DNA of 64,000 bases from positions 33,429 to 97,428 of the forward strand of contig MCFE01000312.1 in the NCBI GenBank assembly GCA_002104905.1, written 5' to 3'. This document shows positions 1-64,000 of the stretch, piece after piece; within the stretch, counting starts at the first letter, position 1; the number at the start of each line of letters is the position of its first letter. A program made the translations under genes and the position numbers. The DNA is from Basidiobolus meristosporus CBS 931.73 (taxonomy: Eukaryota > Fungi > Basidiobolomycota). The notes under the pieces are model-generated. The model was not told the origin of the DNA. It saw only the letters and a program-made list of their open reading frames with translations, and did no database searches.

Positions 1-1480
1 TTCAATGAAAAGAGTTGTATGATAGTCACAATGTAACATTGTAATGTAGAGGTGGCTCTTGATCGACTTGACTCATGCCCTGGAGTTCTATGGGTGATTT
101 TTACTCGATAGCGAGCACGTTGGTGCTGAAACCTCGATGTATTTTGGGTGTGCCTGCTTCTACATTGCTACAGAGAAGCAATGTGGAGTACAGCGAATAG
201 AAATGATATTCAGGAAACGACTTCGGGACGACTGTAAATCGCGGAGGTTTCGATCTCTTTTATGAAATAAACAATGAGTTGATAGTATTACTTACAGTGC
301 TCAGGCTGAATGAAGTCAAGCCCCATTTAAACCGATAGTTACGCCCATGCACAGTAAGTATGTGTCTGGTTCAATTGGCCTCACATTGCCAACGAGGGTA
401 GGAGTCAAGGTGGTTTCTGTAGATCAGATGCTCATATTGGTTCCTTTGCGCTGTGGTGGAAATGAGCCCTCGCCATATTCCCACGATTCGATGGCACCCT
501 GCATGTAGACTTGATTCAATGCTGACACACCGTGATGCAGATCTGATTCTCTACTCCTGACCCGTTTACACAACTGACAAAACCAGAGTGTATCAAACCA
601 CCTGGACTCGATGTAATTTGGTACGATCGTTTGCACCATATTACACGATCTACCCAGTGAAATACAGACGCACCTACCTCTCTCAATAGGATGGATGACA
701 CCACAGAGTCCTCCAACATTTGTACGTCTTGAAGCCTCTGGGATGAATATGTATACTGAGCCTAAACGCAATATAATTTGCTGATGAATTCAGTTGGATA
801 TTTAACCATGACCAAACGAAACCGCAAAGCTAGCTTCACGCGAGCGATGAGTAATGCTGGTAACACCGAATGTATAGCTACATGGACACTGCTCGGAAGG
901 CTTGTACATCTCTCTGGTTGCCTAGAAAACGGAATGATGCGAATTGTGTGGTGCTGTTTAGTTTTTGTGACGTCGGCAACTCAAGGACAACTTCTTGATT
1001 GTCAGGTTACACTGAATCCATCATGATCGCTCTCGTCGTCTTCATCGAGGGATTTGCAGTGTTATGAAGCCCGTAACATCGCTCTCTATGATGAAACTGG
1101 AATACTTATGATATCATTTCGGTTGGACCTACCAAAACTGGCATTTAGGCACAGGATTCAGAATGATAGGGCAAGCGCTTAGTTAGACTCGACAATGTGT
1201 AAGAGCTTCCCTGGAGTTTAATATTGACTGCAGAAGCCCGATTTGAATGATAACCAGGTAGCGTTCTGCCTACTCGCACGAGCCTCAACTTGATCATGTA
1301 CGATAAAGGTAAAGCACAGCCCCCTTCACTAATAGTGATTTGAATCACACCTGAAACAATAGGACACTGATGCTTTCCTAGATATGTGCATTATTTGCAT
1401 TGGGAGGGGCATCGACAATAAATACAGTGACATCCCTCCCTTGAGATGATAGCCATCCTCTCTTCTAGATGACCCATGCT
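1..1480 (-). pseudogene. Decayed alpha-arrestin-like gene (tentative)
   Basis: Fragments in shifting frames resemble arrestin-N/C folds: IVSGVIQITIS...ASAVNIKLQGSSYT (~1200-1360), TQFASFRF/SLPSSVH (~880-950), TETTLTPTLVGNVRPIEPDTYLL (~350-420). Several stops and frameshifts; intron-like gtaagt at ~295. Recognised by eye only. Confidence 0.35.
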
Positions 1481-3533
1481 TTCCCAGATCCACCTCGCAC
1501 CAATGTTCAAAGTTTCTGAAGTCGCCTTTGGTAGGTCAAGGTAGACGCAGTCTATCGTACTGTAATTAATTGGCTTGAAATCGCTAGGCGATTGTCCTAA
1601 GATTGCAACATGCTTGAACAAAAGCTACCAAACTGGTAAATCTTTTTGAACCTGTTCTCATGAAGACCAACTGACCATGTCACCCTAGATCCAGTGGTAG
1701 AATACATTGTGAAAACCATTCGCAAGGTACTTTGGATTCCCCTCGGTTTGCCACGTGATTCACCATTGAAGCCCTTAGTTACAGGACAAAGAACGCTGCA
1801 TATTTCGGTTGGCATATTCAGAATTCGTGGCCAAAGTAGGATTATATCGGGGCGTTGTCTACCAGGTAGACAGCTTTAATGGAGTAGCCATATGGTAATG
1901 CTTTTGTCACTTGACCGTCTCGTAGCCCAAATCGGTTTCTCAACAATCATTTTGAGTATTTAGCGTTCCCCCAGGTAGACACCCATACAGCAAGCTCGCG
2001 TTGTTGCGCGCAGGGATATTGAATCTCTTTTTCGTATCTGGATGGGAGCCATTGAGGGTAACAAATTGATAGGACTGAGCCAACCTCTACACCTGATTAA
2101 TCTGCCCACCTTGAACCAGAGGGTGATATTCGAATACTTGAAGTATTCCCAAAAAATACTGCAACGCACGTTAGGATTCCGCGCTTGCTACTGCATAATG
2201 TATCTAAGCACTGTTCCCAACGATCATGAAATAGGTAACGAGCACAGTTTCATCGTAAATTACTCATCACTCAACTTGCATCCAGATTACATAACTTCCT
2301 TAACCACCCACATCATAAGAAAGGTACATCCCCCTCTCTGCCCCTGAATTTCCATCCCAAGCATAATCCCGAAACCAACCGACTTCTAAACCAATTCTCT
2401 AGGCCGATCGTGAAGGAAAGCCCTGCTACATCGAGAACGTTCAAGAAAACCTTACTACGATATATAGAAGTTTGGGGTTTTGCATTGTAGGAAAATTCCA
2501 TTTGGGAGCTCAGCGTAAAGTGACAGTAACATGCTTTATTCGAGAGACAAGAGACCTTGCACGTGCCACATATGGTCTAGAATAAGCCAGGACATTTTAC
2601 CAGAGGAAATCATATAATCCATCTCTCTATGCGAACATAAAAAGCATACACTAATATCTGCTTCGCTTCAGCCCAAACTGCTCTCCATAATCCTATTGTC
2701 TAACATCAATGCCATACACTCGGTGAACAGCCCTCATCTGGTTGTGGGGCTGCTCTATCGGGAGAGCCACAAGAACGGGACGTTGTTCACACATACCTCA
2801 ATTTCTCACTGACAATACCAACCCTTACGCCATACCAGACATGCATTCCAGATTTATCAGTGTAAATTGTAATTACTATTACCTTTTATGAATTCGACGA
2901 AACTCTTTCAGCTCCAAGTGGCTGGACATCTTTGGAGTTTCGCTGACCCATTATGATAATCTAGTTTATGCATCAACACACATATGAATTCCGAAGAATG
3001 GAGAAATCCCTACAGTCTGCTTAAATCATTGGCAGTCTATTCGTTTCACTCATAACGCTCAATAAATCTCGGGGACAATACGAATCGAATACGGACCGAC
3101 GTGGGCTTTGATGAATACCGTATCATGCTACAACGTTGTAACCATTCACCAAGAGAAAGATTCAGCCTTCGAGTGATTTTCATATCCACAGCTTTTACTA
3201 GATGAAAAAATGAAATTGCCATCACATGGCACCTGACCTGGGAAATGTCTGTTTGCCTTTGTGTTTGAAGTATATTGCTGTAGGTTCAGGTTCACCATAT
3301 TTAACGAAAATTGACGTGGTAAATTGCTTCTATACACAGCCAAACTTTATATTGTGCGTCGATATAGGATAAAGGGAGGTCAGGCATCCTCAATTCTGGT
3401 AAATGGAGAGTGATGATATTTGTCAAGTAGGCCTTAGTCAAAGCAGGGCATAAAGAGAACTGCCTCCACACAAACCAGAATTTGTGAGGAGTAAAGCGTA
3501 TATCGAACCCAGTGCCGCAGCAACTATGAGTGC

Positions 3534-3856
3534 TCACTCCAGGTCGTTGTCGTTGAAATCGTCTTCGAAATCTGATTGGTAAAAAACGATGTTCAGTAGG
3601 ACATCGACGCGGAACATATCTATGCTAACTAACCATTGAAGAAGCCTTGGTCCACCAACTTGTCCTTGATTTTGCCCTCTTTTGTCAGATCGGCCGAGTC
3701 ATCACTGGCGCCGAGATGTTCGGGGTTCCTGGCAATAGCCTCTTGGATGACCTCCTCCATAGGGTCGTTCACTAGCTCTAAAATAAATCAGTTACACATT
3801 TTGCCTAGGTGATGTAAGTTGGTGTAGCAGGAAGAGCTACCTTCGATATCAGACAT
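3534..3856 (-). CDS. CSN9: CSN9/COPS9 (CSNAP)-like acidic micro-protein, 65 aa, 3 exons
   Basis: Exons 3856-3841, 3777-3634, 3571-3534 with GT..AG introns give MSDIEELVNDPMEEVIQEAIARNPEHLGASDDSADLTKEGKIKDKLVDQGFFNDFEDDFNDNDLE*. The C-terminal FFNDFEDDF matches the COPS9 F/D-rich signature. Not in the ORF track. Confidence 0.7.
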
Positions 3857-4179
3857 GATGGAAAGAAAGGAGGAATGACCGGACATCCCTGGATACGCAA
3901 CCATAAATATACATGGGTGAAATCAAATATGGATGTTATTTAATCATTGAGGTGGCCATTTACTACGTAATTTATCCACAGTATTTATCCTATGTATACA
4001 GGAGGAATTTTCTTGGTTGCACGAGCATCTGCTCTTTGAAATAATACCATCCAGAATGTTTATTAGGGTGGGTGGTACAATACGTCTGGTGTAGGCTTAT
4101 AGTACAAGTATTCAATGGGACAAGGTTATGTGGATCAACCCAAAGGTATATCGTTGTATAGGGTTGCTCAATCCGAAGG

Positions 4180-4194
4180 ATATATATATATATA
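4180..4194. repeat. (TA)n microsatellite
   Basis: atatatatatatata just downstream of the cyclin stop codon. Confidence 0.9.
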
Positions 4195-4219
4195 CACTAG
4201 AGTTGGGAAACCAACAGAT

Positions 4220-4960
4220 TCAGCCTTGGTACACCCGCGCCAAGGTGGACAGTGAGGCCAGCAAGGAAAGTTCAGAGAGTGGGCTGAGGTTCCCACACTG
4301 AGGTCCGTGCTGAAGGTTCTGAATTTTCCCCAAGAGGGAGGTGGAGCACTTGGTTTCGTTCGTTGGCAGATTCCAACTACGGCTCAACCATTTCACCCAC
4401 AGGAGGAAGTCCCGATAGGTGACTCCAAGGTCATACCGAAACTGTCCAAGTAGCCAGCGCTCCAACATCGTCAGCTCGGCCCCAGCGATTCCTACTTTGC
4501 CTGACCACTCGGAGTTCCGAATGTTCACATCAAGATGATACTTGGAGCTGATTAGGAGGGAGGTGACGAACAATTTGGTCAGGTGATCGGCGCTTGGATT
4601 CGAGGGATTCAGGGATAGTCGCAGTCGGTACAAGTATTTTACTGCTAATACAACTACCACGGTTGGTACCTCAAGACTCAGCAAGATGTTTGCGAAGGAC
4701 TCCTTCAGCCGGGAAGAGGATTGCATGACTATCGGGCCACTTCTCTGGCTTGTAAAGTTAGGAGAGGTCCAGAGATAAGATACCACATTGGCTGCAAACT
4801 CAGCCATCCTGATGGTGGAGAGGTTGGGGAAGTGCTGGAGTAAGAACTGACGGGAATTGAGACTCGTGGGAGTCAACCCGAACACCTCTGGATGAAATGG
4901 TTGCTGGTCATGAGGGGTGGCGGGAATAAATATCGTGTTAAAGGAGTTAACCATCTCCAC
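4220..4960 (-). CDS. Pho85-type (Pcl/Clg1-like) cyclin, 246 aa, single exon
   Basis: Cyclin-N box: VVVVLAVKYLYRLR...LFVTSLLISSKYHLDVNIRNSEWS...ELTMLERWLLGQFRYDLGV; intact ORF. Confidence 0.85.
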   Translation of the reverse strand: MEMVNSFNTIFIPATPHDQQPFHPEVFGLTPTSLNSRQFLLQHFPNLSTIRMAEFAANVVSYLWTSPNFTSQRSGPIVMQSSSRLKESFANILLSLEVPTVVVVLAVKYLYRLRLSLNPSNPSADHLTKLFVTSLLISSKYHLDVNIRNSEWSGKVGIAGAELTMLERWLLGQFRYDLGVTYRDFLLWVKWLSRSWNLPTNETKCSTSLLGKIQNLQHGPQCGNLSPLSELSLLASLSTLARVYQG

Positions 4961-7449
4961 TGTCTTAGGCGAGAGAATGAACCGAGTTTTCTTTCCAAAA
5001 CCTTTCCCGGCCTCTTTTATATGGACGTCATGTTGAGGAGATTCCTTAATCTCCCGAGCTCGTGTCCCCCCACTTTTTAGCGGATTTCAGATAAGGTTAC
5101 GGGCATCCCATTCATTGCCTATATCTCCAGATTCGATTGCCTGATTTGGCACCGGGATTTCAAGTTCCTCATGCTGTGACCCAGTATTTCCAAACGATGG
5201 TTTCCGACAACAGTTTAATGTTGAGGAAGAAAAATTCCTACAGCACAACAATCCAGCCATCGCCCGGATCCGTCCGAGACAGGTCCATCGCATTCGAACC
5301 GGCCAACCCTGCAGTCAAAATCCCCGGTCCTGGGTGCTCTTCTGTCACACAGAGTCTCCCCAGCGTTGGGTTGGTGATTGAAATGGTTGATTTTGTGCCC
5401 ACCCTAGTCTCTCGTTGATTGGGCGGAAAAATTCTCCTCGACTCTGCTGTCTGTCCAGAAAATCCACTTCCCTACGAGACCCACTATCCATCAGCACGAA
5501 GCACATTCCAATCGCCTTCATGGCTTCGGGAGATGGGGCCAAAACAAGGGCACTCCCAAGTGACCTAGTCGATTCGCATTGGTCAGCTAGGGTGGATTCG
5601 ACCATATTAAGGTTCAGCATATCTAATCAACGTATCGTGCCTCATGTGCTTATGTCACCCATTAGAGGCTCGCGTTTCGCTTCTTGGGACCGTGGCATAA
5701 CGTACCGCCTGCTTTCTAGAACTCGGAGTCCACCTGCTTCCCGTTTGACTCGTCCGGAGTTTCGTATGCAACCTGGGTATGGTGCCCTCGTGCGCTCCAC
5801 CACTACCTACGCCTGTGAAAAGCCATCTTGCGCTCCTGCCAGATATCCATCAGCTATCTCTCGGCCTTCAATGTAGCAAAGCTGAGCTTTAAAGGTACTC
5901 TGCCCCTGTCCAATCACAGCCCAAGGCATTCCGAATGACCCCTTGAGAGGTCGGAATCACCCCCAGTGGGGGTACATCCGTCGGTCCCCAGTACCGCCGG
6001 AATTGGCTTCATTCATTCCTGTTCAATGTCCTGGGGAGCCTTTGATCGATGATGGTATTACCTAACCCCATCGCTCGGTCGTTGATTGTTGCGTGATCCA
6101 TCCCTATTCGGTAAAAGGGTTGCTTCGCTTCGAATGCGGCCCACTAGGTGGGTGCCTTCAATACCAAGCGGACAAGGCGCAGCGGATCCACGAAAATCTA
6201 GTAGCGGTTGGTGTGACACCTGACCACCCACATCTCATGTTGGCACCCGACGCTGCGGATGATCCGGTTTTACTCTCGCTATGGTTGACACTTTCTACAA
6301 CTCCGGTGGCGTTTGATGGTGGTATAGTCAGCCTGTGGACAGGTCAAGGAAGCTGAACCTTCCAGGCGCCCAAGTTGGCAACCAATCTACTGGCAGGGAG
6401 CATGAGTCCTATGGAGGGACCTCTTTTAATGTCCATCTACCTGGTAGTGAGGTCAATGATTAGCGGGGGGCGCTATGCCTTTCGGTACGAGAGATTCGGT
6501 GGAGACCAGCGTGTTATGTGAAGTCCATCTGAATTACATGCTGTGTCATGCCACTGGGTATGTGGTGGTGTTGGATCCGAGCATTGACGAATTGGATCGC
6601 AACTCCCTTGATTTCTGGACCTATCCTCCCCAATAGAGATCTCTGAGAGCTCAGATGTATACGTGGGGTCTAATTCGGTCCATGGATAGGTGGCTTGGGA
6701 GGCATCCAAACTAGAAAATTGGTTTCATCGAGTTCGTGAAATCCGGTTGCATCAGATTCCATTTCCAGCCGGCCCCTCACGCTCTATTTCCCTTCAGATT
6801 AGATTGCAATGCGGTTGGTGCCACACCCAACCCTTCGCCAACTAGGACATAGCCTGGTATGGGAACGGTCATCTACTGCCACTTGGGCCTACCTTTTGAA
6901 TGGTTCTATGGGTTCCCATACGTTGCCCACACCATACAATGCCCCTTGTTACAAATTGCGTCATCCAAGTTCCCGAAGTTCGGCCAGAAAAGTGGCTGAC
7001 TCCTTTCCGCCCAATTCACATCCAAACGAATCATCCACCTCATCCCTAACTACCAATGGGCATCCAAATTGGCGCTACTACTTGGTATAGTATCTACCTC
7101 TGTGAATCCGGTGATTTCATTCATTGTCGCTATGTTGGCAGGAAACCATGGGCGATCCTTTGGCCATTTTCCAAGTTGATGACTATCGAAAAAGTGGATT
7201 TTGAGAGGCTATTCAATAGCCACTTGTATTTCCTGGGACTTTTCCCGACCATTCGTCTGGAGTTTGGCGGCGTAGTTGCGATGACGGAACTCGCAGCCTA
7301 ATGGCGGGGTTCATAAAAGACAAAGGCATTCTTTACCGGTGGATTTGGATAGGATTGATGTTAGAATCTACAGTAGTGATGTAAATAGTTCAACACTTAT
7401 CTACTCACATGTACTCACACAAAGTAGATGTGGCCCTATTGTGTAGTTG

Positions 7450-8175
7450 ATGATGTGAATTTCGTATTTACACCTAAATATTTACGTTAATTTAGTCACT
7501 TAGATCATAGCTTATGAACTTGACAATTTGGTGAAGATATTCCAAGCAAATCCCGAAAAAGAGTAAAGTCCAAAAGCCACCAAACTTTATCTCGGGACGT
7601 TATTAAACATATTTTATGTGCTTGTTTTGCCAAGACCAGATAAATACTACTCACATATCCCGTAGATCATTAAGTGAAAACCACTAAATCCGCTTATTTT
7701 TGTAGTAAATTTTATATTATGCCTATATATTCACTTAGCTTAGTCACTTGGATCTGTTGTAAAAATTCGGAATTCCACCTAAATATTCACCTAACTTAGT
7801 CACTTAGATCATTACCTTCAAATCCTAGAGAATACTAACCAAATTCCTTGTCGGGATTTACTTAGAATATTTACCCAGAACATGAAAATTAGATAAGTTG
7901 TCCAAATAGCCCCAAACTTTGCACACATGCTCTTGAGACCTTCCTTAACCTATTCTACGTGCTTGTTATGCCAAGACCATGTAAAAGTATAAATACTACT
8001 TTTACATTCAGTAAATCATTAAGTAAAAACCACATAATCTACTTGTCCTCCCAATCACTTCCAATATCTCCAAGACTTTTACAACAGGATCATAGTCTAC
8101 AAATCTTTGAGAATCCTGGTCAAATTCCTTGTCATGATTTACTTTGAATATTTCACCAAAATATCAGGTATCCAG
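7450..8175 (+). repeat. Older Copia-2-family LTR remnants (host of the 7755-8086 insertion)
   Basis: Diverged matches to the 60611-60960 LTR (cacctaaatattt..ttagtcacttagatcat; aaattccttgtcatgatttact). The host reads through once 7755-8086 is removed. Confidence 0.75.
7755..8086 (+). mobile_element. Copia-2 solo LTR, 332 bp
   Basis: TGTTGT...ACAACA, close match to 60611-60960; 5-bp TSD GGATC on both sides. Confidence 0.95.
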
Positions 8176-8427
8176 TGTTGTAAATTCCTTGTTGAGACTT
8201 GCTTAGAATATTTACCCAGAACATGAAAATTAGATAAGTTGTCCAAACAGCCCCAAACTTTGCACACATGTTCTTGGGACCTTCCTAGACATACTCTACA
8301 TGTTTGCTTAGTCAGAAATATGCATAAGCATAAATGCTACTTTTACACTTAATAAATTGTTAGATGAGAATCACATCAACTACCTGATGACTCAGTCCCT
8401 TTCAATATCTCCTAAGCATTTACAATA
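8176..8427 (+). repeat. Degenerate Copia-2-family LTR fragment
   Basis: tgttgtaaattccttgttgagacttgcttagaatatttacccagaacatg... homologous to the central and 3' part of the LTR. Confidence 0.8.
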
Positions 8428-8449
8428 GCTTTCTCAAACAAGATTGACT

Positions 8450-9130
8450 GCTAGGAGCCAGCTCCAGAAACTTCAAAAGCCTGGAATCTGTAGAAACACC
8501 CACAATTACTAAGTATTATATTACATTCTCAATATCCCCATTTTTGTACATAGCTTACTGAAATCTTCTATCAAGAAAGCATACCTTCACTTTTGTATTG
8601 GATACCTATTAGCATAAGTACATTATCATAACTCTACCAGCTCTACAACCAGGCATATGCCCAAACACATCATATCCTTTTTGTGTTGTCAGTTGCAGAT
8701 GACTTTCTGAATGAGTAGTACTTAGCCTGAAAGTATATGAGCAAGTATTTTGCAGAAATAAGTCCCTCTAGTTTTTCCTCATCTCTATGAAAGATCGCAA
8801 AGTTAGAACTCATTAGATTTTGGCTGTTATTCAGCTGATGATTCTGCCTCAAATACTCAGTTGCAATTTTTGGTGGATGTAACAAGCAACTGATTACCCA
8901 ATTTTGTATGAATGCCAGTTGTTCTAGTCTCCCCCTGGAAAGGATAACTGTTTTTCTACTCTGAAGCTTGACCTCAAGCCCAGCCTGCTTAGCAAATCCA
9001 TCTATCTCATCTCAGTAGCAGACCCTATCACTCAGCAACTCATGACTAGTCTGGATCATATTAGTCCAGGTTTTTTTTGGCTCATATCCCTTTGACACAT
9101 TTAGCAGCTTAAAGATCATGCACTCAACTA
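8450..9130 (-). mobile_element. Highly decayed Copia-like RT remnant
   Basis: Minus-strand traces such as SYDNVLMLIG (YVDD-like region); many stops; CpG-free. Confidence 0.4.
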
Positions 9131-9307
9131 TTCTTTGGCTCAATAAATTTCAAAAAGCTCTAAGCTTTGCACATATGTGCTTTGGGCCCTCCCAGATGTA
9201 GTATTCAAGGTATTTGTATGAATCAGTAATAGCATAAATATCACTTCTACAATTAATGTATCATTAAGCAAAAATCATATATTATAAAGTTGCTTCCAGT
9301 CACTTCC

Positions 9308-9639
9308 TGTTGTGAAAATTTGTATTTCCACCTAAATATTCATCTAACTTAGTCACTTAGATCATCACCTTCAAATCCTAGAGAATACTGACCAAATTCC
9401 TTGTTGGGATTTACTTAGAATATTTACCCAGAACATGAAAATTCTCAAAGTTGTCCAAACAGCCCCAAACCTTGCACACATGTTCTTGGGACCTTCCTTA
9501 ACCTATTCTACGTGTTTGTAATGCCAAGACCATGTAAAAGTATAAATACTACTTTTACATTCAATAAATCATTAAGTGAAAACCACATAATCTACTTGTT
9601 CTCCCAATCACTTCCAATATCTCCAAGACTCTTACAACA
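9308..9639 (+). mobile_element. Copia-2 solo LTR, 332 bp, inserted in the 3' end of an older LTR
   Basis: TG..CA ends; TSD CTTCC on both sides. Differs from 60611-60960 by ~6 substitutions and two indels. Host LTR is ~9140-9307 plus 9640-9667. Confidence 0.95.
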
Positions 9640-9699
9640 CTTCCAATGTTTCAAAACTCTCACAATACAACACCAAGCCCCTAGTAAATAACTCACAAC

Positions 9700-10048
9700 T
9701 GTTGTGAAGATTTGTAATTACACTTAAATATTTGCCTAGCTTAGTCATTTTAATCATTACCTACAAATTTTTGTGAATTCTGAGCAAGATCTTTGTTGGG
9801 ATATACTTATAATATTTTCACTAAAACATAAGGTACTCAGAGCTTGAAGTGTTGATAAGTTGTCCAGACAGCCCCAAACCTTGCACACAAGCTCTTGGGA
9901 CCTTCCTAAGCATATTTTGTGTGTTTGTTTTGCCAAGACCATGTAAAAGTATAAATAGTAACTTTATACTCATTAAATCATTAAGTGAAAACCACATAAT
10001 CTGCTTGTTCTCCCAATCACTTCCAATATCTCCAAAACTCCTACAACA
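9700..10048 (+). mobile_element. Older Copia-2-family solo LTR
   Basis: tgttgtgaag...ctacaaca; flanks ACAAC/ATAAT may be a decayed 5-bp TSD (two C>T). Confidence 0.85.
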
Positions 10049-10904
10049 ATAATTTGGCAATTGGCCAAGTACAAATTGGTGATAAACAAGTGTTGCAGGC
10101 ACCAAATTCAATGATTGCAACAGCTTTTAGCTTCTTAGTAGCATCAAAAATATCTGAAAATATGTGGCTTGATGAGTATTGAAATTAATGCCAAAATGAA
10201 TTGTACCAATTGCGATATGCAACTCACTGTTGAAACTACTATGCGGCTTGTACAACATGCTACAATGAGGTTGTCAAGAAAGCACTTGATATGAAATAAT
10301 GCCAGTTGATCAGACCAGTATTGTCTCACTGGTGCGCAAACAGAATTGAAGAGTTCTATAAGTTGAAATATAACAGTAAATGACAAGTTTAGTGCCTCCG
10401 TTTAAAGTGGCTGGTGACTAGTGTCTGGTGTTCCTGACCAAAGATGGTAGGAGGGGCCAAAAATCAAGAAGGTCAGATCAGAAAAATAGAAACCCCTCAC
10501 ACATAATCTGACGAGATCTGGATTAAAGTTCGTGTAACATCAGAAAGACCACTTAAGAATTCCTGTGCTTTGTGCATCCACAATTCCAATATTGGATCTC
10601 AATCCAAACCAACATCGACCACTCATGATGCCGTGCTCCAATGAGGTCGTGAGGAGGTGGGGAAGGATGCGTTGATGGCCATGTTAGTTGTTGAGCAGTT
10701 TCGCATGTGACATCGACGCCATGTGCAAATGCTGTCGCAAAGGATCTACAGAAATGACAATAGGGAGACCGAACACCCAAGTTATGACCTCAGGCAACAC
10801 AACAGAATTCCACCATTCCCCAGCAAGAGGGCCAGGTATGAGAGTATTGAAAATATAAAATGCTGTCCATACCTCATCATGGAAGTAACAAAAGTCGCTG
10901 CACT

Positions 10905-11184
10905 ATGGATTCCAATATGTTCTTGATTCTTGGAGGGGTTGTGTTGCTCTTCTTAGTGTGTATGAGTATTCTCTTCAGAGGTAGGTCTATTCATTCGAGA
11001 TCCAAGTGAAGGCTTGATACTGATAACCAGTTATGTAGATGGAATGGGTCCATCTCCTCCTTGTCCACGCGATTCGAACCCACGTTCTAGTCTTGAGACA
11101 GTTGCAACTCTTCCTCTCTACGAAACCGTTATTCCTATTCCACCACCAGCATACGTCTACAATGCTGACACTCCTATTCGCTAA
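10905..11184 (+). CDS. Small single-pass membrane protein with LPxY and PPxY motifs, 73 aa, 2 exons
   Basis: Exons 10905-10980 and 11039-11184, 58-nt GT..AG intron: MDSNMFLILGGVVLLFLVCMSILFRDGMGPSPPCPRDSNPRSSLETVATLPLYETVIPIPPPAYVYNADTPIR*. TATAAAA at ~10854; alternative in-frame ATG at 10860. Confidence 0.65.
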
Positions 11185-12841
11185 AATCTTGATTGGGCCT
11201 CTATTTACTCTGCCGAACATGTATTATACAATATATATATACCAGCAACATGTAAATGATAACTGTAGACGTAATAAACCCGAGTCTTTCGATGAACGTT
11301 TAGAGCTATGTTACTGCCCGTACATGGAATAGAGTCAGCCACTACATCTCGTGTAAGGGGCACACTACGATTTTTACGGCCGTCAACCTAGGTATAGCCA
11401 GTTTCTTTGTAGATATTCATCGAGACCAGTCATTCCAATCCTCAGTTACAAAGGGAACGGAGGTCGCGTAGCAGTAATTGCAAGTTCTCCTAGCTACATC
11501 CTCTATTTTTGGCCAGGGTGATGCGACCCGCTTGACGGCTGAATAGGTGGAAATCCCACTTTAGATGTACGGGGTGTTTGATTTAGTTGACAAAAGCATT
11601 TTCTTGATCTTACTTTTTGGCCAATATCCAAAGCAAATCATATTCAGAAGGCCGTATATTTACCCAATACATAGGCGTAGCAAAACATCACGACTGGCGG
11701 TACGTTATTTGAACGTGATTGCTTGGTTGATGAGCTTCACCGTTATCAAGGCTATAGTAATTTAAGGAGAATATGGATCGTGGGTTTCTTTGATTAGAGT
11801 TTCATAATAATAACCAAACCGCGATGTTTACTCCTTCTATAAATGGGGTGTGTTTTGGTAGGACACCATTTTCACGCTGATGGTAGGTTCAATTCCCATA
11901 TTCCATGCACGATCAGGATTTCCATACCTATTTGATGTGAACCAGCGGCGGTGGGCAAAAGATTTATATCTTTATGATTTCGAATCTTGATGAGAGATGT
12001 GGTATCACACCGAAATATATGTAGCCAGTGTCTTGTTGAGAGCCCTCAATCTAATATCCGCAAGTTAGCGACCAATGGCGACAACCAGTCTCATAGTAAA
12101 TATGAAGACCAGTTAGAGTAAACAACAAAATCCATAAATATATGATGCACTTTCGACAGAACCAGACTCCTCTACCAGACCTCAGCTTTGAAAACGATCT
12201 TTCAACCGATACTACTGCGATTTTATAGAATCATTTCAATCCGACTAGTTCATTATCAATTATCCCGGTTTCTTTCCCTCAGAGAATTATATTTGGAATT
12301 CGCGTAAAAGTACCCTGGTTGCTATAGACGTAATGGGCCTAAATCCACTCGAGCCCCACAGGATGTAGATTGCGCAACTTCAGCAGATAAAGGAAAGATG
12401 GTATACAGCATACCTTACTAGGGCTATAACCTCACTGAGTGCTCGGCGATACCAAAGTAGAAAAGAAGCAGGGTCATCCTGCAGTATGTACACTGTACTT
12501 TGCAGCGTACCCAGCCCATTAACCTCGACTTGGCTACTTCATCCTTAAGTCTTTAGGCTCATTGCTTCTTGAAGCCTAGCAATGTTCAACAGTTTATTTG
12601 TGTTCCGCTGATCTTACCAAAGAAGGTAAGTATCCTCGGGACATAAGCCCTATTTATCATCAAATCGAAAGTCGGGGTCTGAGTAGAGCCAATCAATGGA
12701 TGTGCGGGAATCCTAAATCTCGGTCACACCTTTAGTAAATCGACAATAAAGCCAGCCAATTCGGACATGGAGTAATCAAGTGTTATTGAAAATCAGCGTG
12801 TATACGGGGACCAGGCATTCAAGAGAGGTGCGCACTGCCAT

Positions 12842-13781
12842 ATGGACAGTTCATTACTACGTTCAGCTATAAATACGCTGGACTTGGCGTGTCCCACATT
12901 CAACAACCTCAAGAACTCAGCGCTTTTCCTCCTTACCCTAGTAACATTGACTGTCGCTCAGATGGAGATGGTCCAACCCCCGCCACGCCATTCGCGGCAT
13001 AATCCGAACTGGTCAGGAGCCCCCCGATTACGATATGGTAAACCCATTAGGAACCTACCCTTGCAAAGGATATGGGCAAGGTGGAATAGTTCAGACTGTA
13101 AAAGCAGGTGCTTCCGTTCAGGTGAAAATTGGAGGCATTGCCAAGCATAGCGGAGGCCATTGTCAATTCGCGATCTCGTATGACCAAGGCAAGACATTTG
13201 CCGTGCTGGACACCATTTATGGTGACTGTCTGATTGCTAGCACTCAATATTCCGTGAATATTCCCAGCACTGCCGGTTCGAGTAAAAACGCCGTATTTGC
13301 CTGGACATGGATCAACAAGATCGGTAACCGTGAGTACTACATGAATTGTGCTGATTTGGAGATCCAAGGGCTTGCCGATGACTACATTGCTGGCCCAAAA
13401 CTCTTGGTAGTAAATCTCCCTGGATACCCAACAATCCCTGAGTTTCCCCACGATGGCCCAAATGGTAGTAAGGATTTGCTTGCGGCTCGTCCGACCGTCA
13501 CCATCCGACCCGCGATGAGCGACACGCCTCCTACAACCTCCACAGCCGCTAGTATGTCACCAACCAGGGTCACCAGTTCGATTACAGACACAGCTACATC
13601 GAAGCCGTCCTCCTCTCCTGCCCCCGAAAACTGTAAAAACATCCCTGCATGGAGTGCTATGACTGCCTATAATGCCTCGCAGAGAGTAAGCTACAAGGGT
13701 CGCGTATGGCAAGCTAGATGGTGGAGTCAAAATGAGACGCCAGATGCTAATGCTGTTTGGGTCAATTTGGGAACATGCTAA
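12842..13781 (+). pseudogene. AA11-like LPMO + Ser/Thr linker + C-terminal CBM5/12 chitin-binding domain; frameshifted
   Basis: AA11 motifs HSGGHCQ and WTWINKIGNREYYMNCA; signal-like ALFLLTLVTLTVA; CBM AWSAMTAYNASQRVSYKGRVWQARWWSQNETP (13632-13778). Lesions: +1 frameshift in the C6 run 13020-13025, Gln (CAG 12959-12961) at the His1 position, no ATG between the TATA (12868) and the signal peptide. Confidence 0.85.
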
Positions 13782-14464
13782 GCATCAATAAAGTGGCTCA
13801 ACAGCGGTATTCAGTGGTTGCAGTCACGATATTTTACCTTCTATCCTGTGTGTCAAATCTCATCTTGGTACTGGTAGCAGTTTCCGCTATTAGAGACAGT
13901 AGTGGAATTGTAGTAATGGAACTGCCAGTATATTGGGTAAACATAGCATTACCATAGTATATTTACTGATAGTACTAAAAACTTGCAAGTAAATGGAAGT
14001 CACGGTATTGTGTGGATGATGCATCAGCAGAAGCGGGGTGATCGGATTATCCACCGATCTGAACTTGCTCTGGCTGACTAATTAAAGAGTTGGCCGTGAT
14101 GTTAGTGATTAGGATGTACATGATTAGTAGTTGGCGATCATTTTGTGAATGCAGACGGGAAATTTCCCGCCCAGATTCCGCTGTCAATCTATATTACAGT
14201 TTTCTCAATGATAATGCACCGGCGGTTCGAGTCGGAATGTACTTACATGATGGTCAGCACCATACCATAGCCAGAGCAGAGGCCCATGCATCACTCTTTG
14301 TGACGCGAATAGGTTTCTATAAGCTCGAATGTGAGAGTTAGATTTGAAGCCTATCGACTTGTCAGTGAATACTAATTTGGTAGGCGGGCATTCCGGTAAC
14401 TCCACTTCTCAACTGGAATAAATACCACACATTCGGGCAAATATCTGTCAAAAATTATTCAACG

Positions 14465-14893
14465 ATGCTTCGAAACTCAGTTTTTAAGGAAGAGACGATC
14501 CTTGGACTAGGTGACATGGGTGCCGTTCTTGCAAAGGTCTTACTCAAGAATGGTCGCCAGGTTACTGTGTGGAATCGTTCCACCTCAAAAGCCGAATCAT
14601 TAATCCAGAAGGGAGCTGTGTTGGCAACAAGTGTTGCTGCCGCTGTCAGCTCAAGTCTTATTAGTGTAATTTGTGTGGCCAATTATTCTGTTACTCGTAG
14701 TATACTTAATGCTACGGAGGTGATACCAATATTGGCTGGTCGCATCTTGGTGGAGTTAAGTATTGGTACCCCACATCATGCACGTGACGGGGAATCCTGG
14801 GCACACAAGCATGGGGCCTTTGTTAGACAGCACTATCCTTGCAACCCCTACCCAGGTTGGCAGACAAGAGACTCCAATCTTATGTGGATGTGA
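14465..14893 (+). pseudogene. Bacterial-type imine reductase (IRED)/beta-hydroxyacid dehydrogenase family, truncated
   Basis: GLGDMG...VTVWNRS..KAE.L...GA...ICVANY...LAGRILVELSIGTP..AR..ESWA.KHGA. After a +1 shift at ~14821 it reads LDSTILATPTQVGRQETPIL. Intronless; the C-terminal half is missing at the TE block edge. Confidence 0.85.
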
Positions 14894-15489
14894 ATTTAAT
14901 GGAAGAAGTTACAAAGCTGGCAAATTGTTTGAAGCTTAGAGACTTGCACAAGCAAAAATACCAGCCCAGAGCAATATCTCTAATTGGAATTGGATATTGA
15001 GTTAGGGGCTGGGTCATAAAAGTAACACAATATGAGTGTAGTGAACATGCTAGTTCCATGATGCATCCTCATGATACTAGACTAGAATTGGAATGTTGAT
15101 AAGGCTGGTGAGCTTATTGTCCAGTAAACACTACAATAGCAATACAATTGCTGTCTTGATTAGTTCCAGCCTATTTCTCTTAGCTGATAAACTATCTCTG
15201 AATCAATAATAGGTACAGGGATATAAGCCTTTGATGCACATGACAGCAGAACCTGTTGGAAACATTGAGTATGCATTGTCAAAACTGCATTAAATACTTG
15301 AAAAGCCTTGATAGTCACCTACTAGTCATACTTGGCAGTTGATGGGGTGTTTAAAGGGTAATGGTACTTCAAGAAGTCATATCATTTCTATCATTACATG
15401 GGTAGATATATATCAGATGGTGAGCAAAGCACAATACTGGCTAATTGCAGTTGAAACATGAAACCACAAGGACCTTATAATTGCTTTAT

Positions 15490-16105
15490 ATTCTCTAATA
15501 GCACCTAAATATTCATCCAACTTGGTTCCTTAGATCATCACATACAAGTTCTGGAGAATTCTGACCAAATTCCTTGTTACAATCTACTTATAATATTTTT
15601 GCCAAAGTATCAGGTACTCAGAGCTTGAAGTTTTGAAAGGTTTCTGAAGTAGTCCCAAACTTAGCATATATGTTCTTGGGATCTTCCTATATACTTATTA
15701 TTTGTTTGTTTTGCCAAGTCAATGGTTACAAGCCCCAAGCTATCACTTGTTGGAATGCCTATAACTGCTGTTACCGGTACTTTTCTCATTGCTGGAATGT
15801 TGAATGGATCTAACAATCAAGTCTGTAAGGTGAAGATAAAGATGCTTATACATGAAGGTGATCTTTGGGATATTGTTACTGAAGAAGAAAACCCCCCTTA
15901 AGGTTTAGGAGAAGAAGCCTTAAAGTACCACAAGAACAAGTAAAGTGCCTTAACTGCATTTGCTCAATGTCAAAAACAAATTGCCCATTCAATATTAAAG
16001 AGCAAAAACATCAAAGAACACCTGGGAGCCATTGTAAGAAGCCACATAGTCATGCTCAGACATCTAGACAATATATCTTTAACAGAAACTCTATAATGCA
16101 CAGTT
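15490..16105 (+). mobile_element. Old Copia-2-family 5' LTR + PBS + gag start
   Basis: LTR homology ~15500-15720, ggttacaagccc (decayed PBS), then homology to gag at 60992+ (ggatctaac..aaggtgaagataaagatg..gaagccttaaagtacc). Confidence 0.85.
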
Positions 16106-16341
16106 GTTCTAAGGAGAAGAGATGAAGCTTCTGATTAACAGTATCACCCAGTGAGTTGATGAGATAAAATCAGTGGGTGTACAAACCACTGACAAAGATG
16201 TAATAGTTACCTTCCTGAATAGACTGACAAACAGGTTATGGGGTTGTGTAGCAGCCACAGAGTACAGAACTGAGTATATGACCCCAAATTGGATATATGA
16301 AAGGCTCCCAGATAAAGTACTAAGAAAATGAAGTTTCAATA

Positions 16342-16640
16342 CCTTATGAAAAGTAATTGTGATTATGCCATTGAAAGGTCATCACAAAATCAAAATCCTG
16401 TGACTAAGAGGTGTGGATGCTGTAGGGACACCATGTAAAGACTATTTAAAAAAATTGCACCTCATGATTTACAATGGACTTGGTCAAAATTTCCATCACA
16501 ACAATACATAAGTGACATTTGTCTTGCTCCCAATTCTCTCACTTTCTGCTCCCAGGGACTCAATCACCTCCTATATTTGTGTACATTGCTTGGCTATGCC
16601 TCTTTCTCATACTCCTTTCTTCCTGACTCAACCAATTTCC
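16342..16640. mobile_element. CACTA-1 terminal fragment (ORF2-side end)
   Basis: ccttatgaaaagtaattgtg..., homologous to the ends at 26206 and 54568. Confidence 0.7.
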
Positions 16641-16995
16641 CAACTGGCTAGGTGATTATTAATTGTGGTGTTACAGAAGGTTCTGGATATCAATAGAAAT
16701 CTTAATGACATCCAATTTAGCTAAGAGTACTTTAAGTAATTGCTGGAAGGTACCAAGCAGCTTTGCACATCCAACCAGTCAGGGATCAGTGTTGGGAAAC
16801 CTGTGTAGCATAGGGATACCATACATTTGATGACAATGGTAGTTATGGTGACACTGTTTGTTCATATATCACAGGTACTGACATAGATACATGCCTAATT
16901 TAGAAGCACTACATATGATAATCTTACATAAAGTGAGGAATAGCTGATGAAATAAAATAAGCAGGTGTCAAAGTTAGCCAGCTTATGCAATAGAA

Positions 16996-19900
16996 CCCTA
17001 TGAAAAATAATTTGGTCCCACAGGTGGATCCAATCCAGATCAGCTGTCAAGATCCCATCAGGAAACCACAATAATATCAGCAGATTGGAATTAATGACTA
17101 TCTACACAATCTTATGATGGGATCACAATGGCATTTAGCTAATTTTACAGTCAAAAAATGTTAAAAAAGCATAATAGTGTTTGTATAGTATTATGCCAAG
17201 GGTGGCATGGCTTTGTTGCAGTCTTGATGGGCTCTACAACTATTTGAGTGGATCTAACTGGCCAGTACATTCAATTGCCTTATAGGGCAAAGACTTAACA
17301 GTGTTTTGACAGCTTCATTACAAGCCTCTCATGGAATTATCATGGCAGTATGGTGGCCTACAGCTAGTTCTGTATAGCACTGCCATACCAATTTACCAAG
17401 TGGTATTTCCTTTTTCTACCTCCCCTTGTGCAATTCATATATTCCACTGCAGAATCACCCCTCTTTATTCACTTACCCACTACTACCTTGGGTATTCCAC
17501 CTATAGCTCAAATTAAAAAATATTCTGGCCTTCTGCTTACTAACCTCTACAAACATGCACACCTGCCAAAATTAACATACTTCTATCACCTCAACTTTAT
17601 GGCTTTTTAGTGTAACACTTGCAAAGTTGCCATATACTATATAGTACTGGTAACATATACATCTTGCAAACATATGGTTGGTTGCCACCACTTCTGCCAT
17701 GAATACCTCCTGAATATCCCCAAAGAACTTTTTGTTATTTAGCCAATATATTCCTTCTCCCTGCTGGATTCTAGTCCCACTTATATGTGAGCTCTGGCTC
17801 TTATTTGTATGAATTCCATATTGGATGGTGTAGAAGTTGGGTTGTGTCCAAGAGAAATATGGCATACCTTGGTAGAGCTTTACTAATCAACATTAGTTGC
17901 TTATTGCACCCTACCCAACTTTGCATTATTTAACAGATTACCCATGCATTGGAGCTGCTTAGCTTTGTAATGCCATAGGCATAGGCGTCTCCATGTGCAA
18001 ATCTGTCCTCAGTATTTTCCAACTCTTTCTGGCTGTCCTCCATGTGCCAACTCATCACACCCATGACAGACTTGAAGGTAATATTCTTGATGTGATTGGG
18101 ATATGGTAGTACCTGCAACTTGACTCATCTTCTTATCTCAACACCCATCCACTCCATAGGAAGCTCCCAAAAGGTGAAGCAAAGTCCAACATTCTCAACA
18201 CACCAAGCAAGATGGAGTAGCAAGTAGATGCAGTAGTGGCAGAGATCTACATATTGTGGTGGTGTATAAGTCTAAGGGAGGGATACATCATACACTTCTT
18301 GAGTGTTTGTGTGTGGGCTGTTCACTGGGTGCAATAACCTTTGGCAAAAGCTTGCTGGGAATACTTGGTTTTTATTGTCTCCAATCTAATGTGAAGGGGA
18401 ATGAAGCTACAAGCTTGTCAAGGGAAAACTATTGAGCTACAATCCCCAACTTAGTTGGCATCTTAATAAAAGTATGCACTAGGTTCAGCATCCTTTGAGA
18501 TGATAATGTACTAAAGCTTCCAAAGTCAAAACAACTGTAAACTCTACCAGCAGGGACTTGAAAAGAATGCAATTGTAGTCAATAGTTACAATGACAGAAA
18601 AGTATCTTTACCTGCACAAGAACAAACTTGGGAAAGAATCAAATATAACAAAAGATACCTACTCAGGGTATTCCTCATACATAGTGCCTCCAAGGTCAGT
18701 TGGCTGACAGTACAGTTTCCTGGGAGTGTCCTGTGGTCTGGGGTTGGAAGTTCAGGTAGCAGCAGGTAACAGTGATCACACTAATCAGCAAGTTGGTATA
18801 ATGATGGAAGGGATGATGATTTATTGGTGAGCGATTGCCCCCCTATATACTTTTCTCACTGGCAAAGTGATTAACAAGCATGGTGTTTCAGAAGGTTCAA
18901 GTGGTCAAATAGAAGTCTTAATGATATTAGAATGAGCCAAGAATGTTCTAAGTAGGTACTGGAAGGTTCTGGTGGTCAAATAGAAATCTTAATGGCATCA
19001 GAATGAGCTAAGAATGTTTTAAGTAGGTTCTGGAAGGTTCTGAGAGGGGCAGCACACCCAACCAATCAGGTATCAGTATTAGAAACCTATATCACATAGG
19101 GTTACTAAATATGGTATAAGAGTGGTAGGGATGGTGATGTGGTTTGGCCATTATTACAGGTACCAGCATGGGTGCTTGCCTAATATAGAAGCACTTACAT
19201 CAAGCAATCTTACATAAAGAGAGGGATAACCTATGCAATAAGGTAGGCAGGTGTGAAAGTCAGCTGGCTTATGGGATATTGCTGATCAAGTAAGACAAAT
19301 GGGATAATACCAATGTAAGGGTAGTAGAAAAATAGGGATGTAGAAAATATGAGAATGAGCATATCTGTCAGTGGGTTTTGCTGTGACCCCACTACTGCAT
19401 TCAGCTTTGCCAGATGGTGCCATACAGTGCCAATTTGGGGTCAAAATTGACATGCATATGACCCTAAAATACTAAATTAATAACAAAATATACAGCACTC
19501 TCTGGCACTATGTTCAATGGCACAATGGAACAAGTCTAATGACTTCAGAAGGCCACTTGAATAAACACATATCCTGTTCATCCATTCCTTGCACTTGTAT
19601 TGTTGCATATGCATATGAGCATTGATTGGAGCCCATGAGAAGTACTTGGGTAGCAGATACTCTGTAATATCTGAGCCAATAATCAAGAGGACATCAGAAG
19701 TCTGGCATGCTAAAACCTTAAGGCCAGCATACCATGAGACAAGCAGGAGTTCAAGGCCAAGCAGAACATGCTTGACTTGCTCCATGGGCATTATCCTGAA
19801 TTCAAACAAGCAAACAGATTTCCAGCCAGCATTGGTATGCTGAGAAAGTATCTGAAGAATGGCAGGAACTATTAAAGGTAGAAGAACAAGGGTGCAATTG

Positions 19901-21347
19901 CTAAAAACAAGCAGCTTTCTCAAGAGCCTGTTACAAGCAGGGCCAAAAGTTTCAAACAAATATCAAAGAGGCATCAGGTAGCTGGAAGAGTGCCAATTAG
20001 GGAAATGCTGGCAGACACAGATGCACTAGCACAACATTTACCAAGGAGAGAGTGTAGATCTAATCAAGAAGTACTCAGTCCAAGTAGCAGTGAAGGATCT
20101 GGCAGTGATAAAAATGAGTGGCTCCCTCAGGAGCCTGTCACAGAATGGGCTGAGAGCTCAAAACAAGCAGGAAAGAATTGTCAGGTTGCCTGCAGAGTGC
20201 CAGCAAGAGATAAGCTGGCCAAAATAGATGCATCAGAGCAACATTTAACAAGGAGAAAATATAGTTCAGTACAAGAAGCACTCTGACAAAGTAGTAGTGA
20301 AATACCTGGCATTGATAAAGGAAAAGGTAAGCGGAAAAAGTCTACCAACTCCAGAGACAGAGAAGAATAAGAAAAAAACTGCAGTTCTTGCCAATTAACA
20401 CTGTCAGCCTGGAACATACAGAATCCCATCATAGCCAAGAAGAATTACCAACAAGAAAACAGCTGTATTCATAAGAGTCAGAAGCACAGCCAGTTGAGCT
20501 ACACTCCAGTGAGGTAGATGAGTTAGCAGAGAGTGGCAAATTGTCTACCACAGCCTCCATATTCTTAATTGTTGACAGAGTGGAGATCCCACTGACAGAC
20601 AAAGTAGCAACATCAAGAACTCAAAGGTTATCACAATGCTTTCAGTTGAATTCTGGAGTATTAATAAGCCCACCAAGAGGTTGCAGCACTTCTTCAAGAG
20701 CAGTGCTCAAGAAAATGCACGTGAATATTGCAAGGTTGTGTTGCAAAGACTGGCAGATGAGAATCTAGCCTTTGCAGTGCCGGCTGAAGACCAGGACATA
20801 TGGGAAGCAGTGAATGAACAGTGGCATAAAGTTGCAGGGTTCCTTCCTAAGTCATGGAAACAGAGCATCACAGCAGAAATACATATTAAGTGGTATATTT
20901 TAATGGAGTTACTTGCTGAGTGTGGGGTTGGGCTTAATGTTATTGTAGGGTATAGGGGCCTGTATTAGTCAAAACAATTGGCAATTGAGGTACAACTGAA
21001 GTTTCAATGGAAATAAATCAATTTGTAAGCATGAAAAGTACAAGAAATGGTTGAGTTGGGTAGTAAGGAGTGTGAAAAAGAGGCAATAGCCAATCAATGC
21101 ACACAAATGTAGGAGGCAATAGAGTGTCTGGGATTAGAAAGTGACAAAATTGACAGAAAACCAATCAAAAGCCACATTTGTATTGTTGCAATGAAAAATT
21201 TTGACAAAGTTTTATATGATATCTGCGGTATAATTATTTTCTGATGGTCTTTGCATGGTGTCCTGATGGGATCAATACCTCTTAGTCACAGGACTTAGGA
21301 TTTGTGACAGTCTTTTGACAGAATCATCACACTAATTTTACATAGGG
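16996..21347. mobile_element. CACTA-1, internally deleted copy with both TIRs
   Basis: CCCTATGAAAA ... TACATAGGG; 3-bp TSD GAA/GAA. Transposase C-half on minus (W.FPME..G..K..QVLPYPN) is fused at ~19670 to the ORF2 3' half on plus. Confidence 0.9.
18255..19396 (-). mobile_element. LTR-X solo copy inside CACTA-1
   Basis: tgtggtgg...ccactac(t); flanks ATAT/GCAT; the host transposase reads through when it is removed. Confidence 0.9.
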
Positions 21348-21454
21348 GAACTGATCAGATACAACAAATGGGATAAAACTAAAATAAGGGTAGTAAAAAA
21401 TATGGGAATGAGTCCATCTGTTGGTAGGTACTACTATGACCCCACTACACTGCT

Positions 21455-23248
21455 ACTATGCAATGTGAGCTTCACAGAAAATGTTATCACTCTACAGTGC
21501 ATGGTAAGGCATAATCAAGCAGCCAAACAAGTCAGCATATGCCTCAGAGAAGCTCAAAAACACCAAAACTGTTAATTCACATGCTGATGACAAATATTTT
21601 AAATGTGGGAATAGGGCACATATGTCACCAATCTAACCTGAGATGAATTCTACACCATTGGTATGTATTACCCAAACTCTACATAATCACTCAGCCAATG
21701 ATATGACAGGGTATGCAGATGCTTATGATGAACCTACAGCACAAAATAATCACATCCTCCTAGACTTTCCGGCTATGATTGCACCTGTTCAAGAAAAGAA
21801 GCAACCTAGCACACAGCTCAAGGATATAGATGTACCACTCACCCTCAATGGGCAAAAATACATAGCACTACTGGATACTGGATCATCCAACTCTATCATA
21901 TTGCACAATGCGGTCAAAGAGCTCAACTTGGAAACAGAAATACAATCAGAAAAAATTATACTTGCAGCTAAGAACCTCTTAGTCCCAAGACTTGGTATTC
22001 CCAGCTCAATTGGTATATATTTGGCTCAATAACTATAATCCATCAAATCAAAGTTATTGACATTGCTAATGAGCCTGAGGTAGTCATTAACATAGACACC
22101 CTCACCAAAGTTGCCTGCCACATAGGTGGACCACAAGTTTGCTATCCTGAAATCAATTAAGCTTGGCTGCCCATGAAGGATCAGATTCCAGAGATTTTCT
22201 CACCCCAACCAGAAGAAGCAGAGTCAACCCCAACTTTTCTACACTGCTTTCAATCAGTCATGTTGGATATTCAGCCAGTTATAGAAAGAAATTAAGCCAT
22301 TCCAAGGATCACTTTATGCACTATTCCAGAATCAACTGTGAGCAATTTTTGATTTCAAGAATTCAGGATATTATTTCCACACCATCTGGAGCAAATGCAC
22401 TCTACAAGTTGTACTCAAAGGATGCATATCACCAATTCCAAGTCCATCCTGAGCATTAGCAATAGACTGTCTTTACTTATGATATTATTCAATTAATGTT
22501 TCAGGGTGCTCCCTTTGGCCTAAAGACACTTACCAGCAGCTTCTGCAGAGTTATAACTATAATATTCAGGAATGCATATATGCCTTAGTACTTGTTGATG
22601 ATGTAGTCATATTCTACACAAACCATAAGGATCTTGTAAGTCACATTGCTGTTGTAATCAATAAACTAATGGCTACTGCAATGATTCTCAAAGCTAAAAA
22701 GTGCAATTTTGCTTGCCTCAATCTCAATCTACTTGGATTTGTAGTTACACCAGCTGGCCACCAACAAGACTCTTTCAGACAGGTCAATATTCCTGAATGG
22801 CCAAATCCTACTAGTACTAAGCAACTGCATAATTATCCTGAAGTATTCAACTATATCAGGGACCACATATTGCTCTTGTTACCATTGAGTGCCACTTTGA
22901 ATGCATTATGCCATGGCACTTACCTCCCCTGAGCCTGGAACAGGACTCATGATGAAGCCTTTGAGATGCTTTGTCCACTCATCTAACTAGAACCCACCTT
23001 ATTCTGCACAAACTTTACTGAGCCATTTTTTGTTGCTATATATGTATCAAATGGTTAGTAGCAGCTGTCCTCAATCAGGATGAGGAGCAAAATAAGCCTC
23101 TCTGTACTTCATTCCAAGCCAGATCCCTACAGCCTACTGTGAGAAACTGCTCTGCTATCAAGAAGGAGCTACTTGCCATAGTCTCTGTCTTGAAGATGTT
23201 TTGACAATATCAACAGGGTAACCATATTGTCTTGACATAGACCACAAA
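21455..23248 (+). mobile_element. Gypsy gag-PR-RT-RNaseH remnant (same family as 36621-42885)
   Basis: ALLDTGSSNSII protease; cagggtgctccctttggcctaaagacactt matches 39545-39575; RNaseH KKELLAIV...DHKP cut by the CACTA TIR at 23249. Confidence 0.9.
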
Positions 23249-26205
23249 CCCCATGAAAATAATTTGGTCTTGCAGGTGGATCCAACTAGAAGTAACCATC
23301 AGGTTCCTGCAATAAGGCTATTATAGTACTGGCAGTTTGAATTATTGACCATCTGCACAATCTTATGATGGGATTGTAACTGTGCTTGGATGGATTTATT
23401 GCCAAGTAAAGCTAAAAGCTTCATGGTGGTTTAACTGTCTTTTGATGAAAATTTTGTGGTATTCTAACAGTCCTTAAGCACTCTACATTTATTTACCCAG
23501 ACCTGACTGGTAGGTACATCCAATTGCCTTATTTAGCCAGAAGCTTGTCAGTAATCTGATGGCTTTATTTCAGGTCACTGCAGGCAATATAATGGCAGTA
23601 TGGAAGCCTACAGCTATTTTGGTATTATGCTACTGTACTAATTTACCAAATAGTATCTTGTTATTCTACCTCCCCTTGCACTATTCATATATTCCACTGT
23701 AAGTCATCCATGTTTATTTGCCTACCCACTACTACCTTGGGTATTCCTGACATAGTTTGAATTGAAAGCAACTATGGCCTCTTGTTTACTACCCTCTATA
23801 TGCACATGCACCTGCTGCAATTGATATACTTCTATCACCTCAGCTTTATGGCTTATCAGTATGAAACTTGCAAAGTTATCATATATCTTCTATTGCTGGT
23901 AACATATACATCTTGCAAACATATGCTTGGCTGCAGCCACTTTTGCCATGAATACCTCTGGAATATCTGCAAAAGATTTTTTGGCATTTAGCCAACTTAT
24001 TCCTTCTCCCTGCCAATTTCTGGTTGCCCTTATAGGTGCACTCTTACTATTGCTTATGTGAATTCTGTATCAAATGGTGTAGTAATTGGCTTGTGGCCAA
24101 GAGAATCCCAGCATATTTTGGTAAAGTTGTCCTGATAAAAATTAGCTACTTGTTGTGCTCAACCCAACAATGCATAACTCAACTGAGTACCCATGCATTG
24201 AGGCTATTTAGCTTTTTAATGCCAATTATATTGGTGTCTCCATGTGCACATCTGTCCTCAGTATTTTCGAACTCTCCTGGTTGTCCTTCATGTGCTGGCT
24301 TATCACATCAATGATGGTATCAAAGATTACCTTCTTCCTGAGATTAGGATGTGGTAATACCTGCAACTTGACTTGTCTTTCTATCTCCCAGCATATCTGC
24401 CTGATAGGAAAATACCAAAAGGTGAAGAAAGGCCTAATATTCTCCACACACCAAGTAAGATGGAGTAGAGAATGGAGGCAGTAGTGGCAGGGAACTATAT
24501 GGTCAGATTTATGCTTGTAGTACAGCAGCACCAATCCCATCTCAACCTCCTTGCAGAGAGGCTGTAGGTATGTAAAATTGGCATTGGTGATAGTACCAGT
24601 GGCTCAAGATAGTACCATGCAATTTGTGACATGATAGAAGCCACAGGAGCTAGACTCCAAGTGCCATGGGTATTGAGTACCAGATACTTGTCTTCAATCC
24701 TTTTGTGCTCTTCACAAAGGTCAAAATGGATTTCTCCAGCATGGTAGGTGAAACACAAGGGCTACTTTGCATGAAGATGAAGAGCTATGTTTCACACTTG
24801 GCACCCAGGTTTAGGTCTGCTATGCCTCTCTAGCACACAATGGTACTATTTGGCACTCATGGCTCAGTATTGCACTATCCAACAAAACAAGTCTAATGAT
24901 TTTGCAACAGACAAAGCATGTTCTGCTTGGCCCTGAATTCCTAATGGTCCCATGGTACACCAGCTTTGAAGAGATTCTGTGCTAAACTTCTAATGGTCTG
25001 TTGAGCATTGGCACATTGTTCATTATTGCACTCAATGGCTCCATGGATCTTCATGTCTTTAAATTGTTGGGCTTTGATGTAAACACTGCTGTCTCTCCCT
25101 CCAATGCTGTGACAGGTTTTTCTGCAGGCTTTATCTTTTGGTACTGTTCTTAAGCTTCAGGGACTTTATTGTGCTCCTGTGCTGTTACATTGGGAAATTG
25201 CATATTTCTAGCTGTGATGTTGAGTTGCTTCAAGTCCTAATTTACCACAGGATTACTGGGTTCTCCACCTGGGTCATTGATTGCCATGCATGTATTATCT
25301 GTGCATCCTGTCACCAAACAGCTTCCTGAATTCTCAAGGCCATTGAATGTATTGTATCAACCACTGCACCTATCTGCCTTATTATTACTTAGCTATGTGC
25401 TGACAACATACTTGCTAATACCGGTGGTGAATATATTATGATCATCACTAGCTGAACTTCCACTGGAGGTACTTGGTATTCTGCATTCTCATCTGCCTGA
25501 GCATTATGATCCATTTGCTGCTCTACAGAGATTCATCATTGCCAAATTGACTGAGAGCCTGAGGAGTCCACATTGCTACCCTCAGTGGGCCCATTGTGAA
25601 TATGCCCTTTTCTGCATGTAGCCATAACTGTTCAAAGAGTGTTAATGCATGCTGCTCTCCCACTATTCTTTTGCTGGTGTCAGCAGTGGGCTTGATGAGA
25701 ACCTGGCAACTATGCTTTATTTTTGAAGGCATATATATGTAGGAGAGTCAAACCCAAGGGGAAATAGTGTTACAAATATTTCTGTCTGTGGTACCACAAC
25801 TTTTATTCAAATGGCTACTTCAGCTGGTCATCATAGAATCTCATATTGATGTAGGTGTAATGTCTTAGATACAACACTCCCTTATGTCCACTTGAGTATA
25901 TGCATGAAAGTGGCATAATAGTGCTACATTGTTAAGTGACAAGCTGTTTGCCCAATAGACAAGACTATTTTGATACAATAACAGAAGAGAAAGAAGACCA
26001 TGTAGCAATTTTGATCAGCCTCTGGGACATGGGGCACCTAGTGAGCATAAGAAGTATCAAATGGATCACAGCTGGTGCTTTGCTGCACAAGTCAAACTCA
26101 AGCATTGATCAGTCACTGCTCTACAAGAATATCATGCTGGCCATTTGTCACCATTATAAATACTCCCAGCCACACTTGTCACCTTGTGCAAACTGATTCA
26201 AGTGA
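23249..26205. mobile_element. CACTA-1 rearranged remnant
   Basis: TIR CCCCATGAAAATAATTTGG; transposase C-half on minus to ~24900, then ORF2 N-half on minus and transposase N-terminus on plus (25760-26190). Confidence 0.8.
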
Positions 26206-27830
26206 CCCTATGAAAGGTTATTGAGATGATCCTGTCAAAAGGTCATCACAAAGTTAAAGTCCCATGACTAAGAGGTACTGATCTTGTCAGGACACCATCT
26301 AGAGACCATTGAAAAATAATTGAACCCCAGATTTCACAAAAAACTTGGTCAGAATTCTTCATCACAACAATGTATAAGTAGCTTTTGATTGGTTCCCTGC
26401 CAATTTGCTCACTTTCTGATCTCAGACACTCTATTGCCTCCTATGTTTATGTGCATTGATTGGCTATTGCCTCTTTTTCACACTACTTACTTCTGACTCA
26501 ACCGTTTCTCTTACTTTTCATGTGTAGAGCTTGATTTATATATGTTGAAACTTCTGTTGTACCTCAATTTCTAATTCTATTGACCTATGCAAGCCCCTAT
26601 ACCTTACACTAATATTAAGCCTAACCACACACTCCACAAGTAACTCCATCAAAATCCACCACTCAATAAGTATTTCTGCTGCAAAACTCTGGTTCCACAA
26701 CTTTGGCAGGAACCCAACGGCTTTATGCCACTGTTCATTCACTGGTTCCCACACATCCTGGTCTTCAGCCAGCACTGCAAGTTGTAGCACCTCATCTGCC
26801 AGTCTTTGCAATAAATCCTTGCAATATTCCAGTGCATTTTCTTGAGTACTGCTCTTGAAGAAGTGCTGTAACCTTTTGATGTGCCTATTGATGTTCCAAA
26901 ACTCCACTGAAGGCATTGTGATAGTCTTTTGAGCTCTTGACATTGTAGCCTTGTCTCTCAGTGGAATCTCCACACAGTTAACAATGAAGGATGTGGAGGC
27001 TGTGGTAGACAAATTGCCTTTTTCAGCAAACTCATCTACCTTGCTGGAGTGTAGCTCAACTGGCTGCACTTCCAACTCTTGTGAATGCAGCTGTTTTCTG
27101 GTTGGTAATTCTACTTTGCTACAATAGGATTCAGTCTGTTCCTGGCTTACATTGTTGATTGGCAAGAACTGCAGGTTTTTTGCATGCTTCCCTGTCTCAG
27201 GCTTGGGAAGATATTCTTCCCTTTACCTTTTCCTTTATCACTGCCAGGTCTTTCACTGCTACTTTGTCTATGTGCTTCTTGTAAAGAACAATATTGCCTG
27301 CTGAATAAATTCTGCTTGGACTCATCTGTTTTGGCCTGCTTGTTCCTTGCTGGCACTCTTCTGGCAACCTGACATTTTTTTTTCCGCTTATTTTGAGCTC
27401 TCAACTATAGTTGTGACAGGCTCCTGTAGGAGCAGCTGGTTTTTATCACTGCCAGGTCCTTCACTGCTACTTTGACTGGGTGCTTCTTGAGTGGTACTAT
27501 GCTTTTTCCTTGATAAATGTTGTACTGGTGCATCCATGTCAGCCTGCTTGTCTCCAATTGGCACTCTTCCAGGTACCTGATGCCTCTTTGATGCTTGTCT
27601 AGAGCTTTTGGCCCTGCTTGTAGCAGGCTCTTGAGGAAGCTGCTGGTTTTTAGCCATGGCACCCTTGTACTTCTGCCTTTTATAGTTTCTGCAATTCTTA
27701 AGATACTTTCTTAGCAAACCAATGCTGGCCCTAAGTCCATTTGCCTGTTTGAATCTGGCATAATGGTCATGGAACAAGTCAAGTGCATTCTTCATGGCCT
27801 TGAGTTCCTGATGGTCCCATGGTATGCCGG

Positions 27831-29765
27831 TGTGGTAGTATATAGGTTCAAGGGAGAGATACATCCAACATTTCTCAAGTGTTTTGTGTGTGGGGTATTC
27901 ACTGGGTGCAATAACATCTGGCAAAAGCTTGCTAGGAATACTTGGGTTCTGTCTCTAATTTAATGTGATGGGGAATAAAGCCACAAGCTTGTCAAGGAAA
28001 AACTATTGAGCTACAATCCCCAACTTAGTTGGCGTCTTAACAAAAGTATGTGCTGGGTTCAGCGTCCTTTGAGATGAAAATGTACTAAAGCTTCCAAAGT
28101 CAAAACAACTGTAATCACCACCAGCAGGGACTTGATAAGAATGCAGCTGTGATCAATGGTTACAAAGACAGAAAAATATCTTTGCCTGTACAAGAACAAA
28201 CTTGAGAAAAAATTAAATATAATCAAAGATACCTACTCTGAGTATTCCTCACAAGTAGTGCCTCCAAGGTCAGTTGGCTGTCAACATGGTTTCCTGGGAG
28301 TGTCCTGTGGTCTGGGGTTGGAAGTTCAGGTAGCAGCAGGTAGCAGTGATCACACTGATCAACAAGTTGGTATATTGATAAAGGGGATGATGATTCATTG
28401 TTGAGGGATATGTAGTAATGGAAAGTATTCCATTGCTACAATATCTCTAAACCAATATTGACCCATTTCTTTATTTTGCTTTTTACTATTGTAACACACA
28501 AGTGAAAGATCAAGAATTTCCAACTTTAAAGGATAAATGCTCCAGACCTTGATAAGCAATCCACCCAAGAACATTATGTCATACAGAACATGCATTAGCC
28601 AACACATGTTTGAAATTACAGCTCATATGAAGCAGTACTCAAGGAGCTATGACCAAAAGAGTCCAATCATTATATATACTATGCCTTATTTGCAGGATTA
28701 CTATGGTCACTTTGATCGCATGTAACTTTTGAACCAACCAATCAAATCATGTTAACTTCTCAAAGGTGCTGTGCCTATGTCCGATCTGCGCCACTGCAAA
28801 GTGTTAGCTTTGTATCATGTGTATTGTTTGCGCAATTTCCCGAAAACTTTGATCCTTCAGAATTTTCATATATATGACTTCCCCAGCTGAAAAATAAAGG
28901 CAGTACCTCTCTTTCCAGAATCTCCACACTAATATTACAAGTTTAAAGGTTATAAGACTTCCCCCTACATCACTTGCACTGTTCAGTATTCTGACTTTGA
29001 TTGGTACTACATCAGTAAAGAGACTGCAAAGCTTACAAGAGTCCAATGTAAGTTCTACAAGAAACGACCACTTTTCTGTTGGAAAAGTCCTCCCTAAGAA
29101 ACCCCTTTACTCTAAAGACACCCCTTTAGACACCCCTTTAAGTCTAAAGACCCCTTTAGAGACCACTACAAGAAGCCCCTTTACTCTGAAGACACCCCTT
29201 TAGACACCCCTTTAGGTCTGAAGACCCCTTTAGAGACTTCTACAACACACCTGTTTAGGTTAAAGGGGAGCTCAGAATTTCCATATTAGGAAATATTTTC
29301 TCAGAAAGGAAAGTGACCACCAAATAAGGAAAAATTACTATAAAAGTAAATAAGCTCATTAGTTGAAAGAAGGTCAGAACACTGCTGTAGAAGTGATAAA
29401 CACTGCCTACAGTATACTTTGTGCCTAAGATTGAGGAAATTAGTGAAAATTATATCTTCTATTGGTATATCAAACTCCCAATAAGCTATTTCAGTAATAG
29501 CATACTGGAAGTTGTTGTATGTTGTTGATTAGCCTCTACACTGTAGAACAAGCCCCAAAATAATCATAATACAACACAACAGGTAGCCTCCCTTATATAC
29601 TTTTCTTACTGGCTAAGTGAATACTAATTATGGTGTCCCAGAAGATGGTACTGATCAGGTAAGACAAATGGGATAAAACTAAAATAAGGGTAGTAGAGAA
29701 ATAGGGAAGTAGAAAATATAGGAATGAGCACATCTGTCAGTGGGTATCACTGTGACCCCACTACA
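27831..29765 (-). mobile_element. LTR-X solo copy (contains Z insertion and an internal deletion)
   Basis: tgtggtag...ccccactaca; TSD CCGG/CCAG; the host ORF2 reads ggtatgccggccttaagg when it is removed. Confidence 0.9.
28411..29581 (+). mobile_element. Repeat Z, 1.17-kb TG..CA element (probable solo LTR)
   Basis: tgtagtaatgg...acaacacaaca; TSD GATA/GGTA; 74-bp tandem unit at 29102 and 29176. Strand is relative only. Confidence 0.85.
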
Positions 29766-31887
29766 CCAGCCTTAAGGTGATGGTGCGCCAGACTGCTGAT
29801 GGCCTCTTGTATATTAGCGCACTCTTCATTATTGCACTCAATGGCGTCACAGATCTTCAATGCTTTTTGATTTTTAGGCTTTGGTGTAACACCACATTGT
29901 CTCCCTCCCACACTGAGATAGGCTTTTCTGTGAGCTTTATCTTTGGGCACTGTTGTTTTGCTTCAAAGACTGTGTGGTGCTCCCTGCTGTTACATTAGGA
30001 AATGACTCAACTCTTGGCTGTAACATTGAGCTACTTGAGTTCCTTCTTTGCAGCGGAGATAATGGTTTCTCTACCTGTGATATTGATTGCTCTACACATT
30101 ATCCGCCCATCCTGCTTCTGAACTATTACCTGATTTCTCCGGCCATTACATCTATCCTATCAGCCACTGTACCAAGTTGGTTCATTAATGCTTTGGTATG
30201 AGCTGACAACCCACTTGCTAATATGGGTGATGGTGATGTTATCCTGGCCACTTGCTGATCTTGAACTGAGGGTACTGTGTTTGCTACATTTTCATCTGCT
30301 GGAGCATAATGGTGAGTTATGGCTCCACAGAGGCTCTCAATTGCCTACTTGACTAAGAGCCTGAGGAGTCTGCCTTATTACCTTTGATGGGCACACTGTC
30401 AACAGGGCCTTTTTTGGATGTAGCCCTGCTTGTTGCACTGAATTTCAAAGCAAATTGTTGTCCAACAGCTCTTCTGTTGCTGTTAGTGGTGGGGTTTGGT
30501 AGAGAACCACACGGCTTTACTTTATTTGTTGGTGGTATATATATGGAAGTCAGTCAAACCAAAGGGGAAATAGTGTTATATAGACATGTGTATGTGGTGC
30601 CACAGCTTTATTTATAATGCTTACTATGGCAGGTCATCATTGAATCTTACATTCATGTAGGTGCAATATCTCAAATACATGACTGTCTTAAGTTCACATG
30701 AGTATTGATCAAAAAGTGATATGATAGCGTTACATTGTTGAAGATCAAACTCTTTGCCCCATGGACAAGACAACTTTGACTTAACACCATAAGAGAAGAG
30801 AAAAAAGACCATGTGCTATTATGTTAAGCCTCTCAGCCATGAAGCATGTTGACAGCATAGGAAGTATTACAAATATCACGCCCAATGTTTTGCCACCCAA
30901 GTCATATTTGGTCATTCATGGATCACTACAGTACCAACAATATCTTGCTGGCCAGTTGATACCTCTATACTGGCACCTGGCCATCTTTGTCCCCTTGCAC
31001 AAACTGAGTCAGGTGAGTTTGTGATGCCTTGAGGCTCACCTCAGCCTTTGAATATGGCACATGGGGTGATAGCTCTGACAAAGAAGGTTCACTGATGGAT
31101 TTTGAGCCTATCTCCCCTAACAACAGTACCCTGTATCAGCCTGTTCAAATCCCCATATGCAATGAGAAAACACCCATTGAAGCAAATGCCAAGGATACTT
31201 TATGGAGCCAAGTGAGCCCAGTAATCCATCTACCGGTGAATGATGTAATGTTGTGGCTAGAGATGTGGCATGTTTCCACTAATATCAGTAATGGGGGCTT
31301 TGAGGATTTATTACTACTTCTTGCCAAAATCGTACCAGGATATAACTTACCATGTACATGGTACAAGTGGACAACCATCATGCAGCTGGCAGCATATGAT
31401 CCAGAGACTGTCCTGATTCCAGCATGAGTAAACAGTTGCATGGTATTCACATCCAAAAATGCTACAATTGCAACATGTCCAAATTGTCAGAAATTCACCA
31501 CCATTGAGGGAAAACATTGTTCACACTCCAGATATATTCCGGTCATATCCTGTCTGCGGAAGCTGATGCAGTCCGGCAGATATTGCAAAGCTATACAGTA
31601 CAGCACTCAGTATCAGTCAAGTGCAAACACATCCAATATATTCAATGGCAAACATTACAAACAGCTAAGATGCAAGAGCTACTTAGAGTGTATGTATGAC
31701 CATGCCTTTGCTTTAGCATATGATGGATTTTCATCAAACAAGTACTTGACCAGCAAATCCTGCTGGCCACTGATTCTCATCAACCTGAATCTGCCACCCA
31801 TTTTATAGTATTAGAGCAATAATCTGATAGTAGTCTCACTGGTATCTGGGCCTGATCACTGTCCAACCTGGATACCTACCTGTATTC

Positions 31888-33115
31888 TGTTGTATTGTAT
31901 TATGATTAGTTTGGGGCTTGTTCTACAATGTAGAAGCTAATCAACAATATACAACAACTTCCAGTATGCTAATACTGAAAGAGTTTATTGGGAGTTTGAT
32001 ATACCAATAGAAGATATAACTTTCACTAATTTCCTCAATCTTAGGCACAAAATATACTGTAGGCAGTGTTTATCACTTCTACAGCAGTGTTCTGACCTTC
32101 TTTCAATAATAGGCTTATTTACTCTTATAGTAACTTTTCCTTATTTGGAGGTCACTCTCCTTTCTGAGAAAATATTTCCTAATATGGAAATTCTGAACTC
32201 CCCTTTGACCTAAAGGGGTGTGTTGTAGAAGTCTCTGAAGGGGTTCTTAGACCCAAAGTGGTGTCTTTAGAGTAAAGGGGCTTCTTGTAATGGTCTCTAA
32301 AGTGGACTTTACACTAAAGGGGTGCCTAATGGGGCTTCTTTAGAGTAAAGCAGTTTCTTAAAGGGGTCTCTAAAGGGATCTTTAGACTAAAGGGGTGTCT
32401 AAGGGGTGTCTTTAGAGTAAAGGGACTACTTAGAGGAGACTTTTCCAACAGAAAAGTGGTAGTTTCTTGTAGAACTTAGATTGGATTCTTGTAAGCTTTG
32501 CAGTCTCTTTACTGATGTAGTACCAATCAAAGTCAGAATACTCAACAGTGCAAGTGGTGCAGGGGAAGTCTTATAACCTTTAAACTTGTAATCATAATGT
32601 GGAAATTCTGGAAAGAGAGGCTCTCTTTTATTTTTCAGCTGGTGAATTCATATATATGAAAATTTTGAAGGATCAAAGCTTTTGGGCAATTGCGCAAGCA
32701 ATACATGTGATACAAAGCTAAAATTTTGCAGTGGCGCAGATCAAACATAGGCGCAGCACCTGTGAGAATCTCACATGATTTGACTGGCTGATTCAAAAGT
32801 TACATGCAATCAAAGTCACCATGGTAATCCTAGCATAAAGGCATAGTATTTATAATAATTGGACTCTTTTGGTCATAACTCCTTGAGTACTGCTTCAAAT
32901 GAGCTGTAATTTGAAACATGTGTTGGCTACTACATGTTCTGTATGACATTAAATTCTTGGGTGGATTGCTTGTCAGGGTCTGGAGCATTTCTCCTTCAAA
33001 GCTGGAAATTCTTGATCTCTCACTTGTGTGTTACAATAGCAAAAAGCAAAATAAAGAAATGAGTGCAATATTGGTTTAGAGATATTGTTGTAATGGAATA
33101 CTTTCCATTACCACA
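31888..33115 (-). mobile_element. Repeat Z, second copy in opposite orientation
   Basis: Reverse complement of 28411-29581; TSD ATTC/ATTC; interrupts the CACTA transposase, which resumes in register. Confidence 0.9.
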
Positions 33116-33499
33116 ATTCATTGCTGGATGAATTTTGTATGCTTTCCAGCAGGATAACAGTAAAGGGTCATCTTGCAAAAGCGCATATTATTATCTGCAT
33201 TGGGGATACCCCAGCCTTCAGCAAGATAGTTGGTTTTTCTTTGCACAATGGATGGTATTGCCGTTGAATGTTTGAGATTCAGGGGATTTACTCCATAATG
33301 CACACACATTATTATTACCCAAACACCAGCACTAACAACATCATCCTCCCACAGAGGAATGTACATAATTCAGCATGCAATTGCAGCTAAGTTGGCAAGC
33401 TACAAACCATTGGCCAGAATATGGAATCAATCAGAATCTAGAGATACTATCTTCTGTGCCAATGGCATGATCCATGGCTCTGACTGGTAGTTGGCTAGC

Positions 33500-35242
33500 A
33501 AGAACAACTTGAAACAGGTCTGAATACTCCTTGAAATGAGTCTAGACCTTATGGGGTTCTGGAGTAGGGGAATCCTACTGTAATACTGCTATGTGGAACA
33601 TATGGGTACCTTTTCTAAGTGATCTGCAGAACTGTGTCTTGCTAAGTTCACCTGTTTCACATACACTGGAATTGATCAAGCTGAAATCCAGTCAGGCAGG
33701 TAATAGCTCATAGATCCTGTAGTTCTCCTGGATTTGAGTAGCATAAGTCCTCCAGTTGATTGATGGATTATAACAAAATAGCCAGGTTTTTCAAAATACA
33801 AGGTCCAACGTGCTGTTCCCAAATATATAGGCTGGTAGGTCTTCTTTATATAGCTTTCCTGAGTGTGAGGTCAATTGGGATAGGTATTGTTCTGTCATAT
33901 GGAAGGTGAGATCTGAGTTTTCTTCAAGATCATTTTACATATTACTATGCTAAAGGGCTTCAATATAGTTAAAGGTTCTTGCTGACTGTTGTCTGTTTCT
34001 TCTACAAGGGCAGCACTTTGCAGTCTGTCCTTGCTAGTGGCAATTAAAGCAAATTTCTTTCTTGCTACATACTTCTGGGGTGTGAATCTTCTCCAGAGCA
34101 TTGATTTCCACTGGCACCTCTTCTGGTTGCCTTCTTTCATAGTGAATATAGCCACTCAGATTAGTCATTGTGGTTGTCCCAACTCTAAACAAAGCTGGGT
34201 TGTAGTCAATTGCAATTTTGATAACTTTCTCAATAGTTGGAGGTCTTCAATAATTAACCTTCTTGCAAGTTCTTTTTTTCAGCCCATCAATGAAGCATTC
34301 AACTTTATTGAGGGTGCTCATTCTTTGAATTTGTCTAAGCAGATATCTATATATATAGTAGTACTCTTGAATCATTCCTCTTGTGCTGAGTATCTTCAGC
34401 ATCCTTCTTAGTAGTGTTTACTGGTGTGGGGGTTCAAAAGTATCCTGAATTTCCCACACAAACTCATCCCAGGTAGATATTGTAAGTCATCCCAGCAAAG
34501 TGGCTGACCTGATCTTGTTGTGGTACCACTGTGAGGCTGCATCTGCAAAGTAAGAAGTTGCATAATGCAACTTGCTCTCTGAAGCAGTTCCCTTAGCCTT
34601 AGAAGCTTCTTCACTATAGGACAACCAGGTTTGAAGGTCTTCATTGACTCTACAATAGTACCTGTTGACCATTGTACTAAAGTTGCTCTTGAAAGGGTCT
34701 TGCTTGCTTTAGTCCATATTAGTCATTCCTTGTTGTAGCTGGCTAAGGATCTGGAGTAATTGTTGCTGTTGGGCTAGAATTTGCTGCATTGCATTCTTCC
34801 ATTCTTTATTTTCTGACATCTTGAAGGTGGCTTCTTCTGTCTTCAGGGGGGAGGTTTCTGGCAATTGCTGCTTCTACTGTTGCAATTTTGGTACAAGTAT
34901 TGTAGAGGTATGAGGAGTTTAGCTAGTATTGTACTCACTAAAACTTGAATGGACTTTTATTGATGTTCTAGCAGCTCCTTACATGCATTTTGCCAGATCA
35001 GTTGCTGACTGATGGTATTTCTTAATGTAGTTTTTGGCTGATGCCTCATTTGATTACATCATTGTCACTCCATTAATCCTGATTGATAAATCTATTTCTG
35101 TCTGAAGTTATCTGCTGATTGATCAGCTGACTCATGCTATTGATTTGATATATAATACTTAAATTCTGCTGGGTTAAGCATAAAGCTAATTGATATGACT
35201 AAAAACTGATCTAACTTTACATTCAAGCAGTAGATCATAACA
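33500..35242 (-). mobile_element. Gypsy-type element W: 5' LTR (34878-35242) + gag + protease start, truncated
   Basis: LTR-W followed by ATG 34819 MSENKEW...EDLQTWL...KLHYATSYFADAASQWY (retrotransposon gag); stops and frameshifts. Confidence 0.8.
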
Positions 35243-36239
35243 TACTGACCTACTCAAGTCTCTTTATCCAACACTAATAAAAAGCTCAACCCCATACTTA
35301 ACAAGTAACACCACTAAAATCCACTTTTCAATAGTGATTCTGCTGTAACAACCTTTTTAAGACTCTGGCAGGAGGCCTTTGGCTTTATGCCATTGTTCAC
35401 TGACTGGTTCCTATAGGTCCAGGTCTTCAGCCAGCTCTGCAAGGTCTAGCATCTCATCTGCCAGTCTTTGCAATAAATTCTTGCACAATTTGAGTGCATT
35501 TTCTTGAGTACTGCTCTTGAAGAAGTCCTGCAACCTCTTGGTATGGCCATCAATGTTCAAAAATGCAGGTGTCAGGATAGTCTTTTGAATTCTTGATGTT
35601 GTTGCTTTATCTGTCTGTGGTATCTACATTCTGTCTAAATTGAAGGATATGTAGGCTGTTAGAGATATTTAGCTTTTCTCTGCAAACTCATTTTCCTCAC
35701 TGCTATATAGCTCCAGTGACTGCGCTTTAAACTCCAAAGAAATCTTTTGTTTTCTTGCTTGTAATTGTTCTTGACAATTATGAGATTCAGCCTGTTCTGG
35801 ACTGAGAGCATTAACTTGTATAAACTGCAGCTTCTTTCTTACACCTCCCTGCCTCTGGCTTGGGTGGACTTTTTTCTCTTTACATTTATCTCTATCACTG
35901 CCAAGTACCTTGCTGCTACTTTGGCAGAGTGCTTCTTTTGTAGAGCTACTTTTTTACCTGACATTGGACATGGATATGAAAGCTGGCACATCCATGACAG
36001 CTAGGAAGTGTTGGAAAATATTGAGGACAGATATGCACATGGAGATGCCTATGCCTTTGGCATTATGAGGCTAAGCAGCTCCAATGCATAGGTATTCAGT
36101 TAAGTTATGCATTATTAGGTTGGGCACCACAAGCAACTAATTTTATTAGAGCAACTGTACCAAAGTATAACAGGTTTCACTTGACCACAAGCCACTTTCC
36201 ACACCATCCTATCTGGAGTATATGTAAACACAAGCCAGA
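35243..36239. mobile_element. CACTA-1 remnants (ORF2 minus to ~36000; transposase 3' end plus 36000-36239)
   Basis: Homology to 26600-27250 and to 56420-56650. Confidence 0.8.
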
Positions 36240-36620
36240 CACTTCAAGAAAAGGGTTGGTCCTGCAGGTGAATCAGATTCACATCAGCCATCATGATCCT
36301 GCCAAGAGATTGTTAAAATGCCAGCAGCTTGGAATTAATAACCCCATACACAATCTTATTATAGGATCACATCAGTTTTGACTAACTTTACTGCCAAGTA
36401 TAATTATTAACTTGACCAGATTTTTGTAATCTTTTGACAGAAGATGTAAGGCATTGTGATGGTCTTGATGTGCTTTCTATCTATTTGTGCAGATCTGACC
36501 AGCCAGTACATCCAGTTGCCTTATACGTCAAGAAACATGATGGTTTTATAATGACCGCATTATCAGTCACTAATGGTACTTCAATGCTGGTACAACCACC
36601 TACAGTTAGTTCTAGACAAT

Positions 36621-39600
36621 TGTTGTATCCAAGAGAAAAGTGTAATAAACTCTTGAATGAGTTCACTGAACCTAAGTGACAACTAAGTACAGAATCTTAG
36701 AATTATTAAGAGCAACAGAAATATTAGCAAAGAAGTTCTGGTCTAATATTGGTGTTGTATATAGCTGAGCTAGGCTGTAAAGGCAGCAGAGATGGGTTGC
36801 TATGCAGGCTATGCTTGGTGCTCTTGAGAGTGCAAGATATGCTAGGCTTGGGTAGGAACTAGAACAAATTGTTGAATTCTTAATTTTGCTGAGGCACAAT
36901 CTTAGTTTTGTTGAGACACACACTAAACCAGAAGGTTCAGTAAACTTTATTTATACTTTTCTAATCAAGTTGAATTAGTAAGCACCAAGAAACTGGACAA
37001 ATTGAAAACAGTTGGTATGCTCATGGGTGTCTAGGATAAATGGGCAATTGCATCATTAATCAGCTGATATTTTGGCAACTGCCAAGTGGTTGGATAGATC
37101 TTAGATGACTAATCACCTGGAGAAGGCTTAGCAGTTCAGTTGAGAACATAATGACATCATCAAATTGATCAAGTGTGACAGATAAAACTAGATTCTGAGA
37201 AGTGATAAACTTAACCATAACTGGGATTAGTTATGTTTAGGTAAGGGAAAAGCAGTTAATGTGCTAGATTTCACAACAGAGTAAAATAGGCTAAATTTAA
37301 ATGTTGATGCACAACATCACTTCCTCCCAGGAGAGGGGTTTTCTGATATCTTCTGGGATCCCCTGCAGCTCCAACACTGATCAATGATAGGAACATCATC
37401 AATGTTGGTGTAAGGTTCTCAGGTGTTGTGTTTGGTATCATAGCCATTCCACTTCACTAAATAAAGACAACTTGGTTCTTCTCCATCATGGTCCATAATA
37501 GCTTCAACTGCATAGGATTCTGAAGTAACTGGGTCTTGATATATAAGCTTCAGTGAAGCAGGTGGAAAGTTTTTGGGTAGCAGTGCTCCAATATTGTCCT
37601 GAAGTACATAAGATCCACCAGTGATATCTCTGAAAACTTTGAATGGGCCTTCATATTTGGGGTCAAGCTTAGATTTTTGGATTGAAATTAGTGTCGTTGC
37701 ATACAAACCATCTGGGAAGCTGCTGTTCCTGTGTCTTGGGGCATATGTTGAGGCCATCTTTTACTTTGAGATCTTACTTCTGGTACTGATAGCAGGGTAG
37801 ACAATGATGGTAATGTACTCAAGTTGGTTCTTTAGCTTTTCTGTATTCAGCTTTACTTACTCTGTATTCTGGTAGTCTCCAAAGTAGTAGATTTTTCTTC
37901 AAAACATCAAAGAAAATGGTATTGATCCATGTAGAGCAGCTATTTTGGTGTTGATACCACACTGTACAGTTATTAGGTACTTGTCCCAATTCTTCTTGAT
38001 ACGTTTGATTGATTTCCTGATGATGCTAACAAGGTCTGAACATATCTTTTGGCAGGTCCATTAGCTTTGGGATGATTAGGAATCATCACACAGTGAACAA
38101 TGGCCCTATTCTGGCAAAGAGCTTTGATCATGTGATTCAAAATTCCGTTCCATTATCCAATTGAATGACCTTGGGGAATCCAAATTGGCAGAAGAGCTAG
38201 AATGGTGCTTGGGCAATAGTGGCAGCATACTTGTCTAGGATAGCTTTGAGGAAGACAAACTGTGTGCAGACATCCACAGTTACAAAGAGATAGTGACAAC
38301 AATCATCACTAGTGGTGAAAAGTCCAGCTAGATCAATTGCAATATGATCCATTGGAAGGCTTGCATGGATGGGACTCAAAAGGTGAAATCCATGGAGACT
38401 GATGTTGTAAGGTTGACATTCTCTGCAAGACAAGACGGATACTGGGCAGTTAACTCTAATACTTGGCCAGTGATATTCATCAGAGTGTTGCTTCTTCATA
38501 AGTGTGTCAGCTCCAAAGTGGCCAAGTAAATGACTCCTCTATATCAATGTTTTCCTTTTATTGGCATGTGGGATTTTCCAAGTTACTGAATCCAGTTGTG
38601 CAATTACTTTTGAAGTTGTAGTGAGCTTACTGATTATGTCAGTAGTCACATGTCTCTCCCAAGGTGAGGTTGGGAAATGTTTTCAAAGGTGGTCAGGCAG
38701 GATGTTGAGAACTCCTGGGCAATGAACAACTGTATATTCATAATCAAGTAGAGTATCAAGCCTGTTGGTAGGCATTTGAGTCAGAGTTGGTTGGGTATGA
38801 ATATAGACAAAGACTTGGTGGTCAGTGTACAAGGTAAAAGGGTTACTGTACAAGTACTGATGAAACTTTTTCAAGGAAAAGACCCTACTAAGTAGCTCCT
38901 TATTGGTGGTAGAGTAATTTCTCTCAGTGGCTTGTAGGGGTCTGGCTTGAAAAGAGATTCAGTGAGGTGGACTTTAGTCTACATTCTGGTATAGGACAGC
39001 CCCTAACTCAACATTAGATGCATCCATAGCAACAACAAAGGTCTTAGTAAAGTCTGGGTAGCATAGGGCGGGTGCTTGCAGGTGCAATTGGCAGGGTGAC
39101 TCAACTTCTTGGTCATGAGCCTTGTTCCAGGCTGAGGGAAGATCAGGACTATGACATAATTCATCCAATGGGGCACTCAATGGGGACATGAGAGGAATGT
39201 GTTCCCTGAAATAGTTGAATACCTCAAGATATTGTTGGAATTGCTTAGCACCAGTGGGTTTTTGGCTATTCAGGAATATTGGCCAGTTTGAAAGGGTCAA
39301 GTTGGTGGCCATCTGGTGTGACTATGAATCAAAGTATGTTGATATCGAGGCAAGTAAAACTGCACTCTTCAGCATAAAGAATCAGTCCTGCAGCTGTGAG
39401 TCTATTGATGACATCAATGCCATGAGTTGCATGATCACTGCGGTTTGTGGAAAATATGATCAAATCATCAACAAATACTATGGTGTATGGTATACTTTTG
39501 AGGATTATAGTCATGACCCTCTGGAACATGCTAATAAGTGTCTTTAGGCCAAAGGGAGCTCCCGGAAACATCCATTGCATACTATTCTAAATAAAGGCAG

Positions 39601-42600
39601 TCTTATGCTGATGGTCAGGATGGTTCTGGAGTTGGTGATATATATCCTCCAAGCACAATTGGGGTGATAGTTTGCACATGAAAGTGAGGAAACAATATCC
39701 TGGATTCTTGGAATTGAAAATTTATCATTTTGGAGAAGTTTGCTCAGAGGTCCATGATCCAGACAGGGTCTCTTGAGAGTTAAATTCCTATCAGCATCTT
39801 TACTATGTGCAAGCATTGAAGGGCTGTTGAATGCTCTATTGACAGGGGCTTGAGTGATAATTCCATTGTCAGCCCACTTTTAGACTATTTCATCAACCAA
39901 GTGTTGGGCAGAATGTGGAATTGGGTATTGCCTCCTCCAAGTTGATTCCACAGGTGGTGTTTCTAGCATAACAATAAATTCTGGAATAGTACAGAAATGG
40001 TTCCTGGGAATGACTTGGTTTCTCTCTATGATCAACTGAATATTCAATTTGACTGATTCACAATATGCTTGAAAAGTTGGGGCCAACTCCTCTGTTCCAG
40101 ATGGGGTGAAATAGTCTCAGGAATCTGATCCATGATGGGCAGCAGAGATTTAGTGATTCCCGGATGTAAAACTGGTAGTCCGCCTATATAAAAGCCAAGT
40201 TTGGTGAAGGTGTCTAGACCTATAACTACCAGAGGTCCATCTGAAATGTCAATAACTTCCATTTGATGCATGATAGTTGTGGAACCATAATCTATGTTGA
40301 TTGGGTTGGTGATACCAATTTATGGTACTGAGAGGTCCTTAGCTACAAATATGATTTTTTCTGGTTGCTTTTCTATTTCCAATTTAAGTTCTTTGACTAC
40401 ATTAGGTGGAACAATAGAGTTGAATGATCCAGTATTCAGTAGCACTACAGATGATTGGTTGTTGAGTTTGAGTGGCACCTCTATAGCTGTTAGCGGCGCA
40501 ATTGGTTGCTTCTTTTCTTGAACAGTTGCAATTTTAGTTGGAATTTCTTAAACCATCAGTTCTTGATTTGCTTCCTCATACCCTGTCATTTCATTGGCTG
40601 AGCTTTCATCTAGGATCTGAGTAATATTTACCAATGGCTTAGAGTTCTTCTCAGGGCAGGCAGGTGATCTATGCCCCATCTTTCCAAATTTGAAGCATTT
40701 GTCATCAGCATGTGGATTATCAGCTCTGATATTTTGCTGCTTCTCTGATGTGTGTCCTGACATGTTTGACTGCTGAGTGATGCCTTTGCATTCACCAGTA
40801 GAGTGATAGCATTTTCCATGAGGCCCACAATGCTTGGTAGCAGTTGACTTCTTTTGTGTCACATGACTGCACTTTTTTTGGTTTTTGCTGCATCTTGAGT
40901 AGAGTTGCCTGAGGCCTGGCTAACAGCCGCAGTCATGGTGTTTGTAAGTGTGAATATCTCTGAGATTTTGTTATAAGTGTGTGCAGGGTTGCATGCTTTG
41001 ACAATAGCAATATTACTCAGTAGCTGGTGTGTAAAGTTTAAAAGAAAATGAGAAGTAAGCAATGGATTGTCATCACTAACACCAGCTAGTCTCATTTGTC
41101 TCCGTAGTCTATCACAAAAGTGTAGCACAGATTTACCTTTTTGCATTTTATTATTCCCTATATTGCAGTTTAGATGCTCTTTCTTGATGGGATCATCAAA
41201 ATGGCCACAAAAGAGGTTTTGGGCAATTTTCCACACACTATTGGAAGGAATGTTTACTTCAACCCAGTCAGCATCTTGCAAGGTGAGACAGTGAGGCAGA
41301 GTCTAGTCTAATGGTGTCAGGGTCTGGCTGGTGTGCAGCTGAGACATGACTAAACTTGTAAACAAACTAAGTAGGATTCTTTATGGCACTGACTCCTTCA
41401 ACATAAGGAGGCAAGATCTTGGGACAACCACCGGGGCAGGTCTAGAGGAAGATGTAGATCTGGAGGATCCAAAGGCATGACTTCTTGGTGGCTGATGCAG
41501 AGCAAGGCTTGGCTAATTTTTAATGCTGTCAATTGCAATAGCAACATTCTCCAGGGCTTCTTAGATAATTACAAGTTCATCTTGTTAACTGGAAATAACT
41601 TCAAGAGGTTTATCTCTACAATGACTCTAAGATCTTGTTTTGGCAGGCATTGAGTGCTCAAGCATCAAAGTGTTTATTTCATGCATGATGTTTTCAAGCT
41701 TTTCAATTAGTTCTTCCTGATTTCTGTGGGCTACTTCCAAGATGGAAAGATTTGGATTGCTTGCTGCTGAGGACATATTGTGAAGTGGTTGGATGTAATG
41801 GAATTCATTGAAAGAAATGTTGTATCCAAGAGAAAGTGTAATACACTCTGGCATAAGTTAACTGGACCCAAGTGACAACTAAGTGAAGAATCTTAGGATT
41901 GTTAAGAGCAACAGATATATTAGCAGAGAAGCTCTGGTCTAAAACTGGTGTTGCATAAAGCTGAGTTGGGCTATAAATGCAACAGAGTTGGTTTGCTATG
42001 CACGCTAAGCTTGGTGCTCTTGAGAGTGCTAGATATGCTGGGTGTGAGTAGGAACTAGAACAAATTGTTGAATTCCTAATTTTGCTGAGGCACAATCTTA
42101 GTTTTGTTGAGACACACACTAAACAAAAAGGTTCAGTAAAATCTATTCATATCTTTCTGATCAAGTTGTATTAATAAGTACCAAGGGACAGGACTAATTG
42201 CGTTGTGATCTACTGTTTGAATATATAAGTTAGATCAGTTTTTAGTCAAATCAATTAGTTACATGTTTGACCTATCAGTATATCAGGGTTATCTATCAAG
42301 TCAATAGCATTAGTCAGCAAATGAATCAGCAGATCCTTATCAGACAGAAATAGATATAATAAGATGGATCTTATTGGGCAATGATGATGTAAGCAAATGA
42401 GTCATCAGCCACAACCTACATTAGGAAACACAATTCAGTCAGCATTTGATCTGGCAAAATGTATACAAGGAGCTGCTGGGACCTCTATAATAATCAGTTC
42501 AAGTTCTAGTGAATACAATCCTAGCTAAACTCCCTTTTCCTCTACAACTCTTATTCCCAGACTTGTAACTATTGAAATCTGTTGGTGTGTTCTTAGGTGC

Positions 42601-42885
42601 ATAAGATAAATGAGCAATTGCATCATTAATCAGCTGATGTCTTGGCAACTGCTAAGTGGCTGGATAGATTGCAGATGACTAATCATTTGGAAAGGCTTAC
42701 TAGATCAGTTGAGAACATAATGACCACATCAAATTGATCAAGTGTGAAAGCTAAAAATTGATTCTGAGAAGTTATGAAATAAACCATAACTGTGATTATT
42801 TATGATTGGGTTAGGGAAAATCAGTTAGGGTACTAGACTCTCCAGCAGAGTAAATAGGCTAAGCTTTAAATGTTGATGCACAGCA
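36621..42885 (-). mobile_element. Full-length decayed chromoviral Gypsy LTR retrotransposon
   Basis: LTRs 36621-37316 and 41818-42885; TSD ACAAT/ATAAT; PPT GGGAGGAAGTGA. Order gag (ATG 41776, CCHC-like knuckle), PR, RT (VFVDD), RNaseH, IN (IAIDLAG, KLDPKYEGPF), chromodomain (YAVEAIMDH..YLVKWNGY). Many stops. Confidence 0.95.
42201..42570 (+). mobile_element. LTR-W solo copy in the Gypsy 5' LTR
   Basis: Homologous to 45269-45637; TSD ATTG/ATTG. Confidence 0.9.
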
Positions 42886-45268
42886 ATAATACTATTGCAC
42901 CAATTTACCAATTGGGTTTTCCTTTTTTACCTCCCACTGGGTCATTCATGTTTGCACTGTAAAATCATACCTCTTGACCTGCTTACCCACTGCTACCTTG
43001 ATTATTCCCATATAGCTTAAATCAATAAGTACTACAACCTTCTGCTTAGTAACTTCCACAGACACACACACCCGCTGCAGTTGATACACTTCTAAAATTG
43101 TACTTGGAAGGTTTCCATATATTTTGATTGCTGGTAACTTATGCATCTGGCAAACATATGCTTGTTAGCCACCACTTTTGCCATGAATACCTTCTCAATA
43201 ACTGCAAAGAACTTTTTGGTATGTCAGCAATATATTCTTTGTCCCTGCTAGATTCTGATCCCGCTTATAGGTGTGCTCTACCACTTGTTTGAGTGAATTG
43301 CATACTGAAGGGTATAGAAACATGCTTGTGACCAAGAGAAGTCCATTGTACTTTGGTAGTGTTGCTCTAATAAAAATTAGTTACCTGCTACACCAAACCA
43401 AAACTTACATTACTCAACTGATTACCCACACATTAGAGCTGCTTAGCTTCTCAATGCCAAAGGCATAGGTGTCTCCATATGCACATGTGACCTTGGTATT
43501 TTCCCACTCTTCCTGGCTGTCCGCCATGTGCTCACTCATCTTGTCCATGACATACTTAAAGGTAATATCCTTGATGAGATTAGGATATGGTAGTATGTGC
43601 AACTTGGATTAGCATCATATCACCCCACACATCTGCTCCATAGGAAACTCCCAAAGCATGAAGCAAGGTTTAATATATTCCACACACCAGGCAGGATGGA
43701 GCAGAAATTGTATACAGTAGTGGCAGAGACTGACACATTCATCATTGTGTTTGTAGCATAGCCACTTAAATCCTAAATCAAGCTCTTTGGATAAAAGCTG
43801 TAGATACAGTGAGTTGGCATTGGTCATCCACATCTAGATAAATATTCCTACAATGTCCACATATAACTCCCAATGCTTTCAATGTATTCTTGGTAGATAT
43901 GCTTCAGATGGCCTCTTGAGTAAATCATATTCCATTCATCCAGTATTTACTTTTGTGTTGTTGCATATGCATATGATTGTTGATTGGAGCCAGTGAGAAT
44001 ACTTAGGGTAGCCAATACTCTGTAACATTTTGCTAATTGTTTCAAATTTCTCCAGTATGTCAAAAGGCTCATTTAGCTTAAGATGCCTCATGTGCAGCTT
44101 GGTCATCAATATAGGGATATTGTTGAAGAGCAAATGCATTGCACTCAGTGGAAAGCTCTTGCTCCAACAAATGCCCTCTATCTTAAGTATCTCTGGCTTC
44201 TGATGAATTCCATATTCCAGCAATGGCTTAAAGCTTGCCAACTTTATTGCCATTGCATGCTGATGTCAGTATATTCTCTCTGTGCAACAACAATACTCTG
44301 TGTGTTGGTGTTTGATAATAATAATGTGAGTGAGTTATGGATAAAGTCCCCTGGATCTCACACATTCAACCACAATACCATCCATGCTGCCAAGAAAAGC
44401 CAGCTATCATGCTAATGGCTGAGGTATCTCCACTGCAGATAACAATATGCACTTTGACATAATGGCCATTGACTAGTATCCTGCTTAAAGCTTGAAAATT
44501 TCATCCAGCAATGGATACAGGTTGCTATCCAGGTTGGGTAGTGATTTAGACCCAGGTACCAGTGAGGTGGTATATAAGTCCAAGGGAGAGATAAGTCCAA
44601 CACTTCTCAAGTGTTTTGTGTGTGGGGTGCTCACTGGGTGCAATAACATCTGGCAAAAGCTTGCTAGGAACACTTGGGTTCTGTCTCTATACTTAATTGA
44701 AGGGGAATAAAGTCACAAGCTTGTCAAGGGAAAACTATTAAGCTACAATCCCCAAATTAGTTGGCATCTTAACAAAAGTATGTGCTGGGTTCAGCATCCT
44801 TTGAGATGACAATGTACTAAGGCTTCCAAAGTCAAAACAACTGTAAACTCCACCAGCAGGGACTTGATAAGAATGCAGCCATGGTCAATAGTTACAAAGA
44901 CAGAGAAGTATCTTTGCCTGTACAAGAACAAGCTTGGGAAAGAATCTAATATAATAAAAGATACCTACTCTGAGTATTCCGCACAAGTAGTGCCTCCAAG
45001 GTCAGTTGGCTGACAGCACGGTTTCCTGGGAGTGTCCTGTGGTCTGGGGCTGGAAACTCAGGTAGCAGTAGGTAGCAATGATCATACTAATTAACAAGTT
45101 GGTATATTGATAAAAGGGATGATGATTTATTGTTGAGGGATAGCATCCCTTATATACTTTTCTTACTGACTAAGTGATTATTAATCATGATGTTCCACAA
45201 GGTTCTGGATATCAATAGAAGTCTTAATGACATCAGAATGACCTAAGAATGCTCTAAGTAGGTGCCAG

Positions 45269-45637
45269 TGTTATGATCTGCCGCTTGAATGTTTAAGTTA
45301 GATCAGTTTTTAGTCAAATCAACTAGTATATGTTTTAGGTTATCAGTATATCAGTATTATCTATGAAATCAGTAGCATTAGTCAGCAAATGAATCAGCAG
45401 ATCCTTATCAGACAGAAATAGATATATTAAGTAGGATCTTATTGGGTGATGATGATGCAATCAAATGAGTCATCAGCCACAACCAACATTAGGAAATACA
45501 ATTAGTCAGCAATTGATCTGGCAAAATGTATATAAGGAGCTGCTGGAACCTCAATAAAAATCAGTTCAAGTTTTAGTGAATACAATACTAGCTAAACTCC
45601 CTATTCCTCTACAACTCTTATACCAAGACTTGTAGCA
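45269..45637 (+). mobile_element. LTR-W solo copy, 369 bp
   Basis: TGTTATG...GTAGCA; TATA (tgtatataagg) and AATAAA; TSD CCAG/CCAG. Confidence 0.9.
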
Positions 45638-45714
45638 CCAGAGGGTTCTAAGAGACAAAGCAAGTCCAACCAATTAGGAATCAGTACTCTGAAACCTTTG
45701 TAACATAGGGATAC

Positions 45715-46083
45715 TGTTGAAATATTGGACTATTTGGCATCATTCAGCAGCTAAAAATTTACTTAACAATTCTAGGCTAGTCTTAGTCACTGTAGGACTC
45801 ATTTACTGCCTTAACTTTGCCACTTTCTCCAGATATATGATCTTATGATTATTCCCCTACAGTCAGGATCAAATTAGCACTATTACCAAGCATTATGTAC
45901 TAACCCTGAAACTGTTACAGAATGCTCCTGAATATTGAGAAACCCTCCCTACTTAGTGTTGCAGCTGTATTACTTCTACAAAGGTATAAATACTGAGCTT
46001 CTTTATGAATAAACAACAGTTCAACTATTATCACTATTTCTTGATAAGTTCCTTATATCCAAATCACTTCTTAAATTGCAACA
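45715..46083 (+). mobile_element. Copia-1 solo LTR, 369 bp
   Basis: ~96% identical by eye to 57694-58062; TSD GATAC/GATAC. Confidence 0.95.
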
Positions 46084-48749
46084 GATACCATACATGGTAT
46101 GGAAATGGTTGGGGTGGTGACACAAGTTGATCATGTGTTACAGGTACTGGCGTTGATACTTGCCCAATATAGAGGCATTTACAGGCATTATATGTTACAT
46201 CAAGTGAGGGATAACTTCTGCAATAAGGTAAGCTGATGGGATAGTCAACCAACCTACGGGATAGTACTGATCAGGTAAGACAAGTTGGATAAAACCAAAA
46301 TCAGTGTAGTGGAGATATAGGGAAGTAGAAAATATGGGAATGAGCACATCTGTCAGTGGGTGTCACTGTGACCCTACTACACCAGTGGGAGTACCCTGAG
46401 ATTTGTGCTCTGATACCACTAGATAGGTGGCTGATTCAGGTTGATGAGAATTAGTGACCAGCAGGATTTGCTGGTAGTGTACTTGTTAAATGAGAATCCA
46501 TCAAGTGCCAAGACAAAGGCATGGTAATACATACCTTCAAAGTAGCCCTTGCTACTTAGTTGCTTGGAATGTTTTCCATCAGATATATTGGAAATGTTTG
46601 TGCTTGATTAATTGTCAGCAAGGTACTTTATAGCTTCACAGAAGTCTTTGGACTTCATGAGCTTCTTTGGAAAGGGTTTTACAGTAATATATCTGGAGTG
46701 TGATCATTGTTTTCCCCCAATGGTGGTGGATTCCTACAAGTTGGACACCTTGCAATGATGGTATTTTTTGATGTAAATGCCATGCAACTATTGATACATG
46801 CTGGTATTAGGATGGTCTCTGGGTTATATGTTGCCAGCTGTATGACAGTTGCTCATTTGTAACATGTACATGGTAAGTTGCATTTTGAAATGATTTTAAC
46901 AATAAGCAGAAGTAAATCCTCAAAGCCTCCATTATTGATATGAGTGGAAACGCGCCACTTCTCTAGCCACAACATCAGATCATCCACCTGTAGTTGGATT
47001 AATGGGCTCACTTGGCTCCTAAAGTAACCTTGGCTTTTTTTTCCATGGGTGTTGTCTTATTGCACATTGAAATCTTGCTGGGCTCATGCATGGTACCGCT
47101 GTAAGGGGAGATAGGCTCACATTACATTAGTAACCCTTCTTCTTCAGAGCTATCACTCTGCATACCATATTCAGAAGACTGAGGTGAGCCTAAAGGCTTT
47201 GCAAACTCACATGACGCAGTTTGCACAAGGTGACAAGTATGGCTAGGTGCTGTAATAGGAGTATCAAGTGACTGGCAAGATATTGTTGGTACAGTTGTTA
47301 CTGATGAATGGTCAAATATTACTTGTGATGCAAAACACTGGCAGTGATCCTTGACATACTTCCTATGCTGATGGCATGCTTCATAGCTGAGAGGCTTGGT
47401 AAAATAGCCATATGGTCTTTTTTCTCTTCTCTTACAGCATTGAATCAAAGTAGTCTTGTCCATGGGGCAAACAGTTTGACACACAACTGCAGAACACTAT
47501 TATATCATTTTTTTGTCCATACTCATATGTGCTTAAAATATTCTTGTATTTGAGGCATAGCACATACATAAATGTAATATCTAATGATGACCTGCCATAG
47601 TAAGCATTACAAATAAAACTGTGGCACCACATACTCAAATGCATTGAACATTATTCACCATTTGGTTTTACTCACTTTCATACATATGTTGCTAAAATAT
47701 AAAGCAAAGATGTGTGGCTCTCAGTCAAGTAGACAAACAAGAATCTCCGCAGAATAGCAAGTTGATCATAGTTATTGGGTAGATGAGAATGTGACAAATG
47801 CAGTACATTTGGTTGAAGACCAGCAAGTGGCCTTTAAAACTTCACCACCACCCATATCTGCAAGTAAGTTGTCAGCTCATACCAAAGCATTAATGAGGCA
47901 ATTAGGTGCAGTGGCTAATAGGATAGATGCTCTGGCACAGAGAAATCAGCAAGTAGTCCAGTAACAGGATTAGCAGATAATACAGGTAGAGCAATCAACT
48001 CCCCAGGTAGGCAAAGACAGTATCTTTGCTGTAAATAAGGAAATCAGGTAGCTCAATGTCACAGCCAAGAATGGAGCCATTTCCTGAAGGAACATCATAT
48101 ACTCTTTGAAGCACAATAACAGTGCCCAAAGATAACACCCACAGAAATACCTATCACAGCATGGGAGAGAGAAACCATGATGTTTATACCAAAGCCTAAG
48201 AATCCATAAACACTGAAGATCTGTGAAGCCATTGAGTGCAATAATGAAGCATGGAATGATATTCATGAGCCAGTGAGAAGTCTTGCATGCCATCACTTTA
48301 AGGTCAGCATACCATGGGACCATCAGGAACTTAAGGTTGAGCAGAATGTGCTCAATTTGTTGTGTGAGAATTATCCTGGATTCAAGCAAGCAAATGAATT
48401 TTGGGTTGCATTGGTATGTTAAGAGGTTATAGCAGAAACTATCAAAGGCAAAAGAACAAGGGTGCAATGGCTAAGAACTAGCAGCTCCCTCTAGAGCCTG
48501 TTACAAGCGCGGCCAAAAGCTCTTAACAAGCATCAAAAAGAAGTCATGTAGCTGGAATAGTGCCAACAAGGGACAAGCAGGCAGATACAGAGGCCCCAGC
48601 ACTACACTTATCAAGGAAAAAGTATATTTCCACTTAAGAAGCATTCAGTCAAAGTAGCAGTAGAGGACCTAGCAGTGATTAAACCAGTGGCTGCCTCAGG
48701 AGCCTGATGCAACTAGGGCTAAGAGCTCAAAACAAGCAGATAGAAACAT

Positions 48750-49819
48750 TATAGTGGGGTCACAGTGACACCCATTGACAGATGTGCTCATTCCCATATT
48801 TTCTACTTCCCTATTTCTCTACTACACTTCTTTTAGTTTTATCCCATTTGTCTACACTTGATCAGTACTATTCCATAAGCCAGCTGACTATCACACCTGC
48901 TTACCATATTGCATAGGTATCCCTCACTTTATGTAAGATTACTCTCTGTAAGTGCTTCTATATCAGGGAAGCACCCACCCCAGTACCTGTGACATATGTT
49001 CAAGCTGTGTCACCATCCCTACCACTTCTATATCATATAGGGTATCCCTGTGTTACACAGGTTTAAAGTACTGATTCCTGATTGGTTGAATATGCTGTGC
49101 CTCTTAGAACCTTCTGGCATCTACTTAGAATACACTTAGCTCATTCTGATGTCATTAAGATTTCTATTGATCTCCAGAACCTTTGAGAACACCATGATTT
49201 GTAATCACTTAGCCAGTGAGAAAAGTATATAAAGGAGGCAATCCCTCAACAATAAATCTTCATCCCTTTTATCAATATACTGTCTTGTTGATTAGTGTGA
49301 TCACTGCTACCTGCTGCTACCTGAATTTCCAGCCCCAGACCACAGGACACTCCCAGGAAACTGTGCTGACAGCCTACTGACCTTGGAGGCACTACTTGTG
49401 AGGAATACTCAGAGTAGGTATCTTTTATTATATTAGATTCTTTCCCAAGCTTGTTCTTGTACAGGCAAAGATACTTCTCTGTCTTTGTAACTATTGACCA
49501 TGGCTGCATTCTTATCAAGTCCCTGCTGGTGGAGTTTACAGTTGTTTTGACTTTAGAAGCCTTAGTACACTGTCATATCAAAGGATGTTGAGCGCAGCAC
49601 ATACTATTGTTAAGACACCAACTAAGTTGGGAATTGTAGCTCAATAGTTTTCCCTTGACAAGCTTGTGGCTTTATTCCCCTTCAATTAAGTATAGAGACA
49701 AAATCCAAGTATTCCTAGCAAGGTTTTGCCATAGGTGATTGCACCCAGTGAACACCCCACATACAAAACACTTGAGAAGTGCTGGATGTATCACTCCCTA
49801 GGACATATACACCACCACA
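48750..49819 (+). mobile_element. LTR-X solo copy, 1070 bp
   Basis: tatagtgggg...caccaccaca; gtatataaagg followed by caataaa gives the sense orientation; flanks ACAT/ATGT. Confidence 0.9.
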
Positions 49820-50989
49820 ATGTCAGGTTTCCAGTAGAGTGCCTGCAAGGGACAAGCAGGCCAGAACACAATCACCTGAACAGTATTTGCCAATGAGAAA
49901 ACACAGGTCAATACAGGAAGCACTCAGACAAAGTAGCAATGTTGGACCTGGCAGTTACAAAGGAAAAGGTAAAGGGAAAAAGTTCTGTCCAAGCCAGAGA
50001 CATGGAAACACAAGAAAAGAGCTGCAGCTGTTGCCAGTTGATTCAATAAGTCCAGAACAGACTGTTCCCCAGCATAGCCAAGAAGAATTACCAACAAGAA
50101 AACAGTGTTTTCACAACAGTTGGAAGTGCAGCAAGTTGAGCTACATTCCAGTTAGGTGAATGAGTTTGCAGGGAAAAGCAATTTGTCAACTACTGCCTCC
50201 ACATCATGCATTATATACAGAGTGGAGATCCCACTCACAAACAAAGCAATAACAACAAGAATTTAAATGACTATTGCAATGCCCTGAGTGAAATTTTGGA
50301 GCATTAAAAGCTACTCCAAGAGGTTGCTGCACCTCTTTAAGAGCAGTGCTCAAGAAAATGCACTTTAATATTGCTAGGACTTATTTTAAAGACTGATAGA
50401 TAGGGTTCTAGACCTTGCAGCTCTAGCTGCAGGCCAGGACATATGGGAACCAGTGAATGAACAGTGGCATAAAGTGGTTGAGTTCCAGCCAAAGTCATAG
50501 AAACAGAGCATTACAGCAGAAATACATATTGAGCAATGGATTTTAATGGAGTTACTTGTTGAATGTGGGGTTTAGCTCAATATTAGTGTAGGGTATAGGG
50601 ACTTGTATAGGTCAATACAATTGGCAATTGAGGTACAACTTAATATTCAATGGAAATAAATTGATTTGCATGTCTGAAATGTATGAGATATGGTTGAATC
50701 AAAAAGTACTGAGTGTGAAAGAGAGGCAATAGCCAATCAATATGCACAAACATAGAAGGTAATTGTGTGTCTGGGAGCAGATAGTGAGAGTATTGGGAGT
50801 CAACCAATCAAAAGCCACTAATGTATTGTTATGATGCAAACTTTTGACCAAGTTTTTTGTGAATCTGCCGTACATTTGTTTCTTGATGGCCTTTGCACAA
50901 TGTTCTGGTGGGATCAATACCTCTTAATTATGGAGCTTTAAACTTGTGACAGCCTTTTGGCACAATCATTGCAATAGTTTTCATAGTGC

Positions 50990-52040
50990 TGTGATGGTGT
51001 GTAAGTCCTAGGGAGTGATACATCCAACACTTATCAAGTGTTTTGTGTGTGGGGTGTTCACTGGGTGCAATCACCTATGGCAAAACCTTGCTAGGAATAC
51101 TTGGATTTTGTCTCTATACTTAATTGAAGGGGAATAAAGCCACAAGCTTGTCAAGGGAAAACTATTGAGCTACAATTCCCAACTTAGTTGGTGTCTTAAC
51201 AATAGTATGTGCTGGGCTCAACATCCTTTGATATGACAGTGTACTAAGGCTTCTAAAGTCAAAACAACTGTAAACTCCACCAGCAGGGACTTGATAAGAA
51301 TGCAGCCATGGTCAATAGTTACAAAGACAGAGAAGTATCTTTGCCTGTACAAGAACAAGCTTGGGAAAGAATCTAATATAATAAAAGATACCTACTCTGA
51401 GTATTCCTCACAAGTAGTGCCTCCAAGGTCAGTAGGCTGTCAGCACAGTTTCCTGGGAGTGTCCTGTGGTCTGGGGCTGGAAATTCAGGTAGCAGCAGGT
51501 AGCAGTGATCACACTAATCAACAAGACAGTATATTGATAAAAGGGATGAAGATTTATTGTTGAGGGATTGCCTCCCTTATATACTTTTCTCACTGGCTAA
51601 GTGATCACTAATCATGATGTTCCAGAAGATTCCAGAAATCAATAGAAGTCTTAATGACATCAGTATGAGCTAAGAGTATTCTAAGTAGGTGCCAGAAGGG
51701 TTGAAGAGGCACAGCACATCCAACCAATCAGGAATCAGATCTCTGAAACCTGTGTAACATAGGGATACCACCTATGGTATGGAAATGGTAGGGATGGTGA
51801 CACAGGCTGACTATGTGTTGTGGGTACTGGTGCAGGTACTTGCCTGGTTTAGATGAATATAGTGAAGGATAACTTAAGCAATAAGGTCAGCAGGTGTGAT
51901 AGTCAGCTGGCTTATGGGATAGTACTGATCAGGTGTAGACAAATGGGACAAAACTAAAAGAAGAGTAGTAGAGAAATAAGCAAGTAGAAAATATGGGAAT
52001 GAGCACATTTGTCAGTGGGTGTCACTGTGATCCCACTATA
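50990..52040 (-). mobile_element. LTR-X solo copy, 1051 bp, inverted relative to 48750-49819
   Basis: tgtgatgg...cccactata; flanks GTGC/GCAC; inserted at the very end of the CACTA TIR. Confidence 0.9.
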
Positions 52041-52044
52041 GCAC

Positions 52045-52390
52045 CAAGCACACCTATAAGGGGGACTAGAGTTCAGCAGAGAGATAGAATGTATTGGCTA
52101 AATACCAAATAGTACTTTGCAGGTATTCAATAGGTATTGATGCCAAAAGCAGTGGCAACCAAGCATATGTTTGCAAGATGTGTATATACCAGCAATACAA
52201 GGTATATGGCAACTTTGCAAGTATTACACTGTAAAGCTGTATAGTTGGGGTGATAGAAGTGTGCAGCAGGTGTGTGCATACATAGTGGTTAGTAAGCAGT
52301 AGCCATAATTTTTTTGACTTGATTATATGCTGAATACCCAAGGTAGTTATGGGTAAGCAAATGAAGAGAGGTGTTTTTACCAAAGTCAAG
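52045..52390 (+). mobile_element. CACTA-1 3' region remnant
   Basis: Homologous to 56650-56990; continues the host cut at 36239. Confidence 0.8.
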
Positions 52391-52589
52391 GGAAAAGAAT
52401 GTTACAGTGGAAATACTTATTGGATGGTGATTTTAGTGGAGATGTGTTGCACCTAACCTATTTGAGGAGGTCTAGATGTGTGAGTTAGGAGAACTCAGCT
52501 ACTGCATAGGTATAAGGTTCTCTACTGACAGAAGTACCCAGACTAACACCCTAAGCTAGTCCAATTAAATTTGAGATATATCTAAAAAG

Positions 52590-52800
52590 GACTAAATGGA
52601 TGATTGTAAACTAGCAGCTCCCCCAAAGGATTCTATCCTTAACTTTGTCAACACACAATAAAATCAAGAGAGGTGGGTGAGATCTAAATGCCTAGAATTC
52701 TCTTACCAATCTATAGTCAGCAGTCTATTGTATATCACACTTGGAACACCTCCACTTATCTCATGCTCAGTGGGAGCTGACAGTCAGCATATTCAGAGCT
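52590..52800 (+). mobile_element. Copia RT C-terminal remnant
   Basis: SYQSIVSSLLYITLGTPPLISCSVG resembles the Copia YQSIVGSLLYL..GTRPDISYSVG motif. Confidence 0.65.
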
Positions 52801-52850
52801 ATGAGTCTAATTACATTGCAGCATTTATTGCATATTTAAATATTTATAAG

Positions 52851-55800
52851 TGCTGTGAGAGTCTAAGAGATATTGGAAGTGATTGGGAGCACAAGTGGAC
52901 TTGGTAGCTCTTGCTTAATGGTATATTCAATGTAGCAGTAGTATTCTTGCTTTACATGGTTTTGGCATTACAAGCATGTAGAATATAATTAGGAAGAGCT
53001 CAACAGCATATTTGCATGGAGTGGAGCTCTTTGACAACATTGATAGCTTTTATGGTTGGGGTACCTGATGTTCTGGTGAAAATATTCCATGTAAATCCTG
53101 ACATGGAATTTAATCAGGTTTCAGTGTAGTCCATTCCTTTTGACTTAGAGTACCCTTTATCCATAAGACCTGCTTTTTATCCTTCAATCATGCCTTTTGC
53201 CTTCCACTTTGTCTCAAAGACCCATTTGTATCCAATGGACTTTTACTTGGATGGTGACTTGACCAGGTCCCATGTTTGATATCCATCAGGACCTGATACT
53301 CCTCAGTTGCTGCAGCTCTGCAAAATCTTGTCAGAGAGCTATTTAGGACCTCTTCTACAATCAGGGCTCATCTATATAGACAAAATAGGTGTGGGCTAAA
53401 TGTGCACACTTGTTCATATAGTATCTTGGGGTATTTCTGAGCCTGTTGGATCTCCAGCCTTGTGTTGCTGTAGTGCTCACCTCTGGGATATTCCTGGGCA
53501 CTAACCTGTACGGAACTGTAGCCGTAGAGTCCTCTGGAATGAGAAGGCTTTCATTGTTTTGCTCTGGGTCAGTCCTGACTTTTGGCAGACTTGAGATCAG
53601 ATTTTGCTCATCATCTAATGTCATTTTTTGTTCAAGTTTTGAGTTTTCACAAAGCAACTCATACCTAGACTTGAACAGCTTCTCTACTTTGGCATTGTAG
53701 AGTTGGTGAGCTTTACTCTCATAGCAGCTGCCCAAAATAACATTTCACCCTTTTTTGGCTTAAATTTTATCTAATTTCCAGGCAGATTCCTGGCATATGC
53801 TTTGCACTCCAATATTCTTGGATGCTCTGCACTTAGTGCATACTGATACCATGCCTCAAGTGCAGTAGAATCACTATGCATTCAATTATAAGTCCAACCT
53901 TGAAGGTACATGACTGTGGCAATTGGTTACTCTCAAAACTCATAGGATAATTTTTCATTATGGATCATGAGCCCTGCCATATCAATAAGTGATTTGTTTT
54001 CAGATTCTACCACTCCATTTTGTCATGGGGGGTATGGTACAGTAGGCTCTTGCTTTGTCTCATGAGCCTTGCAGAAGTGGATGAATAGTTTTGAGGTATA
54101 TTTCCACCATTACTGCACATATTTTCTTGGTTTTTCACTGGTTATTTGTTTCACCATGACTATAAGCTCCCTGCACTTACACAGGGCTTCTTTCTTGCTT
54201 TTCATGAAGTATACCCATGTATATGTTGCATAATCATCCTACCTTTGAACAGAGTTTGTATATGTCCACTAAGATTTGAGTAAATTAGATCTGCTTAAAG
54301 CTTAATTTTAACTGACCCAAAGCTCTTGAGCAGCTGCCTGGCTTGTTTCTCATATGTGTACAATTCAAAGAACTTCAAATTAGCTTGGGTATAGGTCCTT
54401 ACTCTGGAAATTACCCAATCTTTGATCATTTTGCCTTGCTTACAAATAGTAGGTCCATTACCATTGCTGGTACTTATGTACTTCTGTAAATGCAAGTGTG
54501 AGGCTTTCTTCACTGCCCTGAGGCTTACTTTGATAGTACCTTCTCCAACTGCATCAGTTGTACTTTACACTATGAAGAACTATTGTAATGATTCCATCAA
54601 AAGGTCATCACCAGGGCAAAGTCCTGTGACTAAGAGGTACTGATCCCATCAGGACACTGTTCAGAGACCATTGAAAAATAACGGCACCCCAGATTTCACA
54701 AAAAACCTAGTCAAAGGTTTTCATCACAACTATGCATAAGTGGGTTTTGATTGGCCTCCTGCCAATTTGCTCACTTTCTGATACCAAACACTTTCTCACC
54801 TCTTACATTTGTGTACACTCATTGGCTATTGCCCGTTTTTTGCACTTCTTATCTCCTGACTCAACTGTTTCTCTTACTTTTTATGCCTACATATTGATTT
54901 ATTTCCATTAGAACTTCAACTGTACCTCAATTGCCAATTGTATTGACCTTTACAAGCAATATTCAAGTGTGTTTTCTTGAGCACTACTCTTGAAGAAGTG
55001 CTGCAACCTCTTGGTATGCCTATTAATGTTCCTAAAGTCCACAGAAGGCACTGTGCTAGTCTTTTGAGCTCTTGACATTGTAGCCTTGTCTGTTGGTGGG
55101 ATCTCCACTCTGTCAACAATGGAGGATGTTGAGGCAATGGTAGAGAAATTGCCTTTTTCTGCAAGCTCATCTACCTTGCTGGAGTGTAGCTCAACAGGCT
55201 GCGCTTCCAACTCTTGTGAAAACAGCTGTTTTCTTGTTGGTAACTCTTCTTGGCTATAATGGGACTCAGTCTGTTCCAGGCTTGTGGCATTAATTGGCAA
55301 GAACTGCAGTTTTTTTGCATGCCTCCCTGTCTCAGGCTTTGGTAGACATTTTTCTCTTTACCTTTTCCTTTATCACTGCCAGGTCTCTCACTCCTATTTT
55401 GTCCAAGGGCTTCGTGTAATAAACTACATTTTCTCCATGATATAATCTGCTCTGAGGCATCTGTTTTGTCCTGCTTGTCTCTTGCAGGCACTCTCCTGGC
55501 AGCCTGATGTTTCTTTTCTGCTTGTTTTGAGCTCTCAACTGTAGTTATTGCTGTTGAATGTGTGAGATCCAGGTGACTCACTCCATAACTCACACACATT
55601 ATTATTACCCAAACACCAGCACTAACAACATCATCTTCCTGCAGATAGAACATTCAGAAGTAAGCCTGCAATTGCAGCAAAGCTGGCAGGCTATAAGCCA
55701 TTGGCTAGAACATGGATTCAATTGGAAACCAGAGATACTTAAGATTGAGGGTATCTGTTAGAGCAAAAGCTTACCATTGGGAGCAATGCATTTGCTTTTC

Positions 55801-57693
55801 AACAACATCCCTATACTGATGACCAAGTTGTACATAGGGCATTTCAAGCTAAATGAGCCCATAGAGATACCAGAGAAATTTGAAAGAATTGGCAAGATAT
55901 TAGAGAGTATCTGCTACCCCAAGTACTTCTCACAGGCTCCAATCAATATTCACATGCACAGGTGACAATACAAATGTAAAGACTGGATGAACTGGATATG
56001 TATTTATACAAGTGGCATTCTGAAGCCATTCCTACCAAGAGAACATTGGAAGCACTGGGAGTCATATGTGAGCATTTTAGTAATATTTTTCTGGAAGTGG
56101 ATATCCAATGCCAACTTGATGCATCTATAGCTGTTGTGTAAGGAGTTTGTGACAGGATTTGAGTGGCTATATTACAAACGGAAAGCTGAACATGTAGATC
56201 TCTGCCACTACTGTATCCATTCCCTACACCATCTTGCATGGTCTGTGGAGAAATTTGGGCCTTGATTCTCCTTTTGGGAGTTTCCCATGGAGCAGATGTG
56301 TGGGGAGACAGGAAGATGAGTCAAGTTGCAGATACTACCATATCCCAATCTCATCAATAATATTTCCTTCAAGTCTATAATGGATGTGATGAGCTGGCAC
56401 ATGGAGGACAGCCAGGAAGAGTTGGAAAATACTGAGGACAGATGTGCCCAAGGAGACACCTATGCCTATGGCATTAAGAAGCTAAGCAGCCCCAATACAT
56501 GGGTAATCAGTTAAGTAATGCAAAGTTGCGTTGGGTACAATAAGCAACTAATATCTATTATTAAAACTCTACCAAGGTATGCCAGATTTCTTTTGGTCAC
56601 AAGCCAACTTCTACACCATTCAGTATGGAATTCACACAAACAAGTGCCAGAGTGAATCCATAAGGGGGACTAGAATCCAGCAGGGAGAAGGAATATATTG
56701 GCTAAATACCTAGAAGTTCTTTGCAGCTATTCACAAGGTATTCATGGCAGAAGTGGCAACAACCAAGCATATGTTTGCAAGATGTATATGTTACCAGCAG
56801 TACAAGGTAAATGGCAACTTTGCAAGTATCACACTAAAAAACCATAAAGTTGAGGTGATGGAAGTATGTCAATTGCAGCAGGTGTGCATATTTGTAGAGG
56901 TTAGTAAGCAGGAGGCCATAGTTTTTCTTGATTCAAACTATATGTGGAATACCCAATGTGACATTGGGTAAGCAACTAAAAAGGGGTTATTCTACAGTGG
57001 AATATATGAATTGCACAAGGGGAGGCAGAAAAAGGAAATACAATTTGGTAAATTGGTATAGTAGCATCATACAGAACTAGCTGTAAGCCACCATACAGCT
57101 GTTATAATGCCATTAAAGTCTTGCTGTAAGGCCATTGAAATACCATCAAGTTTTTGCCATATAAAGTAATTGGATGTCCTGGCAAGTTGGATCCATTTAA
57201 AATAGTTGTAGAGTGCAATAAGACTGCATCAATGCATGCAATTATTGTCACAGCACCAATAAATCTTGTCAAGTTTTATAACTTTATTTGGCAGTAATAT
57301 TAGCAAAACATCATCATGATCTTTTCATAAGATTATTTAGAGGGTCACTAATTCCTAGCTGCTGGTATTATGGCAGTCTCTAAATGGGACCCTGACTGCT
57401 GATCTGGATTTGATCCACCCATGAGACCAAATTATTTTTCATAGGGATAGATTTTCATCCATGAAAACCTTCTAAATTGCAATATCTGGATATGGTGTAA
57501 AAGTTCCTATTGGTGAGTGATGTTCTGAGATGCTCATGTGTCAGTATACCATGTCTCTGAGTTGCTCTTTGTGTGATATTTAGTGTGAATATCAATTATC
57601 CAACTTCATGTATTGCAGCATCTTTGTATTCCGGCTTTTTTTTGCTGGTTATCTCTCTTTTTGAGACACTTGTCCATTTTTGTCCATTGCTTT
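52851..57693 (-). mobile_element. Old decayed Copia-2 copy, split by CACTA-1 and cut on the right by Copia-1
   Basis: Collinear with the 60992+ polyprotein (knuckle/PR 57445-57693; PR-IN-RT 54567-53115). RT is fused at ~53114 to the middle of an LTR (52851-53114). Confidence 0.9.
54568..57446. mobile_element. CACTA-1 internally deleted copy with both TIRs
   Basis: CACTATGAAG ... TTTTCATAGGG; TSD TTA/ATA. ORF2 3' part on minus; transposase C-half on plus (HSLHHLAWSVEKFGP.FSFWEFPMEQMCG..LPYPNL). Confidence 0.9.
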
Positions 57694-60610
57694 TGTTGAA
57701 ATATTGGATCATGTGGTATCATTCAGCAGCTAAAAATTTACTTAACAATTCTAGACTAGTCTTAGTCACTGTAGGACTAATTTACTGCCTTAACTTTGCC
57801 ACTTTCTCCAGATATATGAACTTATGATTATTCCCCTATAGTCAAGATCAAATTAGCACTATTACCAAACATTATATACTAACCCTGAAACTGTTACACA
57901 ATGCTCCTGAATATTGAGAAGCCCTCCCTACTTAGTGTTGCAGCTGTATTACTTCTACAAAGGTATAAATACTGAGCTTCTTCATGAATAAACAACAGTT
58001 CAACTATTATCACTATTTCTTGATAAGTTCCTTATATCCAAATCACTTCTTAAATTGCAACAGGTTATGAGCCCCAATTGCCTTAATCTATTCTAAAGAT
58101 GACTTCTACCAGCAAACATAGCAATACCAACATCTTCCCTGTAAAGGAGAGGTTTGATGGGAAGAACTACAGACTTTGGAGAATCAAGATGCAGATCCAC
58201 CTTGAGGAAAGAAAGCTTTGGAACATAGTGACAGGAAAAGAAGTTGAGCCCAAAGGAACAGCAGAAGATGTGGAGAAGTTTCAAGAGAAGGAGAGAAAGG
58301 CCTTCAATGCCATATGCATCAATGTGCTAGACTCCTTCATTGGACAAATCCATGCCTCAAATACTGCCAAAGCAGCATGGGAATCCTTAGAGAAGACCTT
58401 TAGAGCAAAGTCAGTATCAAGCAAGCTTTATTTGAAACAAAAGTTCTTCAACATGAGGAAGAAGCCAGATGATGACATGCTACAACTCATTACCAGAATG
58501 GAGACACTTGCAGAAGAACTTTACAGTATTAATGCCGGTGTAGATGATGAAGAAAAGATACTCTGTCTACTTTGCAGCCTACCAGACAAGTATGAGCCAC
58601 TCATACTTTCTTTTGAAAGCAGAGAAGACAACTTGACTTTAGACTATGTTAAAGGAAGACTTCTCCATGAAGAACTCAGATGTAATGATCAAGCAGAGAA
58701 AATTGAAGATAATGCTTTATTCAGTTCAGAAAGGCATACAGAAAAGAAGAGAAAGCAACAAAACCAAAGAAAACCTGGCTGCTGTAACTACTGTAAGAAG
58801 CTAGGACACTGGGCAAGAGAATGCAAGAAGAAACAAGCAGACAAAAAACAGAAACTAGAGCAGGCAAACCATATAACTACTGATGAACAGTTATTTGTAA
58901 CTGTACAAGAGAGTGCAAGTAACCGATGTAATGAATGGTATATTGACTTTGGAGCATCACAGCATATTTGTGGTATAAAGGATTGGTTCAGCAACTTAAA
59001 GACTATTCCTGTAAGAAAGGTTTATCTGAGAGTTAACTCTGCATTGGAAGCTACCGCCAGTGGGTCCATACAACTAAATATGAGTGATAACTCAGGGGCA
59101 ACAACAGCAAAACTGACTGACGTACTCTATGTACCTGGAATAGCTAAGAACCTACTCTCAGTCAGTAAAGCAACTACTCAGGGACTGAAATTTGTTTTTA
59201 CTAAGCTGAGCTGCTCAATATTGAGTGAAAATGGACAAAAATTAGCTTTGGGAATCAGAGATCACAATATATACAAGTTACAATGCAAGTTCATTGTACC
59301 TGAGTATGTCAACATTGCTGAAACTGATGAAACCAACTGGGAGGTGTGGCATAGGAGGCTAGGACACATAGGGGAACAGAAAATGAGCCAATTGGTGAAA
59401 AATCAGCTTGTTTTGGGCCTAAAATACTCAATTCTGATCAAATTGAATGTTTGTAAGGGATGTTCATATGGCAAACAAGCTAGGCAATGTTCCAAGAGCT
59501 CAGAAGGCATCAATACCACTGAAATATTGGCTATTGTACACTCAGACATATGTGGCCCCATGAGAACACTGTCCTTTGGAGCCAAGAGATACTTTATGAC
59601 ATTTATTGATGACAAGACTAGATATACATGGGTGTACTTCCTCAAAACAAAGGATGAAGCTTTAGAGACGTTTAAGCACTTCAAGAACATGGCAGAAACA
59701 CAAACTGGGTGTAAATTGAAGGTACTACAAAGTGACAATGGAGGAGAATACTGCTCAAAGGAGTTTGCAAAATACTGCTTGTCTACTGGTATATTTCAAC
59801 AGACCACAGTTCCTCATACTCCACAGCAAAATGGAGTAGCAGAACGTGCAAATAGAACAATAGTAGAGATGGGAAGATCCATGCTACATGATAAGGGAAT
59901 GGAGTACAAGTTTTGGGCTGAATCTGTTGCTACCGCTGTATACATCAAGAACAGATGCCCAACAACAGCACTACGTGATTCTACACCCTTTGAAGCATAT
60001 ACGGGCAAAAAACCAGATCTCCAGCACCTTAGGATCTTTGGCAGTGATGTTTTTTATCACATCCCTGACAAAAAACGCTCAAAGTTGGAACCAAAGAGTA
60101 GGAAAGGGATCTTTCTTGGGTATTGTGAAGATACTAAAAGGTATAGAGTGTATGATGGCAAAATTCAGAAGCTGATCAAGAGCAGGGATGTTGTATTTGA
60201 GGAGGATTCAGATCAGAAAGCCACAGAAATCATTGGCCAGCTGCCTGATGATGCAATCAACACAAATGAAGAAGATACGTACCAATTCCAGCCAGAGATG
60301 GAAGATACTTCTACCAGTTCCAGATCAGAACAGATTATCCCAGTTAGGAGATCTACCAGAATAAGAAATGCCCCTGGATCCTGGTGGCAGACATCCAATG
60401 GTCATGAAGAAGCTTATCTTGCCTTATGTGCCAAACCTCAGAATCTGGAACAGGCAATGCAAGGTCCAGATGCTACTAAGTGGCAACAAGCCATGCAGGA
60501 GGAGTACCAATCACTGATCAAGGCAAAAACGTGGGAACTGGTAGATTTACCAAATGGGAGAAAGCCAATAGGATGTAGATGGGTCTACAAGATCAAGATA
60601 ACCTCAAATG
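57694..60610 (+). mobile_element. Copia-1 element (5' LTR 57694-58062, PBS, gag-pol) interrupted by Copia-2
   Basis: 369-bp TG..CA LTR; PBS GGTTATGAGCCC at 58063; the 3' part presumably lies beyond the window. Confidence 0.95.
58063..58075 (+). promoter_or_regulatory. Primer-binding site, tRNA-iMet half-molecule type
   Basis: GGTTATGAGCCC directly after the LTR, as in Ty5 and Drosophila copia. Confidence 0.85.
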
Positions 60611-60618
60611 TGTTGTAA
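58099..60618 (+). CDS. Copia-1 gag-pol polyprotein, truncated at the RT start by the nested insertion
   Basis: CNYCKKLGHWAREC knuckle; protease motif altered to DFG; GAG-pre-integrase WHRRLGH; integrase HSDICGP/FIDD/SDNGGEY/NGVAER; RT start GCRWVYKIK. The last codons come from the inserted LTR. Confidence 0.95.
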   Translation: MTSTSKHSNTNIFPVKERFDGKNYRLWRIKMQIHLEERKLWNIVTGKEVEPKGTAEDVEKFQEKERKAFNAICINVLDSFIGQIHASNTAKAAWESLEKTFRAKSVSSKLYLKQKFFNMRKKPDDDMLQLITRMETLAEELYSINAGVDDEEKILCLLCSLPDKYEPLILSFESREDNLTLDYVKGRLLHEELRCNDQAEKIEDNALFSSERHTEKKRKQQNQRKPGCCNYCKKLGHWARECKKKQADKKQKLEQANHITTDEQLFVTVQESASNRCNEWYIDFGASQHICGIKDWFSNLKTIPVRKVYLRVNSALEATASGSIQLNMSDNSGATTAKLTDVLYVPGIAKNLLSVSKATTQGLKFVFTKLSCSILSENGQKLALGIRDHNIYKLQCKFIVPEYVNIAETDETNWEVWHRRLGHIGEQKMSQLVKNQLVLGLKYSILIKLNVCKGCSYGKQARQCSKSSEGINTTEILAIVHSDICGPMRTLSFGAKRYFMTFIDDKTRYTWVYFLKTKDEALETFKHFKNMAETQTGCKLKVLQSDNGGEYCSKEFAKYCLSTGIFQQTTVPHTPQQNGVAERANRTIVEMGRSMLHDKGMEYKFWAESVATAVYIKNRCPTTALRDSTPFEAYTGKKPDLQHLRIFGSDVFYHIPDKKRSKLEPKSRKGIFLGYCEDTKRYRVYDGKIQKLIKSRDVVFEEDSDQKATEIIGQLPDDAINTNEEDTYQFQPEMEDTSTSSRSEQIIPVRRSTRIRNAPGSWWQTSNGHEEAYLALCAKPQNLEQAMQGPDATKWQQAMQEEYQSLIKAKTWELVDLPNGRKPIGCRWVYKIKITSNVL

Positions 60619-63600
60619 AAATTCGTATTTTCCACCTAAATATTCACCTAACTTAGTCACTTAGATCATCACCTTCAAATCCTAGAGAATACTGACCAAA
60701 TTCCTTGTCGGGATTTACTTAGAATATTTTCACCAAAATACCAGGTACCCAGAACATGAAAATTCTCAAAGTTGTCCAAACAGCCCCAAACTTTGCACAC
60801 ATGTTCTTGGGACCTTCCTTAACCTATTCTACATGTTTGTAATGCCAAGACCATGTAAAAGTATAAATACTACTTTTACATTCAATAAATCATTAAGTGA
60901 AAACCACATAATCTACTTGTTCTCCCAATCACTTCCAATATCTCCAAGACTCTTACAACAGGTTATGAGCCCCGAGCTGTCACTCTCTGCAATGTCTACT
61001 ACTGCTATTACTGGAATTTTTCCCTCTGCTGAAAAGTTGGATGGATCTAACTACCAAGTGTGGAAGGTGAAGATGAAGATGCTGCTGCAAGAAAGAGGCC
61101 TTTGGGATATTGTCATGGGAGAAGAATGCCCTCCTAAAAACGTGGGAGAGGAAGCCTTAAAGTACCAGAAGAAAGAACAAAGTGCCTTTAACTGCATTTG
61201 CCTTAATGTCAAGGACAAATTGCTAATTCAATGCTCAAGAGCAAAAACGGCAAAGAATGCCTGGAAGGCATTAGTAGACACCTACCAGTCATGTTCAGCT
61301 GCCAAGAAAATGTATCTGAGAAGAAAATTCTTTACTACAAAGATGCTGCCAGGAGAAGAAATGAAAAATCTAATTAACAGAATTACCCTGCTGGTAGATG
61401 AGATGGAATCTGTGGGCGTACCAACTACTGATGAGGATGTGATAGTTACCATCCTGAATAGCCTGACAGACGAGTTTCAGGGCCTTGTATCAGCCCTAGA
61501 GTCCAGAACTGAAGATTTGACCTTAAATTACGTATATGGAAGGCTCCTGGATGAAGAATTAAGAAAATCAAGCGCCAATAAGAAGGAAGAAGAAAATGCT
61601 TTAATAAGCAATGATAACCAACAAAGGAGGTACCCAAGACCCTACAAAGGCAACAGCAACCTATTTTGCAACTACTGCAAAAGGAAAGGACACACATCAG
61701 ACCGGTGTTTCAAAAAGAGAGATTATCAGCAAAAGAAGCCTGAATATGGAAATGCTGCAACAACCGAAGATAGACTATTCATATCTGCACTAAATATGAC
61801 CACAAACAAGGATTCTCAGACGTGGTATATTGACTCTGGAGCTTCTCAACACTTTACACACCAAAAAGAACTTTTTACCCAATATCAAGAAATTCCAATT
61901 AAGAAGGTTTTCATGGGTGACGATAGAACACTTGATGCAGTGGGAGAAGGAACTATCCAAGTAAACCTTAGAAGCAGTGAAGGAAGCCATACACTGACCT
62001 TTAAAGAAGTACTCTATGTACCAGAAATAGCCAAGAACCTACTCTCTGTAAGCAAGGCCACAGCAGAAGGACTCAGTTTCAGTTTTGACAATTCTGGATG
62101 CAGGATCACTGATCAAAATGGTGCTCATATTGCTTCGGGCATCAGAGATCAGAACCTATACAAGTTGACTTATATTCCATCATATCTGGAAGCCAATATA
62201 AGTAACTTAAATGAAGAAACACCAATGCTTTGGCACAGGAGATTTGGACACATCAATTTTGATTATTTGCGTAAAATGATCAAAGATCAGCTAATTTCTG
62301 GAGTGAAAATTGATCCCCCAGCTAATTTGGAGCACTGTGAAGCCTGCATATATGGGAAACAAGCCAGACAACCGTTCAAGAGCTCTGGGTTAATCAAAAC
62401 TAAGAAAAAATTAGATCTAATTCACTCAGATCTGTGTGGACCTATGCAAAATTTATCCTTAGGCGGGATGAAGTATTTAATCACTTTTATTGATGATTAT
62501 ACAAGATACACATGGGTCTACTTCATGGAGAGAAAGGAAGAAGCTCTGTCTAAGCTCAGGGAGTTTAAAGCCATGGTGGAGAGAGAAACTGGTGAAAAAA
62601 TCAAGAAAATACGCTCTGACAATGGTGGAGAATATACCTCAAAACTCTTCATCCACTTCTGCAAAATTCATGGGATAAAGCAAGAGACTACTGTACCATA
62701 CTCCCCACAGCAAAATGGAGTAGCAGAACGAGCTAACAGATCAATAATTGATATGGCAAGATCTATGATCCATGATCAAAAATTATCCTATGATTTTTGG
62801 GCGGAATCAGTTGCCACTGCTGTATATCTTAAAAATAGGAGTTATAACAGAATACTTCGTGATTCTACTCCATTTGAAGCATGGTATGGACACAGACCAA
62901 GTGCAGAACATCTAAGAATATTTGGGTGTACAGCATATGCCAAAAAACTGGCCGGAAATCAGTCAAAATTTGAGCCAAAAAGTGTAAAATGCATATTTTT
63001 GGGCTACTGCAATGAGAGTAAGGCATACAGACTCTACAATACCGAAGCAAAGAAGCTGATCAAGTCCAGGGATGTGTTGTTTGATGAAAATTCAAAATTT
63101 TCACAAAAAATGACATCAGATGATGACGAAAATTTGATCTCAAGTCCACCAATTGTCAGGATTGAATCAGAGCAAAACAATGAAAATTTTTTCACTCCAG
63201 AGGACTCTACAACCGTGGTTCAGCCAGAATCAGTGCCCAGGAATATCCCAGAAGTGATCATTCCAGTATCAAATGCCCGGAGATCAAATCGGACAAGAAA
63301 TAGCCCAAATTACTATATTAATGAGGGTACAAACTTAGCCTATGCCTATTCAGTCCATATTGATGAACCCCAGACTGTAAAAGAGGCCCTAAATAGCCCT
63401 CAGACAAAGTTTTGGAGATCTGCAATGACTGAGGAATATCAGGCCCTGATGGAAAATCAAACTTGGGACTTAGTCAAATTACCAATCAACCGAAAATCAA
63501 TTGGATGCAGATGGGTCTTCAAGACAAAGTACAAGGCTGATGGTACAATTGAAAGATACAAAGCAAGACTTGTAGCCAAAGGATACTCTCAAACAAAAGG

Positions 63601-64000
63601 ACTTGACTATACTGAGACCTTTGCACCGGTAGCCAAGTTTAATTCCATCAGATTAATATTGGCTATTGCAGCCAAATATAAGTTTTTTATTCATCAAATG
63701 GATGTAAAAACTGCATTTTTGAATGGAGAACTTGATGAGGACGTGTATATGGACCAGCCTGATGGGTTTGTTGACCAAGATAACCCCCATTTGGTCTGCA
63801 AGCTTAAAAAGTCACTATATGGTCTCAAACAATCACCGAGAGCCTGGAATTGCAAGATAGATTCTTATTTGGAATCTTTGAGTTTCAAAAGGAGTAATGC
63901 TGACTATAGTATATACTATAAGCCAGATAGAGCAAATCCAGTTCTATTAGCTCTATATGTGGATGATCTTATTATAGCCGCCAATAACCTAGAAACATTG
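60611..64000 (+). mobile_element. Young Copia-2 element (5' LTR 60611-60960, PBS 60961-60972), runs off the window
   Basis: 350-bp TG..CA LTR, GGTTATGAGCCC PBS, uninterrupted polyprotein. Left flank AAATG is the predicted TSD. Confidence 0.97.
60992..64000 (+). CDS. Copia-2 gag-pol polyprotein, open for at least 1003 codons (3' partial)
   Basis: Translated by hand with no stop: CNYCKRKGHTSDRC, WYIDSGASQH, WHRRFGH, HSDLCGP/FIDD/SDNGGEY, YKARLVAKG, QMDVKTAFL, YGLKQSPRAW, LYVDD. Absent from the ORF track because it has no stop in the window. Confidence 0.97.
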   Translation, partial: MSTTAITGIFPSAEKLDGSNYQVWKVKMKMLLQERGLWDIVMGEECPPKNVGEEALKYQKKEQSAFNCICLNVKDKLLIQCSRAKTAKNAWKALVDTYQSCSAAKKMYLRRKFFTTKMLPGEEMKNLINRITLLVDEMESVGVPTTDEDVIVTILNSLTDEFQGLVSALESRTEDLTLNYVYGRLLDEELRKSSANKKEEENALISNDNQQRRYPRPYKGNSNLFCNYCKRKGHTSDRCFKKRDYQQKKPEYGNAATTEDRLFISALNMTTNKDSQTWYIDSGASQHFTHQKELFTQYQEIPIKKVFMGDDRTLDAVGEGTIQVNLRSSEGSHTLTFKEVLYVPEIAKNLLSVSKATAEGLSFSFDNSGCRITDQNGAHIASGIRDQNLYKLTYIPSYLEANISNLNEETPMLWHRRFGHINFDYLRKMIKDQLISGVKIDPPANLEHCEACIYGKQARQPFKSSGLIKTKKKLDLIHSDLCGPMQNLSLGGMKYLITFIDDYTRYTWVYFMERKEEALSKLREFKAMVERETGEKIKKIRSDNGGEYTSKLFIHFCKIHGIKQETTVPYSPQQNGVAERANRSIIDMARSMIHDQKLSYDFWAESVATAVYLKNRSYNRILRDSTPFEAWYGHRPSAEHLRIFGCTAYAKKLAGNQSKFEPKSVKCIFLGYCNESKAYRLYNTEAKKLIKSRDVLFDENSKFSQKMTSDDDENLISSPPIVRIESEQNNENFFTPEDSTTVVQPESVPRNIPEVIIPVSNARRSNRTRNSPNYYINEGTNLAYAYSVHIDEPQTVKEALNSPQTKFWRSAMTEEYQALMENQTWDLVKLPINRKSIGCRWVFKTKYKADGTIERYKARLVAKGYSQTKGLDYTETFAPVAKFNSIRLILAIAAKYKFFIHQMDVKTAFLNGELDEDVYMDQPDGFVDQDNPHLVCKLKKSLYGLKQSPRAWNCKIDSYLESLSFKRSNADYSIYYKPDRANPVLLALYVDDLIIAANNLETL

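Follow-up and report, generated by a model that had tools for sequence, protein, structure and literature searches.

Does the repeat family X, found in TEs of the fungus Basidiobolus meristosporus CBS 931.73, choose its insertion sites, and if so, what does it recognise? The question arises from the 4-bp flanks of its copies, several of which look mismatched or even inverted. We analysed a stretch of 64,000 nucleotides of contig MCFE01000312.1 (the window), for which a preliminary description had proposed that every X target site is centred on CpG and that X may be steered into silenced TEs by methylation. A family of about 1.05 kb, as described there, was recovered by BLAST and alignment within the window. 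It comprises six copies in seven pieces, all solitary, with TG..CA ends and 4-bp target duplications, and all six lie in a single 48-kb nest. The ends of X are TGTGGTGG...CCCCACTACA. In the aligned copies the termini are TGTGGTGGTGT... and ...ACCCCACTACA, that is, TG...CA within a short inverted terminal repeat in which nine of 11 terminal bases are inverted, with no longer TIR; the exceptions are copies D and E, which finish in TA, and copy A, which finishes in CT.

All six copies are associated with ZY, a TIR DNA transposon (CCCTATGAAAA...TTTTCATAGGG) that makes a 3-bp duplication. The ZY copy at 16996-21347 (+ strand) is flanked by GAA at 16993-16995 and 21348-21350, and further copies lie at 26206-~33448 (-), ~36241-50988 (+) and 57446-54568 (-). 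An ORF at 31428-31805 has a weak match to Transposase_21. A protein search with a 228-aa ORF of this host transposon gave no match. X copies A, B, C and D are hosted by ZY, copy E adjoins one ZY end and copy GF is split by ZY. Copy A (18255-19396, +) has an internal tandem duplication of about 70 bp. Copy B (27831-29765, +) has an internal deletion and a 1.17-kb insertion, which is an LTR of a second family, U (28411-29581, duplication GATA/GGTA). Copy C (44563-46381, +) contains two solo LTRs, one of family V (45269-45637, duplication CCAG) and one of copia type (45715-46083, duplication GATAC). Copies D (48750-49819, -) and E (50990-52040, +) complete the series of copies bounded on both sides. 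Copy GF was cut in two by the ZY copy at 16996-21347; it has lost its 5' part and consists of an internal part (16643-16995, +, X positions ~603-952) and a 3' part (21351-21449, +). The preliminary description had reported the 3' part with its lone CTGC flank and had confined the family to 18251-52044; the flank is present, but the piece at 16643-16996, beyond that interval, belongs to the same copy.

X appears to be the LTR of an LTR retrotransposon, represented here by solo LTRs only, and the element was most likely of the Ty3/gypsy type. Its internal coding region is absent from the window, as had been noted before: neither an X internal region, PBS, PPT or integrase nor a pair of X LTRs with gag-pol was found there, all six copies being solitary. 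None of the X flanks has a PBS-like TGG at its start, nor is the sequence upstream of copy E purine-rich. Two attempts to assign an interior failed. Taking X as a 3' LTR with the flanking repeat as interior was rejected, since that repeat is a DNA transposon that has TIRs and makes 3-bp duplications; pairing copy C as a 5' LTR with copy E was rejected because copy C is matched by an empty sister site of its own. The solitary copies without an internal region would also be expected if X were not an LTR, but a non-autonomous cut-and-paste DNA transposon of the Ginger1 kind, moved by a gypsy-integrase-like transposase. Ginger1 transposons (Bao, Kapitonov and Jurka 2010) have the duplication CCGG in 75% of cases and CCGT/ACGG in 24%, a 5' terminus TGTNR and an enzyme that is a near relative of gypsy integrases (PMC2836005); the CCGG-type 4-bp duplications and the 5' end of X, TGTGG, fit them. 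However, Ginger1 elements have TIRs of 40-270 bp, whereas aligning the first 150 bp of X locally with the reverse complement of its last 150 bp gives a top score of 15.0, against a mean of 15.1 after shuffling. The lack of TIRs rules out membership of Ginger1 itself. In addition, the Ginger1 elements described in PMC2836005 come from animals, and both the 1.05-kb length and the TG..CA ends of X are what one expects of an LTR. We therefore consider it highly unlikely that X is a Ginger1-like transposon.

The 4-bp flanks quoted in the preliminary description were all found, and for copies A, B, C and D the 4-bp duplication is demonstrated against uninserted sister copies. The clearest cases are copies B and D. 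Copy B is flanked by CCGG (27827-27830) and CCAG (29766-29769), so that one duplication half is still CCGG, as had been pointed out. Its empty sister sites read CTGG and CTGA, which indicates that the target was CCGG. Copy D is flanked, on the + strand, by ACAT (48746-48749) and ATGT (49820-49823), and its three empty sister sites, TTGT, ATGT and ACAT, lead to the target ACGT, with the CG still present at the time of insertion. At copy A the flanks are ATAT (18251-18254) and GCAT (19397-19400), a reading that is valid only if the 3' end is taken as ACTACT, not ACTACA. The empty sister sites are ATGT, ACAT and ATGG, from which the family ancestor of this site was probably ACGT, again a palindrome centred on CG; the halves ATAT and GCAT demand additional non-CpG changes whichever reading is taken. 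A CG centre is thus established at two or three sites.

The claim that every site was CpG-centred goes further than the remaining copies allow. Both flanks of copy C are CCAG (44559-44562 and 46382-46385), and because its only sister empty site is likewise CCAG, the original target was probably CCAG. Either the CG requirement of X is not absolute, or three decays in the same direction took place at this copy and its sister. Copy E lies between GTGC (50986-50989) and GCAC (52041-52044), and its target was probably GCGC, an ambiguous case: the left GTGC is the end of the ZY TIR (3 nt) followed by C, and counts as a duplication only if the ZY transposon preceded copy E. To its right the 7-nt GCACCAA is only partly explained, and an exact rebuild of the insertion site failed on these ~7 extra bases. 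For copy GF there is the single flank CTGC (21450-21453). The generalisation accordingly stands for B and D and probably for A and E, while C is probably an exception.

Could such a pattern be read into six small, diverged flanks by coincidence, or result from misplaced boundaries? The sample is small, the pattern was picked post hoc, after inspection of the data, and two of the copies, A and E, are ambiguous. The boundaries, however, are fixed by five aligned copies together with the empty sister sites. Flank centres are pyrimidine-purine (YR) in 11 of 11 flanks, and a YR centre alone in all six copies has P = 2e-4. The outer bases are complementary at all five paired sites. With 4-mers that combine a YR centre with complementary outer bases at a frequency of 0.061 in the nest, finding at least five of six has P = 5e-6, for a pattern chosen after the fact. 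Moreover, one intact CCGG persists, and the mismatches between duplication halves are clustered: six of the seven fall at the two central positions. Coincidence or artefact is in our view very improbable indeed.

A YR centre need not mean CG. The integrase of X might favour any flexible YR step (CG, TG, CA or TA), most of the TG and CA centres then being original. A flexible YR step at the centre is enriched at integration sites in general, most strongly for integrases with 4-bp duplications (PMC4422553). The 4-bp-stagger retroviral integrases of PFV and MLV share with X a weak palindromic consensus and the flexible central step (PMC4422553), and all 11 flank centres agree with such a rule; copy C, with CCAG in both halves and in the sister, resembles an original CA centre. 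Yet copy B retains an intact CG, and the halves of D and E differ as CA against TG, so that an original TG or CA would need two transitions per 4-mer. The sisters of the A and D sites are likewise divided into TG and CA. Ancestral CpG accounted for about 2.7% of the host element's positions, and its presence at three or more of five X sites has P = 1.9e-4 under random insertion; if any YR centre is accepted, CG being about 14% of ancestral YR steps, the same count has P = 0.022. While the preferences of PFV and MLV are weak and extend to any YR step, X thus seems to be CG-selective (p = 0.02 against YR), with complementary outer bases. General YR flexibility is therefore unlikely to be the whole basis of the pattern.

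A CG-centred target hidden by independent decay of the two halves is the best reading for copies B and D and is compatible with all copies. We consider it probable that X is the LTR of an element, probably of Ty3/gypsy type, whose integrase prefers a CG-centred 4-bp palindrome, since blurred by CpG decay. Such an integrase would cut the target with a 4-bp stagger and have a built-in preference for the palindrome N-CG-N' (CCGG, ACGT, GCGC); the palindromic preference could arise if a two-fold symmetric integrase complex reads each half-site. After insertion both duplicated CpGs would sit in methylated TE DNA and each might deaminate independently, to TG or CA, so that old copies would come to have flanks that appear inverted (ACAT/ATGT, GTGC/GCAC) instead of direct. 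In CpG-decaying genomes, then, true target duplications can look as if their halves were inverted or did not match, and can escape annotation tools that require identical duplications.

The state of the nest agrees with extensive decay. TEs of B. meristosporus show heavy CpG-to-TpG/CpA decay, for which 5-methylcytosine (5mC) is the presumed cause. In the nest the CpG observed/expected ratio is 0.03-0.08 and that of TG/CA is 1.4, and four of 76 inferred CpGs survive within the X copies; decay here is near saturation. In the adjoining genes the CpG ratio is 0.65-0.95.

Within the nest, the CG-centred pattern is specific to X; the other LTR families, with 4-bp or 5-bp duplications, lack it. Family V has CCAG and ATTG, family U has GATA/GGTA and GAAT, the copia-type LTRs have GATAC, GGATC and CTTCC, and the chromovirus W has ACAAT/ATAAT. 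(A protein search with the copia ORF found no relative above 45% identity.) The preliminary description had listed six duplications free of the pattern, and we confirmed GGATC, CTTCC, GATAC, ATTG and ACAAT/ATAAT; its ATTC was not located. Between the two duplication halves, 7 of 20 positions mismatch in X, whereas the control families have 2 mismatches in 36 positions (p = 0.007).

Nothing here shows methylation to be the thing recognised at X targets. The proposal of an integrase, or a partner of it, that recognises 5-methyl-CpG and so directs insertions to already silenced TEs draws on three observations: each of the six copies sits within another TE or abuts one; X is absent from about 50 kb of CpG-rich genic sequence of this contig; and the duplicated CpGs decayed after insertion, hence became methylated. 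The stretch of the contig with the single-exon genes L001-L003 (record 12771-48235) is genic only, with no X, and metagenome contigs scanned for exact motifs yielded no further X copies. However, nesting in other TEs is common to all families of the nest, and selective loss of genic insertions accounts for the distribution. Given the ancestral CpG density of TEs, all six copies would fall in the nest with an estimated P of about 0.12. Ginger1 has the same target, which is not attributed to methylation in the parts of PMC2836005 consulted. A search of the literature on cytosine methylation in Basidiobolus found no methylome, only a CDCA7-like gene (PMC10538959). We regard methyl-CpG-directed integration as very unlikely, and we give the same low probability to an integrase or tethered partner of X that tells methylated from unmethylated CpG at the target centre. 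If such discrimination were true, the host silencing mark would serve as a safe-harbour address that is gradually erased by CpG decay.

An integrase that simply prefers CG has a different consequence. The share of positions that are CpG is now 3.8% for the neighbouring genes and 0.2% for the nest, an about 18-fold difference, so that a CG preference alone would steer new insertions away from old silenced TEs. In a CpG-methylating and CpG-eroding genome this creates a feedback in which target sites fade from old TEs and persist in genes. With such feedback, the part that 5mC plays in integration, be it tolerated, avoided or required, becomes directly testable.

Sequence-specific integration is rare for LTR retrotransposons and, in the literature consulted, is documented mainly in insect errantiviruses. 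The precedent suggested earlier, the Drosophila errantiviruses ZAM and Tirant, holds in that these are also LTR elements with a specific, 4-bp, palindromic, CG-rich target; the ZAM integrase directly binds the target CGCGCg (PMC2527525). It is a loose one, since their duplication is CGCG within CGCGCg, with a GC centre, whereas the X centres are YR steps, and no X flank can be read as CGCG, whether intact or decayed. A review describes the terminal nucleotides of errantivirus LTRs as distinctive, while X has plain TG..CA; ZAM and Tirant are insect elements, with infectivity noted for gypsy and ZAM in the same review, and X is fungal. The closest precedent is Ginger1, whose 4-bp duplication, like that of X, has CG at its second and third positions, although the Ginger1 elements described are cut-and-paste transposons of animals and X is a TIR-less, LTR-like fungal repeat. 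Set against the Ginger1 duplications, those of X (CCGG at B, CCAG or CCGG at C, ACGT twice and GCGC once) match at the centre and are looser at the outer bases, with A, C or G allowed (ACGT, GCGC, CCGG). That a fungal LTR family shares the CG-centred 4-bp target of Ginger1 suggests that this specificity is either old in a branch of gypsy-type integrases or recurrent.

The X family is a ~1,050-bp element with ends TGTGGTGGTGT...CCCCACTACA, as delimited by BLAST and multiple alignment, and is present in the window as six copies, each solitary. In copy A (18255-19396), ~70 bp of internal sequence is tandemly duplicated (18962-19030; X consensus ~636-714 is present twice), copy B (27831-29765) contains U, a 1.17-kb LTR-like insertion, and an internal deletion, and copy C (44563-46381) contains V, a 369-bp solo LTR, together with a copia solo LTR. 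Copies D (48750-49819, minus strand) and E (50990-52040, plus strand) face each other head to head across 1.17 kb. Their identity is 99.6% in alignment columns 151-600 and just 80-88% in columns 601-1050, a mosaic suggesting that these adjacent inverted repeats have undergone gene conversion, and both have a TA terminus, not CA. A 3' piece at 21351-21449, earlier taken for a lone copy, is not separate from the fragment at 16643-16995, which stops at the X position where the 3' piece starts. Both are one copy, GF, parted by a 4.35-kb copy of the DNA transposon ZY. As the preliminary description stated, the window has no coding partner for X. The inverted terminal match of X extends to only 9 of 11 bases, with an end-to-end alignment score equal to the shuffled mean; since all copies are in addition solitary, X looks like a solo LTR. 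No primer-binding site 3' of X or polypurine tract 5' of it was found at any of the six copies.

Five of the six copies are hosted by or abut ZY, a multi-copy transposon with TIRs CCCTATGAAAAATAATTTGG.../...TTTTCATAGGG, 3-bp duplications (GAA/GAA, TAT/TAA) and two size classes of ~3 kb and >5 kb. The ZY copy that splits GF (16996-21347; ends CCCTATGAAAA...TTTTCATAGGG, duplication GAA) carries X copy A, so that X activity both preceded and followed the arrival of ZY. Other ZY copies lie at 26206-~33448 (minus strand), ~36241-50988 and 57446-54568 (minus strand), with a fragment at 16342-16637 (minus strand). An ORF at 31428-31805 has a weak, sub-threshold match to Transposase_21 (CACTA/KDZ-type). 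The ZY copy adjoining E has an aberrant left end at 36236-36245, with CACTTCAAG in place of CCCTATGAA.

The initial ~16 kb of the window is genic, with a CpG observed/expected ratio of 0.5-0.7 and a cyclin-like ORF (4220-4960) with 100% identity to a gene product of 195 aa encoded on contig MCFE01000312.1 (97,428 bp; assembly GCA_002104905.1), of which the window is the final 64 kb; the CpG ratio is 0.65-0.95 in the 34 kb upstream on the same contig. Beyond ~16 kb the window is a transposon nest, in which the ratio is 0.03-0.15 for CpG, 1.3-1.4 for TpG/CpA and within 0.8-1.14 for the other dinucleotides. Such CpG depletion with TpG/CpA excess, in TEs only, is the footprint that CpG methylation and subsequent deamination leave in base composition. 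We found no cytosine methylome of Basidiobolus meristosporus in the published literature.

Because X sits inside other repeats, the state of its target sites can be read from uninserted sister copies. All the 4-bp flanks quoted for X in the preliminary description were found in the sequence, but its claim that every target is CpG-centred is too strong; a CG-centred palindromic target is well supported by the flanks and sister sites for most copies, not all. At B (flanks CCGG/CCAG; sisters CTGG, CTGA) one half of the CCGG duplication is intact, making a CG-centred target certain. The case is strong at D (ACAT/ATGT; sisters ACAT, ATGT, TTGT; family ancestor ACGT), where the halves have opposite decay products and the site was thus still CG at insertion. 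A CG centre is probable at A (ATAT/GCAT; sisters ATGT, ACAT, ATGG; family ancestor ACGT), where the halves require extra non-CpG changes whether the site was CG or already decayed at insertion. It is also probable at E, whose flanks GTGC/GCAC, with no sister site resolved, suggest GCGC. The left flank of E equals the final three bases of the ZY terminal repeat plus one base, and the flanks are a target duplication only if ZY preceded E. Seven bases to the right of E, GCACCAA (52041-52047), are surplus when the older element that E interrupts is compared with its sister copies, a further caveat to the GCGC reading. Copy C (CCAG/CCAG; sister CCAG), most simply CCAG at insertion, is probably an exception, and GF, with a single CTGC flank and no sister, is uninformative.

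Of 76 CpGs inferred within X copies, just 4 have escaped decay, so a CG-centred duplication is expected to have lost its CG in nearly all halves, by random change to either TG or CA, and half of such duplications should disagree across the whole central dinucleotide. Comparing the two halves in the five paired X duplications gives 7 mismatches in 20 positions, versus 2 in 36 in control families (p = 0.007), and six of the seven mismatches fall on the two central positions. Between two ZY copies, TG/CA discordant dinucleotides number 41, against 2-15 for other double transitions, which puts ancestral CpG at ~2.7% of positions. With the CG-centre pattern picked post hoc from the same data, at least three of five X insertions on ancestral CpG gives P = 1.9e-4 if insertion is random and P = 0.022 if any pyrimidine-purine (YR) centre is acceptable. 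The outer bases are complementary at all five paired sites (A..T, C..G, C..G, A..T, G..C); YR-centred 4-mers with complementary outer bases have a frequency of 0.061 in the nest, and at least five of six gives P = 5e-6, a margin that survives generous correction for the post hoc choice.

The control families, described earlier as lacking the pattern, do lack it: almost all their duplications are intact and none is CG-centred. These are 4-bp in V (CCAG, ATTG) and U (GATA/GGTA, GAAT) and 5-bp in copia-type LTRs (GATAC, GGATC, CTTCC) and in W (ACAAT/ATAAT), a full-length, decayed Ty3/gypsy chromovirus (36621-42885, minus strand) with LTRs of ~700 bp and minus-strand remnants of chromodomain, SH3_Tf2-1, RT and RNase H. 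W sits in a ZY copy, and one of its LTRs holds the V solo LTR with the ATTG duplication (42201-42570). These families share the nest; the CG-centred habit is a property of X and not of the region.

The simplest account of the X targets would be an N-CG-N' preference intrinsic to the integrase. A two-fold symmetric complex would join both ends 4 bp apart on a target bent at its centre, and YR-step flexibility narrowed to CG, plus symmetric outer contacts, could yield the observed palindromes. All retroviral integrases favour flexible YR steps, most strongly with a 4-bp stagger (PMC4422553). The precedent first proposed, ZAM and Tirant, holds in that the target is CG-rich and that the ZAM integrase itself binds its CGCGCg target, so that specificity can lie in the enzyme (PMC2527525); however, their CGCG target is centred on GC, unlike that of X. 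The closest precedent is Ginger1, since its transposases closely resemble gypsy integrases and its 4-bp duplications, CG-centred like those attributed to the putative X enzyme, are CCGG (75%) and CCGT/ACGG (24%) (PMC2836005).

It had also been suggested that X is steered into silenced TEs by methyl-CpG. All six copies lie in or against TEs and none in the ~50 kb of genic DNA of the contig, but nesting in TEs is common to every other family in the nest, and selection against genic insertions explains what the X distribution shows beyond this. The present CpG frequency is 3.8% of positions over the initial 8 kb of the window and 0.2% in the nest, so a CG preference alone would send new insertions to genes and young TEs and away from old silenced ones. 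Steering would therefore require true methyl-CpG recognition, which we consider very improbable.

A 2.3-kb stretch in gene-rich surroundings (7742-10048) contains a 345-bp copia-type LTR (TGTTGTAAAA...TTACAACA) in four copies, two of them with clean 5-bp duplications, GGATC and CTTCC. A copia element at 57694-~62000, with a 370-bp LTR, has an open 839-aa gag-protease-integrase ORF (58099-60618) that ends on reaching another copia-type element, whose 5' LTR (60608-60962) starts at that point; both LTRs are followed by an identical GGTTATGAGCCCC. The copia solo LTR inside X copy C belongs to the 57694 element (96% identity), and the closest relative in the protein collection is just 45% identical.
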